Origin: Amphiscolops sp. MND2022
Taxonomy: Eukaryota
Direction of reading: 5' to 3'
Assembly: GCA_964187785.1 (NCBI GenBank)
Contig: OZ076409.1
Coordinates: forward strand, 7,814,001 to 7,878,000
Length of the DNA stretch: 64,000 bases
The notes beneath the pieces were generated by a model, which saw only the letters and a list, made by a program, of their open reading frames with translations, had not been told where the DNA came from and ran no database searches. The translations under genes were made by a program, and so were the position numbers. Shown here piece after piece: positions 1 through 64,000 of this stretch (within the stretch, counting starts at the first letter, position 1; each line of letters starts with the position of its first letter).

Positions 1-124
1 CCTCGTTGCTATCAGAATCATTGGCAGAAGACTGAGCCATGTCTGGGTCCGTTTGAACGGGTGTTTCTGATGAGGAACTAATAACTCTTCCGCTTCTGAG
101 TTCGGTGCCTAGATCTGGGTTCAT
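1..124 (-). CDS. gag: 5' end of gag of a second, tandem copy of element 1 (continues off the left edge)
   Basis: 1..124 is identical to 17008..17131, the start of gag ORF 15626..17131; ATG at 124 on the minus strand. Confidence 0.9.
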   Translation of the reverse strand, partial: MNPDLGTELRSGRVISSSSETPVQTDPDMAQSSANDSDSNE

Positions 125-696
125 AGAGGTGAGAGAAAAGGAATTATGAGTGAAGACTGGATTCTGGATGATTTTCGATTTATTTTACTATTTTGTGCCT
201 TTATTCGAACTCAAATTCACTATTTCTGAACTTGAGATGTAAATGCGATGAGTCTTACAGTAAGACAAGGATACTAGTATAGAATGAGAATAGTTAACGA
301 GGATTAAGTAGAGTTCATCCAAATTTCATCGAACAGGTATCAATCAAGAAATTACTCAAGAGTTGTGAAGGTAGCGTTTTTACGATGAATAAGAGATATG
401 TTTTCTAGTTCAAATCTGTCGTAATTCGTCCAACTGGACAGTAGCTAATCGCAATTTCGGTCTGAGTAATCTCTAATGGCGGTCCAAAATACAGCAGTTC
501 ACGTGTCTTTTCAGGCTGGTAAGACGCTAAATCTCTTACCAGCCGACTCTTATTGGCTATTGCCAGTTGGTGCTAATTGGTAAGTCACGTGACCGGTGTT
601 GTGAACTGCCGCAAGTTGGCCAAACCACATGGTACATCTACATATGTTAATTATGACTAATCATCACTTTACAATGTCGCAATTGCCTGCACACAG

Positions 697-2048
697 TGTC
701 ATGGTTTCCATAGCAACTCAAATCATTCAATAATGTACTAATTTCAAGTCAAAACAGAGTAAACTGCATCACAGGATGAGAAAACGATGTTTTTCCAACT
801 AATTCTAGCATTAAAATCAATACTTCAAAAACAAAGATGGAAACGCGATGAATTCGTCAGAATATTCGCTGATTTTCAAGTCTAGTTTAGCTCTGGATGA
901 AAATGCGATGAATGGTGGTCTTTTAGCTCGAAAATCAACACGATATGAACTGACGATGATAAAAGGATGAACTCGTCTTCAAAATGAATGATTTCCAGTA
1001 CAATTTAAATCAACGATGGTAAAAGGATGAACTCTCCTCGAAAATAACTAATTTCCAGCACTAGTGAAATTGACGATGAATTCAGGATGAATTCAGCCAA
1101 TAAAACAGGTGAAACAGCTAATCCTGCAGTGAAGACAAATATACGATGACTTTAGGATGAATACATTCAATAAAACAGCAAAATCTAATGAATGAAATTC
1201 CAACGATGGGTTTAGGATGAACTCAACTGAAAATTCGGTTAATTCTAACGTAAGTCGAACTAGCGATGGATTTACGATGAACTAGTGATGAGTTAATCTA
1301 ATAAAACAGATATCCAGCACTTCACTCTTTTTTAGGATGAATTAAGGATGTACTTTCTCATTTCTTGCATTTTCTGTTCAGGGCGATGGAATATAGATGT
1401 GTTATGCTCTTTTAAGAAATGAGAAGCACATTGAAGGTTAAAAATCACAAAACGACGATGAGTATAAGATGGTTTTCATGCATTTTAAAGTCCCGTGAGA
1501 TCCGCTGATGGATCACTAAATGAAATCAACTAAATGTCCCAAATTTTGTTCACCCGCAATCTTGGCGATGTGATTGCGATGAACCTTGATAACATAGCAC
1601 CGTGATTTCACTAGTAAGTGAAGTTAAAGGATCACTAAGTCCGCTGATGGATTAGTGATGAACTTTTCTGAAAATCGTCACGACTACAAGTCCTGAGGCG
1701 AGGGAGCTAGTAGAAGTTACATATTCCATTATTTCTACATCTCTCGGTCCAGTCTGACCGGAAAACTTCTCTCCCTCATCGTGACAAACCAATATTGAAT
1801 AAGATAGCACATTAAGAGCTATTGGCCAGATCATTTGTGCGGACACCGGAATTAGAGCGCTCAGTATTAAGTAAATATATATAGCTCAAACTCAGGGGGG
1901 ATAGGGATTAAAGTACAAGTAACGTAGGGTTGCTCACAACCATGGCTCTTATTATATGACATCATATTGCCCATATCTAAGTACATAAGACATAATATTT
2001 ACATTACAAATATTTAGTAGATTATATTTCCATCATGCTGGCATGACA
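697..2048 (-). repeat. LTR of element 1 shared by two tandem copies (3' LTR of the right copy, 5' LTR of the left copy); inner boundary tentative
   Basis: Outer boundary is firm: minus strand reads PPT-like CCGGGGAG then TGTCATG at 2048. Inner boundary 697 rests only on a 7-bp inverted repeat (TGTCATG 697-703 / CATGACA 2042-2048); no TGG primer-binding site follows it. TATA-like run at about 1873-1883. Confidence 0.55.
775..1660 (+). repeat. Array of GATG-N7-GATG motifs about 60 bp apart (repeated at 17782-18667)
   Basis: Motif starts at 775, 836, 896, 955, 1015, 1075, 1145, 1205, 1265 (triple), 1336, 1385, 1457, 1567 and 1646; sequence between motifs is diverged. Confidence 0.9.
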
Positions 2049-2062
2049 CTCCCCGGGGCGGG
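2049..2062 (-). other. Short polypurine-tract-like plus-strand primer of element 1
   Basis: Minus strand CCCGCCCCGGGGAG directly precedes the LTR start TGTCA; element 3 has the related CCCGGGGAGTGA before its LTR. Confidence 0.7.
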
Positions 2063-2575
2063 ATTTGGACTGAGAGTGCAGGGGCCAAATGTGCAGAGGA
2101 TGGTTGTCTCGGCGTTGGCTTCGACTGGTCCTTCGTTTGGTTGGGGAGAAAATGGCCTTCGTTAGTTCTGAATTGGCATGTCCTTCGTTTGTTCTGTCCT
2201 GTGAGAGCTTCTCTGAGAAGAGGACCTTCGGTAATCGTCTTTTCTGGCATCATTCCTGGGTGATTTCGGTTAAAATTTTCGACGCGGCAACTCTAATTCT
2301 TGGTCCATCGAATGTCCGTTGATCTGCATTTTATTGGTTGTCATGCTTTTGACGGGAGTTTCGGCTGGTTATTTTCGGTAGAAGCTGATTTCTCGGAGAA
2401 GAGTTTCCCTCCAAAACGCCTACGCTGAGTAAACAATTCGATTAGCTTCCCTGACAAATTGGCAGCGAGTCAGGGATGAATGAACGATGAATTGTTTGCT
2501 CAGCGAGACACTGATGCCGTTTAGCGGAGTGGCTGGCGCCGTTGCTTGTTTACTCGCGATGAAAGGAGATGAATC

Positions 2576-2677
2576 GTTGCCATAGCAACTGTCAAAAGTT
2601 ACTTCCGCTGCTCGACTTTTGAGTGAAAGGAAAGAGATGAATTCGTCGCCATAGCAACTGTTGCTCGATTTGATTGG
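2576..2677 (+). promoter_or_regulatory. Two RFX X-box motifs and a CCAAT box upstream of the antisense cargo gene
   Basis: GTTGCCATAGCAAC 2576-2589, GTCGCCATAGCAAC 2645-2658, ATTGG 2673-2677. The X-box consensus GTNNCCATRGNAAC is established knowledge. Confidence 0.65.
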
Positions 2678-3182
2678 CTGAGACTGAACTTATAAGTGAA
2701 GGAAATTACAACCGGTTGTCAGCGGCATTCTCATCCATAAATCATCCTCCATTCAAGTCGGTTTGAAAATCGCCACGATTTCCTTTGCGCGTTTCCGCTC
2801 AACTTCGTCGGTATTGATCTGAGACTGGCAGCTGTCAACAAATCAAATACTTGAAAAGTTTTTTGTCAAGTCCTAGGAGAGGACGATCCATTTTCAGAGA
2901 AAGCTTGAGTTGGCTGTACTGGGAAGAGAAGTGATGTCAGTATTTGAAATCGGAGTTTTTTCATCGATTTTTCATCTTCTGAATTCAAGTATTTGATTAA
3001 CATGGCATTCAAGCTGCGTCGCGCTCTTTGAAATCTTCTATTGAATTTGTCCTTCCGTAATCATGGTTGATCAGGCCATTTAATTACTGATCAAATTCTC
3101 TGTTCCTGAATTCTTCGATTTCTTTCCTTCTTTCACCTTCTTCCATTCTTTTCAGATTGTTTGTTTTGCAATTCACTTCGAG

Positions 3183-6100
3183 ATGTCAGACATTCATTCA
3201 GTCTACTCCTTACCAGATACCGAGGTCACAGAAAGTAAGTGCACTAGTTTTTCTTTTCTTCACAAACGGGTTAGGGACAACTAGGTACTGAAAATACGTC
3301 TTGCCTTAGCTGACTCAGTCCATTCTGTTGGCATCGTATCTGAGTTGACGACGCTTCAAACTGTGCCGCCGCAAGAGACTCCAATGGCCCAACCAGCTAT
3401 CGCTGAGCCTCAGGTTGACCCTGGTAGTCAGCCAAATCAAGAGTTCAATGTCCCGTATCTTCCGCAGTGTAAGTACTATCCTTCCGGCCTTCAGATCAGT
3501 CTTCGAATCCCTCATGTCTCATCCTTACTTCGTCCAGTAGTTGACTCCTTTTCGTATGGTGTTTCAGACCACTACCCCTGGTATGCTTCCCTAGGTAGCA
3601 TCACCTTCGGGTGGTATGACCGCCACATGCGGGACATGCTGCGGGATAGCATTCAGCAGTACAGTGAGTTTGTCAATTTCCTTTTCACTTCTCTAGGCTA
3701 TCGTCCGAACACTCCGATGTGATTCCGATGTAAACATCTCATCTGCATGTAGTGTCCTTTGCGGTCGATTACCCATGTAATTCACCTTCGAGATGAATTT
3801 AGGATGTGTCATGAACATTCACAGCTCTTCATGACTGACTCGCTGTAAATCCCATTTTTTGAAGATGAGTTTTGGATGTATTCTTCTCCGTTTTTTCTTT
3901 CTTCGCGCGGCGTACGCGCTCTTTCTTCTCTAATCGTCGTCGTCCAGTAACTGTTTTCTTCTTTCAGGCCCCACACCGATTCACGCGCCGAGGCCTCGGC
4001 CCATCACCTGTTCCATTGGAATAGGGACTAGTGATCACCAGGCTGAGAACATTGATGCTAGTACTCAGGGAGGGCCTCCTCAACTTGACTTGTCCTCGTT
4101 CCTTCAGGACTTGTCATTTGGGAGCGTAAGTTCTCCTGTCAGGCAGGCACCAGTGTCTGTACTGTCACCAGTGCTGAGGAGTTCTTTTGCCGCTAGTAGT
4201 CCTCCTCCTGCTCGTATCACTCTCGACGCTGCTGTGAATGCTGTTGTCGATTGCGTGGATGCAGTCATCGATGCCGTTGTCGATACCTCTGATCGAGCAG
4301 TCCAGGCCGTTGTGGAAGTCAGTGAGTCCTCCACCTTCCATGATCCTCCTGTTGAGGAACCTGTCATCGTTGCCTCTTCTTCTGTTCCTACCCTCCCAGT
4401 CAGCGACACTGATACAGTTGGTGATGCTTCCGTGAGTACCGCCGGCGGTGCTGAGACCCTACTTGAAGTCCCTGGTGACTTCTCGTCCGACATCCTTCTG
4501 CCTGCTGAACCTGACCGAGAATCTGCCTCTCCCAGTGCTGCTCTCATGTCGACCGTGGCTTCTCCCATGGGACCCAGTCTACTGGATAGTGATGACGAAC
4601 CAATCGCGTCCCGTCTGCCAGGTTAACTAAACAGCTTTAAACTGGTGAAGTATCTGATCAGTAGATTTTTCATTCATTTCCTTCTTCGCTTTTGCTTTCA
4701 CTAGCATCTTTCACGTTTTCCTTCTTTTCTATCCATTTTTCATCGTTCTTCTGTTTTCACTATATGGTTTTCTGCAGTTTTCCATTTTTCCATCACATTC
4801 TCATCGTCAAAGGTCGTTGAACATTAGTTTTCGCTCTCTAGTCCTTTTAGAATTTTCATCTCTTTTACATCTTTAAAATTTTCTCTTTTCGGTTTTCGCT
4901 ATTTGTCGGTGTTTTCTTTTCAGTTTTCATCTCTTTTTCATCGTTAAGTTGTTTTCGCTCTAAAATATCTCAATTTTGGTTCAAAGTCGTTCTATTTATC
5001 TCTTTTCCATCGTTCAAGTTTTCATTCTTTAAGGTTTCCATTTTTCATCCTGGTGATGTGCAAAATGCATCTCTTTTTCATCTTTTCGTTTTCTTCGTTT
5101 TCCGCTTATATTTCCTGATGAAAATATTATTTTACATCATTTTTTCATCACTCCGGGTGACTTTTTGGAAGTTTGCGGTGGTTTTTTCATTTTTCAGTTT
5201 TGTAAAGATTATTTTAAGATGATCTTGGTATTTTGTGTGAACGTGGTTGTTTTTAGTGGATGTGTTATGTGTTGGCATGTGATTATTTCTGTTTGTAGGG
5301 CGAAAAGTGATCAAGTCATGGTGGTTTTCTCATGAATACTGTGGGCTTGCACTGGGCTATGCACGAAGTCATCAATCGCGGCTATCATTCGTTCGATGTT
5401 TACTGTGCAAGCGTGATATCAATGTTGGCAGTCGTGGTATCACTACTTTCATGGAGCATTGTCGTGGGCTCCGTCACCATCGTTTGGACTGCCTGATTCG
5501 TTTGTTTCGGGATTTACCGTTGCGGCGACGCGATGGGTCATTGATGAGCAATGAAGAGAGTGTGGAGTGTAGGAGCAGCCTGGGCGGTGCAATGGTGCCA
5601 TTCATTGAGACGTGCCCCTCCTTTAGTGTACTGGAGGTGTTTGAGTTGGAAGCAGCTGGACGACCTGTGTGGGGGGACGAGGAGGAAGAGGATCTATTGT
5701 GTGAAAAGACCGTGCATCTGTTCGTGTGCCTGGTTATTGACGCAATCTATCGTGGGTGTCAGTTCGCCAGCGTAACGAGTTTGTGGGAGGTGATGGTTGC
5801 GTCAGAGCCGCAACATGCCTCTCTTTTCGGTGTTACTTGCGAAGTGAATGACGTGATGGTAATTCGTATTTCCTTCTGTTTTTTTTTGTTTCATGAAGGT
5901 TCGTGTAGATGGAAAAAAAATATACATTTAGTGGGTAGTTATCCATAGGTAGTTTTGAAGCTGGTGTAGGGGGGATTTTCAACTATTAATTGTGTCGGGT
6001 TATTTTTAAGCGGATCGTGAATTAATGTATAGTAAAGTTGATGTTTGTTTTTAGAGTGTGGTTCTACTGAGTTTGTGGCCGTACGCGATGAAGAGGCTAA

Positions 6101-7962
6101 TCACTCTGTGGTCTAACTGTGGGTTTACCAGCTTTCATGTGGCTGTTGGGCAGGGGCGCGTGACTGGCACGGTCACAATGTGTTCTCTAGAAGGGATCAG
6201 TCAGTACTGTGTCTTCAGTTTTTGTCTGTCTGAGGATTGGGAAAAACGAGTTGTCACGTGGATGATTAACATGTGGTGTTGTTTGCTTGGAGAACCTGTT
6301 CCACTTGGACTGTGTTGCGATGCGTTGCCTCAGCTGGGTGGACTGTTCCAAGCCGCCACTGGCGTTGGGTCACTGGAGTTGAAGACGCTGTCATTGTGTG
6401 AAATCAGTCGGACAATTGTGGACGTGGGAGGGCGGGCGCTCGGCGGGACTGATATTCACGTGGTGCTGAATCATCTGCAGAAGAGACTGAAAGGATATGT
6501 CAGGGATCCTCTGTTGTTGAGCTGCCCTCATCTGTTGCAGGTCGGTGTAGTCTTCCGCTTTTATTTGAGTGTTACTATGAGTTGTACTCTTTGTCTGTTT
6601 CTGTTGTTTGTATATTGGTAGTTGTTTGTATTGTAATATTTTGTTTTATCTATGTGGAGCTTGTTATGTTTTGTTTAGGCTATTTTATCCGGGGAAGTCT
6701 ACGTGTGGACTCTTGCTGATGTGTGCGATGAATTACGTGCCAATTGGGCAGAAGTGCTGTGTCTAGTTCGATTCGCTTCGGGAGACGGGCCAGTAGATGC
6801 GTTGGATCTTACTTTGAGGGTGGAGTTTGGGATCCCAATCAGGCTCCGAGCACTTAGTATGGTCTATCGTGCTTGTTAGTATGTCGTATACTTACCGGGT
6901 GGGAAGTTTCTGCAGTTGGCTTTACGTATTCGAGTGTTTAATCAATTCGCATTTTTCGGGAAGGGAACGGGGGGGTTAGTCCGATTATTTACTGTGTATA
7001 GAATTGTTGTGTTTTTCATTTCAGTAGTGACGTCGTACGAAAAGAGTTTCGGGTCTTCATCATTGCGGAGTTGTTACTGGGCGATCGAGAGTGCATTGTT
7101 TGTGAAACGCCTGCTGACTCTACTGGTTGATGAAGAGAGCCTGCCCACTGATCTGGATATCCGAGGGTGGTTGTTTGTGGATGTAGACAGTTATGTTGTG
7201 TCAGCGACTAAGTTACAAGCCCTTATCGCGAGTTTCAGCTCAGATGAGAATTTGACGGAAGATGTGGCTGTGTATGAAGAGGATGTGTCCCGAGTGCCTA
7301 ATTTCTTATTGTCTATCGTCAAGAACGTATTATTGCTACCAGGGATTCGTGACGATCTTGCTTTCGTGCGAAGTGTCTTTAGTTCACCCAGACTGGTTTG
7401 TGTGGCGGAAACTGATCTTGTGGCGGAAATTCGCAATTTTACTGGTTTACTTGTGGAAATGGGGCGGATCAGTTTAGTCGAACAGGATCGAATGGAGCTC
7501 GGATTTCTGGAATTCATAAGGGCTTTTCGGTGCGAGCCTAGGCTAGCTGGGGCGACTGCCGAGTATTCAGCCGTTGATCTGTTGCGTTTCTGTTCCAGTC
7601 GCGGGTCGCAGAGTCTGTTACAACTTGTCTTTTGCCTGGGAGGGGTGGTGCAGAGCACTTGCAATACTATATGCGAAGGGATCGGGCACCTGCCGAGCGA
7701 TGTCATGAGCTGTGTATGTGCAGTAATCTCTAGTTATTTGTCTGCTAATCATGTGCGAAGTTACGGTAGTGTCAGTGGGCCACTGATGGAAGAAGTGATG
7801 GAGTCGCACAGAAGGCTCGTCGATCTATCAGAGATTACAGAGGGCATGTTGTGGGACGACGTCGGTATCGTGGCTGGGGAAGATTATCGTCTCCAGTTAT
7901 ATGCTAGTCTTGGTTATGATGTGACCGGGGAGCGGGCTGCCAGTCCCGAGATTGGAAACTGA
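3183..7962 (+). CDS. Seven-exon antisense cargo gene, about 1014 aa: low-complexity N-terminus, BED-like Zn finger, degenerate hAT-transposase-like body
   Basis: Exons 3183-3234, 3310-3468, 3968-4621, 5299-5858, 6055-6540, 6679-6874, 7025-7962. All six introns are GT..AG with matching phases (1,1,1,0,0,1); joined length is 3045 nt with no internal stop. CLLC-x16-H-x5-H at 5397-5480. AATAAA at 8063. Confidence 0.8.
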
Positions 7963-8062
7963 CTTATTAACTGTTTATGTTGTTCATTGTTTTGCTATAT
8001 AATTTGTTGTATTTACATATTAGTGTAGTTATTCATATGTTGGGAGACCCATGAAAAAGGTC

Positions 8063-8068
8063 AATAAA
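8063..8068 (+). terminator. Polyadenylation signal of the antisense cargo gene
   Basis: AATAAA about 100 nt after the TGA at 7960-7962. Confidence 0.55.
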
Positions 8069-10535
8069 TGGAAAGCACAGTGATGACTATAGTGAGAATG
8101 ATACAAATCCAGATGCTACGGCGGAAAGATCGGTAGTAGTGTGTTTACAACATTAGTTATTTTGGTGCCCAACAGCTGTTTTTCTTTTGAGTTGTTAGAG
8201 ATAGTTACAGAGGATATTAAGTACGTGTAAATCAACAAGTTCGTCCAACAGTTCACTTGAAGCATTGTCTTCGGTATTTTTGTATCATAGATCATCGGTC
8301 GGGCGTCGCTTTTATGGTGTTCATCGTTATTACATCTCGTGGTAGTGTGAGTAACTCGTCAGCGTTTGATCTTTGATTTTTCATCGTATTTTCATCACGT
8401 TTTCTTCGGTCGGCCGAGCGACGTCGCGAAAAGTGATTTTTCATCTTTTTTACATCGTTTGTTATATGTGATTCATTGCATGTTTGTTACATGTGATTTT
8501 TCTACATAGTTCATCGTTTTTTCATCTTGCCTTTGAATTTTTGCATTTTTGCTAGCTATTTGGTGTAATTCATCGTTTTTGTATCGCAAGTTTGACTTGA
8601 CAAGTTTTTTGCTCATTTTGCTGTATAGTTCATCTTCTTTTCATCGTGCGTTTGAAATGTACGGATTTTGCGTGTTTTCGATGTTATTTGGGTATAACGT
8701 AAGCGGGGGTTGCATTTTTCATGTCCGGAGGAGGTTTTTATTAATATTGCGGTGTTTCGGATTGTTTTCTTCATGTATTTTAGCGTTATACGGTTATAAC
8801 CGTTTGTCGTGTTTTTGAATTTGCATGAGTTTTATGTTACATGTGTTTTGATCATCGTCGTCATGTTTCTAATTTGTCAACTACGGAACGTTATTGCATG
8901 TATTTTTAGTTCGCTTTCTGGTGACCGCCGCTTGCGTGGCGGTCGAAAATAAGTTCACTCAGCAGTGGTACTGATAGCCTGTAGGCGTGCAAGGTACTAG
9001 TGGCTTCAGTCCAGAGCTGGGTGAGTGGAGCTGCTCCGCTCCTTTCAGATAAATGGAATCTCGTAGTTTCGGGCTATATATAGTCTATATGTCATTTTTT
9101 CGGTTGGTTGTTTGCCATTATTCGTCAAAATGGGTTTGTCCATTTGACGGTCAGGCCGATCAATCAATGTGTTTGACATCTACGGTTATGCATGTGTCCA
9201 GTTTTAGACTATCTGTTTCTTGTATTTGCATGTATGGATTGTTACATGATGTGTTCTTTTAAATGGGTTGCCCCATTATTGACATGTCGTTATATGTTCG
9301 GTGTTAGTTTCATGTTTTTTGATTGTATTTTCGTTCATTTGGACAGGGCTTTGTCGTCACAAAGCCCCTACAAAACTAACTGAGAATCCACTAGCCGCTG
9401 GATAACCAACGCAGCAAGCTTCATCCGAATATGGTTGTGAGCTCCCCGCCTCAACTAACCAGCACTCTTTTCAGAGAAATGCCAGCCAGCACGAAGGAAT
9501 GGTTTTAGCTTTTCGATAGGGGTGTTTTGTATGTTATGATCTGATGTTTACTGAGGGGTGCTCACTCCTTTATTAGTTTTGTAGGTGTTTCGTCAATTCT
9601 TATATTTTGCATGTAAATTAGTAGACTTCATGTATTTTCGTTTGTTTGTTTCATTTTTATTCGTCTAGGTTCGGATGGTTTTGGTGTGAATTGCATATAT
9701 TATCTCGTTCATTTTTGAACGGTACATGTATATTTCCGTGCGTTGCTCATTTGTATTGCATGTAGTTTGGAATTGTTAATTGCTTTCGTGACGTCATTGA
9801 TTTGGCAGGTCTTTGAACTTTACATGTATTGATCATTACATTTTTGTGTCGCATAATTTCGTTGCATGATTCGAAATAAGGTCGGTTGTTTTTTATCGTT
9901 TCGTGGAGTTACATGTTGTTTGCGAATTAGCTGATTTATTGTGATGTTATGTTGATGGTGTTTCCCATCACAAAGAGGTGTTGGTAAGTCATTTAATATT
10001 TTCGAATTTCCATTTAGACTAAATTCATCGTTTTGACATCCTCCAGCGAAGCTAGAGTATTGTGTCAGGTTAACGATAAATTCGGTCACGATTTGATGGT
10101 AGTGTCCATCACAAATTCATCTCGTTAATTGATTTCGTGTAATTTATGAATAATTGGATCGAGTTCATCGCTATTTCATCCTCTAGCCGAGCTAGAGTCT
10201 TATGATAGTATGAACGTGATTGCGTTCGCATTCTGATGGTATTTTCCATCTCAAATGCATCGTTAGTAAATATTGCATGTTGATTGGTCGAATTTTTGAC
10301 TGAGTTCATCACCTTTTCATCTCAAATTTTGTGTGTTGTTTTTCCTGGGTTTTTGATCATGTTTCATCCATTTTACATCTCGTTTTGTTTGTATGCGGTT
10401 TTCATGTGATTTTTAGTGACTTTTCATCCATTTTACATCTTCATGTACTTTTTAAGTTCACATTGCATGTAATTCATTCGTTATGTGATTTGTTCATCCG
10501 TAATACATCTCAGATTTAAAATGAGACTTTCTTGG

Positions 10536-13500
10536 CTAAATCGTTACGTCTATTTTGTTGGTCTTTCTCAGTGCGTTTCTAGCTGAAGTAATCTCATGAA
10601 TGAGGAAGTCTGGATACGTTTTCGGTGTAGGGTTCTCACGTAACCTGTACCTACTTTGATTTGATCTAGACGGTCTAGGACTCATCCTTTCTTCATCTTC
10701 ATTTTGCGTGTTTGTCTGTTGTGACTGGTTTTCGTGTTGTTCGTCTCTCAGAGGTACTCTTATCCTACTTTCATCGCGGGGAGGCGGTAGAATAATTTCT
10801 TCTCGCGTTCCAAATCTAACTGTAGGTGGTCTAAAGTTGTTGTGATCAGTTTCTACTTGGTGATAGTCTATTCTCGTGGTTATTTCTGGTGGAATTACTT
10901 GTGGAGTGTGTTGTTCTTGTACCCGAGGAATTGTTTCTTCTGAAGGCTCTTCTTCGACCAAGTCTTGATCTAGATTGTCATTCTCATTCTGATCTACTTC
11001 GTCGGTCGTCGGAATATTCGAGTCGAAAATGTCCGTGTCTTCAACCCTTTCGGTATCTGGGTAGAGATGTTTGGACACGTTGATGTCGTCAATCGGAAAT
11101 TCCGGTTTGAACAATCTCAGTCGCATGCGATGTACGCACTGAGTTTGGTGTGTGCCTACTTTGCGGATGATGTAGTTGCTATCGGATAGCACTTTAATCA
11201 CCTTGTACGGTCCTTTCCAATGGAAAGTTTTAAACTCTTCTTTGCTTCTCTGAGAGTCGTACTTAGGGTCTAGTAGGAACACAAATTCATTCACCTTCAG
11301 TGGCTGTGCTCGTGCTTTTCTATCATAGTACGTTTTGTACTTGTGATAGGCGGAAATGATGTTATCTAGATTGTCTCTGAAGATAAAATTCATTTTGTCT
11401 AGAATTTCGTTCACGTCCTTGCACTTTGTTTCAGCCGGTTTGTTTGCGTTTCGGAATTGCAGATCTAGTGAGTTGTATGGTGTTCTTCCGTGGAAAATTT
11501 CAGTTGGTGAACATTTCAGTGAATCATGATACGTTGTGTTATGGGCCATGATTGCTATGTCGACATAGCGGTCCCATTGTGGTCTGTCTGCGTTTACGCT
11601 AATCTTAAGGATCTTTTTCAGTTTCGCGTGCGTTCTCTCCACCATGCCTATTGTCTGCGCGTGCTTTATCGTGGCATGGGAGATGTGAATATCAGCCGCT
11701 TTCGCGATTTCAGACAGAAGTTCCGCCGTGAACGCCGTGCCTTTGTCGGTCAGAATGTGTTTGGGCACATACGCGTGTTTTGTGAAGATCGACAGTAGTC
11801 CTCTGACTACGGAATGTGTGTCAGGTCTCTTCAGCGGAACGGCGAACAGGTAGCGCGAAAAAACGTCAACAGCCGTCAGAATGTGTGTAAAACCGTTCGA
11901 TGCCGGGAGTGGACCAACGATGTCTATTTCCAGCAGGTCTTCTGGTCCGTCGCACGGGTCGTAGATTTTTTGTAACGGTGGACGTAGTTGCGTTTCTTTT
12001 ACACTTTTAGACTTCATGCAGTTTTCACATCCGTCAAGGACTTTTTGAACTTTACAGGCTAAGTTAGGAGAGTAATATCTTTTACGAAGTTCATACAACA
12101 TTTTCTTTAAACCAGGGTGTCCTTGTACCGGGCTGTTATGTAGAGTCCTAATTATTTTCAAAATACAGTCTTCAGGAACGACTAACTGCTTATGAGACTC
12201 TAGTCCCGTGTGATCAAAAAACTGTCTGTACAGGACACCGTTTACAACTTGTAGGCGTTTTCGATTTTTGTACAACTTTTGAAAAAACTGGTCTTGCATG
12301 TTAACTGGGTGTTGCAAAATTTCAGTACCTTCTAAAAATCTAATCATTTTTTGGATAACCCAGTTATTTTTCTGGACCTGAATTAGATCGATCCCCTCGG
12401 CGGGGCTAACCTGACTCATTACCGGGTGTGATAATGATACTTTACGGATGAATTGCGAGAGTTGAATCGGCTCGTCCACGTCTGTGAGACGGTACGTCAG
12501 ATGGTTGTCAGTCGCGAAGTCATCTGAGGCCGCTGTTCTCTCACAGTTGGTGAACTTCATCCCTTTCCCATCGTCATGAGCCACGTCAGTGCCAGTTGCC
12601 AATTTCATCTCTTTGACATCCTTCTGGCGTTTGCATCTGAGTGGTTCGCTCGCGGGGAAGTAATCAGGCTCGTCTTCCTCCTGTTTTGGTGTACGGGAGG
12701 CGATGTCGATCTCGATCCTGTGAATTGGAATAGTATCAGTCAATTTTAAATGTACACGGTCTTCAGGTCTAATCTCAAGCCGAGATAAGTAATCCGCTGC
12801 GGGATTTTCAACTCCTGGAACATGTGCTAATAGAAAATTGAACTGAAGGGTTTGGTCGCAAAAATTCCAAAGTGAAGGCGGGATATGCTTCGCCTGGAAA
12901 AATCTAGTTAAGGCCTTATTGTCAGTCATAACAATGATGGGTTTTTTCGCACCCCACAAAATGTGGCCAAATTCATCGAAGGCAAAGTGCATAGCTAAAA
13001 ACTCTTTGGCATACATTGTTAGAGACATCTGGCCGCCCTGAAATTTCTTAGAGCCAAATGCAACAGGGGCGTATGTATGTTTGACTGACGGGTCTGCATA
13101 ATCTTCGATTAACAACACATAGCCTGCAGCGTGTTCGCTGGCGTCACACATGATTACCAGTTGTTTATCTGGTAATGGCAGTTTTAGAGACACTTTTGTT
13201 GCTTTTAACAAACTTTCATTAATTTCAAAAATAGCATCTTTATGTTGTTGGTTCAGCTTGAAAGGGACGTCTTTCTTGATGAGTTCCTGTAAACAGCAAG
13301 TTTTATCAGCTAGACGGGGAATGTAAGACCTGTAAAAGTTCACAAAACCAAGATAACGTTGCAACGCTTTCACTGAATTGGGGGGTTTCAACTTCGTTAA
13401 ATAGTCTGTTACGCGTTTTTCAATGGGAGCAATACCAGTGCTAGAAATGGTTTTTCCCAAGTACTCAATTTGTTTTTGTCCAAATTCACATTTACTCATG

Positions 13501-15629
13501 CTAAGTTTAAGACCAGCTTTGTGCAATTGTTGAAAAACAAGTTCAAGGTTGGTAATCAATTCTTCGGGTGAGTGTGCTGCAATTCCAATATCGTCAACAT
13601 ATTGGGCACAGCGGTCCGCTTTGACCAAGGGGTCCAAATACTCACGGATTACTCCTGTAAATGCTGACAAAGAACGATTAAGACCTTGTGCTAGACGTAA
13701 AAATGCAAAAGTTCTAGACCCAAAATTAAACGATAACAGTTGGACAGATTGCTCATCGGCCATTGGAATGCAATGGTAGGCCTGGGAACAATCAAGTTTG
13801 CAGAAGTACTTTTTCCCGGCCATGTGTTGGGCAGCGTCAGCAATTGTTGTTACGGGATGATTGTGCTCACCGTAATCGTTTTTGATCAGGTGGTTTATTC
13901 TTCTCAAGTCAACTAAAATCCTCAATTTACCATTAGGTTTACGCTGAGCAAATATCGGGGAAGAGTATTTGCTGTGAGGCAAAGTAGTTATAATCCCGTA
14001 CTCTTGCATTAGGGCTAATTCCACGAGCAAATCGTCCTTCAAATTTGTCGGAGTCGGGAGACTTTGTGAATAAACAGGTTCTTCATGTTGAGGTGTTAAC
14101 TTAACTTTAAAATCAGTGTTCATGCCAATATCAAAACGGTGTCTAGCAAAAATGGAGTTGTACTTTACCAGCAACTCCTCTACCTGTAACCGTTGAGACG
14201 GAGTAAGAAGCGAGTCGTCCCAGTTGAAGTTCTTCAGGAAGTTCATCCGTTGTTCATCGGATTGGGACGGGTCAAGCTTCTCGAGCTCTCGCAGTGCCAG
14301 AATCTCATCATAAATCCGTCGCTCAATTGCGTTGAGTTTGTCTGGCTCACTGCACGTCTCGGGAGTTGGGTACCACTTGGTTGACTTCATTTCAGGGTTC
14401 ACGAACAGTTGGTTGATCACTGCTTCGGCTTCATCTGGATACTTGGTGATCAAGTTCAAGTGTTCCACTGGCATGGGCGTGATGTTTGCCGCCTGGTGTG
14501 GTGTCGGGATGCGAAAGTGTGCCAGAGTGGTGTTGGCTTCAAGTGTGTACGTGTGGTTGTTTGGGTTGGTGACCTGGATTGTCGTCTTGCCCTCGTCTAG
14601 GTCAACCAAAGCTGGAGAAACAAGCAGACACGTCTTTCGCATGAATCCAGGTGAGCCCTCAACTGTACCAGTTGTAAGTGAGATGTCCGCGTCACTGTGG
14701 ACCTGTATCATCACTTGATGGAGAGGAGGGATCACTGTTCTAGTACTGGAACACAAATCAATTAAACCAGTTTTGAATCTGTTGTTCTTTTGCTGTCTAA
14801 CTTGCATGGACATCATGTGATTAGGGAAGTGGACAAGGTGGTTTTTGATGTCTAAGTTGACTGAGTACTTTTCAAAAAAGGACATTCCAATTAAAATTGT
14901 TCCCATTGTTGGCAGGATTAGGAACGTTTCTTCGAATACTTTTCCAGCAACGTAAAATCTAAGTAAGACTTGCTTACGCACTGGGACTAAGTTCCCGTTT
15001 GCTATTTGAATTTTGAAATTCGGAGGGGGGAATTCTTGAAGGATGGCTTCTGGATGAGCCGTTGTTATTTTTCGTAGTTCGGCTTCAGACATTGCACTTT
15101 GTATTGCGCCTGTGTCTAAAAGTGCGCTGTTTTCGTATTTGTCAAACTGAAGAGGGACGTACAGCATTTTATCTTTCTTGTTTAGATGTAAAGTGGGACT
15201 GAGAACGTGAATTTCTGTTTTAATTGCATGTTTTTTAGTTTTTGAAACATTAATACTACTCTGTTTTGCATGTTTTTTAATACTAAGCCGTTTGTCGATT
15301 GTTGAGTGTGAAGTCGAGTCGTCGTCTAGATGGTGGGTTTCCATCTCTTTGGCATCTTCCACCTGCCTCATGGTGTTTGGTTGCCAGTTCATCGTTTGTT
15401 CATCGTTGATTTCAGCGAGTGGAGAAAAGCGGCTGCCGTTGAGTTGACTTGCATTTCTCATCGCTTTTTCATCGTTGGAAAGTCTTCGCTGATAGACGTC
15501 GTCAGCTTTTGGTCGTTTGTCCAATGAAGGCTGCCATTTCTTCATTGGACGGTCGTGTGTAGTTGGTTGAGTCGAAAGTCGTTGGTCGCGCGTTGTGTTT
15601 CTAGCGGGTGGAAATCGTGGCGGAATCAA
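10536..15629 (-). CDS. pol: Gypsy pol polyprotein (protease, RT, RNase H, integrase), expressed by -1 frameshift
   Basis: LLDTGA protease; QYVDDI RT; MCDASE RNase H; H-x6-H...CENC and EIDIVG/LTDKG/MVERTH integrase motifs; 1697 codons open. Confidence 0.96.
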   Translation of the reverse strand: MIPPRFPPARNTTRDQRLSTQPTTHDRPMKKWQPSLDKRPKADDVYQRRLSNDEKAMRNASQLNGSRFSPLAEINDEQTMNWQPNTMRQVEDAKEMETHHLDDDSTSHSTIDKRLSIKKHAKQSSINVSKTKKHAIKTEIHVLSPTLHLNKKDKMLYVPLQFDKYENSALLDTGAIQSAMSEAELRKITTAHPEAILQEFPPPNFKIQIANGNLVPVRKQVLLRFYVAGKVFEETFLILPTMGTILIGMSFFEKYSVNLDIKNHLVHFPNHMMSMQVRQQKNNRFKTGLIDLCSSTRTVIPPLHQVMIQVHSDADISLTTGTVEGSPGFMRKTCLLVSPALVDLDEGKTTIQVTNPNNHTYTLEANTTLAHFRIPTPHQAANITPMPVEHLNLITKYPDEAEAVINQLFVNPEMKSTKWYPTPETCSEPDKLNAIERRIYDEILALRELEKLDPSQSDEQRMNFLKNFNWDDSLLTPSQRLQVEELLVKYNSIFARHRFDIGMNTDFKVKLTPQHEEPVYSQSLPTPTNLKDDLLVELALMQEYGIITTLPHSKYSSPIFAQRKPNGKLRILVDLRRINHLIKNDYGEHNHPVTTIADAAQHMAGKKYFCKLDCSQAYHCIPMADEQSVQLLSFNFGSRTFAFLRLAQGLNRSLSAFTGVIREYLDPLVKADRCAQYVDDIGIAAHSPEELITNLELVFQQLHKAGLKLSMSKCEFGQKQIEYLGKTISSTGIAPIEKRVTDYLTKLKPPNSVKALQRYLGFVNFYRSYIPRLADKTCCLQELIKKDVPFKLNQQHKDAIFEINESLLKATKVSLKLPLPDKQLVIMCDASEHAAGYVLLIEDYADPSVKHTYAPVAFGSKKFQGGQMSLTMYAKEFLAMHFAFDEFGHILWGAKKPIIVMTDNKALTRFFQAKHIPPSLWNFCDQTLQFNFLLAHVPGVENPAADYLSRLEIRPEDRVHLKLTDTIPIHRIEIDIASRTPKQEEDEPDYFPASEPLRCKRQKDVKEMKLATGTDVAHDDGKGMKFTNCERTAASDDFATDNHLTYRLTDVDEPIQLSQFIRKVSLSHPVMSQVSPAEGIDLIQVQKNNWVIQKMIRFLEGTEILQHPVNMQDQFFQKLYKNRKRLQVVNGVLYRQFFDHTGLESHKQLVVPEDCILKIIRTLHNSPVQGHPGLKKMLYELRKRYYSPNLACKVQKVLDGCENCMKSKSVKETQLRPPLQKIYDPCDGPEDLLEIDIVGPLPASNGFTHILTAVDVFSRYLFAVPLKRPDTHSVVRGLLSIFTKHAYVPKHILTDKGTAFTAELLSEIAKAADIHISHATIKHAQTIGMVERTHAKLKKILKISVNADRPQWDRYVDIAIMAHNTTYHDSLKCSPTEIFHGRTPYNSLDLQFRNANKPAETKCKDVNEILDKMNFIFRDNLDNIISAYHKYKTYYDRKARAQPLKVNEFVFLLDPKYDSQRSKEEFKTFHWKGPYKVIKVLSDSNYIIRKVGTHQTQCVHRMRLRLFKPEFPIDDINVSKHLYPDTERVEDTDIFDSNIPTTDEVDQNENDNLDQDLVEEEPSEETIPRVQEQHTPQVIPPEITTRIDYHQVETDHNNFRPPTVRFGTREEIILPPPRDESRIRVPLRDEQHENQSQQTNTQNEDEERMSPRPSRSNQSRYRLRENPTPKTYPDFLIHEITSARNALRKTNKIDVTI

Positions 15630-17131
15630 AAACCCTGATTTATGTCTTCATCAGAGTAGGTTTCTTGGTCTTCTTCTTCGGTGACTGCTTGCATAGGATT
15701 CATCGGCTTTTGTTGTCGTTTTAAGTCTTGTCTTCTAGTTCTGTTGTCATCTTGTGAATTCGTTGCGTATGGAATCTTTCCATATGCAGAACTGCTTTCT
15801 TTAGGGACACGTCGTCTGCAATCCCTTGCTGAGTGGCCTGTGTAACCGCAAATCTGGCAGACCAATTTTGGATTGTATTTCGGCTTATCTGGATCGGCTG
15901 CTTTCTTCATCGGGATTGCATCCTCCTTCTTTATGCCGTTCGCTTCGTCTCGTTGTCGGGCGCGACATTCCGTTTTGCGGTGACCTGTTTTTCCGCAGTA
16001 GAAACATTGTCCCTCAAATCGTTTTCGTTCTGTCGGTTGTGCGGTCGTCGTTGTTGTTGTAGGCTTCGTCGTTGTAATCGTAGGCGGTGCTGAGGAGGTG
16101 ACCGCGTTGAATGGTTGGATTGCCGTAGGTGGCGCGACGTACTGCTGGTACTGGTATTTTCGCATTAGGTAGGTTTTGATTTCCTCTGGGGAGCTCTCTT
16201 CTTTGTTTGCCATGGTGAGCTCTTGTTGAATCTCGACTGGCAGTTTTCCAAACAGGAACATTTTGATTATTCTGTCGGCCTCATTGCCGAAGGCTTGTTT
16301 GGCAGTCTTCTTGAGATTTTTGAGGAAATCGCCGAATGTTTCTGTTGTGGGATCATAGCGTGCTTGATCCCATTTGTAACGGGCCACTTCCTTTAGATCC
16401 TCTTTTGCAAATTCTTTTCTGAAGAGGTCGAGTACGTCCTTTAGTGTTGTCATTGGCGTTATCTGGATGGATTGCCAGTATTCTATTGCGTCATCTCTCA
16501 AAAGGCTTTGAAAGAAGTGTAGTTTGTTCTCCTCGGTGATTTTGTTGGCAAGCGGGCTAAGGTGGTTGAGGAGAAGGTGCTCAAATTCGACGAATTTGTC
16601 TTTTTGGCCTCTGAAATTTGGCACGTGTGTCTGCAGAAGCTTCGTGTTGGTGGTTGTGTTTTTGATCCGTTGGGGGATCGTCTCGATTGCATTGAGTAGT
16701 CGTTCCTCATTGCTTCTGGGGGTTGATTCTCCTTCGTCTGAATCGTCTTCTTGGTAACTTCTGAAGTTGGTGAAGCTGGTTGTCGGGCGGTTGGAGCGGG
16801 TTTCTGTAGCTCCTGTCACCATGTCGAGCCCTACTGTGTGGGTCGGCTTTGAAGGACCTTTCGAGGTTGACTGTCGGTTTTCGGTGTCTGTCTTACTTAT
16901 GACAGCCATCATTAAGTCCTTCAGTTGACTGAACTCATTCTGTAGTTCGTTTATCTTTCTCTCATAACTCTCTTTTATTTCAGATAACTGAGACGAGATA
17001 TCGGAAACCTCGTTGCTATCAGAATCATTGGCAGAAGACTGAGCCATGTCTGGGTCCGTTTGAACGGGTGTTTCTGATGAGGAACTAATAACTCTTCCGC
17101 TTCTGAGTTCGGTGCCTAGATCTGGGTTCAT
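15626..17131 (-). CDS. gag: Gypsy gag
   Basis: 501 aa; coiled-coil N-terminus; CFYCGKTGHRKTEC and CQICGYTGHSARDC zinc knuckles. Confidence 0.95.
   Translation of the reverse strand: MNPDLGTELRSGRVISSSSETPVQTDPDMAQSSANDSDSNEVSDISSQLSEIKESYERKINELQNEFSQLKDLMMAVISKTDTENRQSTSKGPSKPTHTVGLDMVTGATETRSNRPTTSFTNFRSYQEDDSDEGESTPRSNEERLLNAIETIPQRIKNTTTNTKLLQTHVPNFRGQKDKFVEFEHLLLNHLSPLANKITEENKLHFFQSLLRDDAIEYWQSIQITPMTTLKDVLDLFRKEFAKEDLKEVARYKWDQARYDPTTETFGDFLKNLKKTAKQAFGNEADRIIKMFLFGKLPVEIQQELTMANKEESSPEEIKTYLMRKYQYQQYVAPPTAIQPFNAVTSSAPPTITTTKPTTTTTTAQPTERKRFEGQCFYCGKTGHRKTECRARQRDEANGIKKEDAIPMKKAADPDKPKYNPKLVCQICGYTGHSARDCRRRVPKESSSAYGKIPYATNSQDDNRTRRQDLKRQQKPMNPMQAVTEEEDQETYSDEDINQGF
15629..15635 (-). 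other. -1 ribosomal frameshift slippery heptamer G GGU UUU
   Basis: gag reads CAG GGT TTT TGA; a -1 slip enters the pol frame (TTG ATT CCG...). Confidence 0.85.
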
Positions 17132-17703
17132 AGAGGTGAGAGAAAAGGAATTATGAGTGAAGACTGGATTCTGGATGATTTTCGATTTATTTTACTATTT
17201 TGTGCCTTTATTCGAACTCAAATTCACTATTTCTGAACTTGAGATGTAAATGCGATGAGTCTTACAGTAAGACAAGGATACTAGTATAGAATGAGAATAG
17301 TTAACGAGGATTAAGTAGAGTTCATCCAAATTTCATCGAACAGGTATCAATCAAGAAATTACTCAAGAGTTGTGAAGGTAGCGTTTTTACGATGAATAAG
17401 AGATATGTTTTCTAGTTCAAATCTGTCGTAATTCGTCCAACTGGACAGTAGCTAATCGCAATTTCGGTCTGAGTAATCTCTAATGGCGGTCCAAAATACA
17501 GCAGTTCACGTGTCTTTTCAGGCTGGTAAGACGCTAAATCTCTTACCAGCCGACTCTTATTGGCTATTGCCAGTTGGTGCTAATTGGTAAGTCACGTGAC
17601 CGGTGTTGTGAACTGCCGCAAGTTGGCCAAACCACATGGTACATCTACATATGTTAATTATGACTAATCATCACTTTACAATGTCGCAATTGCCTGCACA
17701 CAG

Positions 17704-19055
17704 TGTCATGGTTTCCATAGCAACTCAAATCATTCAATAATGTACTAATTTCAAGTCAAAACAGAGTAAACTGCATCACAGGATGAGAAAACGATGTTTT
17801 TCCAACTAATTCTAGCATTAAAATCAATACTTCAAAAACAAAGATGGAAACGCGATGAATTCGTCAGAATATTCGCTGATTTTCAAGTCTAGTTTAGCTC
17901 TGGATGAAAATGCGATGAATGGTGGTCTTTTAGCTCGAAAATCAACACGATATGAACTGACGATGATAAAAGGATGAACTCGTCTTCAAAATGAATGATT
18001 TCCAGTACAATTTAAATCAACGATGGTAAAAGGATGAACTCTCCTCGAAAATAACTAATTTCCAGCACTAGTGAAATTGACGATGAATTCAGGATGAATT
18101 CAGCCAATAAAACAGGTGAAACAGCTAATCCTGCAGTGAAGACAAATATACGATGACTTTAGGATGAATACATTCAATAAAACAGCAAAATCTAATGAAT
18201 GAAATTCCAACGATGGGTTTAGGATGAACTCAACTGAAAATTCGGTTAATTCTAACGTAAGTCGAACTAGCGATGGATTTACGATGAACTAGTGATGAGT
18301 TAATCTAATAAAACAGATATCCAGCACTTCACTCTTTTTTAGGATGAATTAAGGATGTACTTTCTCATTTCTTGCATTTTCTGTTCAGGGCGATGGAATA
18401 TAGATGTGTTATGCTCTTTTAAGAAATGAGAAGCACATTGAAGGTTAAAAATCACAAAACGACGATGAGTATAAGATGGTTTTCATGCATTTTAAAGTCC
18501 CGTGAGATCCGCTGATGGATCACTAAATGAAATCAACTAAATGTCCCAAATTTTGTTCACCCGCAATCTTGGCGATGTGATTGCGATGAACCTTGATAAC
18601 ATAGCACCGTGATTTCACTAGTAAGTGAAGTTAAAGGATCACTAAGTCCGCTGATGGATTAGTGATGAACTTTTCTGAAAATCGTCACGACTACAAGTCC
18701 TGAGGCGAGGGAGCTAGTAGAAGTTACATATTCCATTATTTCTACATCTCTCGGTCCAGTCTGACCGGAAAACTTCTCTCCCTCATCGTGACAAACCAAT
18801 ATTGAATAAGATAGCACATTAAGAGCTATTGGCCAGATCATTTGTGCGGACACCGGAATTAGAGCGCTCAGTATTAAGTAAATATATATAGCTCAAACTC
18901 AGGGGGGATAGGGATTAAAGTACAAGTAACGTAGGGTTGCTCACAACCATGGCTCTTATTATATGACATCATATTGCCCATATCTAAGTACATAAGACAT
19001 AATATTTACATTACAAATATTTAGTAGATTATATTTCCATCATGCTGGCATGACA
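17704..19055 (-). repeat. 5' LTR of element 1 (inner boundary tentative)
   Basis: Identical to 697..2048; unrelated flank begins at 19056. Confidence 0.6.
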
Positions 19056-19630
19056 ATGGGAAATAACAAGATAATGTCTAAAAGAGTTGACAGCCCTTTC
19101 ACCAGAAAGACTTCAACTCACTGAAGTACACGGAACACAACAAATTAATATAGCGTTTGTTATTGTTGATGTTCAATTTGGAGAGCTGTGTGGAAATAAC
19201 CTAAAAACACAATTATTAGATCCTACTCAAGTGAGTAGCAAAATAGAAACTTGTCGTCAGATTTTCTAAGAATGGAACAAAGAGAGGGTTTGGAGAATGA
19301 GGCTTGAAAAAAACGACGAATTCGAAGCCTTATTGAGGGAAATGAGATCAAACAAAAGAGCATCAACAACAAAAAAATCGTTATCGTAAGCAAATGGCAA
19401 GCATATTGTTGAACCTTTGGGATTACAAATTAAACAGTCTCGGAATTCACGCATCAGAAAACGAAAATAGATTTTCTCTAAAAAAGGAAATTTCTCGAAG
19501 AAACGAAATAAAAACGAAAATTCATTTTCTCTCCGTTCTTCGGAAATGAACGAACATAGACATATGTAAAATCAAAGACAGAGTCAACTAGATCCAGACG
19601 ATACTATAATAGTAAATGACTGCGCGGAAG
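19056..19630 (+). pseudogene. Possible decayed gag-like fragment of another retroelement
   Basis: Broken frames give a coiled-coil-like peptide (LEKNDEFEALLREMRSNKRAST) resembling Gypsy gag N-termini; weak evidence. Confidence 0.3.
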
Positions 19631-20396
19631 AGAATCATCAGACATACTAAGATTTGTACACTGAAACTTCAGTTCGAAGAAAGTGCTGCCAAAGAGACTG
19701 TTTCACTGCTTTTTCTAGTGCTCATTTTTTTGTCATTTGCCGATCGCTCGGAACTGTTTCTCCAAAGGGTCAGGATAAATACGCATATTCATTTTGGCCT
19801 GGCAATTGAAACATTCCAGAGCCTACGCAATTGTTCGACATCTAAAAAGATTTTGTGAATTCACCATTGGTTGCTCGCCAGTTACCGGTAATTTCATTTT
19901 TCCTGATTTTGTGATTCAAATTTTTCGCTATTTCTGGATCCCATCCGTTTCCATCTCTGTTGGCGTTCTGCTAAATCAAACACTTATTATTCTTTTTTTT
20001 CTTATCGCTACTTTTTGGAAAGATTTTTCTGTTACGATGTTCTCTCAATCAAATTGTTCACGGAAGCATATGAGAACATTTCACACTATGTTGCTCTTCT
20101 GAAAGGTCAAGATATCCATGATTATCAGCCTGTGCGTTCGGCCAATTGTTACAAATCTGCACAGGCGAAAGAAACAAATGTACTGTATAATAGGCCGGGA
20201 ACGGCCCGAGTCGGCGCCGGATCTAAGGCTCAAAAATAGCAAAAGGACTTCAAATTATTGTCATATCCGAGCTCGAAAACGGTACATCCAATCTTCGAAA
20301 ACGATACATCCGAACTTTGAAAACGTTATATCCGAACTGTGAAAACGTTATATCTAAACTTTGAAAACGTTATTTTTGGAAAAAGTCGCATAGTAC

Positions 20397-20808
20397 TGTG
20401 ATGCCATGATGCATGTCCTCAAAGATTCTACAAATCTGAAATACTCTGAACTCTTAACCAAAGTAATTAGTAAATGTAATCTCATTTGAAAGCTAATTAT
20501 TCTAGAAGAAACTTCACTTAATATATCCTGTAACAAGCTTCTTAGATTCATCCTGTTGCTGTCACATTGTTAATTGATGAAACCTACCCTAGTTAATAGA
20601 ATATATCTACTCGGAGAAATTGAGAATTCATCCTGATGATCGGTCTTCTCTCCAGCACTTCAAGAACTGAGATCTCAGAAATAGATTGTACTTAGAACTA
20701 GCTAGCTATAAGGTAAAAGTAAGACGACCCCGCTGTTAAAATCTTAGACTTCTTATGTCTGTAATAAAACATCTAAAAGAAACAACCACCACTCTTTTTA
20801 ACAGCTCA
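20397..20808 (+). repeat. 5' LTR of element 2
   Basis: TGTGATGCC...ACAGCTCA; contains TATAA and AATAAA; 5 substitutions seen versus the 3' LTR. Confidence 0.95.
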
Positions 20809-20810
20809 AT

Positions 20811-20822
20811 TGGTGCGACCAA
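20811..20822 (+). other. Primer-binding site of element 2
   Basis: TGGTGCGACC 2 nt after the LTR end; priming tRNA not determined. Confidence 0.7.
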
Positions 20823-20965
20823 GAAAATTCTTCTTTCTCTCCCATTCATTTCACAACTCTACAATTGTTGTACACCTTTTCTCGACTTTCTCATCCGATA
20901 TCTCTTTGTTCGACACACAGTTTCTCCACCTCTCAATATAGCCTACCGTTATTAACTTCAACGTT

Positions 20966-21224
20966 GCAACCAATTTCCACTAGAAATTGATACGTGTTGC
21001 TATGGTTCTGACTACGTCTCCTCACGTAATTCCTGTCAGTTATATTTCTTGGTTCTGACTACGTTCCTCAACGTAATTCCTGTCAGTCATATTTCTTGGT
21101 TCTGACTACGTTTATTCGCGTATTCCTGTCAGTAAAAATTTTTCGTTCCAACCACCTCTGAGTGAATTCGTGTTGGCTTTATCTCTTTCTTCCGTTCCAA
21201 CCGCAGACGTGCGATACGTGTTGG
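20966..21224 (+). repeat. Six about 47-nt hairpin units with covarying stems in the leader of element 2
   Basis: Outer stems GCAAC/GTTGC, CTGAC/GTCAG (x3), CCAAC/GTTGG (x2); variable inner stems; conserved 3' bulge AT(T/A)C(C/G)T. Confidence 0.75.
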
Positions 21225-22716
21225 CCCTTCTACAGTGCTATCCAGCGATTCCTGCTAGTAAAAAAATTTTTTGGTTCTAGCCGCTAGGATCAACTTTAAA
21301 GTTGGCACACCTATATAACATATATTTCTTATATAACACCATTATAACACTTTTCCTTCTCTCTCTTCTATAGTACAAACATCATACAAAACTCTTTCAA
21401 AACAAGTTTACGGATCCAAATACAGAACAATTAAAATATGTAACAAATACAATAAAATTCATTTTTCCTACATTTATATAATACAATTTTATACAACCTC
21501 TTTGACACAGTCTTAATTGAACTCTATTGTACATGCCGTCATCAGTAGTCATTGTAGTCAAGCTCATTGTCTGCTTTTGGTTCTTTGTTGCTATTGTTGC
21601 CGGTCTTGCACTTTTTCTTGACAAATTCTAAATTTCGTTTCTACCAAAATTTTTAAAAAGTACAACCTTTTCCTTCTTTGTTAACAAGTATAGTACTACC
21701 TCTTTTTGGACTGCTTAGTATCTATCATACCTTTTATACACTTATCCAATAAACACAAAACCCATTCCTTCTTTTCATAAGTACAGCACTTACAATCTTC
21801 TTACAAGTTGTATTCATAGACCAAATCTTACCATATAAATCACAATTCAATACAAAATATCTTCTTTTCCAATACATCTATCCTTTATGGCAATCTTATT
21901 ATACTAACTAAATCTTACACCATATAATGTTTCCTACTCCATTTACATTAAATACAGAAAAAAGACAAAATCGATCTCTCATACAAGATGTAACACCTTT
22001 TCTGAATAACATCATTTTTCAGTACACAAATCCACTTCCATTTGAAACAGAACCCCATACAGTACATACTATTTCATTAGCACGAGAACATTGTGATTCT
22101 TATCTTTATTACATTGGGTATAAAACAATTGAAATAACATCATCACAAACCCCTTTCTAAGTTACTTTTAACCCAGTTAAAGAAACAAACTCTTGAACAT
22201 TTTATAGAACCAATCACCCACAAATTATTTTCCTTTCTATACAAGATGTTTTCCATACATATATGCAAAAACTCATCGAATTCAATGAAAACCAGGACAC
22301 ACCACTCTGTTATCCTTCTCACCTACAAGAACTAAAGCACAGATCTGAATATTTCGAGGTCCCTGATCTTGACACAAAAGTTCAAAGACATGATAACCCT
22401 CATCATTGGCTACAACGAGATATTTTACAAATAAAAAAATTTCCAATAGAGATTCTTTAACAAAATTATCTTTCCGGATGACACTATACCTCAAGTTAAA
22501 ATTTTTACCCAATTCCTATTAAAGTTTCTTAGATTTAATTATCAATTACTTTGCGAACAAAAAGATCAACAAGCTTACATTAATTTTCCTCAAATACTAA
22601 CACATAGAGAACTTTTACCATACATAATCAAATATGAAAACAAACATTTACACTACTGAGTTCTTACATCATTTAATGTTACACATTTTGAACAAATAAA
22701 CTTAGATCACAACTTT

Positions 22717-25700
22717 TTGCTCGAACATTCTGAAACATCAGATAACAGACCTTTTATTACATCCGATACTTCTCCTAAAACAACTCCTGAAGAACAAACC
22801 TCTAATGTTGAACCTTTATATACGGGACAACAATCAGAACAATCAGAACAAGAAACCCTTGCTAACCTTTTTCAAAATTCTGATCCTCTTCAAGAACAAC
22901 CACTCTACCCACCACTATCACAAATCTCAGATATACAACAACCAAATCCTTCTGAAACAACTACAATTCACGTTATATCAGAATTCTCTGAAAACACAGT
23001 ACAAAATAAACGAAGTTTTACAAGAACTGATGATTCAAATATTATAATAATTCCTACCCACAATATTACACAAAACGAAATTTACAACCAAAATCAAGAC
23101 AACACTTTCACTGCAAATCCAGTCACTACAACACCTCTGTTTTATCTACATCCAATACCAAAATTACACAACCTTCTCAGACACAAATACCATCTCCTCG
23201 AAATTATAATCCACCTCCTGTCCCACCTCAATTCTCAACTCAGATGAACACTCATAATTCTCGTCAACAAAGCTCATCAAATACACACCATATTACACAG
23301 AACACATTACAGTACATTTTCAAACACCAACCCCACCATCACCTACTGAAATACAAACTTCAACTTATACTCCAGCTCAAACTAACCCAGTACCAACTAC
23401 ACAACCTTCATTAAATATTAACACCATTCATTCCAACCCATCCTTTAATTATACCACTGCCAGACATCTTTCTCGACCTCCATTACAAACCATATTAAAT
23501 AATCCATTATCGTACAGTCTTACCAGTACTAATCCAAGTCAGACACAACAATCTCAGATAAATTATAACACATCCAATCCATTAAATACTCTTTCTTCTC
23601 AACGTACGTCTAATACAATCACACCTACATTACAAACTTCCCAATTTCAAATACAAAATCCTCCTTCAACAACAATTAGAACCAACCCTCACTTTCATAA
23701 CACTTCTACTACTTCTCTAACTAATATTTCAAATAATCCTACTTACAATACAATACCACCATCTACCGTATCTGATAATACTATGTCACAACCAACATAT
23801 CTTAACTCTTCTACTTCTATATCGGAACCCATTAAACCTTTTGATGGACTAGATCATAATTATACAACTGAAGAATATTTACAACATATTGAGGCACGTG
23901 TTACATTCTCCTTAGGTTTACAACCTACATCAGAACATGAATATAAATTTTGACACGCTCGTCGCATGGCTTCCATACAATGCTCTTTAACAGGTACAGC
24001 ACTTAGCTGGTACATTCGTTTAAACGACACCTATAAACATGATTGGCACGCTTTTGTACAAGCTTTCAAAAAACAATTTTCCTCAAAAAAGAACGCTTAT
24101 TATGCTCAAGTTGAAGCCCTTAATTTAACCAAAAAAGATAACGAAACAGTACGCCATTTTGCACTCAAAGTTCAACAGCTGGTTGAAAAAGGCTGGTGCA
24201 ATGAGAATGCATCCACTATTAACCTTAAATGTAATGAAATCTTTACAAAAGGATTTCCGAAAAATCTTAAAGACTTTGCAAACAAAAGACAAGTAAAACA
24301 CACTTCCACTGTTTTAGAACCTTCAATTCCTTTTCATACATTAGTAAAACTTGTTGACGCTGATGATATTGCAAACGACAAAATCAGAACACACGATCTT
24401 GCACTTGAAATTAATAATGTTACAAAACAACTGAACACTCAAACTCTTTACCTTTCATCACAAGAAGAACTTATGTTTACACAACCCAAAGATCCAAATA
24501 ACAAAAATAAACCTGCATATAAGAAATATTGCTCATACTGTCATAGAACAAATCACTCCATTTCTGCTTGTTTCAAAAAACAACGAGATTATGAAGATAA
24601 ACGAGAAGCATATGCTCGATATAAATCTCCACAAAAATCTTTTGTACAATACTTCCGTCGAAGTACCTCAAGAGACAACTCTTATAATAAACACTATTCA
24701 CAAAATCGATACCGTTCTACATCTAGAGATAAATTTAGTTACGATAAAAGTACTACTCCTCCACACTACTCTAGATCACGATATGATACATACAAACGTG
24801 ATTCCCGGTCATACCGTTCTCCTTACAGATCTTCATACAGATCCCCATATCGACACAACTCTCGTCCTAGATACAGATCACGCTCCTATTCCAGAGACAA
24901 CAAATTCACAAAATATACAAATTCATACAGACCACCTTCAAGACCAAGAGACTCTAGATTTTCTAGATCTCGCTCACACTCTAATTCTAGAAACAAAATT
25001 AATATGATACAACAACAAGACCAATCTGACCCTATAAAATTTGAAGTACACATGTATCACCCAACAGCAATGGCAAATGCTGTCACACCTACAAGTTGGT
25101 TTTTTACATTATATGTACATACACCATCAAGTATAGTACAAAAAGACAACCCATCTACATTGGAAAGTGCACTCCTTCTAGATAGCGGTGCTTCTATTTC
25201 TGTATTAAACTACCCAACATACATAAATCTTACGAAACTCTTAGATATCAGATCAAATCACACTTCCGATGTTGGACCAACTCGAAATTCCAAAACATTA
25301 ACCGTTGCAAACCAAACTGAAGTTCCTATTTTACACTATGCAAATATAATTCTGAACACTACTATTGATGAGAACTCCCGTTACTTTTCAGTACCTTTTG
25401 CAGTAGCTGATATCAAATACAACTTTCTTGGCACACCCTTCTTTGAAGATAATATACAAAACATAAACATACAAGACTTTACACTCGAATTCAAATACCA
25501 ATCAAAAACACACCCAAATTATGCAAAGTTCACAACACTCCTCTCTGAACATTATCCATATTTCTCTTACATTTATAGAATTAATTCAAAGACTCAAATA
25601 CGCCTAAAACCCAAGTCTTCAAAAATTGCACACTTTCCAATAAAAAATTATCATAACATCCATTTTAAAACTACACCACAAAACCACTTCTTCCCTTCAG

Positions 25701-28700
25701 TACCTCATACCTATTTTGCTACTAAATTTCGTACAAATTTCAATTTTATTGAAGTATTCACTGATGACAAACCAGATATATGTGCAACTATCATCCAAAA
25801 CACCTCAAAACATGTTGCAACACTACCTACAGGACATATTGGATACATTGAAAATCCAATTACTAATGAAAAACCCAAGTTCTTCCAAGTTAATGATATT
25901 AACACTTTAATACATAATGTTACTCATACCTACCATCCTGAAATTACAGAACCATTTCCACAAACTAACTATATCGTACAATACGATGGTCCTACAACCC
26001 CTTCTCCTCAAATCTCTTTACATCAAATTTATATGACAAACGATGACATTCCAAATCAACCTTCTCCTTTATATAACGTTCAGCCTACTTCTCATACGTC
26101 CGAAAAACGCCTTTTTCCTTCTCTACCATACACTTCTGAAAATCTGAAATTTATAAATAAATTTAACTTCCAATTTTCTGACCTTACAGACACCGAATAC
26201 ATTACTCTTTGCAATATGTTACTCAAGTATAAAACATGTTATGCAACTCATAAAAACGATGTTGGAAAAATCTCAACACCCTTCCGTATCCGACTTAAAC
26301 CTAATGCTCAACTTATGACACAACGTCCTTCTAAAGTCCCTATTCACTACCGAGACAAACTTAATATACTTCTCAAAGAACTCGAAAAATATAACATTAT
26401 CAAACAAATTGGTTCCTCTCCACAAGACAAACCCGTTTATGGCACAACTTATTTAAACCCTCTCATTATAATCCCCAAGGGAGATACTATAAAATGTGTA
26501 TTAGACGCTCGACATCTTAACTCCAATACAGAACAATCTGATGAATCTTGGCCTATTGAACCTCTTGCTCCACAATTAGCACGCGCAAACAAAAAGTACA
26601 AATCTGCTATTGACCTTATGTATGCCTATGCACATACACCTCTTGATGAAGACACTATAAAACTTGCAATACAATTAAACCAATCCATTCGAAAATTGCA
26701 GCTATCCATAAAATCCCTTCTCCATTTGGCAAAGTTGCCCTGATGAGTTTCATTGGTGCACTCAATTTTTACACCAAATTTATTGAAAAAGTACATATTA
26801 ACCTCAAACCATTTTACGATCTTTTACATGAGAACACTCCTTGGAAATGGACAGACCAACACGAAAGTCTCTTCCAAAAACGAACACGAATGTCTCTCAC
26901 TTCTGAAACAGAACTTACAATACCAAATACAAAACATGCATTTTTCATTACAGTTGACGCTTCTCCTAACCCACAAGAACCTAAACTCTCCACACTTGAT
27001 AGAGAACTTCTTGGTATAGTACTTGCCCTCCAAATTTATGAATTTTTTATCATTGGTTCTCCTCATCCAATACACATTTTTACTGATCACAAACCTTTAT
27101 TACATTGTTTTACAAAGAAAAGTAACCTTAGTCCTCGTTTCTATAGAGCCCAAATGCAATTAACAAAATTTTCAAAACTCAAAAGAATTCACACTCCTGG
27201 AAAAAATCTCTCTGTTGCTGATATGTTAAGTCGCTCTTTTAAAAAAGCTGAATTACAACTCAATCAATTAAAACATAAACAACTTCCACCACAAATTGAT
27301 TCTGCACTTCTACAAGATAACACTCTTAAACCTGTACATTACCTAATTAAACATGAAGAAATTTTACCTCATCAAAAACATGACTCTCACCCAATTCTCG
27401 CGGATTATGGTACGAACCAATTCTCTATTCGTATCAATGATAAAGGAAAAGACATTGTTGTCAAACCATTAAAATCTTTCTCATTCAAATATATAACTCC
27501 TTTTCAAACCAAGTTCAAAACGCCTATAAAAAAGAACAATAAAACCCTTCATCAACAATCTCTCTTACTCAGTGATACTGATGTTACAAGCGATGACGAA
27601 GATCATATATATACCAGAATTCCAAAATCTGACTCTTCTTTCCTACATGACACAACATTACAAACAGAAAACTATTCTACTCTTAAACAAGTAACCCCAA
27701 ATACGGCACAAAAATCTGTTTCTGCAATAAATGTACAACCAAATCTACCATCTCTCACACATTGTCCACAGATTATACCTTTCTATGATACATCATTTTT
27801 TAAGGACAAAAACTATTTTCAAGGTTTTTTCTTCCCAGATGACTATTCATTAGACATAACAACACTTCAACAACAACAATCCCAAGACCCGGTTCTTAGA
27901 ACTGTTCATTCTTGGATCATCAAAAATGAACAACCTGAGACTCTAACACCACTTATCACTGGAACTCCTTTTCTACATGCTTATTACAAACGATTTGCAC
28001 AACTTTTTATAGATGACTCCACAAATCTTATTAGCCTTTATACTAAACACCCTACTACTCTAAACCAATCTGCTACTCCAGATTTTGTACGCGCTACTAT
28101 TCGAATATGTCTTCCATTTCGACTCTTCAAAACTGTTTTTAACAAACTTCATGAACACTCCCATACAGGCATCAAAATTACATATAACACAGTCACACAA
28201 TATTACTACATTCCATTTGTTGAAAAATGGCTTTCCATTTTTATACATGACTGTATTGAATGTCAACGCAATAAACACTTCAACATAAAAATTCAAACTG
28301 CTCCTACACAATCCTTTTCAGAACATGCTCCATTTTTCAATTACCGCAATTTAATGGACACTAAAGGACCTAATAATCCTCCTTCCCACAACAAATCATA
28401 TATACATGTAATAATTGACGCTTTTAGTCACTTTGTTGTTACAGTCCCATCAAATCAAACAACGCAAAGACTGCTATCAAAACTCTTCTACACCATTGGA
28501 TTATTAAATTTGGACCACCTATATATCTTGTCACTGATCGTGGATCAGAATATGTTAATAAAGAAATGGCACACCTTTGTACACTTATGGGAATTCGTCC
28601 TTCTCCAAGAACAGCTTACTCTCCGTGGACAAATGGCCTTGTCGAAGTACAAAACAGAAATCTTGGTACAAATCTACGAATGTTCTTACATGACACACCT

Positions 28701-29725
28701 AAAGATTGGGCATTCCAAGTCCATATGTACGCTTATGCACATAATTCACAACCACTTTCAGAACTCAGTATTTCTCCTCATGATATTGTTTTTCACACCA
28801 GACCCAGAATCCTCCTTACTTTCGATTTGAATCTTAACAGAGACACCTCTAAAACATGTATTTCACGCTATTGCTCTCAACTTCCAGATTACTCCCACTA
28901 TGATAAATCATATCTTAACCCATTTTTAATAAAACACTTTCAAAACCTATTCCACAATGGTTTCTCGCCGTAGAGACTGCTATGTTACAAATTTATTCCA
29001 CCGTATACGAAAACACTTTACGAAAAATCAATTCACACGCATACATTACCAAAACATACCACGAAGGTAAACCCCTTTCTATTGGCACCTTTGTTTTAAA
29101 ACGCAATTTCACAGACGTACATTTTTCTGACAAACTAAAACCCCTTCGTATTGGACCATACAAAAGTATTGATAGACTATCAGATGTTACATATGAACTA
29201 CTTGCACAAGATGGCTCTACAATACATGTTCACAGAAATCATTTAATTCCATATCATCCAAAAGAACCACTCTTATGTCCACATTTGCGTAGTTTCATGC
29301 GCTTTTCAGACACAACTCAATTCAACATTCCACAACCTACCAAATATGCAAACAGTGATTCTTCTCCTTTTAACTCAGACGAATCCTTATCAGACGAAGA
29401 TTCTCAAACATTCATGACACCATCCACAACCGATAATTCTTCTCAAACATTTGTGACACCATCATCATTTAGAACGTCCAATCAAAGTACACCATCTACA
29501 ACATCCAATGATAAGTCTTTGACTTCCTCAACCATTGACAACTCCTTATATAAACATATAATTAACACCCCTCACACTAATATCTCTAGTGACAGATCAA
29601 GACACCCTTCTAATAACCAAACAACTCACTTCCTCCTCTAATTGACAGAACTACTAAAACTACTTATAAACTACGACAACAACCCAAATTAGATTATAGC
29701 TTTTTTATTACACCCTCAAAACTGT
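22717..29725 (+). pseudogene. gag-pol: gag-pol of element 2, disrupted
   Basis: CSYCHRTNHSISAC knuckle, RS-rich region, LLDSGAS protease, RT start, RNase H and integrase are spread over ORFs 23966-26743, 26743-28830, 28566-28973 and 28982-29641. The RT YxDD core is missing near 26665 and part of RNase H is missing after VDAS. Confidence 0.9.
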
Positions 29726-29789
29726 AACTTCGTCATTCTACCCTCTGGCTCACTCAAAACTAGTCACTACAGCTGAATGAAAAATAACC

Positions 29790-31141
29790 AATAACAAGTT
29801 ATCTCAAAGATAACCTGTTGAAAACATTTCAAGAATCCTGGATTCTTCCTCTGATATATCTCCATCAGCTCCAAGTATTCCTTCTACTTCTGAATCGTCA
29901 GTATCAAACACTACAAACTCTAGTAATGTAACTCCTCCTACTCCTTCTAAAAGATCATACGTTTCTGAAACAACATCTTCATCACTCCTTCATAGACCAC
30001 CTATAACTGAAATACCTATAAACACTCGTACTCAACAAACTCCTATTAACACTCCTATAGTACACATACCAAACCCTGAAAGTGTTGAACAATACGTAAA
30101 TTACAAACATCCCACAGCTATCAAAACTGTTAGACTACAACCTCAGCTCAACCTTGTACAAATCCCTTATACTGAATATACAAAATTACCTTCACTGAAA
30201 TTACCATCGGAACTTAGTACTACTCCTTCAAAACTTTATCCACCATTAAAACCTCTTCGAAAACCTTCTACATCACTCTCAAATCTCTCAGACAATACAT
30301 CAGAATACACTCCATCACAAGATACAACAGGCTCACTTTTTGTACCACACCATAGATATAATCTTCGAGATCTTCCTTCAAGAAGACTTAGTACAGACAC
30401 TTCTACACTTAATCTATCTGCCAGATAGATTAAGTGTAGAAGTGTCTGTACTAAGTCTTCTTGAAGGAAGATCTCGAAGATTATATCTATGGTGTGGTAC
30501 AAAAAGTGAGCCTGTTGTATCTTGTGATGGAGTGTATCTCTTTCTAGCAGTGCTCTTTCTAGCAATTCTACTTTAAGACTCCTACGACAACACGCACAAC
30601 CGTTGTCTTCTGAAACAAATTCTTCTGACTTTTTTCCTTCTCCATGTTTTACATCTGGTTTTGACACCGCTTCTCTACTTTCCTCAGACGCTCAGACTGC
30701 ATTCCTATCCGGAAATCGTTTCTCAGAAGTTATAATACCTACTCCTGTCCCCGCACATATTAGAATACCTGAATATTATACTGCAGATCAATCTAGCCCT
30801 CCAACCCCAAATTTTTTTGCTGACCACCCACTTTGAGTCGATGGTATAACCATTTACGACCCACAGCACGACCCTAGATTTCCTATCCTTGCAGAACGTT
30901 TCAGTACAAATAACGATCTCTTATCTCACAAAAGAAAGGAAACAGAACTAAAACGCCTTCAGACACCGAATCTAGAACTCAAATTTGAAGTAAAAGTCAA
31001 ATTCCAGGGTTTAAATCCACATCCAATATTTCACGTCTCAAAGATAGAACATAAAACTTAACCTGCTCCTTTTGAAGTGATACACATTGATTTTGAACGA
31101 GACCTCAATATACCTACTATCACATATGGCAAAATTCTGTA
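29790..31141 (+). pseudogene. Ser/Pro/Thr-rich accessory ORF between pol and env, interrupted by a fold-back insertion and stops
   Basis: One frame reads SSDISPSAPSIPS...STLNLS before the palindrome centre and LSSSALSS...ADHPL after it, then continues through stops. Confidence 0.5.
30305..30537. repeat. Perfect palindrome: 116-bp arms, 1-nt spacer
   Basis: 30305-30420 is the exact reverse complement of 30422-30537. Confidence 0.95.
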
Positions 31142-31312
31142 ACCCATACTCAGGTCTTAAATATACTACCTCTTTTTGAACTCCTTACAACTTCATACAT
31201 AACAATTCTCATACTCTATTCACACTTATTTAACTTTACCTTTTCAATACCCATAACACCCTCTGACACAGAACACTATCTTCCATCGGATGATCCAAGT
31301 ATTACAAATCTC

Positions 31313-33355
31313 ATGGTTTCTCATTATGACTGTGCAAAACAACACAATTTGAGACATTTAAATTTACTTAATGTAAAACAATGCACTGAAGCTCCTTCTG
31401 ACATTAAACATGCAAGTGTTAAAGCCCGTGTATATGTCCGCGCAAAAGCTAAACGCATCAAAGCTTTTAAATGTGTTGCTTATGCAAAGAAAGAAAGAAA
31501 AGTATGCTTTCAAGGCTCCGTAAAATACCGTCGTGTTGATAGAACAGTATGGAATCATAATACATCACCGCTTCCTGTTACTCTTGATCCATTAGAGTGT
31601 ATAAACATTATAAGACATTTAAATGGTACAATTGATAAAATATTGAACAACCTCCACTACAATAAAACTTTCACTTTCTCAGAGGACCATGATTTTCCAG
31701 AACGATTAGAACAATATCAAACTCCTTTCACGGTATACCAATTGAACAAAATGTACACAGGCACATTTACATTTATGCCCGCCGATAAAAACTGGATATA
31801 TGACGCTACTCAAAACCCTTATCATAACTGTCCTGCTCATCACCAATTCGAAGTCAACCTAGTTAGTTGGCGATTAGAAATTTCCGAAGTAGAACTTACT
31901 TATGATGACACATCTAATGACATGATAATAGATGGCCATACATTACCCTGCTATTTTGCAGATGGTTTTTGTAAACCCACAACGAAAACCCCTTATACTC
32001 TTGTTTGGTTCAATGATGACTATTGCCTAATTTTCACATTACAAGTTTTCATTGGTCGTATGACAAAAATTGAAGATAGATATTGGATTGAAACAGACTC
32101 TTTTGTACATTCTCCACACTCAATAAAACCTAAAACAACTTCTGGTATCAAAGGTACAGAACATCCCTATGTTTATGCTCCTCATACACAACATCCAAAT
32201 AACCCAAGTCTTTCAAGATTTAAAGTTTTTCCTACAGCACAAACCTTTTGTGGTAAACCAGACCCTTTTTATTCTACACAATACTCAGACCTTTTTGTTA
32301 CATACACTGATGATTTCAATATGCATACAGGACAACCCAATCCTCATTCTACGATTGATGAATATATTTCTGGTAAAATAGTATTGGACACTTCAAATAA
32401 CAAATTTATATTCCCTGCATTAAATGTTTCAAACAATTTTGCTACCATTGACTATGATGCACATATAAACACGAAAATAGATTACACTATTAACCATGTT
32501 TTTAGATCAATGACGGTACAAGAACTAAATACTCTACATACCATATGTGAATTAAAACGAAATCAACTTCTTACAATACTCGCAATGTCAGTACAAAATC
32601 CTCAACTTGCTGGTTTTCTTTTAACCGGTAATCGAAGTAATTTCTTATACGTTGAAGGCTCAACCGCCTGGTTTTATGACTGTCCTCATTTTTTATCCCC
32701 TTTATATAAAGCTGATAAATGCTTTGACCGTATACCTATACATTTTAAAGATACATTAATGTACGTTGATCCCATTACACGACAAACTTATGATTATGCT
32801 ACACCAATTACATGTGATATTAATCCACGTAACATTATTGAACTAGATCCTGATTCAGACGATCAAGATTTTTACATTCTTGGACCTGAACCTATTAAAC
32901 GCAAACCTCCACTAATGTTTACACCTTCACAAATTAAAACTACAATACGTCCTAACACTTTTACAGCTCAATATGCTGGTATATATTCTAATGTAGAACT
33001 TGACCAATTTTGGAATCGTATTTTATTTTCCAAACATTCTGATTCTACACTTCAATTACTAGGCAAAGCTCTTAGCTATTCTTTCATTTCATCTAACACT
33101 CCTAATTATGATGCAGATTCCCCTCAAGATTCTGGTAATCCTTATAATACATTACGTATAGGACTACATGACAAACTCTTGAATTTAACTCCTCTTTTTA
33201 CGCCTACATGGTTTTCAGATGCTTTTATTGCACTTTTTGGATACCCTTGTTATATTCTCACACAATGTGGTATGTATTTTTCTACATTCCTTTTTGTAAA
33301 AGCCACTCTCACACTCATTGTCAAACTTATTGATATACAAAACAATATCTATTAA
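31313..33355 (+). CDS. env: Envelope glycoprotein, class III fusion type (chuvirus glycoprotein / herpes gB-like); probably extended from about 31126 to about 33830 before frameshifts
   Basis: YDC-x16-C N-terminal pattern, AFKC...RKVC, LAMSVQNPQLAGFLL...YDC, CFDRIPI...MYVDPITR...PITC; C-terminal hydrophobic segment; in-frame hydrophobic stretch upstream of 31313. Confidence 0.75.
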   Translation: MVSHYDCAKQHNLRHLNLLNVKQCTEAPSDIKHASVKARVYVRAKAKRIKAFKCVAYAKKERKVCFQGSVKYRRVDRTVWNHNTSPLPVTLDPLECINIIRHLNGTIDKILNNLHYNKTFTFSEDHDFPERLEQYQTPFTVYQLNKMYTGTFTFMPADKNWIYDATQNPYHNCPAHHQFEVNLVSWRLEISEVELTYDDTSNDMIIDGHTLPCYFADGFCKPTTKTPYTLVWFNDDYCLIFTLQVFIGRMTKIEDRYWIETDSFVHSPHSIKPKTTSGIKGTEHPYVYAPHTQHPNNPSLSRFKVFPTAQTFCGKPDPFYSTQYSDLFVTYTDDFNMHTGQPNPHSTIDEYISGKIVLDTSNNKFIFPALNVSNNFATIDYDAHINTKIDYTINHVFRSMTVQELNTLHTICELKRNQLLTILAMSVQNPQLAGFLLTGNRSNFLYVEGSTAWFYDCPHFLSPLYKADKCFDRIPIHFKDTLMYVDPITRQTYDYATPITCDINPRNIIELDPDSDDQDFYILGPEPIKRKPPLMFTPSQIKTTIRPNTFTAQYAGIYSNVELDQFWNRILFSKHSDSTLQLLGKALSYSFISSNTPNYDADSPQDSGNPYNTLRIGLHDKLLNLTPLFTPTWFSDAFIALFGYPCYILTQCGMYFSTFLFVKATLTLIVKLIDIQNNIY

Positions 33356-34049
33356 ATATAAAAAAAATAATATTACCATTTTTAGCTCCATAGCACATGG
33401 TTTTTTTAATGTTCTTACAGCACGAATGGTCAATGACCTCAATGAGACTCAAAAAAGACCCAAAAGTACACTTTTAAAATCCAAATCCTTAGATAATATT
33501 ATTGACACTTCAACAAATTTAATTAATCATTCTACCGATGTGATACCGATTACTTCCCCTCCACCTTTCTATACTAAACGTCCTAACAAAATTCAATTTC
33601 CTAAATTTAAATTGTTTCCGAAACGACACCACAATTCCCATCAAAAAACTGCTCCACTTCCTTTCTCTCCTGTCAACATCGTCCACTTCCTAATTATACT
33701 CATAAAAACTTTCATCCGAATAACAACCTAACTACCCAACATGACACTTTAATTAACAATTCTGTCACCTCTACTACGGATACACCAATTAAAATGTATT
33801 CACGGATAAACTATCCTTTTCCTCCTCCATCTTCTTGAACACTCTCTCAGTTTTTTGCAAACTCTCCTCCAGCACACTTGCCTACTACTTCTTTTCACAA
33901 TTGCTACTCCTCCACCGCTCGAAACCCTTGCAGAAGTTCATCTTCCTCAATCCAATAACACCTCTCTCATAATAACAATCTTCAAAAACTCTTCACCTAA
34001 AATTGATAAATCCACTCGTTAATTTCATTTAAAGTACTTTCACTTTAAA

Positions 34050-34361
34050 GTGATAAGGCCTCTTGGAATAGATAACACTGAGACTGTTGATGTTTTTCCT
34101 TTAAACACAATGACACAAGCACAAATTGATCTACAAACACAGCTTGAACAAGCAACCCCAACAGATCTTATAACTAGACCTCTTTCAAATGATTCTCCTG
34201 TTCTCTATATCGAGACTTCTGAACAAACACCTCCAACTTTTCTTGAACAAATGGAACACAAAAAAGTTGAACACGAAAATTCAAAACCTACTCCTTCACA
34301 AGATGATAATGATCATACACAAACAACACCACTTCCTCCAAAAAGCGATATGAAATTATGA
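34050..34361 (+). CDS. Accessory ORF of element 2, unknown function
   Basis: Open frame with the element's base composition; its stop overlaps the next ATG (ATGA). Confidence 0.45.
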   Translation: MIRPLGIDNTETVDVFPLNTMTQAQIDLQTQLEQATPTDLITRPLSNDSPVLYIETSEQTPPTFLEQMEHKKVEHENSKPTPSQDDNDHTQTTPLPPKSDMKL

Positions 34362-35437
34362 AAGATCCAATCTTTCTTTCTTCACCAGTATACCCTCCTT
34401 CAATACCTTCAAAAATTTCACTTTGCACGAATCGCGATGATCATTTGATCCCACTTCTTCCTACTGGCGATTTCGTCTTTAAAGCACAACTAACTTCCCT
34501 ATATATGCATCCTACTGATTATTCATTCCGCTTATATGACAAAAATCAAGACTTCTTCACATCAATTGCCTCCAAAATAATGGGTCCATACCAATATTGG
34601 CTCGATAATGGAGTTAAAATTTTCTCTCTACAATTCAATTTTCTTCGTCCTTCCATCTACGATCTCAAAACAGATGAATCTGATCCATCTTTCCTTTCTA
34701 TTTCACAAAAAGCTACTCATCATCAAACATATACTAAATTTCTACAATACACCAAACCACAAAATCACATTTTCGTCAATTACAAATATACATCACCGTT
34801 CACGATGACAAATATGTACACTCTTGACCACTCTTGTATCACAGGCTATCTTCGAAACTATGACTCTATAAAACAATACTTTTGTCTGCTTCCGTACAAT
34901 AATACTTCACGTCCACTTATTGTACCTCAAGAATACCTCATACGTTACGATGACTTTTTGTTGCCTTGCAACATTCCTACTCAAATTGTCAAACCTCTCA
35001 CTGTCATTAAACACCTAGTATCTTCTCCACTTGACGATAAAGATAGAACTTACTATACAGCACTCTACAAGCAAACGTATTCCTACAATGAACTTCTCTT
35101 CATTTCTGCAAAAACTATTTCTTTCATGGTACAAGCTGAACAAAAAACTGAACATAAATCACACGCTTCACCTATAAAAAACGCTCCTGACAAACTTTCC
35201 TCTGTACTAGATAACCGAACACTGCGAGACATGACCAATTTACTAGAACCATATAAACGAAGTCCTTCTGAAACACCTATCACAACACTCACACATATAC
35301 TACAATGTTATGACAGAACACACAAACTTCTACAGACACTTGATTTAGACTCTAAACGCATCACTCAATCATCCCAAGCAATTCAATCTGCTTTGGAAAC
35401 TATAACTACTCTTATTAACTCAACTAATCTTCATTAA
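34358..35437 (+). CDS. Accessory ORF of element 2 (359 aa), unknown function
   Basis: ATG-initiated long ORF between env and the 3' LTR; coiled-coil-like C-terminus. Confidence 0.65.
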   Translation: MKDPIFLSSPVYPPSIPSKISLCTNRDDHLIPLLPTGDFVFKAQLTSLYMHPTDYSFRLYDKNQDFFTSIASKIMGPYQYWLDNGVKIFSLQFNFLRPSIYDLKTDESDPSFLSISQKATHHQTYTKFLQYTKPQNHIFVNYKYTSPFTMTNMYTLDHSCITGYLRNYDSIKQYFCLLPYNNTSRPLIVPQEYLIRYDDFLLPCNIPTQIVKPLTVIKHLVSSPLDDKDRTYYTALYKQTYSYNELLFISAKTISFMVQAEQKTEHKSHASPIKNAPDKLSSVLDNRTLRDMTNLLEPYKRSPSETPITTLTHILQCYDRTHKLLQTLDLDSKRITQSSQAIQSALETITTLINSTNLH

Positions 35438-37738
35438 ACTCTTCTACAGATAATACAAAACTCTTAATTTTTCTTCTCTGGTACACTCTATGATACATCT
35501 TTGACACAATATCAAAGGTATTTAGATTTTTACCCACTTATTCGAAGTAATATCTTGCTTTCTGAATGAAATCTCAGGACTATCTTTAAAGTACATACTT
35601 CTTTCCTATAGTACATGTTAAAAATAACTATTAATGTCCAAAAACTACACATAAAACAATGATACAAGACATACATGACAATATATCACAAAACTATATA
35701 TCATACATTTTAGCACCTTTTATATATGGTACTTCTCTTTTATTGTCGTTGTTAGATTTCTTACACTCCGTGTGTTTTAGAAACATCCATTCTTCTTCCT
35801 CCTCCTTCCATACTCTTTCAGAACATCTCCACTTCTTCTTCTTCTTCTTCTTCTTCTTCTACAGCACACTCTCGTCATGGCCCCCAACGCTGAAGTAGAA
35901 GATATAATCACTATGACTTCCAGTCAATCAAAAGTACACAGCCTCAAAGCCGCCATTTTTCATACAATGGCTTATAAACTCTCTCTTGAAATCAACAAGA
36001 ATAAAATCACCCCCAAAACGATTATTGCTTTTCTCAAAGTTCTCTACAATGTTGCCCAGATCAAGACGAAAAAATTACTTTCCACCAGTACCTCGCATTC
36101 ATTTGGCTGGCCCAAAAATCGCCATTTGTGAAATCGCCATCAAATGCTGTCTTCGTTTTGAATTCTGCGTTTACATCGAAAGATCAATATTTCCAAACTG
36201 CCATACAAGAAGCAATCCTAGCCTTCAATAACGTTCTCAAAGATTTTGGGTACACCCAAACCCTTGAATATTATGACCCTAACATGCATCAAGCACATCC
36301 TCCGTCGCAACATCCTCTGTTTCAATAATCTACAAAAACTTCTACTCACTTTTCTTTTACTATTCCACTGCATTTCGTCGTCATTCCTTCATCTTTCTTC
36401 GATGATGCACCGAAATGTGGTTGCTGATCACTCCTCCAAAGAACTTCTCCTACACATGCTGACATTCTTCACTACACCCACACACGATGGTCAACATCAT
36501 CCATCCACACTCTGGGTTCGCAGACGTTGCCAACATTCTTCTTGTCCTCGTCACTGGTCTTCTCAACCTGCCTCTTCACTGGTCTTTCTCTGTGACAGTC
36601 ACTACTCCGTTGATTTCTTGACTGGTCTTCACACTCCAATGTCCGTGGACTTCTTGACTGGTCTTCACACTCCAATGGACTACACTCTTCTCCAAATTTC
36701 AAACAATGTGATTCAAGTTGACTCAGTTTTCAAACTGAATTATACAGTCAATTTTACCTAATATAACTTGTAGCTTATTGTAAACTTTTTTTGATCAAAT
36801 TATAACTCCAATACAGTGTAGTGCTATGTACTCTTATATAAACTTAATCTTCTATAATCGTATTATAATTACCCCCTCTGTAGCTAAATCTTTACAAAAT
36901 TGCATCTATGATTATCTTTGTAACCGCAAAATATATCTTCTCAAATTATATCTCCATTTTCATGTGCATAATATATCTATTTAACAATTCTATAATCCAC
37001 ATCTTTTACAGAACACAAGTCCTACCTACAGTACAAGAAATTTTCTAAGATTTTTGGACAAAAATTTTTCTTTTACAAAACATGTTCTACACCTTTGTTT
37101 TACTTCCCAAAAGCATCCCCAAAAATTTTCAAAATTTTTTTTTAACTTTTCAAAACTCTAACTTCTCGTTTTCCAATGTTTGAAACTTGCAATTGACAGA
37201 GTTATTTTCTTGAACTTTTGGCTTCTGCTCTACTCTTCACTTTCGTTGAAAATGAACTCTCACTAGAACTTTGACTTTTAGAAACTTCTTCACTTTTGGT
37301 TCACATACCCGCCAATGTTGGTTCACAACTCATTGACAACTTCACGCTTTAATTCTTCAACTTGAAAAGTTTTCAATGCTGACTAACTCATGTTGTTGAA
37401 AACTTTTTTTTCAAACAAGCCGATGGCTGATACGAAAAGAAACATGAAATACTGAATAGTTGTCAACAATAACTTGACCGAAAACTGTCAGTCAAAGAAA
37501 CTGAAAAAACTTGAACCTTTTTGCACCAATTGAATCGTCTATGACGAAAGAAGTCAAATCTTCTTAGGTTGTTCTCACTCCTTTTGGAAGTATGGTACAC
37601 TACAGAACGAAACTCATGCAACTCAAGTACAACACATATGAAACAAACCCATGCATATAACATCTAAAACACAAACTTTTAGAACTCCTCAAACCCAAAG
37701 TGCATATATGTAATTTTAATTTTAAATTCCCGGTTGAT

Positions 37739-38150
37739 TGTGATGCCATGATGCATGTCCTCAAAGATTCTACAAATCTGAAATACTCTGAACTCTTAAC
37801 CAAAGTAATTAGTAAATGTAATCTCATTTGAAAGCTAATTATTCTAGAAGAAACTTCATTTAATATATCCTGTAACAAGCTTCTTAGATTCATCCTGTTG
37901 CTGTCACATTTTTAATTGATGAAACCTACCCTAGTTAAAAGAATATATCTACTCGGAGAAATTGAGAATTCATCCTGACGATCGGTTTTCTCTCCAGCAC
38001 TTCAAGAACTGAGATCTCAGAAATAGATTGTACTTAGAACTAGCTAGCTATAAGGTAAAAGTAAGACGACCCCGCTGTTAAAATCTTAGACTTCTTATGT
38101 CTGTAATAAAACATCTAAAAGAAACAACCACCACTCTTTTTAACAGCTCA
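37739..38150 (+). repeat. 3' LTR of element 2
   Basis: 412 bp, about 99% identical to 20397..20808. Confidence 0.95.
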
Positions 38151-38530
38151 GTACCGAAGAAAAAACCAAAAAGGGACCCGTTTGTAACATTCAAAAAGTC
38201 TCCGAAAATCGTTATAACCGGTATATGTTATATCCGGAATTCATTTTTTTCCGGTTTGTGCTAAATCTGGTATGGGTTGTGTTATTGTCGAAGGCGACTC
38301 CGCAGCACTTTTTAAAGCTTACAGAAAATTTCTCTAGGAACGTGATATCCGGTATACGCAACAGCTTATAAAGCTTATAAAATCAGTCACTTCGTTGGTC
38401 TTAAAAAGCCATCGCTATAGTCTGCGTTTTCTACGAAAAGCGCCGACTAAAAGTAGAGTTGAAAGAAAAGTTAGGACTTCCTTTCCTTGTCGGAAGTAGC
38501 GTGTTCAACGAACTTTGAGGTGCTGAATGA

Positions 38531-38907
38531 GACTCTTTTCTGTTTCCCACCACCACCAAAACTTTTGAAAGTATATTTCCTCAAAAATTTCTGATTAGCC
38601 TAATTAAACTAAAACCTTTTTTCACAACGTCTATTAGAATAGCTTTCGCTTGAACAAATCACGCATTTTGACTGATTTTGTTCGACTGATTTTTGTGACT
38701 CAAAACAGGAAGTTGTTTAATTGTTCACGAATGCGTGACTTCATGAGCAAAAATATTGTGAACAAAGTTTATATATCAATTGTCAACTGTCACCCTGGAG
38801 TTAAATATAAAATGGAAGGTTTCTGGTTTGTATTCGAATCTTTTTGTTTTACCATTTTCACAAATTTTGCAAAAAAATTGATCGTGAGGGGAAAGCAGAA
38901 AAAAGCC
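38531..38907. mobile_element. Decayed MITE, same family as 44983..45409
   Basis: Shares CTCTTTTCTGT..CCACCACCAAAA and internal sequence with that copy. Confidence 0.55.
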
Positions 38908-38949
38908 GAATCAGATTCCATTATTACTTGCCGGCTGGCTAAACAATAA

Positions 38950-39318
38950 AAAGTTAATTTCCCCATTACCGCGGGGTGGACGCTGAATAAGCAGTTCTGC
39001 TTTTCTAAGTGGGCGCCTTTTCGGATACTATCTCCCCATAGCAAGCAATGGTACAATATTTGCAGCCAAGTGGTCAAGTAATGGTGGACTTGAAGCAGTG
39101 GTTTCAAGGTGACTTGCTCAAGGTCACAAAGGTCTGACTGCTCAACTGCTTTGTTTTGCTTTTCTCCGCCAAATGCGTTATTTCTTGTCATTGACCATAC
39201 CACTAAGCTAGGGATGAAGGACCTGCTTAAGGACCAACAATGGTGAGTTGAGAGAGATTCGAACCTGATACCGCCCCAGTACAGGCCGAATCCTCTAACC
39301 ACTACGCCATGCTCCCCC
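38950..39318 (-). mobile_element. tRNA-derived SINE-like element (3' end approximate)
   Basis: Minus strand has an A box TGGCGTAGTGG and a B box GGTTCGAATC but no complete cloverleaf. Confidence 0.55.
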
Positions 39319-39766
39319 TCACGCCATGCCCCCCCTCGTTTGTGTCGAAATCACAAGTTTGTGTCGAAATTGTATCTTCATTTCTCAAACCTTTCTAACT
39401 TTGAGGCGTGTTTTGCCTGCTATATGCCAAACGGAGAAGTTGTTCCGTTTGCTGAAATAGTGGCTACAAACTACTGTCTTCGAGCGCTTTAATTTTGAAG
39501 ATTAAGCTTTAGAAACGTAAATTTTCTAAATGATATGATGAGCCCTGACAAATTGGCAGGAAAAGTGATATTTTTACATTTCATCAACAGATTTCTACAC
39601 ATTATAAGAGCATAAAATCAAAATCTCAAAAATTTCTCAGCGCATCAAGTTTGGCTATGATTTGAAGGTTGAACCAATTAAAGTTTCAGTTTATATTTCA
39701 TGTCTGATTGGCATGATTGTCATAAATGTTGATTGGTTGCGATCAATGGATTTGATCAAAATTTCG

Positions 39767-42700
39767 TTACAAACTCTTGATTTTCAATTCATTCGTCATG
39801 TACACGTCATCAATGGCTAGTGTCCACCAAAAAAAGAAGGGCGTCGGAATTGTTGTAATGTGAAATAGAGAATGGGCGTCATAGACCCATCCAAAAGGGG
39901 GGTGCCACTCGAAGTATTTCGCAATAAGGGGTCCGACCACGACACTCCCAAAAACTAACAGGTAGTACCTGCTATGTGGCACCTTTTTGAAAGATAACAT
40001 CACCCATACCACCCAAAGAAGCAGCTCCACAATGACGATAATGGTGCAAACATGGTGATGCAAGGAATGGTCAAACTTTACGAACTCCATGTAAAAAACA
40101 TCGGCAACAAAGCAGCATAGAATCATTACAAGGGAAGAATAGCAGAAAGCGCGAAAGTGCACGTAAAAGTTGCGACATATGAACCAGAATAAAGGCACGA
40201 ATATGGTCAAAAAGGCACCGTAGTAATCCATCCGCTCGAAGATGGTGAGATCTCTGATATGGAACAAAGTTGAAGACACCCAAGTGAAGGAGTTGACCAA
40301 CATGATTGTTTTGTAGCACCACATGAAGGGCGAGGCTTGGTGACAGTGGTTCATCAGCCACCAGAACCCAACACACGTGCACGCGAAGGTTCCAAAAGAG
40401 GCCAGAGCTGAGGCTGGTTCCAGCATGCCCAGATATCTGGAGAAAAAAAACATTTTTTTAGCCACAAGATTTAAGACAAAGTTTCGTTCTGATAGCTGAT
40501 TTGTTTCCATTTGCATCATCTCATTCAATAGCACTTACTTCAAACGCAAAAAGAACACGCCGGGAATGGTACAAGTTGGTGTCCCGCTCAAGGCACAAAA
40601 GTTTACCCGGTGGACGTGGTTTTAGTATCATTTGTTGAATAAAGGTTTTTCGAGAATCCGAAAAAGTCTTTTAGTACTGAAAAGCTTACCCTAAAGCTTT
40701 ACATTGGACACAAATTATGTGAAATTTTGGAGAAAAAATCAATAACGTTATACAAGGAAAGAAAACGTTACATCCGAACTTCGGAAACGCTACATTCGAA
40801 CTTTGAAAACGTTTAATCCGGATTTAAGTTTTAGCCGGATCGTGTTAGATGTTATATGGAAAACTTTTTATTTAGCATTTTTTACAGCTTCGGAAAATTC
40901 TCCATGAAACGTTATGTCCTGTATACGTTATATCCGGAATTTGTTAGATCTGTTTTGCGTTAAATCCGGTATGGGTTGTATCGTTATATTCGGTATACGC
41001 TATATCGGGTTTTCGTTATATCCGGTTAGCGTTGAATCGGGTTTGCGACAAAAGAAACAAAGGGAACCATTTTTAACATTGAAAAGTCTCCAAGAAACGT
41101 TATATCCGGTATATGTTAAATCCGATTTGCGTGAAATCCGGCATGAATTTTGTTATTGTCGAAGGTTCTCCCTAACACTTTTTACAGGTTTGAAGAATTC
41201 TCGAAGATCTTGACAAGGGTACCATGGTTAACCATGATTTAGCAAGACGAACCATGATCATGGTAAGCGGCGTTCCAAGCGGCTCCGAACAGTTGGCAAT
41301 TAAATTACTGTAGACGACAGACAATGTTACCTTGTGAGTGGCCACCGGCCGTAGAATTTGGGCACGAGTTTGTTCTTGTGCAGGAAGAAGGAGGTGAAGT
41401 TCCACATGCACAGATGTCGGCACTCGTCGGCACAGTTCCAGCCGAACACGGCGTCCACACTGCGAGCCACGTCACTGCGCTCGGCCAGAGAGACCAGACA
41501 CTGCATCTCGCTGTCTTCACACACCGCCACACACGCTTTGAACAGGGGGTGCCGGTCCGCTGCAACATGCAGGTAACATGCAAAAACATCCATGTGCATG
41601 CAAGTTGTGAAAAATGTGCATGCGAGTTGTGAACCAAAACCGCATGTGCGGCAAAGGAATCGGAAACAGATAAAATATTGAACAACAAATTACAAACTTT
41701 GTTGACATTTGGTCAATTTTGGAATAAATTTGGCTATGTTTCTCAGATCCCAGTCATACGATTTAGATGTCATTGCACACGCAGGGGCACCTTTGGGTGT
41801 AGAATGACTGTGCTAAATTTTACAAAAATCGTATAGACAGTTTTTTTTAGAAATTTGAAACTTCATTGAAAAGTCGAGAGAGAAAGTACGATTGCATAAG
41901 TTTTCGACTCCTTAAAAAGGACATACAAGTTGGGAAAGTTGGGAAAATGTTTTTCATACCCTATAGGGTATACCCAATGCGAGTCCCGATAAAAATTTAT
42001 GCAAAATGGGAATGTTTTGTTCTGAGTCCATGAATTCATTCAAAATTGAAACAATGATATATCTACATTTTGTTTCTCCGTAAATGTGGGTTCTTCTTTG
42101 CAAAAGTGTTTTTTAGAGAGCATAACTTTGTATTGTCCTTCCAAATCAAATGTGAACCAACTTATGATATCTTGAAACAAGCCGGGAACGGCATAAGTCG
42201 GCGCCATATCTAAGGGGCAAAAATAGCAAAAGGACTTCAAAGTGTCAAGTATTCTCTTTTACAGTACCCGAAAAACACAAAAGTTGGACCGAACTGGCTC
42301 GCTAAAAAAGGGGACCTGTTCGGATTTTTCAACATTTCTGTTGCAGAACGTAAAAAAAATTAAAGGGGGACCCGTTGATGACATTGAAAAATTTTGATAA
42401 AAAGTCTCACAATACCAAAAAAATTGAAGGGGGACACTTTTGTGATTTTCTTCAAAAAAAGTCTCACAATGCCGAAAAAACTGGAAAAGGGGACCCTTTA
42501 GTTTCGCCCGGTATTGTATGTTGAGCTGAAAAAAAGGAACAATTATTTTGGTTAATTTCCTTTGGCCAAATGGTCCAATTTGACACCTTAAAGTTTCGTA
42601 GAACTTTTAAGAACTATTTTGGTCAGTTCGTGTTGATTGAAAAAAAAACAAAAAAGAGTCACTAGTATAATCGCGTTTCACTTCATGAAGCGCTGACTAA

Positions 42701-43010
42701 AAATCATTAGAAGCGAAAAGGGAATGAAACATAAATATTGGAAAACTAGTTTTGAAATTTCAAAGAAAGGATATAAATAGTTACACAAATAAATGAATTT
42801 TCCATTGAAATTATTATGCCAAAAGGTACATTGCCAAAATTGAAGAACTTTTGGTACAACTATTTTGGACAGTTCAGGTTATCAAAAAAACTGACGGAAA
42901 GTATAGTCGACTCTTTTCTTAAGAAAAGCGCCGACTGAAAACTAACCCCAGGACGATTGCGTCATTTCCAGGGTGGCGAAAAAGGTGGCAACACACAGTA
43001 GTACTTTCAT
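39767..43010 (-). CDS. PGAP3: Post-GPI attachment to proteins factor 3 (PER1/PGAP3), 3 exons, 320 aa
   Basis: Exons 43010-42947 (signal peptide MKVLLCVATFFATLEMTQSSW), 41559-41331 (DR..F..C...C, GWNCADECRHLCMW, PKFYGRWP) and 40436-39767 (EPAS, SSTLFHIRD, ERMDY, DAHSLFH). GT-AG introns with matching phases; 963 nt total. Confidence 0.92.
42176..42703 (-). mobile_element. HINE/Helentron-like non-autonomous element in PGAP3 intron 1
   Basis: Same terminal hairpin and subterminal inverted repeats as the other copies; an extra terminus at 42901-42941. Confidence 0.55.
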
Positions 43011-44308
43011 GGCGACTAATCTACTGCGGGAACTTTCTTCTGATCACAATTCTGTTTTAACAGAGCTTCTTCGGATTTCCAGCGTGCACAATAATTCTCA
43101 GTTGTCTGAAACTTGAATTGTGGTTCTGTTTTTTCTTGTCAATCAGCAGAAAGGTTTTCGGCGCTGAAACATGATTGAGTTGCAGTTTTTAATCGATAGA
43201 ATGGCTGCAAGATAAATGCACATGATAGAACCATTCATGCATAATACATGATGCTGTAAGAGAATAATAAAACTTGTGTGCAACGAAATCTTGATTGATA
43301 ATTAAACACATCGATCTGAAACTTCGTCTACTGTTTTCCGTCTGTTTAACAAAAACTATGGAGGTTTTCTTAAGCTCAGATTTAAACTGAGCTTCCATAG
43401 TGGAAACAGAAATAGTTACCATTGTAACTTGGTAACTTGCCCATGTTTCACAGAACATCACCAGCGGACTTGAATTGGTCGTTAAATTGTTCTCAATGAT
43501 CTCAAGATTTTATATACTTTGATTTTACAAAAATGGACAATAAACAGCGTACGGTATAGGGATAAATTTACATTCCAATATGTTGATGTCACTGTAAATA
43601 AAGAGAAACTTGCATCAAATTTCAGAATCCATTTCTATGGAAGTGGGAAACCGCAACGAAAGGAACAAAACAATACGTACGAGCTTATTGCCGAAGAAAT
43701 AGGCACCCAAGCAATTGAAGAAACCTCAAACCTGAAAGCTTGATACGTCATCATTGAACAATGGCGAGATTTGGCAAAAGAAACAGGTATTTTAAGCTAG
43801 ATATCTAGGGGGTTTTATTCTTCTGTTGAACTAAATCCACATTCAGTTCGATACGCGATGGATTGTGTTACATCGAAAGGATAAAACATTGGCGTTTAAG
43901 TTCTATTTTTGCAAGAAACTGATATCTTTCTGAGGGAAAAATAATCTCTGCACCTGTTCATTATTGGTTGGTCATTTAAATCCCAGTTCTTAAGTAGTTC
44001 ACACATCTGCTTTTTATTCAGCAGTCATCTACGTACCTTCCAAATAAGGAGAACCTTTGTTTATAGCAGCGAGCCATGTTTCATGATTTTGAACTTATTC
44101 GGTTGGAATGATGGGATGTTTAGAATGAGATGACTGTCCATTTATATCCAAGTAAGTTTATCTTGGATTTGTTTGATTTCAGTGTTCCTCCTTAGATCTT
44201 GGGTGCCAAAATTATTTTAAAACATGTCTAAAAAGCAATATCATTCACGAAATTAGTGCAAAAGAAGTTAGTATTTCGGACTGGCAAAATTCATTTTTGA
44301 AACCCTCG

Positions 44309-44803
44309 TTTTTAGTCGGCACTTTTCGTAGAAAACGCAGATTATAGCACTGGCTTTTTTCTACATCAACGAAGTGACAGATTTTATAAGCTTTAAAAGC
44401 TGGCTTCCACTAACTGCCACACTAAACTGCTACTTCAACTGCCACTTGGCATAGAGGTTAATTAGGATTTTTTGAGGTCTGCCAAGCAGAAGGACGTGGG
44501 TTCGAGTCTCGCCCTTGACCAAAATTTTTTTATGCGTATTATTTCGGCTTTGTGAAACTTTTTCCCGCAAATTTTTTGTAAATGTCTCCAAAGGGTCCCC
44601 CTCCACTTTTTTCTCTTTTGCAACAGAATGGACGTTCAATTTACATTTTTCGGCACTGTGCGACTTACCGGAGACTTCAAAAAAAATTAGGAAAATTTTT
44701 TCCTCATTCGGGTACTGTACAAGAGAATACTTGACACTTTGAAGTCATTTTGCTACTTTTGAGCCTTAGATATGGCGCCGACTTGGGCCGTTCCCGGCTT
44801 GTT
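44309..44803 (+). mobile_element. HINE/Helentron-like non-autonomous element
   Basis: TTTTTAGTCGGCAC ... GGCGCCGACT-TGG-GCCGTTCCCGGC-TTGTT: T run, subterminal inverted repeats and a terminal stem-loop. Confidence 0.6.
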
Positions 44804-44982
44804 CATTTCTATAGTAGTGTTAACACCAGTGAAAACAATGCTCCAACTCGGTTTCAAACTTGAGTTTTGACTGCACGTTTCAATTGAAATAGTTTTAAAA
44901 GATTTTCCATGACTAATTCAACTCTCAAGGTTATCGATGGATCTTTCACATGTTCTCCAAATTTGGTTGAAAAATTAAAAAA

Positions 44983-45409
44983 GGGCTCTTTTCTGTCCCC
45001 CCCCCCCCCACCACCAAAATTTTTGAAAATAACTTTCCTTGAAAACTTTAGACTAGCCTAATTAAAAGTAAAACCTTCTTTCATAACAGGAAGTTAACTT
45101 CTATTGAAGTAGTTTTCCGCTTGAACAAAACATTGTTCACACATTTTGACTATAATTATTTTCGTATTTAGTGTTTATTGATGACTCAAAACAGGAAGCT
45201 GTTGATTTTTTCATCAAAAATGCGTGACTACTTAAGGAAAAAGTGTGAACAAAGTTTGTATCTGAATCCTAAACTATCACCCTGAGAATAAATTTAAAAC
45301 TGAAGCTTTCTAGTTTGTATTCAAGTCGATTTTTTATAAGATTTTGAAATTTTCCAAAAAAAAATTTGGTGGTGGTGGTGGTGGTGGGGGGATTAACAGA
45401 AAAGAGCCC
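44983..45409. mobile_element. MITE
   Basis: TIRs GGGCTCTTTTCTGT / ACAGAAAAGAGCCC, with CCACCACC / GGTGGTGG subterminal repeats. Confidence 0.7.
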
Positions 45410-47301
45410 AAAAATGTCTTCATTGATAGTTGTTCGTGTAAATTTGTGAGAGGCTCACAAAACAGTGTGAGAGTATGGATTGAAACAATTTCATCAAAGA
45501 AACTAAGCTAGGCATCGCCTCGGTCGTGTTCTTTTTTCAGAAAGATCCCGCCAATTCTAACTTTTCCTAAGAAGTGAAAAAGCCTGTCATAGCCGGCTGA
45601 ACTTCTCAATTGATAAAGATGAAAATATCATATGCACCCAAATTTCGAAAGACGATGTGGTAAAATAGAACTTAGTTAAACTCAAATTGAGTATCGGTTG
45701 TTTATCAAGAACGGATTTCCTCTAATAACAGCCGACCCATTAACACCTCAGGACTAGTTGAACATTTTTCACACTAAAGTCATCAAAATTCGGTGTTTGA
45801 TTGTTGTGAACGTAACAAGAGTTCAGATTCCTACCCTGACTTTCACACCCATGAAATTTTGTCAAACGCTGTTCATATATACCTCCATCCGAAGCACAAA
45901 GCAGCAGACGCCGCTTTGCTGAAAAAGGTGTTCATCAAATACGTACGCGTCTTGAAAAAGAAACTTTGTCGTTCATTCGCCAACACAAAATGAGCTTGTA
46001 AGTTCTCATCTAAAAGAAACCGATAAACTGGCGCCGAGCAAAAAGAAACCGCTGGATAAAAGTTTAAGAATTTTCAACCCGTTGCCGTTTTCCGTTTTGC
46101 TAGGGAGGGTGAATCGTTTTTTTTTTGGTTTTATGAAACAAGAGATTCGATTAAGACTTTGCATTCACTCCACAGGGGTTATGAGAAAAATTGAGTTTCG
46201 TACCCGTACATTCAGTTCATTTGACCGATCAACCATTTCCCCATTTTTTTAAAAAAAAGTCTTCTTTCGCATCTTCATCTGTTCAACTTGGACTTTCTAG
46301 TGTTCTCGGTTTGCAAATAAGACCTCGAACGTTCAAACTCCATCAGAGACTTTTCTTGTTGCCATGCAAATAGCCTCCTAAGCAGCGGATCCCAAATTGT
46401 CGAATATTCAAAGTGTCGAAATTTTACAAGCTATTCATCGCACTGAAAACAGTAATCAACTTTTTTGATTGGTTGAAAATTGAAAACGGAATGAATACAT
46501 TTAAATTGGTTGAATTTGTGTGCTACACTGCGGCGAACTGTAAGTTATGTAACGATCACCTGCCGAGCCAAAAAATTTTGAAAATTTCGTTCAAGGGACT
46601 AGATTTTCGCCGTCCCCAGTGCTGGAATGGTAATATTACGCAAAGGGATACCGTGTCTTTACCAAAAGACCTGCCAGAAGAATTAAAGAGGCCCAGAGCG
46701 AAAAAGAGACCCACAGAACAAGAAGATAGCAAGAAATTACGGCCATTGTCAGAAAAAAGACTCAATTTCTGGCGATGCCGTGACGGACTGAACTCAATTC
46801 TAACCGGCATTTCAATCAGCTAATCGCCACATAATGCTATAATTACCTACAATGAGTCAGTTGGATTAAACAAGCATCCGTGCTTGTGTCCCCAACTAAT
46901 TATTGCCAAATGGTGATAATTGTGCGGTAAATCGTTTGTTTTATTGCTGTATTAGCTCGTGAGCTACTAATCTTCGATATACCTTGTAACAACGAGAAAA
47001 CAGAATTTTCCTTTTCCACCACCTCTATTTGTTCAAAAGCTAAGTGATGGTTTCGAGAAAGAAATTCTCGCTACTGACAGCAAAGACTGGATCAGGCCGG
47101 CGAGCACTTCACAAGAAGCGGAATCCTCCTCAGACGGGACAGTTTTTACCCGAAGGAGTCAAAATGAGATCATGGTTATGGGCGCCTGTCCCGGGCAAAT
47201 ACCCATGCCATGCGTTCCTCCAACTCTATTTCCCACAGCGACAATGGTGAGAGCTTGTCGTTACAAACCTAATTACGATAATAATTTATTTCCTAATTTT
47301 G

Positions 47302-47516
47302 ATAATGAAATCAGTTATATTCATATACCCCTAGTGCCCTAAATGCAGGAGCGAAGCGACGTGCCACTACGAGTCGAGCGGTTGGTTTTGACGCGCCACT
47401 CCAGGTCGGCCTTCGCCAAAACCAGATGCTGGTCAAGTAATGGCACTTTGCTCCAATTCGCTTCGCTCCTGCATTTAGGGCACTAGGGGTATGTGAGCAT
47501 AATTGATTTCATTATT
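47302..47516. mobile_element. Short fold-back element
   Basis: Inverted arms including ATACCCCTAGTGCCCTAAATGCAGGAGCGAAGCGA; one arm recurs at about 49008-49078. Confidence 0.7.
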
Positions 47517-49186
47517 GTAACCAGGTTTTTATTTCACCATTGTGTAGCACACAAATTGAAGCTATTCAACTCTTTTCTTCCCTTTTTCAAATTTTCATAT
47601 TTTCAACCAATCAGAAAAGGTTTAATGATTATTTTTTGCCGCGATGTGTAACTTGCAAAATTTTGACGCTTTCGGAATCCGCCATTTCCTTCAAGCAAAC
47701 ACGGCATAAACACGTCGAAACATTTTCGCGCAGAACGTTTCAAGAGAAAAATAGGTACATAAATCGGAGTGATTGTATCTGAAAAACAAGATCAAAAAAA
47801 GAAATGTTTTGGACACACTGGAAAAGTTTGAGGTTTTTCAATAATTTAAAAAACTTCTTGTCTTCAATATTGACGACAAGTATCGCCGCGACATGGAAAC
47901 CGGTTGAATAATCAGAGCCGGTAAAGGAGTCGGATTATGCCTTTTTCCTTCTGACTCGTTTGAATCCCAGTCATACGAATTTATTGAAAGCGCTCATATT
48001 AAGCCCTTATATGGTGTAGAAATATTCTGGTGTAAAAGTGTTTTCAAATCACAAAGTGTTTCGTTCGAATCGTATGAACAGTTTTCGAGAAAATCGAAAA
48101 AGTCCAAAAATGACTGTTTTTTGGGTCAACTTTTGGCTAATTTTGGCTATGTTTCTCAGATCCTAGTCATACGATTTTGATGCCATTGCACATATAGGAC
48201 TCTAATATGGTGTAGAATGATTGTGCAAAATTTTATGGAAATCGTATGGACACTTTCTGAGAAATTTGAAGTTTTCATTGAAATGTTGAGAAAAAAAAAC
48301 AGAAAAAAAAGGTCGAGAATGATACTGTTCTGGCAGTAAGTTTTTTATGATGTCTCTTGTCGCAAGGTTTTTTACCGTGAGTTTTTCAAAAAGAAATACT
48401 TGAATTGAAATTAATTTAAATTGCCTCACTTGAAATCAGTAGTTGGTTACTCTCATGGGGTTAAAATCGTGAATGAATGGACGGGTGTGTCTTCTGTTCA
48501 AAGCACGTGATTTGAATACCATTGACTAAGTAATTCACTTTCTTGTCAAATAAGACTCAAGCAAAAAGTGTGAACGAAATTTCAACCTAAATTGTTCCAG
48601 AATCAAGAATCAATTTAGTTTGATTTCTCACGCAATTATTTTCATCAGAGTTTTGTCGAAAAATCGCAACAGTAGGAAAATGTCGACATTTTAACGCTGT
48701 GTATTTGGTCTCGAATTAAAAGCGTGGTCAAGTCAAGTTTAATTTCTCTTGTTGTGAATTATACACCAAAAAAGTTCCATATCTCTGCTCATTGACTATA
48801 TTTACCTTGTTCTTTTCCCCTCCCACAAACACTTTTTTCAGAACAAAAAATAAACATAAGGGATTTTTCTAACATTCTATAGTAACATTCTATTTTGCTG
48901 TATTTTGATGGGTGTCCGGACATTACGCCCAAAGACATTACGCACAAGGACATTACGCCCAAAGCGGACATTACGCCCAAATGTAAATTACGCACAAAGA
49001 AATTACGATAATGTAATCAGCTATGCTCACATACCCCTAGTGCCCTAAATGCAGGAGCGAAGCGGAGCGACGTGCCAATATGGCCATGCCTCAATGTTGC
49101 TACTTGGCGAAGGGAGCGAAGCGACCGAGCCATACAACAAACATGCTAACCTCTTCAAATAATAACCTGAAAAAAAATCGCTGCTA

Positions 49187-50862
49187 CCCTAGGTTACAAA
49201 AATCACAACTCTTGCAAAATTCTTACAAGAATTCTTGTAAGATCTTGTAAGAAAATGCATTTTTAGAATTCAACTCTTGCAAAAATCTTGCAAGAATGGA
49301 ATTTTTCTGCTCAGAATGTTACAAAAAATGCATAAATCTGACAAATTTCTTACAAAAATTGCATTTCGTGCGTCAAAAAACTTCGAACGGCAGCAGAAAA
49401 AAAAACGATCGAAAAATGTTACAAACGCCCATTATAAAGCTAAACTAATCTACAGGAAAAACTCTCCCTTCTCAGAAAGGAAGGAATTCCTTAATTTGAA
49501 AGAATTTTAGGATATTTTAGATCTTTTCACCTCAAATTCCCTAGTCTCAAGCTCTGAAATCACGATCTAAAACAGCTGGGAAAACTTCAATTACATAACC
49601 ACATCAAAATTAAATATATTTCATATGAAACAAGTAGCTGAATAAAAAAAATTGAGTCAGAAAAACGTCGATGTCGAAATAGTTTCCAGAAAACGCGTCA
49701 TTCAGTGATTTTAGACGTTATTCCGCAAAAAGAGTATTTTAGACGTTATTCCCAAAATGAAGTGATTTTAGACATTACCCAACAAAAATAGTAATTTTAG
49801 GGGCCATTCTAACAAAACACGGTTATTTTAGACGTTAATCCAGTAAAATACAGCGTTTTTAGGTCTTATTCTACCAAAATTCAGTGATTTTAGACGTTAT
49901 TCCGCAAAAAGAGTGATTTTAGACGTTATTCCCAAAATGAAGTGATTTTAGACATTACCCAACAAAAATAGTAATTTTAGGGGCCATTCTAACAAAACAC
50001 GGTTATTTTAGACGTTAATCCAGTAAAATACAGCGTTTTTAGGTCTTATTCTACCAAAATTCAGTGATTTTAGACGTTATTCGGCAAAAAGAGTGATTTT
50101 AGACGTTATTCCCAAAATGAAGTGATTTTAGACATTACCCAACAAAAATAGTAATTTTAGGGGCCATTCTAACAAAACACGGTTATTTTAGACGTTATTC
50201 CAGTAAAAAACAGCGTTTTTAGGTCTTATTCTACCAAAATTCAGTGATTTTAGACGTTATTCCGCAAAAAGAGTGATTTTAGACGTTATTCCCAAAATGA
50301 AGTGATTTTAGACATTACCCAACAAAAACAGTAATTTTAGAGGTCACTCCACCAAAATACGGTTATTTTAGACGTTATTCCAGTAAAATACAGTGTTCAT
50401 TCAAAAATACATTCAAATCTGGACCATTTTCATCTAAAATTTTTTCTAATCCAACCCAAAATCCATAAATTACAACCCTACCTACAAGCGGCTTCAGGAA
50501 ACGCGGTGCCGAAAAGCGTCCTTAATGCTACCCGGGTCATTAAGGTAACCCTGTTTGAGATGACTTTTAAAACCAGACCTTTAAAACAGGTTATTCAAAA
50601 AAGACACAGAATTGAACGAATGTTACCGTCTTGAACGAATTTTTAGTCGAAATTACACATTGCAACTTTTGTAAGAATTTTTGAAGCAAAAATGCAATTT
50701 TTGCAAAAATATTATCAGAATCTTGTAAGAAATGTTCGACATTGTAACAACTTTGCAAAATTTGCGATTCTTGTACAAACTTGTAAGATTCTTGTAAGAA
50801 ATGCAAAGTTGGCAAGAATTTCGGAAGAATTTTGCAAGATTTGTGATTCCTGTAACCTAGGG
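49187..50862. mobile_element. Nested TA-flanked MITE
   Basis: TA|CCCTAGGTTACA...TGTAACCTAGGG|TA with long imperfect TIRs. Confidence 0.8.
49701..50395 (+). repeat. Minisatellite: about 180-bp unit made of six about 30-bp subunits, about 3.9 copies
   Basis: Units start near 49701, 49880, 50060 and 50240; each subunit contains TTTTAG. Confidence 0.9.
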
Positions 50863-52791
50863 TATTCTCTTTGAATAGCCTAATTTCCTTGGGCGTAATT
50901 TCCGTTTGGGCGTAATTTCCTTGGGCGTAATGTCCTTGGGCGTAATGTCTTTGGGCGTAATGTCCTAGAACCATTTTGATGACTACACATAATCACATAA
51001 ATGTTACTAATTTATGCTAATTTTGAAATTATTCAAAATATTTTTTTCGCATGCGCAATCGGTGGATAAGGAATAAGTTTCGCCCCACGCTGTAAAAATT
51101 ATCATTTTTAAAAATCTAATGAATTATATTAAAATCAGTTAAAAACAATTCCTTAAATTCTATTCCAATTTTGTTTTGATGACGTTACCTAAATTCATAC
51201 AATCAACTACCGATTTTTCACATACTTTTAACGTGTGGGGTAAAAGTTCCATATTTGAGTCAAAAATGAAGGAAAATCGTGTAGAAAAAATGGAAGATTC
51301 CAAAAATTTTCTACCGGTCACATTTGAAAGTTTGTGATTATTCAGGATAACTGAAAGAAATTTCACAACTACCAGGAAAAAATTTTCGACAAAAGATATT
51401 TTAATAATCTGTCTATAAAAACAAGAGAAAAATTCATACCATATTGATCGGTCGAATGATAAGCTTACCTTAGTTTCCCGTTTCAGTCGTTAAATATAAA
51501 GTTTAAAAAGCAGCAAAAATTTTTCAGTGGTAATGTAGATAATGCAAGACATGAATGACGTAATTGAACTCTATGACGCAATATGGAGAGAAGCTATTAC
51601 GCAACTACGGGTGGTTTCAGTTTCCCAGATGAAAGTGGCGGATGCGTTATGCGGATGTGTTATGTAATAAATCAGTTAAGTTAGTAATCACTAACCTGCA
51701 AGTAAAATCTGATTATAACATCATCCTCTTCACTTGAATTATTATACCACGTGACCTTTTCGGTCAGAATGCGATAAGGAAAGAGAGAGAGAAAAAAGAT
51801 ATTAAACATGAGAAGATACGACATTTATCTGGGCTCTGCTGTGTCAATTCAAATTTATTCCACCATTTTTTATCTGCATGTGGTTTTTATTCCATCGTCT
51901 AATTCCGTCCGTTATAAATTCATAACTAATATATCAACAACAAAAATCATAACACCATTACGTCAGTTGAAAAACCAACCACGTAAAAACTAATTGTGGA
52001 AATTTTGTGGAAAAGCTCGTAGTTTTGACGGCTGATTGCTCGGAATTCAACGCGTGAAGATCATGTAAATTACGTGTTTATAAAATTTATGCGCAGAATA
52101 TTTGTAAAAAAAATTATATACATGCGTACAGAATATATGCGACGCATACATACGTTTGCTAGTTCGTGCCACTAAAAAATACCGGCTCCGCCGAAGCAAG
52201 GAAATTAATGCGTCATACGCTAGCATGGCCGCTAAATGCAGCGGTGTTAGAGCAAATATCACGGTTTTTGCTCTATTCAAACGGACGTTTTTGAAACGAT
52301 GAAAACAAACGCACAAACGAAAAATGCGTGAACAAATTGAACAAAGTGAACAAATTAAGCAAGCTTCTTGGTCAATTTTCTGCTTTGATGAAAATTTATA
52401 ATTTTTTCGTCGTTTTTGTGTGCTCACGATGGCGATGAATTACCTTCGAAAATTTCGTCGTTTCTGGAACTATTTTGGAAGTTCAGAATGGTAATGAATA
52501 TTAACTTTTGTCAATGAAAAAATCTTCAAAAACCAACTGTAAAAATTTTTTACAAAGTTCTTTATGTATTAATAGAGACATTGGATATTGACAGCTCGAA
52601 CTTTTAATACCAACCACAAGAAAAACTTATTTGGTTTAACAATGAATTCAAACTTCTTAATGTGGCTATTATAACAGAATTCGTTGATCTAGTTTTTTAC
52701 AGCATGATAGCCCTAGTTGAGACTGCTTGAACTTTTTACATGCTGCAGGCCTGCATGCAGGGTATTTTTTTAATATAAAACCTAGAAAATT

Positions 52792-53506
52792 TGTAACGAT
52801 AAGCGCTGGCGCTTGAACCGCAACGTAGAGTGGAGGAACTAGAACAGCGAATATAATCCGGGACTTAGATCTCCGCGGCCCTAGCTCATTTTCCCTCCGA
52901 AGGAGCCAGTCCCAAGGTGGGGGAACCGTCTTGTTGGAAACTCTCTGGCCTGGTCCTAGTCTGTAACTGCTAAAAGTAACGGGCATCTTGCATGTCTCAA
53001 GACCACTGCTCAATTAGCCTTTAAAAAGGGGGCTGAAAACAGGAGGATGTTGAGCCATAGTATTGGAGAATCTGATAAAATCGACATCAAAAAGGGGTAA
53101 CTACAGATGTAAATGGGCAGCTCTCGAGCATATCAATCTACTACAACAAGGAAAGCACAACAAGCATAACAGTATCAGAAGTTTGAGTTATTTAACAGGA
53201 GCGAATCGACCATGGCTTCCCAGCGCTAGCGCTCGTCACCGCACCGGACACCGCAGGATCTTCAGGCGAGCATCTGGAACATCGGTTTCTGTTACCTACG
53301 TAGTGTAAACGCCAAAGATGGGCACATCACCGTGTTCTAGGGACTGATTTCTACGTCTTCTCCTCTCGTCGTCTCTCGCGGGGGGCGATTTCTGATTTCT
53401 GATCTGCTTTTCTGACAGGTCTTTCGTCTGGAGCATGTTTGAGTGCCACGTCAGATTTGAACGAATTTTTGCTTCGAAAATTTTGACATGGGCAGTTGCC
53501 GTTACA
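52792..53506 (-). repeat. 3' LTR of element 3 (715 bp)
   Basis: TGTAACG...CGTTACA terminal inverted repeat; GGGGAGTGA directly precedes it on the minus strand. The partner LTR is not in the window. Confidence 0.75.
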
Positions 53507-54275
53507 TCACTCCCCGGGCTTCTGGCTTGTCGTCCCTGGCAAGCGGCATCTGGCCTCGTCTGGAAACGGCATCGCACTGACTGCTGGGAACCATCATCCA
53601 CACCACAGGGGACAAGGACGAGTCCTCGTTTTTCAGCAACTATTTTTGGCAAATTTCGCGGTTTTTTTTTAAGGAAAATTTTACTGCCTAGTATTTTTTA
53701 CAAAAATGCAAACGAGGTTTTAGCACCAGCTCGAGAGCTAAGGTTTTCAGTCGGTTAAAACTCGTTTGGGCAAGCAGTTTTCGCTAAAAATTCTTTTGCG
53801 ACCAAGGTCAGCTAAAATCTCCTTTTTTATGCAACTTGACATTTACAGTTTTCGGCCAATTTCGGACAACGTAAAACTTCTTTTGGGAGGGCGCCGCTTC
53901 GGCTACTCCTTAGACAGTCGATAGAAGATGCTTGAACACCAAAACACAAGGAAAAACGGCAAAAACCGTAACTAAAAGGCTAAGACTTTTTCTTGACGAT
54001 GGCAACTCAAAAACACCGCGAACAGTGCGCAACAGAAATAAAAGTTTTTCTTTGGTAATTCTTTTTTACTTTTGTAGGCGAAGCAGCTGGGGCAGGCGCA
54101 CTCTATTGGCCGTACACTCAGCGCATTACTAACAGTACAGTAACTAGGTAATAACTATGAACAAAAAATTGCACCATGTACGGGTAGCACCGGTTAAAGC
54201 AATAAGTTTGAAGGCACAGTTTCGGCAGAGTTTAGAGTCTATAGGGAGCGCGAACGCTCCCATTGGCGGCAGGGT

Positions 54276-56240
54276 TTATTGGGCTGAGCTGCGTCGAGCT
54301 CGATTCTTCATGGCATCATCGGGAGTTCCTGGACTGCTGGCATCTTCCGAAGCAACTGACGCTCTACGTTGAGCAGGAACCACAGTAACTACTGTTTCCG
54401 AGTCTGATAGGTCTTCTGGGAGCGTTAAATCGGCGATCGGCTGCACCAGGATGGTGTTGGGGGTCAGTTCAGCGGCGTGTTCTCCGGTTTGGGGTTGCGA
54501 TGACTGAGGACTGACCTGTGTCGATGGTGGACTCACAGGCTCTGGCTGCAGAATATGAGTAGGCAAATCCAGAGTCACGGGCCGGTCGATGGGCTGACTT
54601 AGTGACATGGCCATTGTGGGTGCCAGCATGGCAGGCGCGAACGCCTGTTGTCTCTCGAGTTCAGCTCTACTCTCCACGGCCAAGGATATTCGTTTGGAGA
54701 CCCAGCTAGGCTGACTCCAGAGCTCGCAAGCTCGCTTCCATTTTGGGAAGCTGGCAATCTCCAGCTCCAAGCAATGTCCTTCCCACTCTGCGCGGGCTTC
54801 GGAGCCTAGCACGGAATTGATCTCATCGTGTTGGACGATGGACATATCCCCTGACATCGTCATCTTGGCCTGCGGTCGCCAGGCAGCTCTTCTAGGGAAC
54901 GGAGTCACGCGGCTTTGCAGGTTCCTCTGACGAGTCTGAGCTGCTCCTTCAATCCAGTTTGGGATCTGAGCCAATTCCATATACTGGATTTGTCGATTGA
55001 AGGCTTCAGGGGCGCGACCAACGGGTTTTGCTCTGGGCCATCCCAGTGGCTCCTTCCAGTAGTGATTTGGGAAGGTGATGCATTTGAAGGCGTACAGGGG
55101 ATCTATTGGTGGACCAGCACTAGTGCTGGCACGGATCACCTTGCGTATAAACTCCTGCGACCAAGGGAATCTAAAGGGGACTCCATTCAGGCTGAGAGGC
55201 GCGGAGTACCAGTTGACTGGGCCGTATTCTCGTGGCAAAGGGCACGCCTTTCGTGTGCGGGCACGCAATAGACCCATCAAGTTCTCTTCCAGCTGTTTCT
55301 CCGACTTCAAGGTGGTGTACCCATGCGGCATCTCGCCACTCAATACAACCTGCACAACGCGCTGATAGGTCAGTGGGGGGCGTCCTTGGAGATAGGTGCA
55401 GAAGGAGACCATGTGCACCTGCACTGCTCTCGCCAGTGGTTTGGTGGGATACCGGCACACACCGACCGCACCGAAGATTGGGGCCAGGACGGAAGCCATA
55501 ACGGCCACGAAGTCCTCCACTTCGGCCAGAGTCAAATCGACGATTTGCTGGGGCATAGGGAATCCCGCCGTTTCCGCAGGGAGTTGACGCTCGGAATGGT
55601 GGAGGGGTTGCGATTGATCCACGCCTACGAACAAGCCAGAGGCGAACACTAGGGTGGAATACAACCAAAGTTGGAGGGACGCACGCATGCGTTCCAGTTG
55701 GGTGACATAATCTTGCTGGTCCTTGGAATTTAGGAGGTGACCCCATCGAGTTAGGCTGCGTAGCTGTCCCTGCGCGAGGATCAGGTAGCTGTAAAAGGTG
55801 ACTAGATCACTGGATACTACCAGCTCGACTAACATAGCCAGGGGACCTGCCACAAACTTTGTCGGGCCCATGGTTAGCGCGAGCGCTAACATCTCTCCTA
55901 CAGTAGTTTCGCCGATGGTTTCCAACAATTTGTCAGTCTGCACATTGGTGAGCAAGTACTCAGAGGCTATTACGTCAATGTTCCAGCCTAGTCCGAGACT
56001 GGTACAAAAGGCTTCCAAGGGACAGTTAAGCTCCTGAGCTACCTCGGCCAAGGTCCTGTCCACGAATCTGGACTGATACCATTCGGCATACATTATTCCG
56101 GCGGCATCTACTTCAGTCTTCAAGTTGGTCGCCTCCACAGCCACGACGTACCTCATGCCCACGGGCAATTTGACAGGCTCTATTCCGCGGCAAACCGAAT
56201 TTGGGGAATGGTCCTTTCGACCGTGCGTGTGGCAGGCCAT
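54276..56240 (-). CDS. Accessory ORF (654 aa), unknown function; may be the C-terminal half of the upstream ORF
   Basis: Long open frame overlapping 56180..58555 by 61 nt in the -1 frame. Confidence 0.75.
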   Translation of the reverse strand: MACHTHGRKDHSPNSVCRGIEPVKLPVGMRYVVAVEATNLKTEVDAAGIMYAEWYQSRFVDRTLAEVAQELNCPLEAFCTSLGLGWNIDVIASEYLLTNVQTDKLLETIGETTVGEMLALALTMGPTKFVAGPLAMLVELVVSSDLVTFYSYLILAQGQLRSLTRWGHLLNSKDQQDYVTQLERMRASLQLWLYSTLVFASGLFVGVDQSQPLHHSERQLPAETAGFPMPQQIVDLTLAEVEDFVAVMASVLAPIFGAVGVCRYPTKPLARAVQVHMVSFCTYLQGRPPLTYQRVVQVVLSGEMPHGYTTLKSEKQLEENLMGLLRARTRKACPLPREYGPVNWYSAPLSLNGVPFRFPWSQEFIRKVIRASTSAGPPIDPLYAFKCITFPNHYWKEPLGWPRAKPVGRAPEAFNRQIQYMELAQIPNWIEGAAQTRQRNLQSRVTPFPRRAAWRPQAKMTMSGDMSIVQHDEINSVLGSEARAEWEGHCLELEIASFPKWKRACELWSQPSWVSKRISLAVESRAELERQQAFAPAMLAPTMAMSLSQPIDRPVTLDLPTHILQPEPVSPPSTQVSPQSSQPQTGEHAAELTPNTILVQPIADLTLPEDLSDSETVVTVVPAQRRASVASEDASSPGTPDDAMKNRARRSSAQ

Positions 56241-58555
56241 GTTTCAATTTCCTTCACGAGCTCTGCCAGCTCTGCTCGTACGGGAATTTCTTTGTCTTTC
56301 CGCACCAACCAGTTGTATCGTCGAACGGCCTCTCGCTCACTCATGTTAGATGCTCGCATGACGCGATTCCCGTCCAAGTCGATGGCCATTCGCCCCATAC
56401 ACATTCCATGATCGAACAGTATGGCGTCGTCGATAGTCAGTTGTGCATTTCCCGATCGTTCCACAGCGATTAGCACTCTTGATACAGCAGCAAAGAAGGC
56501 AGGGTATGACAATGCATCGGGGCGTAGGTCTCCGCGATCAACCCGAAGATTTGGCGCACATATAGCAAACTCGATTCGGCGCGCCTTGCATACCTCAGAC
56601 AAGATGTACACAAACTGCTGCAAGCTTCGTTGCCAATACATGAATCCCGGCGGGGATGTGAAGAGCGCGAGCGCTCCCAGACGACCCCGAAGGATCCCTG
56701 CTGCACGCTCCATTGCGTCCGCAACCGCGTTTACTAAGGTCGCCACATTCCCAGGTCTACGGGTATCTGCCATGAGGGCATCCAGGTTGTGTAGCAGTCC
56801 TTCACAAGCCATGTGGTCGATCAAGTTGGTGAAGACTACACGTCGCGGGGGCGGCTCTCTTAGGGACCCTCTCAGGTTTGGGTCGTACATAACCGCGACC
56901 ATCTCTGCGACCTCGGCGAAGCAGGAGAGTGGCATTGTTAACACCAGCACATCGGGCAGAAGGTTATCGATGGGCAGATCACTCTTGAATGTCGAATCTA
57001 CCGCTACACAATAGCGCGCACGCTGCAGAGCTGCTTTCAAGAGGGGCTTCATTGACCTGATATTGCGAGCGTAGCGGGCGTTTGCTTCCCAGGTTTCTCC
57101 TTCGCGCAATATGTACCTGGCGGGAAATTGCTCGGTGAGGTCGTGCTGCAGGCGAGCCATGTAGTTGTTGGGTGTGGCGGGCAGTTGCTTTCGAGCACGC
57201 TGTTCCCAAGCTTGCTCACTTAGGTCCGCATCACGGGCACGTAGCGATCGAGTTATTTGAGCCGCAATGGTGATTCTGCTCACCTCTCTTTGCTCGGCGT
57301 CCGACGGCGGTGCTCTCCTTCTAATCGCACAGGTGTTCGGGTGCAAACACTCTGCTGCCATCCAGATGCGTTTGCTATCGCTAGTTACCACGGAGCCGGA
57401 TACATCATCTGACGGGGGAAGAAAGGCGGGAGGACTGGTCTCTTCGACTGTCTCGGGCACCTCCAGGGACATGTTGGCAGAGCCTGTGCCCAAGGGCACA
57501 GGATTCGTTTCAGGATTCGCATCTACACTGCCGTAGCGGTTAATGGCCTCTTCTAGGGACATTTGAGGCGCGCCTACGCCCAGGTGGCCGACGCGATATG
57601 GAGGCCTCACGACCACTACACTCTTCATTTGCGATTGCTGGGGTACATCTGCTCGCTTGTCCGGAGGGGGACGACTGGTCGGACTGTCGGTCACGGAATC
57701 ATGACGTGTAGCGACAATGTTTTCCTCGGTAAGTCGCTTCCGTCCAGTTTCCTCACGGGGATAGGTTATGGCGCCGGTACTTGGTCCAGCCGTGGTTTCT
57801 GCTTCCATAGACACAGCTTCGGCTAGGGTGGTGGGAGGGGTGACACAGCCCGAGGGCTGAGCTGCGGCTTGCAAGTAGTGTGCCAATCCGGGAATCCTTT
57901 GCTCAACTGCACGAACAAAGTCAGAGGAGTTGGGGTAGTTGGCGACCGCCTGCAGGGCCACAATCACCGCTTGCTCGCTGGCACTCCGTCCGATAAGATT
58001 TAGATTAGGCACCGATGGCAGTTGGGACCCCGAGGGCTCCCGACTTGAGGCTGGTTGATTGGTAATGTTTTGCGTCGTCGTTGCCTGGGTTCCATATGGT
58101 GCCCCATAAGCGATCGAGCCAGAATACGGCGTCATCTGCACTGGATTTGGTGCCGAGATGGAAGGCAGCGATGGGACGTTGACGGGCATCATACGCAGTG
58201 ATGCTTCTTGTTCGAATCTGGTGCCCTGGCTGGGGCCATGCACTGCGATCGATCTTTCGTCCAAGAACTGGTGAGTCAGGTCGTGCCCATCCCAGGCATT
58301 GTTGGTGCACGTCAAGGTGCGACGATAGCCTGCTACCTCCGTAGTGATTGACAAGGATGCATTTGGCAGCATTTGCATCGATTCAAGCTGGGTCAGTAAG
58401 GCAGCCACCCCAGCTACGGCTACTGGCGAAAGACCGTCCCGCAGCCTCTCTTCGACATATAGGGCCTGATTGACCCTCTGCGCACGCGCAGATTCCTGGG
58501 GCCTTGCATTATTAGACCCTGTTGCAGGCGCTGAATTGTTTGGGCAATGGGCCAT
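56180..58555 (-). CDS. Accessory ORF (791 aa) with a C-terminal SGNH/GDSL-like domain
   Basis: ATG start; low-complexity N-terminal half; VAVDS, VLTMP, VVFTNLID and DLRPDALSY fall at SGNH block I/II/III/V-like spacing. Confidence 0.75.
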   Translation of the reverse strand: MAHCPNNSAPATGSNNARPQESARAQRVNQALYVEERLRDGLSPVAVAGVAALLTQLESMQMLPNASLSITTEVAGYRRTLTCTNNAWDGHDLTHQFLDERSIAVHGPSQGTRFEQEASLRMMPVNVPSLPSISAPNPVQMTPYSGSIAYGAPYGTQATTTQNITNQPASSREPSGSQLPSVPNLNLIGRSASEQAVIVALQAVANYPNSSDFVRAVEQRIPGLAHYLQAAAQPSGCVTPPTTLAEAVSMEAETTAGPSTGAITYPREETGRKRLTEENIVATRHDSVTDSPTSRPPPDKRADVPQQSQMKSVVVVRPPYRVGHLGVGAPQMSLEEAINRYGSVDANPETNPVPLGTGSANMSLEVPETVEETSPPAFLPPSDDVSGSVVTSDSKRIWMAAECLHPNTCAIRRRAPPSDAEQREVSRITIAAQITRSLRARDADLSEQAWEQRARKQLPATPNNYMARLQHDLTEQFPARYILREGETWEANARYARNIRSMKPLLKAALQRARYCVAVDSTFKSDLPIDNLLPDVLVLTMPLSCFAEVAEMVAVMYDPNLRGSLREPPPRRVVFTNLIDHMACEGLLHNLDALMADTRRPGNVATLVNAVADAMERAAGILRGRLGALALFTSPPGFMYWQRSLQQFVYILSEVCKARRIEFAICAPNLRVDRGDLRPDALSYPAFFAAVSRVLIAVERSGNAQLTIDDAILFDHGMCMGRMAIDLDGNRVMRASNMSEREAVRRYNWLVRKDKEIPVRAELAELVKEIETWPATRTVERTIPQIRFAAE

Positions 58556-58850
58556 TAATGCATAGGTCTAAAAAGGACCACTGTTAGACTTACAGGGGCA
58601 AGTTCTCTCTGGAGCGAGCCGTGGGCCGGTTCGTCCTTCAATTGCAGCAATGCAACATCGGCTCCGTAAGGGGGCCTCTACAAACTTAAAATTTAACTCT
58701 AACTAACTAACGAACTAGAACAAAACCTTTGAGTAAACAACATGACAAATTAACATCTCGAGAGCATTTCAAGATTCTTCCAAGGTTGTTACAAGAATTG
58801 TTACAAAGACTGAGGGCAAAGGAAAAATGGGGACAACTAAAATGATAAGG

Positions 58851-61800
58851 CTACTCCAGCCCTATAGTTAATATTGATACATATACGCGGCTATGCAAAA
58901 CCACGCGAATACCAGTACCCTCGAACATGTTCGTTAGAGTATGGTATAGATTGACCAACGAGAAGGCCGGTCTCTCGGGGTCCAGAATGGGTAAGTGGAC
59001 CCGTGTGGATCCTTTATCTATCAGGCGCTGTATCAAGTACGTCATGCAACGCAAGTAGTCATCTGTCAGCAGCGGAGCGCGCTGGTTAGCACGGACTATT
59101 AACAGGTGAATACTTTGGTTAGGGTTGGGGTTCACATCAGGCGGGATAGTAAGAATCTCGCCCACTTTAGGTCGTAAGGCAAATACATCTTCTATGCCGC
59201 ACTCCCGCAGCACATATCGCAGGGCGGCAGAGTTGGTCTTTAGGTCAGCAGGGCATGCTAACACTATGTCGCCCTCGGCCTGCAAGAAATCAGATTCATC
59301 GTAAGAGACATGTTCGGTTGAATTCGGATACACGGCTCCCGGGTAAACAATCTTTCGTCCGGGACCATTATCGGAGGGCAGACACACGTGAGGCGTACGC
59401 CCTTGGACTGCAGCCAGGTCTTGCCACACTGAGCGGGGCATCGCTCGATTGTCGCTGCTGGCCTTTACCCACGCATCTAAAGTTCCCAGGGCGGCTTTGG
59501 GGAACAAGGGGATCTCGAAGGTGTGAGTGCACTCGTCTAACAGTCGAATTCTGGGATAGGTGGCGAAACATGTGATAATTAATTCCAGCCACCACGCAAA
59601 CTTCATCTTGCCTCGGTACCAGTCTATGATATGGAAGCAAAGTATTAAGTCCACAGTGGTGAGGGTCCTCAGACTCTCTAGGCAGGATAACAGATTCAAC
59701 GGTTCCACCATCGCCTCCACTCGTGGAGCTGTTACCAGCAGCCACCAGTGAGGAGCCGGGCTGTATACCCCTCCTGGTTCCACCTGGACTCCATACTTGT
59801 CGCATAACAAGTCGGCAGTGATGCATCGGACCATCTGCACAGGTTCCCTTTCAAAATTGAACGGTCCAAACGCAATATTACTGGGCACAGGGGGCAACAC
59901 CGTGGGCAGGGTAAACTCCAGGCCCTTTCCATCGCTAGTCCACTCCTTAAACCTAGGACAAGGGGCCTTCGCTACCCCGGGCAGTGACAACTTCTCCAGG
60001 ATAGTGTCCACAGGGTGGTCTCCGGACCGCTCTACAGCTGAGTAGGTTTTCTCGGCCCGCACCGTGAGGCGGTACACCAAGTTTTCTCTCTCTTCCGGAG
60101 GAACTCCCCGGGCTCCAATGGGAACCCTCCGGTTCTCATTCACAGCTAATAGGCAGACACAATCTCGCAGCCCGCAGGTTCCACACTTGTAGCGCGGCTG
60201 CCGTTTACTCCTTAGTTGATACCTAAGAGCAGTTGCAGATGCCTCTGTTAGCGTCCCTGCAGTTCTGGGAGCTTCCGTTTCGGCCTGGATCGCAGTTTCG
60301 GTTTCGGCATTTCTCGGTGTTTCTTTCTTCCTCGTCCTTGCCTTCGCTCGGATCAGCCGTTTCTTCTGTGCCTTGGGTGGTCTCCCCCTCCCCCTTTTAA
60401 AAGAAGGAGCGGTCCCCGCTCCTGGCGAAGTCTCGGGAACTTCAGGCAGATCGGGCTGAACGTTGCTGTCGCTGCTGGCAGATTTGAGGGGAATCGGAGG
60501 GGCGGTCGGCCATATGGGATAGTTACTAAGAAAATTGGTTAGCGAGGGATTCGTCAACAAGGATGCTGAGGTTCCTGGTAACGATGTTTCTTTTTCGGAG
60601 GAGGATATCTGTGGAGACGGTGAGCACACGCGCTCATGGTCAGAGAACAGTTGAGGTAGTATACGGGCAGGGGATATCGACTGATCCAACGTAGTCGGAG
60701 GAGCCGCAGGCTCCACTAGATCCTCGTCAACTGGAGGTATCGGCAACATGGCATCGGATAGTTCGTCGTCTGTACCTGAGGTGGAATAGTCAAATTGCTG
60801 ATAATGCGGGCGGGAGCCGCCTGCGCGAAGTTTCGTGCGTAGTCGAGTGTCCATCCAGTGACGTCGACGTGAGGGCAAAGATGCATCGGACGCTTCTGAA
60901 AGTAGTTGTTCGGGTTTATACGACGATAGAGACTTGTCGTCATCAACTACGTCGACGGAACGTTCAGGTTCGGGGTCCATAAGGACCACCACCTCACCAC
61001 TGTCCGTGTGTGCAGTAGCAAGTTCAAGGGGGCCACTGTGGTGCGGTTTAAGACGCTCAAAATGAACCTTTTGACCTGTGTCTAGCACATAGACACGACC
61101 GTCCTGAAAGACTTGTACAACCTTGTGCGGGCCTCGCCAAGCACGCATCAATTTTGGGGAACCCTTTTGCGGTACGTAGCGGCAAAATACCCAGACGAGC
61201 TCGCCTACTTGGTAAGCTCGCGCTTGTATAGCACGGTCGTACTTCAACTTTTGACGCAATTGGGCTTGGTGCGTGTTACGCCGTACCAGGTCATGTATTT
61301 CCTGCTGGCGAGCCAATACATGATCGACATACGCCTCATGCGACTCGAATGATTTGGCTGCAAACTCGGGATACAAGAACGTGAGAGGGATGGCTTTTTC
61401 TACGCCACGGGTCAGCATGTAGGGTGAGAAGCCAGTGGTGGCGTGCCTCGTAGAGTTGTAGGCGCCCATGACCTCATCAAGACATTGGTCCCAATCGCGC
61501 ATACGGCGGGAGCAAAAAACTCGCAGTAGGGTTAGCAGCGTCCGATTTTGACGCTCCACCAAGCCTTGGGTTCTAGGATGGCTAGCCGTAGAGGTTACTT
61601 TGGTAACGTGGGATGCTTTCAGGAATTCGTTTGACACCTCAGCAGTCAAATTTGGAGCATTGTCAGACTGCATTCTGGTGGGTGTGCCATGACGGGCGAA
61701 CCACTTTTGCAGCAGCAACCGAGAGGTAGTCACAGCGTCGTAGTCGTGATGACTACAGGGCACTGCTTCCGCGAACTTGGAGAAATGGTCAATTATGACC

Positions 61801-63995
61801 AAGATGCCAGTGTTATTACTGTCTGAGGGGCAGATCTTCAGATGATCATATTGGACCAATTCGTTGAAGTACCCGCTCTGGATGTTCTTTAGGTGGAATC
61901 GGACGTCACCAGGCTTATCTCGAACCTGTTGACAGGTGAGGCATTGGCCAACGTAACGGCCCACGCTGCGTCGAATACCAGGCCATGTGTGACGTTCTTC
62001 AATCCGAGCCACCACTTTGGAGATACCTTGATGTCCCATGGCGTCATGCGCGCGCAATAAAATCTCATGCTGGTACAGTTGAGGCATGACGATCATGCAC
62101 GGACGTTCGTGCAGGGGACGTTGGTTGGGAGGGTATCGTACGCAAAGCACACCATTCTTGTTAATGAACAGGAGAGTTTTCTTCTGACGGTAGTAGTTGC
62201 GTGCGAACTCACGCACGTTCTCGGGAAACACGTCATGATCGATGGGTTCGTTTAACACCAACTTTTTGAGTGCTAGCACATGAACATCACGATTTTGGGC
62301 TAGAATCAAATCTTTGATACCATGCACGGTGTGAGCATGTTCGTGAAGTTCAGTGTTGATGTCTTTAAGAGCCATAATTGAGTCGCGTACACCCGAGGGA
62401 GTACCTTGCAGCGCAACAGGATTCGCCTCAGCCATGGCATAGACGGTACGTGAGGGTACATTTACGGCATGCGTCGGTAATAGATAATCTTCGCGTGCTT
62501 CATCAGTCACGTCAATCCAGTCCTCAGGGTAGTCTGGATAGGCATCCTCGTGCGGTTGCAGAGCAAGGGAAGGCGGAGGCGGCAAGGGGGCTGCGAATGC
62601 TTTTGCTGGTCTGTCCCTCCTGCTCGCTCGTTTGGTGCGGCGAAGCACGCGTAGCAATTGGTTGGGAGCCTTAGGCTCCAAGTTCTGCAGGTGCGCAGGT
62701 AGTTCGGGATGATTCGGGATGACTCGACCCTGAAGGTCGAACCATGGGGCAACAGGTAGTTTATCAATTTCGTCAGCTGAAAGGAAATTCCAGCGTTCGC
62801 CCGCTGCTGGCTGCTGTGCAAGCTGTTTCTCTCGGCATCGATACTCGTTGGTTCGTTTGCTCAAGCCATCGGCGTTTCGATGTTGAGTTCTTGGGCGGTG
62901 TTCCACGCGAAAGTGATACTTTTCCAGGGTCATAATCCATCGGCCGATTAGCGCTTGATCCGTGGAGTAGGTTTTCAACCAGGACAAGGCTTGGTTATCC
63001 ACCCGCAGGGTGAATTTCCGGGGACATAAATAGCTGTGGTTCTTCACTATGAAATAGTAGGCGGCGAACATTTCAAGTTTGGGAGCTCCGTATTTAGCTT
63101 GCGTGGTAGTGAGCTTCTTGCTACCGTAAACTATCGGTCTCAGGCGTCGTTCACCCGGAGGACCTTGCCACTGGTGCAGGATACCCGAAATGGCGACAGC
63201 ACTAGCGTCTGTGTCCAACACAAACTCTCCTTCGGAATCAGGCTGCGCGAGCGCAGTTGCCTCGATCAGGGCTTTTTTGATCTCATTGAATGCGGTTTGT
63301 TGCTCAGGACCCCAGGCGAAGGTGGCATTCAATCCAGTGACGGCGTGCAGGGGTGCAACCAGCTTAGCGTGCCAAGGGATGAATTCGCGATAATAGTTGG
63401 CGAATCCAAGGAAACTCTGCATCTCTGTCTTGTTACGGGGAATTTCCCAATCGCGCAACTTGACAACGGCTTTCGGGTCGGGCTTCACTCCTTCTGCGGA
63501 AACCACTCGTCCCAAATACTTGATCTCCGATTTCATGAAATCGCATTTGGCCACGCGCATTTTGAAACCGGCTTCACGGAGGCATTCAAAGACTTCACGT
63601 AGGCGTACCATATGGTCTTCCACAGTCTCTGTGGCGATCACGATATCATCAATGTAGGCCATGACCATGCTGCCCTCACGATTGACAATATTCCTTAGCG
63701 CACGCGCTATTGACCGCTGAAACGTGGCAGATGCATTGCACATACCAAATGGCATTCGCCGCCACTCAAAAAGTCCTAGTTCACAAGCAAAAGCGGTTTT
63801 GTGGCGATCCGCCTTCCGCACAGGAATTTGCCAAAAGGCCCAAGCAAGGTCTATGCTGGTATAAATCTTCGCTTTGCCTAGCCGTGCCAGGCTTTCATCA
63901 ATACGGGGCAAGGGATAGGCATCCTTAATGGTTACCTCATTTAACGGGCGGAAGTCGCAGCAAAAGCGCAACTCCCCGTTTTTCTTTTTCACCAT
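58851..63995 (-). CDS. pol: Gypsy pol (partial: RT, RNase H, integrase) with a long C-terminal extension
   Basis: AYIDDI, DTDAS, HDAMGH...CLTC, QSDNA, LVERQN; then KRGRGRPPK, CGTCGLRDCVC and two macrodomain-like segments. Confidence 0.95.
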   Translation of the reverse strand: MVKKKNGELRFCCDFRPLNEVTIKDAYPLPRIDESLARLGKAKIYTSIDLAWAFWQIPVRKADRHKTAFACELGLFEWRRMPFGMCNASATFQRSIARALRNIVNREGSMVMAYIDDIVIATETVEDHMVRLREVFECLREAGFKMRVAKCDFMKSEIKYLGRVVSAEGVKPDPKAVVKLRDWEIPRNKTEMQSFLGFANYYREFIPWHAKLVAPLHAVTGLNATFAWGPEQQTAFNEIKKALIEATALAQPDSEGEFVLDTDASAVAISGILHQWQGPPGERRLRPIVYGSKKLTTTQAKYGAPKLEMFAAYYFIVKNHSYLCPRKFTLRVDNQALSWLKTYSTDQALIGRWIMTLEKYHFRVEHRPRTQHRNADGLSKRTNEYRCREKQLAQQPAAGERWNFLSADEIDKLPVAPWFDLQGRVIPNHPELPAHLQNLEPKAPNQLLRVLRRTKRASRRDRPAKAFAAPLPPPPSLALQPHEDAYPDYPEDWIDVTDEAREDYLLPTHAVNVPSRTVYAMAEANPVALQGTPSGVRDSIMALKDINTELHEHAHTVHGIKDLILAQNRDVHVLALKKLVLNEPIDHDVFPENVREFARNYYRQKKTLLFINKNGVLCVRYPPNQRPLHERPCMIVMPQLYQHEILLRAHDAMGHQGISKVVARIEERHTWPGIRRSVGRYVGQCLTCQQVRDKPGDVRFHLKNIQSGYFNELVQYDHLKICPSDSNNTGILVIIDHFSKFAEAVPCSHHDYDAVTTSRLLLQKWFARHGTPTRMQSDNAPNLTAEVSNEFLKASHVTKVTSTASHPRTQGLVERQNRTLLTLLRVFCSRRMRDWDQCLDEVMGAYNSTRHATTGFSPYMLTRGVEKAIPLTFLYPEFAAKSFESHEAYVDHVLARQQEIHDLVRRNTHQAQLRQKLKYDRAIQARAYQVGELVWVFCRYVPQKGSPKLMRAWRGPHKVVQVFQDGRVYVLDTGQKVHFERLKPHHSGPLELATAHTDSGEVVVLMDPEPERSVDVVDDDKSLSSYKPEQLLSEASDASLPSRRRHWMDTRLRTKLRAGGSRPHYQQFDYSTSGTDDELSDAMLPIPPVDEDLVEPAAPPTTLDQSISPARILPQLFSDHERVCSPSPQISSSEKETSLPGTSASLLTNPSLTNFLSNYPIWPTAPPIPLKSASSDSNVQPDLPEVPETSPGAGTAPSFKRGRGRPPKAQKKRLIRAKARTRKKETPRNAETETAIQAETEAPRTAGTLTEASATALRYQLRSKRQPRYKCGTCGLRDCVCLLAVNENRRVPIGARGVPPEERENLVYRLTVRAEKTYSAVERSGDHPVDTILEKLSLPGVAKAPCPRFKEWTSDGKGLEFTLPTVLPPVPSNIAFGPFNFEREPVQMVRCITADLLCDKYGVQVEPGGVYSPAPHWWLLVTAPRVEAMVEPLNLLSCLESLRTLTTVDLILCFHIIDWYRGKMKFAWWLELIITCFATYPRIRLLDECTHTFEIPLFPKAALGTLDAWVKASSDNRAMPRSVWQDLAAVQGRTPHVCLPSDNGPGRKIVYPGAVYPNSTEHVSYDESDFLQAEGDIVLACPADLKTNSAALRYVLRECGIEDVFALRPKVGEILTIPPDVNPNPNQSIHLLIVRANQRAPLLTDDYLRCMTYLIQRLIDKGSTRVHLPILDPERPAFSLVNLYHTLTNMFEGTGIRVVLHSRVYVSILTIGLE

Positions 63996-64000
63996 TACAC

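Follow-up and report, generated by a model that had tools for sequence, protein, structure and literature searches.

Does an LTR retrotransposon that carries both the gene of a putative DNA-binding finger protein and dozens of copies of one rigidly spaced motif encode the reader of its own sites, or does the motif serve another partner? LTR retrotransposons are usually seen as dependent on host factors for their transcription and as passive targets of silencing. We approached this question in a stretch of 64,000 nucleotides of Amphiscolops sp. MND2022 (hereafter the window). A search for GATGNNNNNNNGATG (GATG-N7-GATG) on both strands of the window returned 70 matches, against 2.12 ± 1.31 expected from 100 shuffles, the highest of which gave 6. 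All matches except one (69/70) fall between positions 236 and 18667; the rest of the window (44.9 kb) holds 1 site, and the count for 64.5 kb of non-element DNA is 1.

The region rich in matches belongs to element 1, a Ty3/gypsy-type LTR retrotransposon that is complete and oriented along the minus strand. Its two LTRs (-185..2048 and 16822..19055) are 2234 bp each, 100% identical, and bounded by TG..CA termini. The main parts of the element, cargo gene excepted, are as follows.

1..2048, minus strand: 3' LTR, which starts 185 bp ahead of the window, assigned by identity to 16822-19055
2049..3182, plus strand: region from the LTR to the cargo ATG, with the PPT-like tract, the presumed cargo promoter and 5' UTR, and motif sites at 2475, 2732 and 2962
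10536..15647, minus strand: pol frame, encoding PR, RT, RNase H and IN, within which 8 motif sites lie
15626..17191, minus strand: gag frame (stop to stop) encoding two CCHC knuckles; from its start inside the 5' LTR it runs on across the primer binding site
16804..16821, minus strand: primer binding site TGGTGACAGGAGC..., abutting the 5' LTR
16822..19055, minus strand: 5' LTR, holding the same 17-site array at 17243-18667
19056..19060, no strand: target site duplication ATGGG (5 bp), whose second copy lies just ahead of the 3' LTR, off the window

A 5-bp target duplication is present in 4/4 complete elements checked (element 1, F80, G1 and G2), and the first 12 bases of the primer binding site (TGGTGACAGGAG) are kept in the same four. 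The purine tract adjoining the 3' LTR is short (GGGGAG) and PPT-like on the minus strand. Pfam domains follow along gag-pol in the order zf-CCHC (twice), RVT_1, RT_RNaseH, Integrase_H2C2, rve and Integrase_p58_C, with a weak protease match; the alignment of gag to the deep sister clade G begins at residues 10-48. No close named relative of the pol was found, and no Rfam family matches element 1. Parts of the region 2049..3182 are 93-100% conserved between families at the translated level, and it presumably contains the cargo promoter. Element 1 is young, recently inserted and autonomous, and is part of a very large and very abundant superfamily.

Between pol and the 3' LTR, antisense to gag-pol, lies an intact gene that we call the cargo. 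Its model comprises 8 exons, all introns being GT..AG, and an open frame of 3141 nt encoding 1046 aa.

3183..3234, plus strand: exon 1, starting at the ATG; the ATG and the GTAAGT donor are kept in 4 families
3310..3468, plus strand: exon 2 (gene model)
3568..3663, plus strand: exon 3 (gene model)
3968..4621, plus strand: exon 4, acidic and Ser/Pro/Ala-rich (30 D+E vs 8 K+R)
5299..5858, plus strand: exon 5, with the BED-like zinc finger (VRCLLC...EHCRG..HH)
6055..6540, plus strand: exon 6, modelled with low confidence (pLDDT 51.8) as a helix, three strands and helices
6679..6874, plus strand: exon 7 (gene model)
7025..7962, plus strand: exon 8, all-helical, with the stop codon at its end and a conserved C-terminus ...GERAASPEIGN
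8063..8068, plus strand: AATAAA, about 100 nt past the cargo stop, the probable polyadenylation signal

The cargo reads antisense to the genomic RNA, from which its seven introns are therefore not spliced out, and so they survive retrotransposition. These features (identical LTRs, gag-pol domains and the 8-exon open frame) bear out the initial annotation, which described an LTR retrotransposon whose antisense gene is spliced and intact and encodes a BED-like finger. Splice sites are kept in four diverged families, and in 30/30 copies of 93.9-100% identity exons 5-8 retain an open frame and undamaged splice dinucleotides. Measured against F80, dN/dS is 0.14-0.26 for exons 5-8 and 0.25 for pol; judged by these values, the cargo gene is under purifying selection and functional. 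Defects were seen in 3/6 fetched representatives, namely a stop in exon 6 of F63, a stop in exon 5 of G2 and a frame change in exon 5 of G1, and individual cargo copies therefore decay. The superfamily has carried this accessory antisense gene for a long time.

The encoded protein consists of three parts: an acidic, low-complexity N-terminal third (43 D+E vs 11 K+R in residues 1-320), which fits an activator; a single BED-type finger; and a C-terminal body of about 650 aa in which no family was recognisable. The BED signature comprises aromatic positions followed by CxxC ... H x(3-5) H/C. The pattern W-F-x-H-x-Y ... V-R-C-x-x-C ... E-H-C-R-G-x-x-H-H, which agrees with it, is invariant across six elements, and when these six, clade G included, are compared, no part of the protein is better conserved than the finger. 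Pfam zf-BED (PF02892) matches exon 5 at E 0.0016-0.002 with 18.8 bits, under the gathering cut-off of 20.6, and 3/6 family members show this match at E <= 0.1; a feature search of a protein atlas placed BED clusters at 0.85, which we take as a lead only. A single finger recognising 4-5 bp would need oligomerisation, which we predict, for the reading of paired half-sites.

The BED domains of hAT transposases bind short subterminal repeats, and many sites are read by a multimer. The cargo resembles Hermes and other hAT proteins in having a BED-like finger followed by a long body and in the many short sites associated with it, multimer reading being predicted here. The initial annotation had derived it from a disarmed hAT transposase, an origin that our searches do not support. 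No exon of the cargo has a hAT-related Pfam match at E <= 0.1; in particular, the hAT dimerisation domain (PF05699) was absent from the last exon at this threshold, whereas with the same model at least 146 genuine hAT copies were recovered from the genome. Alignment by hhalign to five full-length hAT transposases of this genome gave probabilities of 0.24% for exon 6 and 0.25% for exon 8 (hence about 0.2%), and 1.2% (E 0.044) for the finger. When the last exon was searched against 1.84 billion representatives, 70 short ORF fragments and zero proteins of transposase length were recovered. In the fold search with this exon, Hermes (PDB 8edg) ranked 12 with Z 4.6 and an rmsd of 7.4 over 156 residues, which is within noise. 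The exon 6 model is compatible with an RNase H-like core bearing an inserted all-alpha domain without being diagnostic of one, and a structural search with it gave no match; such a core would span an intron and is thus not foldable as a single piece.

We then considered the motif itself. It is directional and consists of two half-sites, (C)GATG-N7-GATG(AA), lying 11 bp apart from start to start, which corresponds to one helical turn. A single unit, made up of the internal part and one LTR (window -185..16821), contains 52 sites, 17 of which are repeated by the second LTR, so that the figure of about 40 per unit given earlier was an undercount. In a scan of spacings from 0 to 24, N7 yields these 52 sites and each other spacing at most 3. 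The 52 sites are distributed as 17 in the LTR, 3 between the LTR end and the cargo ATG, 8 in cargo introns, 1 in cargo exons, 14 between the cargo stop and the pol stop, 8 in the pol CDS and 1 in the gag CDS. The arrays are as follows.

236..1660, plus strand: LTR array of 17 sites (16 on plus, 1 on minus), commonest spacing 60 bp
3716..3878, plus strand: array of 3 sites in intron 3 (motif search)
4791..5149, minus strand: array of 5 sites in intron 4 (motif search)
8322..8645, minus strand: 5 sites arrayed in the spacer that separates the 3' ends of cargo and pol (motif search)
9943..10697, minus strand: array of 10 sites (9 on minus, 1 on plus), extending into the last pol codons

Spacing within arrays is mostly 60 bp, with values of about 49, 70 and 81 bp also found. 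Orientation is mixed, with 16 plus and 1 minus sites in the LTR and 7 plus and 28 minus in the internal part, for which we offer no explanation beyond array growth by duplication. The earlier statement that sites almost never occur in conserved coding blocks holds for the cargo exons and for the parts of pol covered by Pfam domains, but not for gag-pol coding sequence as a whole, where 9 sites are embedded; the 8 which are sense-oriented (7 in pol, 1 in gag) lie outside Pfam domains, mostly in inter-domain linkers.

Selection on the motif is apparent when LTR arrays are compared between families. The eight core bases match at 114/116 positions in F63, 116/116 in F58 and 90/116 in F80, where the misses include whole deleted units, against 84.6%, 86.5% and 54.7%, respectively, for non-core positions. 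The gag-pol sites of F63 are at the same places as in element 1 (constant offset 1556), and a trio of sites near the start of the pol frame, just past the gag-pol overlap, recurs in G1 and G2. Protein identity to clade G is 70-80% for pol, about 53% for gag, 54% for the cargo finger and 24-40% for the remaining cargo, and the LTRs of this clade are unalignable, yet they carry the same motif. When all spaced 4-mer pairs of clade G were counted de novo, GATG/CATC at N7 again came out on top, at 55 and 50 sites per 20 kb. The motif there takes the form CGATG-N6-CGATG and is often palindromic, with four half-sites (CGATG-N6-CGATG-N9-CATCG-N6-CATCG), as would be expected for an oligomeric binder.

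Genome-wide, GATG-N7-GATGAA has 39,332 matches vs 1,390 for the reversed control, and a composite of three half-sites has 1,479 vs 0. Among the first 100 matches listed, 83 sit in five clusters. The excess of about 38,000 matches, at about 40 per element, puts the superfamily at roughly a thousand element equivalents in this 1.07-Gb genome. The finger gene was present in 6/6 array-bearing elements examined. That the arrays are non-random, element-specific and under selection is supported by the count in the window, the exclusivity of N7, the conserved cores and the genome-wide excess; the motif in its paired and arrayed form is almost confined to the superfamily.

Taken together, the sequence evidence suggests that the motif copies are most likely docking sites for the cargo protein or a host factor. 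Our best reading, to which we give a probability of about 0.45, is that the arrays are cis-acting sites retained through selection and bound by the element's own finger protein as an oligomer. Superfamily copies marked or coated by the bound protein would stay transcriptionally active, by transactivation, anti-silencing or insulation. Three points in this reading are inferences: the existence of a protein bound to the motif, its identity with the cargo product, and the effect of its binding. What the superfamily visibly keeps is an intron-containing finger gene under purifying selection, together with a strictly spaced motif that is conserved from the LTRs through introns and spacers to coding linkers. 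A partnership of the two would give the retroelement a private cis/trans recognition system, and escape from silencing, regulation on both strands and discrimination of self from other repeats would become testable.

Retroelement-encoded regulators have precedents: HTLV-1 HBZ is an antisense, spliced retroviral regulator, and for foamy virus Tas the DNA targets are the LTR and an internal promoter. The cargo protein, in its putative role, is like them a regulatory protein encoded by a retroelement; HBZ and Tas belong, however, to unrelated protein families, have one or few binding sites and occur in vertebrate hosts. HTLV antisense genes are mentioned in work on the plant Retand (Tat-group) Ty3/gypsy elements (PMC11963269; on Retand see also PMC7264820), which carry antisense, putatively DNA-binding ORFs and tandem arrays between pol and the 3' LTR (PMC11963269). 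Retand thus has in common with element 1 an extended segment separating pol from the 3' LTR, an antisense gene predicted to bind DNA and tandem arrays in the same region, and according to the same source its ORF is kept in nearly all active copies, a regulatory role being proposed (PMC11963269). The claim that no such arrangement is known in an LTR element was therefore too strong, Retand being a partial precedent. On the other hand, Retand ORFs carry Transposase_28 (PF04195) (PMC11963269), which was not found on any cargo exon by Pfam at E <= 0.1. The word "intron" does not occur in the text of PMC11963269, whereas the cargo has eight exons, and that text describes neither a defined spaced motif nor a difference in conservation between cores and spacers, nor arrays in LTRs or coding sequence, all of which are present in element 1.

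A parallel in function may be offered by the VANC proteins, whose targets are short-motif arrays in introns and other non-coding DNA of the Arabidopsis VANDAL transposons that encode them (PMC5735166). Element 1 similarly pairs an element-encoded protein with dense same-orientation motif arrays in its own non-coding DNA and introns, binding being predicted in this case; in both systems, as far as VANDAL is described in PMC5735166, the arrays expand through tandem duplication, probably so in element 1, and are rare in the rest of the genome; such dense arrays, scarce elsewhere, are a hallmark of VANC-like systems which we found in element 1. However, VANDAL is a Mutator-like DNA transposon and element 1 a retrotransposon, no sequence relation was seen between the cargo and VANC, and VANC motifs vary by family and co-evolve with the protein (PMC5735166), whereas the element 1 motif is constant over deep divergence. 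A fuller version of our reading, which we hold only tentatively and regard as somewhat unlikely, is that the superfamily encodes its own sequence-specific DNA-binding protein, which would read more than 50 phased sites per copy, gag-pol coding sequence included, and counter host silencing, the finger and motif having frozen as a pair while the rest of the protein diverged. If true, LTR elements would have their first known self-painting system, a retroelement counterpart of VANC.

The alternative that survives best, although we find it doubtful, is that the arrays dock a host DNA-binding factor, for example a BEAF/DREF-like BED protein of promoters or insulators, which the element would use as an enhancer or insulator while the cargo does something else. 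Arrays of host-factor sites in an LTR element are known from Drosophila gypsy, which uses Su(Hw) sites as enhancer or insulator. Co-variation of motif and finger across families, a test set beforehand, was not seen: the motif is identical in six elements (W, F80, F63, F58, G1 and G2) while the cargo drops to 24-54% identity between clades. Convergence on one conserved host factor predicts exactly this; as far as sequence can tell, a constant motif fits a frozen finger-motif pair equally well. Moreover, CGATG is one base off CGATA, clusters of which are bound by the BED finger of the fly host protein BEAF-32B as an oligomer (PMC5021357). In the account given there, the single BED finger of Drosophila BEAF-32/DREF reads these 5 bp and needs motif clusters and oligomers (PMC5021357); these are, however, host genes described without a fixed spacing rule, while the finger of element 1 is transposon-borne and the half-sites of the motif are spaced strictly 11 bp start to start. 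Against a host factor stand the near restriction of the paired and arrayed motif to the superfamily, the finger gene in all six array-bearing elements, and the conservation of the finger above all other parts of the cargo; a host factor reading single half-sites elsewhere in the genome would still be compatible with all three. Should a host factor be the reader, the conservation pattern would still mark out a regulatory code that is well defined and unusually rigid in geometry, with half-sites one helical turn apart and palindromes of four half-sites.

Binding by the cargo protein could also take place on extrachromosomal cDNA instead of integrated copies, for nuclear retention, tethering or integration targeting, a proposal that we judge improbable. 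Viral episome-tethering proteins pair with repeat arrays, and the sites of element 1 are phased and span the whole 19-kb element, not only its promoter-proximal part; every step would nevertheless be conjecture by analogy with those viral proteins, and the acidic N-terminus and the dense LTR array suit transcription control at least equally.

Still less probable is a role in RNA, in which GAUG-N7-GAUG in the genomic RNA or the cargo pre-mRNA would serve packaging, export, translation control or splicing. From gag to the cargo 3' end, 21/23 sites do read GAUG in the sense of the genomic RNA, and all 8 sense-oriented coding sites share one reading frame, which can be attributed to the avoidance of stop codons in GATGA...GATGAA. 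The LTR array is, however, oppositely oriented (16/17), intron sites occur in both orientations, the palindromes of clade G place both orientations side by side in DNA, and no Rfam family was matched on the element.

Finally, that the arrays are neutral, satellite-like tandem repeats with the GATG pairs as a by-product of the repeated unit is very hard to credit, and is already largely refuted by the contrast between conserved cores and spacers: the 60-bp period and the likely growth of arrays by duplication agree with it, but N7 alone is enriched, the same motif stands in the unalignable LTRs of a deep clade, and sites occupy conserved places within gag-pol coding sequence. TRF detects a short 60-bp repeat at 951-1079 with just 2.2 copies; the spacers have therefore diverged, and the cores have not.

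The window, G000:C1:7814001-7878000 in a eukaryotic assembly of 1.07 Gb, contains 70 copies of the spaced motif GATG-N7-GATG (2.12 expected), and 69 of these 70 sites fall within 236-18667. Self-comparison of the window gave a direct repeat, 1-2048 = 17008-19055, of 100% identity. With 8 kb of upstream sequence added (negative coordinates), the LTRs of this retrotransposon, element 1, measure 2234 bp, start with TG, end with CA and are flanked by a 5-bp duplication, ATGGG. Directly after the right-hand LTR, on the minus strand, lies TGGTGACAGGAGC, which resembles a primer binding site. The main parts are:

-185..2048 and 16822..19055: LTRs
17191..15626, minus strand: gag frame, with two CCHC knuckles
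15647..10536, minus strand: pol frame, with protease, RVT_1, RNase H, Integrase_H2C2, rve and Integrase_p58_C in this order (Pfam)

Element 1 is a complete Ty3/gypsy-type LTR retrotransposon on the minus strand, inserted very recently, since both LTRs are identical. Its gag frame opens within the 5′ LTR and runs through the primer binding site, and the alignment of gag to a distant clade starts at residues 10-48. The part of the frame within the LTR is 16822-17191 (minus strand); the primer binding site lies inside the gag frame, with an ATG across the LTR/PBS junction. TATA-like and AATAAA-like strings are present in the LTR; they do not separate an array in U3 from an array in the transcribed leader. 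No Rfam family matched element 1.

One element unit (-185..16821) holds 52 sites, so that the dense array described in the initial annotation stands, with a higher count than its figure of about 40. N7 is the sole enriched spacing among those from 0 to 24 (52 sites; at most 3 for each of the others), and the remaining 44.9 kb of the window contain one site. By position count, the 52 sites share the consensus R-N-GATG-(five A/T-rich positions)-N-N-GATG-A-A, with nothing else conserved within 25 bp. Successive same-strand sites are most commonly 60 bp apart (10 cases), and distances of 48-49, 70-72 and 81 bp also occur; the increments between these distances therefore correspond to about one half-site repeat, i.e., one helical turn. 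The 60-bp unit is reported by TRF in only 2.2 copies; within the array, the spacers have evidently diverged and the motif cores have not. The distribution of the sites over the element is as follows.

Sites of GATG-N7-GATG in the compartments of element 1
LTR, 2234 nt: 17 sites, 7.6 per kb
LTR end to ATG of the antisense gene, 1134 nt: 3 sites, 2.65 per kb
Introns of the antisense gene, 1639 nt: 8 sites, 4.9 per kb
Stop of the antisense gene to pol stop, 2576 nt: 14 sites, 5.4 per kb
Exons of the antisense gene, 3141 nt: 1 site, 0.32 per kb
pol CDS, 5109 nt: 8 sites, 1.57 per kb
gag CDS outside the LTR, 1174 nt: 1 site, 0.85 per kb

The eight sense-oriented sites of gag-pol (7 in pol, 1 in gag) are all outside Pfam domains and all read in the frame GAT-Gnn-nnn-nnG-ATG, by our reasoning because this is the only frame without TGA stops in GATGA...GATGAA.

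The antisense gene (cargo) occupies part of the approximately 8.5 kb that separate the pol stop (10536) from the 3′ LTR (2048), a region containing plus-strand open frames. It was aligned with three diverged family members of the same genome, F80, F63 and F58, named after the protein identity of their last exon to the window copy (80, 63 and 58%). The alignment resolves into blocks that are open in one frame and bounded by conserved AG and GT dinucleotides; joined, they form a single frame of 3141 nt (1046 aa) from the ATG at 3183 to the stop at 7960-7962, followed by AATAAA at 8063. The resulting eight-exon model, predicted from conservation, is:

3183-3234, 3310-3468, 3568-3663, 3968-4621, plus strand: cargo exons 1-4
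5299-5858, 6055-6540, 6679-6874, 7025-7962, plus strand: cargo exons 5-8

Compared with F80, at which synonymous divergence is unsaturated, dN/dS is 0.26, 0.21, 0.14 and 0.24 for exons 5-8 and 0.25 for pol. Furthermore, all 30 copies compared at 93.9-100% identity keep exons 5-8 at the same length (2180 nt), without an internal stop and with every splice dinucleotide. Both the dN/dS values and the intact copies argue for a functional gene. Defects were found in three more distant copies, namely a stop in exon 6 of F63 and, in two elements of the deep sister clade G, a stop (G2) or a frame change (G1) in exon 5. The first 320 residues of the protein are acidic (43 D+E vs 11 K+R) and rich in Ser, Pro, Ala and Thr, and exon 5 encodes W-F-x-H-x-Y ... 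V-R-C-x-x-C ... E-H-C-R-G-x-x-H-H, invariant across six elements. This finger, at residues 320-400 or so, gives a sub-threshold match to zf-BED of Pfam in 3 of 6 members (E 0.0016-0.002, 18.8 bits vs a cut-off of 20.6 bits), and the BED clusters returned by the protein atlas (0.85) are no more than a lead. No Pfam family was found at E ≤ 0.1 in the remaining approximately 650 residues.

The cargo had been taken for a disarmed hAT transposase. This could not be demonstrated, the BED-like finger being the only hAT-like feature. When 1.84 billion representatives were searched with the last exon, the 70 proteins returned were all short unnamed ORF fragments; exon 6 gave 18 fragments and no usable match in the protein atlas, longer proteins sought with the finger exon were not found, and the finger alignment had no relatives in metagenome or viral contigs. 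The predicted model of the last exon consists entirely of helices (pLDDT 68.6) and had no PDB match at E ≤ 0.001 with Foldseek. In a wide structural search its best hit was XerD (Z 5.4, 72 residues), with Hermes transposase at rank 12 (Z 4.6, rmsd 7.4 over 156 residues), a Z within the range common for helical models. For exon 6, the low-confidence model (pLDDT 51.8) shows a helix, three strands and helices, and the best structural match (Z 4.9) covers short helices only; PDB sequence searches with the last-exon and exon 6 alignments gave nothing relevant. The genome itself has at least 146 matches to the hAT dimerisation domain above the Pfam cut-off, and many hAT transposons with intact frames of 597-697 aa and N-terminal BED-type fingers (L064-L068). 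Profile-profile comparison with five such full-length frames gave probabilities of 0.24% for exon 6 and 0.25% for exon 8; the finger aligned finger on finger, at 1.2% (E 0.044, 34 columns). The five hAT stretches contain no GATG-N7-GATG site.

The conservation of the motif was then examined by aligning the LTR of the window element with those of the three families and contrasting identity at the eight core bases of the array sites with that at all remaining array positions. Core bases are identical at 114 of 116 positions in F63 (other positions, 84.6%), at 116 of 116 in F58 (86.5%) and at 90 of 116 in F80 (54.7%), where the misses include three deleted units. The sites in coding sequence are at constant offset in F63 and F58. 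What is shown for the motif is strict spacing, specificity to the family and conservation under selection.

The motif recurs in a deeper clade. A database protein fragment, P0033, is 22% identical to the last exon of the window and is encoded in the same genome at 100% identity. Two elements of its clade, G1 and G2, have the architecture of element 1, with 1.8-kb LTRs, 5-bp duplications and gag-pol and the gene on opposite strands; the primer binding sites of G1, G2 and element 1 open with the same 12 bases, TGGTGACAGGAG. Protein identity between clade G and the window element is 70-80% for pol, about 53% for gag, 54% for the finger region of the cargo and 24-40% for its remainder. Among all identical 4-mer pairs at spacings of 0-15, GATG/CATC at N7 ranks first in G1 and G2 (55 and 50 sites per 20 kb). 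The clade G site reads a-CGATG-N6-CGATG-a-A-A, and many sites build the palindrome CGATG-N6-CGATG-N9-CATCG-N6-CATCG. This four-half-site palindrome was also found once in each of 7 high-GC metagenome contigs, which is chance level. The co-variation of motif and finger between families, proposed as a check in the initial annotation, is not what we observe: the motif stays the same, and no part of the cargo protein is as well conserved as the finger. Taken together, the alignments establish an element-borne, conserved gene whose predicted product carries a finger of DNA-binding type.

More distant relatives bear on the age of the gene. Database relatives of pol form two groups, one at 59-100% identity and a large one at 43-47%; P0138, a member of the latter, is abundant in the genome, with 28 matches among those listed, all 97-100% identical. 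In this sister lineage (one copy has its pol at G000:C3:73827002-73832071), the 3 kb downstream of pol (L069, G000:C3:73832072-73835071) contain three antisense frames (214, 187 and 411 aa) in the order of cargo exons 5, 6 and 8, and this antisense finger gene begins only about 240 bp from the pol stop. The first frame has a finger, CHMCKKN...HHRTEKH, unlike that of the cargo in sequence. Comparison with the cargo alignments (hhalign) gave 81.6% for the finger exon (E 1.1e-5, 135 columns), 30.4% for exon 6 and 8.0% for exon 8. The L069 gene is probably homologous to the cargo, which makes it likely that the accessory gene predates the split of the lineages. GATG-N7-GATG is absent from these 3 kb, and other spaced words are not enriched there either; this is uninformative on arrays, because the stretch is mostly coding and the cargo coding sequence of element 1 is site-poor as well (1 site). 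Close relatives lacking the cargo gene were not found among the elements compared. Within the window, two further gypsy elements carry 0-1 sites; with a pol of only about 25% identity, they are a weak control.

Genome-wide, GATG-N7-GATGAA has 39,332 matches vs 1,390 for the reversed control. Among the first 100 places listed, 83 group into five clusters, including a full element that alone has 41 matches. A three-half-site composite has 1,479 matches vs 0. On contig C1, 68 of the 100 composite matches listed are in seven clusters that have a clade-G cargo exon among the matches listed; the other 32 form 13 small clusters in which sequences of LTR arrays recur, and which we read as solo LTRs or fragments. 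The 64.5 kb of non-element DNA examined contain one site. An equal abundance of the motif throughout the genome, which would have spoken against the initial annotation, is not observed.

Divergence differs by module, the synonymous distances of LTR, gag, pol and cargo being discordant between families (element 1 vs L032-L037). Between the window and F63 or F58, dS is 0.17-0.19 in pol, 0.72-0.87 in gag and above 1.1 or undefined in the cargo exons; between the window and F80, it is 0.38 in pol, 2.05 in gag and 0.25-0.45 in the cargo exons. This points to frequent recombination between lineages that would have reshuffled the modules, and large protein distances are therefore no evidence of fast cargo evolution. 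An arms-race signature, i.e., faster evolution of the cargo, was considered and rejected, as cargo dN vs F80 (0.06-0.07) is below that of pol (0.095). The cargo differences from F63 and F58 were likewise discarded as a rate signal, since they coincide with saturated dS and are attributed to recombination between modules.

Motif arrays and cargo gene occur together in 6 of 6 elements examined. Our tentative reading, with a probability of roughly 0.45, is that the cargo protein recognizes the arrays of its own superfamily. A protein would bind the motif, and this protein would be the cargo product acting as an oligomer, which we propose because the half-sites are one turn apart and because clade G has four-half-site palindromes. 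Bound copies may thereby stay active, whether by transactivation from the acidic N-terminus, by anti-silencing or by insulation. The main rival, that a host factor reads the same sites, is somewhat less probable to us, and the invariance of the motif fits it equally well.

Recognition by the cargo protein would have parallels. BEAF-32B recognizes clustered CGATA motifs with its BED finger, as an oligomer (excerpts of PMC5021357). VANDAL transposons encode VANC proteins, which bind a 9-bp motif arrayed in the introns and non-coding DNA of the transposons themselves (excerpts of PMC5735166). Plant Retand elements are characterized by antisense accessory ORFs together with tandem arrays in the stretch from pol to the 3′ LTR, and their Transposase_28 ORFs are predicted to bind DNA and suspected to be regulators (excerpts of PMC11963269). 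Unlike Retand, element 1 encodes, in eight exons, a protein with a BED-like finger and without Transposase_28, has a defined two-half-site motif with measurable core conservation, and carries its arrays in LTRs, introns and even coding linkers. The same combination of finger gene, spaced motif and such arrays was not found in the open-access literature searched.

Other features of the window are listed below.

20397-38150, plus strand: second LTR element, with 412-bp LTRs of 98.8% identity, gag, RNase H and integrase frames, and only 1 GATG-N7-GATG site
31097-33355: extra frame of this element, matching the Monjiviricetes viral fusion glycoprotein family (E 8e-22)
49700-50397: tandem array with internal offsets of about 29-60 bp and about 180 bp, copies 72-97% identical
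54276-63998, minus strand: third gypsy-type pol (RT, RNase H, IN), cut by the window end
54276-56243 and 56180-58567, minus strand: long frames downstream of the third pol, without Pfam match

By its glycoprotein match, frame 31097-33355 is an env-like capture. A strong negative GC skew extends across 22-38 kb of the window, and the region of the third pol has 52-56% GC, compared with 33-45% elsewhere.

Follow-up and report, generated by a model that had tools for sequence, protein, structure and literature searches.

A short paired motif, GATG-N7-GATG, recurs throughout an intact Ty3/Gypsy LTR retrotransposon in the 64-kb stretch of DNA analysed here (the window), and it is very probably under selection for binding by a protein. 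Antisense to gag and pol, the same element carries a predicted eight-exon gene, and the product of this gene is probably the binder. We propose that the protein recognizes the motif and keeps the family active; taken in full, this activating or anti-silencing model has a probability of roughly 0.5. A sequence-only reading had described the motif as an array at 775-1660. The array is real, but that description was partial, since the array is one cluster, situated in the LTR, of an element-wide motif: 69 of the 70 matches in the window lie inside 1-19055.

The motif and its host element

The array occupies positions 775-1660 on the plus strand and contains 15 exact matches at 14 places, one of them a triple GATG at 1265/1276, in agreement with the fourteen sites in about 880 bp counted previously. 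Of 30 plus-strand GATGs in 760-1680, 29 are part of an N7 pair. The successive spacings are 61, 60, 59, 60, 60, 70, 60, 60, (11), 60, 49, 72, 110 and 79 bp; they are mostly 60-70 bp, as had been claimed, and 12 of 13 fall within 1 bp of a multiple of 10. The 70 matches in the whole window compare with a mean of 1.77 and a maximum of 5 in 100 dinucleotide shuffles, a background that agrees with the earlier estimate of about 0.5 chance matches per 17 kb. The sequence between the sites has diverged, again as described. Flank identity among the 14 array units is about 0.30, against about 0.27-0.28 after shuffling, and shows no significant excess once the two units that stem from a recent 60-bp duplication are omitted (0.283 against 0.275, p=0.13). 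TRF detects only a 60-bp tandem remnant at 951-1079, and in the alignment of the units the 60-bp repeat is not uniformly conserved. A second, exact copy of the array is found at 17782-18667.

The array-bearing element is an intact Ty3/Gypsy LTR retrotransposon encoded on the minus strand. Its gag ORF (15626-17191) contains two zinc knuckles and overlaps pol in a different frame, and the pol ORF (10536-15647; 1,703 open codons) encodes protease, RT, RNase H and integrase. The Pfam order of gag followed by protease-RT-RNase H-integrase, together with two TG-starting LTRs and a PPT inside of the 3' LTR, is that of a Ty3/Gypsy element. Positions 1-2048 and 17008-19055 are 100% identical. The former is the 3' LTR, which starts with TGTCA at 2048 of the minus strand, is probably cut by the window start and is abutted by a purine-rich, PPT-like tract (2049-2075, minus strand). 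The latter belongs to a candidate 5' LTR of 2,234 bp (16822-19055, minus strand), which holds the second array copy and has a TGTC start, a GACA end and a PBS-like TGG at 16821. From these signals, 16822 is the likeliest inner LTR end and gives an LTR of 2.2 kb. With an alternative inner end at 17704, the window would start in a tandem second copy; the extension of the repeat identity into gag is in favour of this arrangement, but it is simpler to assume a 2.2-kb LTR in which the gag ORF begins. Under either choice the array falls on the U3 side of the LTR, at 388-1,273 bp from the outer LTR start. The identical LTRs indicate a recent insertion.

Among looked-up homologues, nearly all of which are from ENA, members number 1,482 in the Pol cluster and 380 in the gag cluster, fragments included. 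Searches of 1-20000 gave no Rfam matches and no tRNA genes. The gag ORF has its start within the candidate LTR and continues across the PBS-like sequence (17131-16821), and two AATAAA sequences are located just upstream, at 17212 and 17191.

One unit of the element (2049-19055, 17,007 bp) contains 52 GATG-N7-GATG sites, and each of the other 30 spacer lengths between 0 and 30 gives 0-3 matches. The remaining 45 kb of the window contains a single site. When all gapped 4-mer pairs are scanned without bias, GATG-N7-GATG ranks first, with 52 occurrences against 1.5 expected, and the same type of scan finds no comparable pair in the two other Gypsy elements of the window. The fuller form of the motif is RNGATGNNWWWNNGATGAA, with GATG-N7-GATG as its core: a purine occupies position -2 in 47/52 sites, the two central spacer positions are A/T in 48/52 and 50/52, and the two positions after the second GATG are A in 38/52 and 40/52.

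The sites are distributed over several compartments. Of the 52, 17 fall in 17132-19055 and 14 between the accessory gene and pol; pol has 8 and the introns of the accessory gene also 8, a further 3 are located upstream of this gene, and gag and an accessory exon have one each. Three sites lie in intron 3 (3664-3967, plus strand; spacings of 76 and 72 bp, unphased) and five in intron 4 (4622-5298, minus strand; two of four spacings phased). One minus-strand cluster at 8322-8645 has five sites spaced by 60, 60, 70 and 119 bp, and another at 10026-10697 has nine. Orientation is the same within a cluster and differs among clusters, which argues for duplex DNA as the form in which the motif is read. 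When the motif is masked, five clusters share no common alignment longer than 13 bp.

Phasing extends beyond the LTR. Over the whole element, 25/33 spacings are within 1 bp of a multiple of 10, and 13/20 outside the LTR (p=0.001). The mean cosine is 0.69 for a period of 10.0 bp and -0.31 for 10.5 bp, and none of 20,000 jittered sets reaches the best phasing fit. In the LTR array the sequence between sites carries a 10-bp WW wave with a peak offset of about 7 mod 10 (0/2000 shuffles), and the opposite-strand 10-kb cluster has the same phase (p=0.0025); the WW phase is not significant in intron 4 or in the 8.3-kb cluster, the two others of four clusters tested. A 10.0-bp period combined with WW phasing hints at wrapped or bent DNA.

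The motif clusters are adjoined by X-box-like elements, which we take to be of RFX type, at 704, 2576 and 2645 (and 17711), and flanked by what are presumably CCAAT and E-box-like elements. The region at 2475-2976 contains three motif sites and two of the X-box-like elements, each at equal distance behind a GATGAA half-site, and is a candidate antisense promoter. A second enriched motif, T(G/A/T)CATG, has 22 copies between the accessory gene and pol (8477-10470), where it occupies the interval from one of the two GATG clusters to the other with no clear phasing; its TTGCATG form occurs 9 times against 0.7 expected.

Within pol, the 8 sites compare with a mean of 0.63 and a maximum of 4 in 5,000 synonymous shuffles, an approximately 13-fold excess. 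Seven of them are on the sense strand in a single frame reading D-x-x-x-M, at Pol residues 59, 82, 98, 464, 1010, 1026 and 1651, none of which falls in a Pfam domain; the remaining site is in the protease and on the opposite strand. All motif-compatible peptides in pol use the motif codons (7/7). The D-x-x-x-M peptide is a trace by which relatives can be tested without their DNA. For this comparison, 15 listed members were sampled from each of three clusters with 1,482, 153 and 289 members, as peptides only. The trace occurs 49 times in 15,092 aa (3.25 per 1,000 aa) in the element's own Pol cluster and 36 times in 10,018 aa (3.59 per 1,000 aa) in a sister cluster with 91% RT identity, against 0 in 12,711 aa in a cluster with 77% RT identity and 0.23 per 1,000 aa in 113 Pol clusters below 70%. 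Members of a cluster are not independent, so these data represent three families and not 45 samples. A clear trace is seen in only 2 of 120 Pol clusters. In the sister family the sites at 464 and 1651 are lost and sites at 352 and 1043 are gained; D and M are retained in its sites while the middle residues vary.

Searches for the DNA of related elements returned none with exon 8 of the accessory gene in metagenomes, with an exon-8 alignment in genomes and viral contigs, or with RT in genomes and viral contigs. Three RT loci in metagenomes at 27-30% identity were set aside. Phased arrays were found at 31 loci in a scan of viral contigs, but a Pol match and a clean excess of N7 only were absent from all of them, and these are regarded as unrelated.

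The claim that the array reflects selection for protein binding and is no plain minisatellite agrees well with these observations, namely the conservation of motif and spacing only, the strict spacer, the 10-bp phasing and the codon choice in pol. It is plausible that the binding protein is multimeric.

A predicted antisense accessory gene

The gene model on the plus strand, antisense to gag and pol, extends over 3183-7962 and comprises eight exons with 1,050 codons plus a stop (exons 1-4: 3183-3234, 3310-3468, 3538-3663, 3968-4621; exons 5-8: 5299-5858, 6055-6540, 6679-6856, 7025-7962). The junctions are predicted and were chosen by eye from a candidate list. All seven introns are GT-AG with matching phases, no exon contains an internal stop, and the homology of exons 5, 7 and 8 begins or stops near the predicted splice sites. 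The contigs of a single sequencing run cover short pieces, without joints, and weigh neither way. In an RNA-based life cycle, introns survive when the gene that contains them is in antisense orientation. Introns of spliceosomal type, together with the Per1-like gene in the vicinity, mark the host as a eukaryote, probably an animal.

The N-terminus of the predicted protein is a low-complexity region rich in S, P and acidic residues. Exon 5 (5299-5858) encodes a BED-like CCHH zinc finger followed by helices, as indicated by Pfam, an alignment and a structural model. Its match to Pfam zf-BED has E=0.0017 and 18.8 bits, below the 20.6 cut-off, and a zf-BED match is found in only 2 of 23 aligned exon-5 members. 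The finger residues C34, C37, H54 and H60 are at least 90% conserved in 32 aligned sequences. The predicted structure of exon 5 has a pLDDT of 84; Hermes transposase is its top Foldseek match, which is not significant (E=0.83), and the BED structures 2djr and 2ct5 reach only E 3.5 and 5.7. The exon-8 prediction has a pLDDT of 36 and is unusable. By eye, exons 5-8 follow what we take to be the order of a degenerate hAT transposase without the full catalytic set. Exons 6 and 8 have no hAT match in Pfam or PDB profile searches, a wide structural search gave no hit with Z of at least 8, and in the ESM Atlas exon 8 obtained only scores below 0.9 and exon 6 none. No longer exon-5 homologue occurs among 1,089 candidates, and no hAT reference was found in four giant-virus bins.

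The gene is multicopy. Exon 5 has 72 homologues. Those of exon 8 form 17 clusters with 55-97% identity, and one protein also spans exon 7. The accessory-exon clusters contain 12, 32 and 43 sequences, far fewer than those of gag (380) and Pol (1,482), fragments included. As a weak proxy for linkage, the listed members of exons 5, 6 and 8 have 5, 5 and 3 apparent shared source contigs in pairwise comparison; by the same weak proxy, 1 of 15 listed gag members apparently shares a source contig with accessory exons.

Proposed role, rival readings and known systems

In our model, GATG-N7-GATG would be the site of a sequence-specific double-stranded-DNA binding protein, and the retrotransposon family would accumulate sites wherever they are affordable. 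Two BED-like fingers, contributed by a dimer, would read the two GATG half-sites, one turn apart and on the same face, and adjacent dimers, one every 6-8 turns, would occupy bent or nucleosomal DNA cooperatively, with 10.0 and not 10.5 bp per turn. The binder may be a catalytically dead hAT transposase derivative that was captured antisense, and we propose that this mode of capture allowed its introns to outlast reverse transcription. Through binding, LTR and antisense promoter would stay active or escape silencing, the protein would act in trans on gene-less copies, and protein and motif would turn over together between families. A more far-reaching history, which we offer tentatively and would not ourselves favour, is that, in a retrotransposon lineage probably belonging to an animal, a hAT transposase gene captured antisense with its introns lost cutting and became a private transcription or anti-silencing factor, that LTR, introns and Gag-Pol linkers were rewritten as a nucleosome-phased code, and that code and protein were replaced from family to family.

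The presence of the candidate binder in the same element as the motif, as an open and multicopy gene, is in favour of the model. The much smaller size of the accessory-exon clusters relative to those of gag and Pol is against the model in full. In addition, the clear trace in 2 of 120 Pol clusters, set against 17 exon-8 clusters, leaves the idea that gene and motif travel together unsupported.

Alternatively, a hijacked host transcription or chromatin factor could bind the sites while the antisense gene does something else. The presumed X-box-like, CCAAT and E-box-like elements beside the clusters would indicate that host factors are in use, and the excess of gag and Pol over accessory-exon sequences also fits, but we regard this explanation as unlikely given the single site in the other 45 kb, two further Gypsy elements included, and the absence of the trace from the 77% family. 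Sites deep in pol and in introns would also be odd for a simple enhancer.

Doubtful, too, even with its variants taken jointly, is a reading in which the element's own protein binds the motif for an architectural or repressive job, such as organizing the cDNA or pre-integration complex in the way that the BED domains of Hermes act at subterminal repeats, limiting copy number, or positioning nucleosomes in a CENP-B-like manner. The 10.0-bp phasing with WW periodicity fits wrapped DNA, and in Hermes several BED domains engage scattered repeats (PMC10368747). The sites are, however, not concentrated at the tips: the array begins 388 bp inside the LTR, and 35/52 sites are outside 17132-19055.

We consider it quite improbable that gene and motifs are the relic of a nested hAT-like DNA transposon with the sites as its subterminal repeats. 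The BED-like finger would be expected of such a relic, and exon-8 sequences show more diversity than the Pol families that bear the motif. Against this, sites occur in both LTRs, in gag and in pol, with gain and loss between families, and of the 89 inverted pairs in 2049-10600, the 25 longest include none that encloses the gene in the manner of terminal repeats, a comparison that short or decayed repeats may escape.

The chance that the motif acts in the genomic RNA, as an export or packaging signal bound by a Rev- or CERV-like protein, appears slimmer still. In 7963-15647, 20 of 22 sites read GATG on the gag-pol sense strand, and Cer1 does encode a spliced regulator of genomic RNA export (PMC10309623), but 16 of 17 sites in 17132-19055 and all three in intron 3 have the opposite orientation, and helical phasing suits duplex DNA. 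Finally, a decayed minisatellite or compositional accident is largely refuted by the common motif, spacer and phase of unrelated clusters on both strands and by the 13-fold excess of isolated sites in coding sequence, although the 60-bp remnant at 951-1079 and the small excess in flank identity (0.296 against 0.278) indicate that duplication helped to build the LTR array.

Several known systems resemble parts of the activating model. The VANDAL elements of Arabidopsis, which are Mutator-like, share with the present element an element-encoded accessory gene (VANC) and a family-specific short motif, and VANC21 targets are placed in introns, intergenic and terminal non-coding DNA, where the motif is also found here (PMC5735166). 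The enrichment of a family-specific motif in non-coding parts is thus a VANC-like trait, its specificity here being read through the peptide trace only. In contrast to VANDALs, the host element is Ty3/Gypsy and not Mutator-like, and it is therefore not a member of the VANC system. The sites are spaced direct pairs, 10-bp phased and with diverged spacers, and not tandem repeats as described for VANC (PMC5735166). They also enter coding sequence, and the candidate binder has a BED-like finger and no VANC family match. The CpG observed/expected ratio is 0.98 in the element and 1.02 at 38-54 kb; CpG is not depleted, and VANC-style demethylation is without support here.

Spm TnpA also combines dense clusters and family-specific motifs with a transposase-derived regulator, an origin that is only proposed for the protein described here (bioRxiv 10.64898/2026.08.24.746577). 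According to that source, TnpA works on the ends of the DNA-transposon class to which it belongs, whereas in the present case a protein of class II type would be at the service of a class I element; the main text of the preprint does not contain the words 'retrotransposon' or 'LTR'. A Hermes-type hAT BED domain offers a second comparison from DNA transposons. BED domains read a 4-bp core followed by AT-rich DNA and do so cooperatively (PMC10368747), and a BED-type finger, a 4-bp core with an AT-rich flank and multi-site cooperativity, the latter as a proposal, are likewise combined in our model. The Hermes pair is a quasi-palindrome at the transposon tips and serves excision (PMC10368747), in contrast to direct repeats spread over a retroelement.

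Among LTR retrotransposons, plant Retand (Tat) Gypsy elements have a long region between pol and the 3' LTR with antisense ORFs predicted to be DNA-binding, and family-specific repeats to which no function is assigned (PMC11963269). The Retand protein is TRP28, whose origin is not traced, and the repeats are tandem arrays in one region; the abstract and discussion state no pairing of protein and motif (PMC11963269). None of the five accessory ORFs here has a TRP28 match in Pfam. CERV of the C. elegans element Cer1 is a spliced accessory regulator of an animal LTR retrotransposon (PMC10309623), as the predicted splicing would make the present protein. CERV acts on RNA export (PMC10309623), whereas the gene described here is antisense and the evidence favours duplex DNA. 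The capture of piRNA-gene fragments (PMC13534243) is a different strategy.

In literature listings, with supplements and most subscription papers outside the search, we found no account of the motif, nor of an LTR element with an antisense gene of BED or hAT origin. The sequence-specific self-activation or anti-silencing systems in the papers cited here are those of plant DNA transposons (VANC and TnpA), and the Retand ORFs and repeats are not assigned a function. A transposon-encoded regulator with its cognate motif in a retroelement is what we propose as new, and the element provides a concrete candidate pair of protein and motif in an LTR retrotransposon. Taken by themselves, selection on a DNA motif that is strong enough to alter Pol residues and a strict phasing at 10.0 bp are already unusual. 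If correct, the activating model would tie DNA-transposase capture to retroelement regulation, could help to explain how widely the family has spread (380 gag and 1,482 Pol cluster members), and would provide a natural model for factors that read nucleosomal DNA.

Neighbouring sequence in the window

A second Gypsy-like element extends from 20397 to 38150, with 412-bp LTRs that are 98.8% identical and an apparent 4-bp target duplication. Its gag-pol region is divided into several broken ORFs, and it contains one GATG-N7-GATG site. It also has an env-like ORF (31097-33355; Monjiviricetes_fusion, E=8e-22), a further unexplained ORF (34313-35437) and a strong C-over-G skew. A third Gypsy-like pol is located on the minus strand within 54276-64000 and is followed by two long same-sense ORFs of 795 codons (56180-58567) and 655 codons (54276-56243).

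Between these elements, 49700-50397 contains 3.9 copies of a 180-bp tandem repeat (97%) composed of 29-30-bp subunits and flanked by inverted 15-bp repeat tracts (48918-49007 and 50881-50966); the region resembles a derivative of a DNA transposon. A family of short interspersed or inverted repeats with 16- and 22-bp subunits occurs at 20194-20373, 40761-41213, 42176-42272 and 44310-44803. These are probably MITE-like ends, and the env-bearing element adjoins one of them. The only host-type gene identified is an uninterrupted Per1-like (PGAP3-type) ORF at 39767-40534 (Pfam E=2e-34).

Follow-up and report, generated by a model that had tools for sequence, protein, structure and literature searches.

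The window, by which we mean the whole stretch of 64,000 nucleotides analysed here (positions 7,814,001 to 7,878,000 of contig OZ076409.1 of Amphiscolops sp. MND2022, assembly GCA_964187785.1), contains an intact 19.2-kb Ty3/Gypsy element that carries an additional gene, antisense and located between pol and the 3' LTR. The LTRs of this carrier are 2234 bp each, 100 % identical and bounded by TG..CA ends, the element is flanked by a 5-bp target duplication (ATGGG), and a PBS-like TGG... sequence directly adjoins the 5' LTR from position 16821 downward. The carrier gag includes a CCHC zinc knuckle (Pfam zf-CCHC), and Pfam places RVT_1, RT_RNaseH, Integrase_H2C2 and rve in that order within pol. 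No Rfam family was matched within positions 1-20000. The carrier family is young and present in high copy number in this animal genome. The features of the locus are as follows.

1-2048, minus strand: 3' LTR, of which 2048 of 2234 bp lie within the window and about 185-186 bp upstream of it; equal to 17008-19055 at 100 %
2049-3182, plus strand: region between the 3' LTR and exon 1, 94-99 % identical between subfamilies over 2600-3000
3183-3234, plus strand: exon 1, 17 codons beginning with the ATG and one further nt; matched in nine of the 12 diverged loci
3310-3468, plus strand: exon 2, placed by the splice chain and by matches in diverged copies
3469-3967, plus strand: intron 2, unusually conserved (90-96 % between subfamilies)
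3968-4621, plus strand: exon 3, a low-complexity and probably disordered N-terminal region; hypervariable island 1 (about 3930-4610)
4622-5298, plus strand: intron 3, T-rich, conserved to about 5190, with TTCATC..TTCATC arrays of about 70-nt period
5299-5858, plus strand: exon 4, with a BED-like C-x2-C...H-x5-H zinc finger at about 5322-5492
6055-6540, plus strand: exon 5, a conserved alpha/beta segment, predicted as a helix, three strands and a helix, then further helices
6679-6856, plus strand: exon 6, placed by the splice chain and by matches in diverged copies
7025-7962, plus strand: exon 7, stop codon included; a domain predicted as all-helical and a C-terminal tail that is strongly conserved
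8063-8068, plus strand: AATAAA hexamer, 101 nt past the stop
8300-10535, no strand assigned: non-coding spacer that separates the antisense gene from the pol stop, with TTCATC arrays spaced 60-140 nt; conserved from about 8400
10536-15647, minus strand: pol (protease, RT, RNase H, integrase), 1703 aa open
15626-17191, minus strand: gag-type ORF with the CCHC zinc knuckle; its stop-to-stop frame enters the 5' LTR
16822-19055, minus strand: 5' LTR, 2234 bp, with the duplicate ATGGG at 19056-19060

We infer that the promoter and 5' UTR of the antisense gene lie in the region at 2049-3182, and a short purine run beside the LTR, on the other strand, is likely the PPT. The gene itself (3183-7962, plus strand) is composed of seven exons and six GT..AG introns, which join into a single open frame of 3027 nt encoding 1008 aa, with its ATG at 3183 and its sole stop at the end. 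From this ATG, no other chain of canonical sites than the exon coordinates given above is fully consistent; the acceptors of all six introns are pyrimidine-rich, and an acceptor for intron 1 at 3285 is unusable because it is out of phase. An initial annotation of this DNA had proposed a multi-exon antisense gene inside a retrotransposon, and this is upheld by the six GT..AG introns, the single frame and the diverged copies. All of the ORFs it listed are found on the plus strand and each of the peptides it quoted is located within our translation, the length of which is 1008 aa in place of the 1014 aa originally counted. The polyadenylation signal that it described is present as the AATAAA hexamer at 8063-8068, but a canonical hexamer occurs within 400 nt of the stop in only 3 of the 12 diverged loci, and the hexamer is weak support for the gene model. 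ORF calls of relatives, made in prokaryotic style, diverge immediately past the end of exon 5. The persistence of introns in a retrotransposed gene would follow from its orientation, since reverse transcription copies the other strand, which is without these splice signals. This logic, also put forward in the initial annotation, is well established, being the one on which antisense-intron retrotransposition reporters are built.

The gene is carried by every subfamily that was sampled. In all 12 diverged subfamily loci the seven exons match end to end, keep their order and run opposite to pol (exon 1 being matched in nine of them), and GT..AG is found at 62 of the 72 aligned intron ends in these loci. 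Absence of the gene from other copies of the element had been named as an outcome that would speak against the model, and the opposite was found, in keeping with the earlier suggestion that the gene is carried by the retroelement and is not a fresh insertion. Among 20 close copies, exons 4-7 (2162 nt) have no indels, against 115 in intron 3, 36 in intron 4 and 38 in intron 6; the same copies show 1018 synonymous versus 764 non-synonymous differences, and 16 of the 20 are without a stop or frameshift. Exon-7 matches in the genome are stop-free in 109 of 127 scored cases, including all 47 full-length matches of at least 97 % identity. A comparison of dN/dS across family members, proposed as a check in the initial annotation, gave about 0.1-0.4, indicating purifying selection; in one unsaturated pair exon 6 has a value of 0.12 and exons 4, 5 and 7 have values of 0.21-0.26, and exon 3 gives 0.14-0.24. 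Between subfamilies dN is 0.16-0.33 and synonymous sites are saturated. Older copies mostly carry one to three stops or frameshifts, and only one of the 12 diverged loci is clean across all seven exons, as would be expected of decaying copies. We are highly confident that this is a real, selected and spliced gene of the element, and regard it as an accessory gene that truly belongs to the retrotransposon: one of the antisense 'additional ORFs' found between pol and the 3' LTR, split here into seven exons.

The encoded protein begins with a probably disordered, highly variable region, followed by a BED-like zinc finger and then by conserved domains totalling about 650 residues. The zf-BED model scores exon 4 at E 0.0016-0.0021 (18.5-18.8 bits, against a Pfam cut-off of 20.6), and across the exon-4 family it reaches E <= 1 in 9 of 25 members and the cut-off in none. 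With the finger below the Pfam threshold in every one of these 25 members, nucleic-acid binding is a property that we infer. In 25 sequences the Cys/His and aromatic positions do not vary, and exon 4 has 67 relatives. Exon 7 has 70, with identity down to 23 % (library of 1.84 billion proteins); no longer, fused relative of it scored, and its tail (about 7849-7956) is conserved as W-D-D-x-G..Y-R..G-E-R-x-x-S-P-E-I-G. The AF2 model of exon 7 has a pLDDT of 71.5, high over residues 1-200, and that of exon 5 is of low confidence (46.7). Sequence-profile searches of PDB returned nothing for exon 7 at E <= 10 and chance-level values for exon 4 (0.11) and exon 5 (0.75), and Foldseek searches with the exon-7 model gave best E values of 0.33 in PDB and 0.73 in BFVD, which is noise level for helical proteins. 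The Protein Atlas held no usable entry for exon 7 or exon 5, a JGI metagenome scan produced four short pattern-driven matches, none of them convincing, and in Pfam scans of the exons and family members neither a bZIP domain nor, at E <= 1, Transposase_28 (PF04195, TRP28) was matched. No match of fold or family hints at a function, and the conserved domains are without detectable known relatives.

The most likely role for such a protein is that of an element-encoded nucleic-acid-binding regulator, and the mechanism that follows is one we consider plausible while stopping short of calling it probable. A promoter just inside the 3' LTR would drive transcription against the direction of the genomic RNA, and the antisense transcript would be spliced and polyadenylated before reaching pol. 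The protein would then enter the nucleus, bind nucleic acid through its zinc finger and regulate the expression, chromatin or integration of the element that encodes it. Candidate binding sites may be the TTCATC arrays found in the conserved non-coding blocks and in the LTR; a link between these arrays and the protein is pure conjecture, and across the window a simple count of 8-mers exceeds shuffles only about 2.4-fold.

The distribution of diversity along the element raises two further possibilities for what the protein does. In sliding comparisons, the coding exons stand out as islands of saturated divergence within a near-identical backbone. The exon 3 island is 52-74 % identical at the nucleotide level, with flanks that are about 95 % identical, and differences at third codon positions start at the edge of exon 3, with boundaries placed at base level; island 2 takes in small introns and the 3' UTR as well. 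Exon trees conflict with the pol tree (AU p 4e-54 and 6e-44, for clade groups that were named only after the trees had been seen). Exons 4-7 fall into at least six deep allele lineages and exon-3 modules have been shuffled separately, on a backbone that is uniform. That the element of the window and one other copy (L038) diverge equally in exon 7 and in pol shows that the region is not simply fast-evolving. An ADAR-type cause, acting on a duplex of genomic RNA and spliced antisense mRNA, was considered and rejected, as many of the differences are transversions and island 2 spans small introns and the 3' UTR. The pattern points to deep gene alleles recombined onto a nearly uniform LTR-gag-pol backbone.

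One tentative reading of this pattern, to which we give a minor share of our confidence, is that the locus is an exchangeable specificity cassette: a large multi-exon regulatory gene, encoding a new protein family in an animal Gypsy lineage, whose ancient allele classes (an N-terminal module, and a finger-plus-C-terminal module) may be held apart by selection as recombination homogenises the rest, including introns 2 and 3. If so, the protein would set which elements or host factors a subfamily cooperates or competes with, and the closest parallels would be found in phages that are nearly identical apart from their immunity regions and in the env subgroups of retroviruses. A little less probable in our estimation is that the protein is chiefly a counter-defence factor, antagonising host silencing or restriction, with an arms race keeping diverged alleles in exchange. 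Retroviral accessory genes that confront host factors do show such allele diversity, and the disordered, hypervariable N-terminal region, the deep lineages of exons 4-7, the separately shuffled exon-3 modules and the uniform backbone are all compatible with this. However, no pair has a dN/dS above 1 (informative pairs, 0.07-0.39), no domain indicates a host target, and the deep lineages are equally explained by old lineages of the element with backbones homogenised by recombination.

Descent from a hAT transposase is unlikely. The initial annotation had read the gene as a catalytically dead hAT derivative co-opted by the retroelement, a view that would call for a BED finger, RNase H-like core, insertion domain and hAT C-terminal domain. 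The gene does resemble hAT transposases and their domesticated ZBED relatives in a C-x2-C...H-x5-H finger with aromatic residues ahead of it, which has a weak zf-BED score; the finger is at the right relative place, it aligns by hhalign to the BED finger of hAT transposases from this genome (E 0.038, probability 1.4 %), and the roughly 650 aa beyond it are a length of hAT order. The helix, three strands and helix predicted in exon 5 could open an RNase H-like fold, albeit in a low-confidence model, and exon 7 is predicted to be all-helical, as expected of a hAT insertion domain. Against this, hAT families (Dimer_Tnp_hAT, DUF659 and the like) have no match at E <= 1 in 27 exon-7, 16 exon-5 and 25 exon-4 members, although the Dimer_Tnp_hAT model scores at 150 or more places elsewhere in this genome and in all five control transposases. 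The hAT C-terminal dimerisation domain (PF05699) is found in none of the 27 exon-7 members (hhalign, 0.14 %), and the conserved C-terminal tail is unlike the hAT signature of the aligned transposases. When profiles were compared with those of five bona fide hAT transposases from this genome, the probabilities came to 0.07 %, 0.14 % and 1.4 %, and the 1.4 % match spans the finger only. For the RNase H-like core (the D, D and E positions and the C-x-x-H block) there is no sequence match, and the exon-5 model is of too low a confidence (pLDDT 46.7) for folds to be compared.

The hAT motif equivalences originally drawn by eye were reproduced by no alignment, and the part of exon 7 in which the S/A-x-ER-x-FS motif had been seen is poorly conserved and modelled with low confidence. 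The fold check suggested at the same time, performed here as profile-profile comparison (0.07-1.4 %) and as a Foldseek search with exon 7, found no hAT match, so that with Pfam, profile-profile and fold comparison yielding neither a hAT core nor a dimerisation domain, the only link to hAT is a sub-threshold BED-like finger. BED-type fingers are not confined to hAT elements. The gene is, moreover, multi-exon. No convincing terminal inverted repeats bracket it, as had been noted at the outset, and the inverted pairs present are weak and made of common motifs; one of these (5116-5139/8374-8397), which brackets island 2, was rejected as a TIR because it is 75 % complementary and built of the common TTCATC motif. 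Missing TIRs and a missing 8-bp duplication carry little weight against a hAT origin, because both would be expected if the gene were domesticated. Finally, gene capture by retroelements is known (PMC7264820), but a passive host fragment without a role for the element, or a chance frame, is largely refuted here and highly improbable, given that the gene occurs in each of the 12 diverged loci, always alongside pol, is under purifying selection across saturated synonymous divergence, was seen in no copy outside an element among the loci examined, and shows an exon-specific conservation and keeping of frame that exclude chance.

We favour, as the best explanation overall and with reasonable though not strong confidence, a selected and spliced gene of the element that would act as its regulator. 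The gene (3183-7962, plus strand) lies between the pol stop (10536, minus strand) and the LTR end at 2048, which is the position of an aORF-3R. HBZ of HTLV-1, an antisense gene of a retrovirus, is spliced and has a 3'-LTR promoter. Antisense genes in the pol-to-3'-LTR interval have been described from plants and from Botrytis, and some are nuclear or are predicted to bind DNA; the plant Ty3/Gypsy examples of aORF-3R are gene23 of maize Grande, rice RIRE2 and Silene Retand with its TRP28 domain (PMC7264820, PMC11963269). The plant genes resemble ours in their antisense position within a long stretch separating pol from the 3' LTR, in being carried by most family copies and in the tandem-repeat arrays of that stretch, and also in being without similarity to known proteins and having a suggested nuclear or DNA-binding regulatory role. 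They differ in that the host here is an animal, with nuclear-receptor domains in its genome, and the gene has seven exons, 1008 aa, a BED-like finger and no TRP28 domain; the pol-to-LTR region is 8.5 kb here versus 2.9-6.6 kb reported for Retand, and the word 'intron' is absent from the main texts of these two papers. Outside plants, brtn is an additional gene antisense to gag-pol in Boty-like Ty3/Gypsy elements of Botrytis cinerea and Sclerotinia (Zhao et al. 2011, Virology 417:248, as summarised in PMC8365987 and PMC7264820); it belongs to a fungal element. A similar arrangement is seen in HBZ and in APH-2 of HTLV-2 (PMC11963269): each is a protein gene on the minus strand, at the 3' end of an element that replicates by reverse transcription, its expression does not depend on that of the genomic RNA, and its product is a nuclear regulator. 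In contrast to the gene studied here, HBZ encodes a small bZIP protein and has one intron. In the open-access literature searched, we came across no account of an antisense gene with several exons in an LTR element of an animal.

To our knowledge, none of the antisense extra genes of LTR retrotransposons has an established function, and they are known mainly from plants and from one fungal family. The present case adds an animal host, an unusually large gene of seven exons and a very young family of many copies, and because several deep allele lineages occur in one genome, the copies give a direct view of selection and recombination. For annotation, it follows that multi-exon 'host-like' models within LTR elements can be genes of the element. 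The family also adds a conserved, nameless group of proteins, with relatives to 23 % identity in public assemblies, to those encoded by retroelements, and offers a concrete system in which to ask what antisense genes do for a retroelement.

The antisense gene is carried by a Ty3/Gypsy element of 19,241 bp on the minus strand of the window. Positions 1-2048 and 17008-19055 form a pair of LTRs with 100 % identity, and because the repeat extends 186 nt into the 1200 bases preceding the window, where it ends, the two identical LTRs each have a length of 2234 bp. The LTR termini are TG..CA, a 5-bp duplication (ATGGG) flanks the element, and a TGG-initiated PBS-like sequence lies directly after the 5' LTR; the element is very young. 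The region from pol to the 3' LTR (2049-10535) spans 8.5 kb, of which the antisense gene takes 4.8 kb. The features of this element and of the rest of the window are as follows.

3183-7962 (+), antisense gene with exons 3183-3234, 3310-3468, 3968-4621, 5299-5858, 6055-6540, 6679-6856 and 7025-7962
10536-15647 (-), pol, an open 1703-aa frame with protease, RT, RNase H and integrase domains
15626-17191 (-), gag-type frame with a CCHC knuckle, adjoining pol
22000-37000 (+), second Gypsy-type element, with Retrotrans_gag, RT RNase H and integrase zinc-binding domains in ORFs at 23954-28830 and strong GC skew (~-0.4) over the whole stretch
31097-33355 (+), downstream ORF of the second element, 752 aa, matching Pfam Monjiviricetes_fusion (viral fusion glycoprotein, E 8e-22)
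39767-40534 (-), host exon encoding a Per1-like domain (E 2e-34), the sole clear non-transposon coding sequence seen in the window
54276-63998 (-), third retroelement, G+C-rich (52-56 %), with a pol frame (RT, RNase H, integrase) that exits the window end and, after pol on the same strand, two large ORFs (795 and 655 aa) that match nothing in Pfam

The downstream ORF of the second element resembles an envelope gene of the kind found in negative-strand RNA viruses. In the Ty3/Gypsy element the stop-to-stop gag frame starts inside the 5' LTR (16822-17191, minus strand) and runs through the PBS, and with an ATG at 17131 within the LTR, gag translation starts either in the LTR or from a later ATG. 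Translation is initiated within the LTR in yeast Ty1.

Enumeration of donor and acceptor combinations from the ATG at 3183 gave seven exons, the number in the initial annotation, joined through six GT..AG introns of 75-677 nt each into one open frame. The donor at 3234 (GTAAGT), a strong one, cannot be joined in frame to an acceptor at 3285 and is in phase with the pyrimidine-rich acceptor at 3310. The spliced coding sequence of 3027 nt has a single stop, at its end, and encodes 1008 aa, near the 1014 aa originally given but not equal to it; all of the peptides quoted at that time are found in the translation. The polyA signal is present as AATAAA 101 nt downstream of the stop codon, but we give it little weight because a canonical hexamer occurs within 400 nt of the stop in just 3 of 12 diverged relatives.

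Comparative evidence argues strongly that the antisense ORF chain is a real gene. Genome-wide matching against the species' own assembly (1.07 Gb) scored 40 or more copies of the exon 4-7 DNA, with identities of 97-100 %, of 309 candidates. For the exon-7 peptide, 127 matches were scored of 973 candidates: 109 of these are stop-free, 47 are full-length at 97 % identity or above, with stops in none (0/47), and approximately 70 more lie at 57-65 % identity. Twelve diverged loci of ~10 kb each were picked from exon-7 matches mostly without stops, a sample thereby biased to intact exon 7. Exons 3-7 are collinear and on the opposite strand to the pol match in all 12 loci, with exon 2 present in 11 and exon 1 in nine; the gene is common to these other copies of the element, as the initial annotation needed it to be. 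Most exon peptides align from first to last residue, aligned intron ends are GT..AG in 62 of 72 cases and GC..AG at one more site, and exons 4-7 are gapless or have gaps in threes; introns 4-6 are gap-ridden. One of the 12 loci is lesion-free in all seven exons, and lesions in individual old copies are expected of decaying insertions. In 20 close copies, selected by exons 4-7 and compared with the window copy as reference, no indel event was seen in exons 4-7 (2162 nt), with 36 in intron 4, 38 in intron 6, 115 in intron 3 and 20 in the 3' UTR; substitutions comprised 1018 synonymous, 764 non-synonymous and two stop differences, and 16 of the 20 copies contain neither stop nor frameshift, all such counts being of non-independent events because the copies share ancestry. 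By Nei-Gojobori estimates, the unsaturated pair of the window copy and L038, a diverged copy elsewhere in the genome, has dN/dS of 0.21-0.26 in exons 4, 5 and 7 and 0.12 in exon 6, and the comparison across family members proposed with the initial annotation gave 0.07-0.39 in the remaining informative pairs. Between subfamilies dN is 0.16-0.33 and synonymous sites are saturated. The gene is shown to be part of the element and under purifying selection through many copying rounds, and therefore serves the element.

The predicted protein divides by exon as follows.

Exons 1-3, ~288 aa, of low complexity and with little conservation
Exon 4, C-x2-C-x16-H-x5-H finger with conserved aromatic residues ahead of it
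Exon 5, well conserved; its low-confidence model (pLDDT 46.7) runs helix, three strands, helix and then helices
Exon 7, predicted all-helical domain (mean pLDDT 71.5, with blocks of 81-94 across most of residues 11-200)

The finger Cys/His and aromatic positions of exon 4 vary little or not at all across 25 sequences. Its best Pfam match is zf-BED, at 18.5-18.8 bits under a cut-off of 20.6, and nine of the 25 family members match at E <= 1 (best E 0.0016); the BED-like finger first read by eye is weakly suggested. The C-terminal tail of exon 7 is kept even in relatives at 23-29 % identity. A library of 1.84 billion proteins contained 70 relatives of exon 7, 67 of exon 4 and 18 of exon 5, all of them ORF calls of exon size; ENA assemblies are the origin of the ten relatives looked up and of every exon-4 and exon-5 match for which a source is listed, all without a name, and the search for a longer, annotated form found none.

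The initial annotation had read this protein as a catalytically dead hAT-transposase derivative, a derivation that is unsupported by comparison with genuine hAT elements from this genome. Many hAT elements of the genome keep a complete open transposase frame of 578-690 aa (e.g. the control loci L043-L047), and Dimer_Tnp_hAT was matched at at least 150 places elsewhere in it, of 2215 candidates. Five full-length transposase ORFs (578-690 aa) matched Dimer_Tnp_hAT in all five cases, DUF659 in three and zf-BED in two, and their alignment has the expected D, D, C-x-x-H, R-W and S-E-R-x-W-S positions. Profile-profile comparison with this alignment, using shallow profiles, gave the exon-5 family a probability of 0.07 %, the exon-7 family 0.14 % and the exon-4 family 1.4 % (E 0.038), the last aligning only finger on BED finger. 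The C-terminal hAT domain was not found, and the RNase H-like core gave no sequence match, the fold comparison covering separately folded pieces with a low-confidence exon-5 model. Exon-wise searches by Pfam, PDB sequence profiles, Foldseek against PDB and BFVD, VIA-align (48,161 chains) and the Atlas gave no link to any known family beyond the finger. Very remote descent from a hAT transposase, with which the weakly suggested BED-like finger would agree, is improbable given the lack of the C-terminal domain and profile probabilities of 0.07-1.4 %, and keeps its small likelihood because the profiles were shallow and the comparisons were made exon by exon.

The element is a mosaic between subfamilies, composed of blocks with 80-99 % identity and two islands with 52-75 %.

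Conserved blocks: pol (95-98 %), intron 2 (90-96 %), the sequence upstream of exon 1, most of intron 3, and the spacer from ~8400
~3930-4610, island 1, exon 3, 52-75 % identity
~5190 to ~8380, island 2, exons 4-7, the small introns and the 3' UTR, 52-75 % identity

At base level, third-codon-position differences begin at the first exon-3 codon, right after a near-identical intron, and end ~12 nt ahead of the donor site. For the same subfamily pairs, pol dS is 0.12-0.36 and the exons are saturated. Between the window copy and L034, another diverged copy, divergence is ~1.0 in exon 7 versus 0.06 in pol, ~16-fold. A higher local rate behind the islands is ruled out by the equal divergence of the window copy and L038 (exon 7 0.13, pol 0.16). 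The pol tree places the window copy with diverged copies L034, L036 and L040, and the trees of exons 4-5 and of exon 7 place it with L038 and L039; the alternative groupings do not survive AU tests (p 4e-54 and 6e-44), for groups named after the trees were viewed. Exon 3 has been shuffled independently of exons 6-7 (dS 2.1 versus ~0.1 between diverged copies L033 and L042), and exons 1-3 differ widely among the close copies picked for their exons 4-7. Most simply read, the gene survives as a set of old allele lineages, and recombination by template switching evens out the remainder of the element, island borders being sharpened because diverged exons no longer give homology for crossovers. Selection may actively maintain the alleles; no pair has dN/dS above 1.

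The literature (PMC7264820, PMC11963269, PMC8365987) reports genes that lie antisense between pol and the 3' LTR in plant Grande, RIRE2, Retand and PvRetro13 and in Boty of Botrytis, whose brtn is cited as an additional antisense gene (PMC8365987, PMC7264820). These papers present the functions of the genes as not established and some of the proteins as nuclear or predicted DNA binders, and the authors liken antisense genes of LTR elements to retroviral ones such as HBZ (PMC7264820, PMC11963269, PMC8365987). The present gene shares their position, orientation and family-wide conservation, but differs in its animal host, larger size, seven exons, BED-like finger without TRP28, and allele-cassette behaviour. 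The animal host is indicated by nuclear-receptor ligand-binding domains, a mark of animals, of which the assembly gave seven matches above the cut-off. No animal counterpart was found in the open-access literature searched. Judged from genomic comparison, the gene is real and of interest, and its hAT label is unsupported.

Bipartite TTCATC...TTCATC motifs form arrays with ~60-70-nt spacing or multiples thereof, confined to conserved non-coding blocks and the 60-nt repeats of the LTR.

4846-5100 (intron 3), 8309-8660 (in the 8300-8660 block) and 10013-10440, arrays in non-coding blocks conserved between subfamilies
940-1096 and 17947-18103, inverted arrays in the 60-nt tandem repeat of the LTR

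The bare 8-mer is modestly enriched in the window (23 versus 9.6 expected). Expression of the gene would start from an antisense promoter between the 3' LTR and exon 1, and its six introns would be spliced by signals that the genomic RNA strand does not display. The encoded zinc-finger protein would act in the nucleus to regulate the element, and we conjecture that the TTCATC arrays may be its binding sites.
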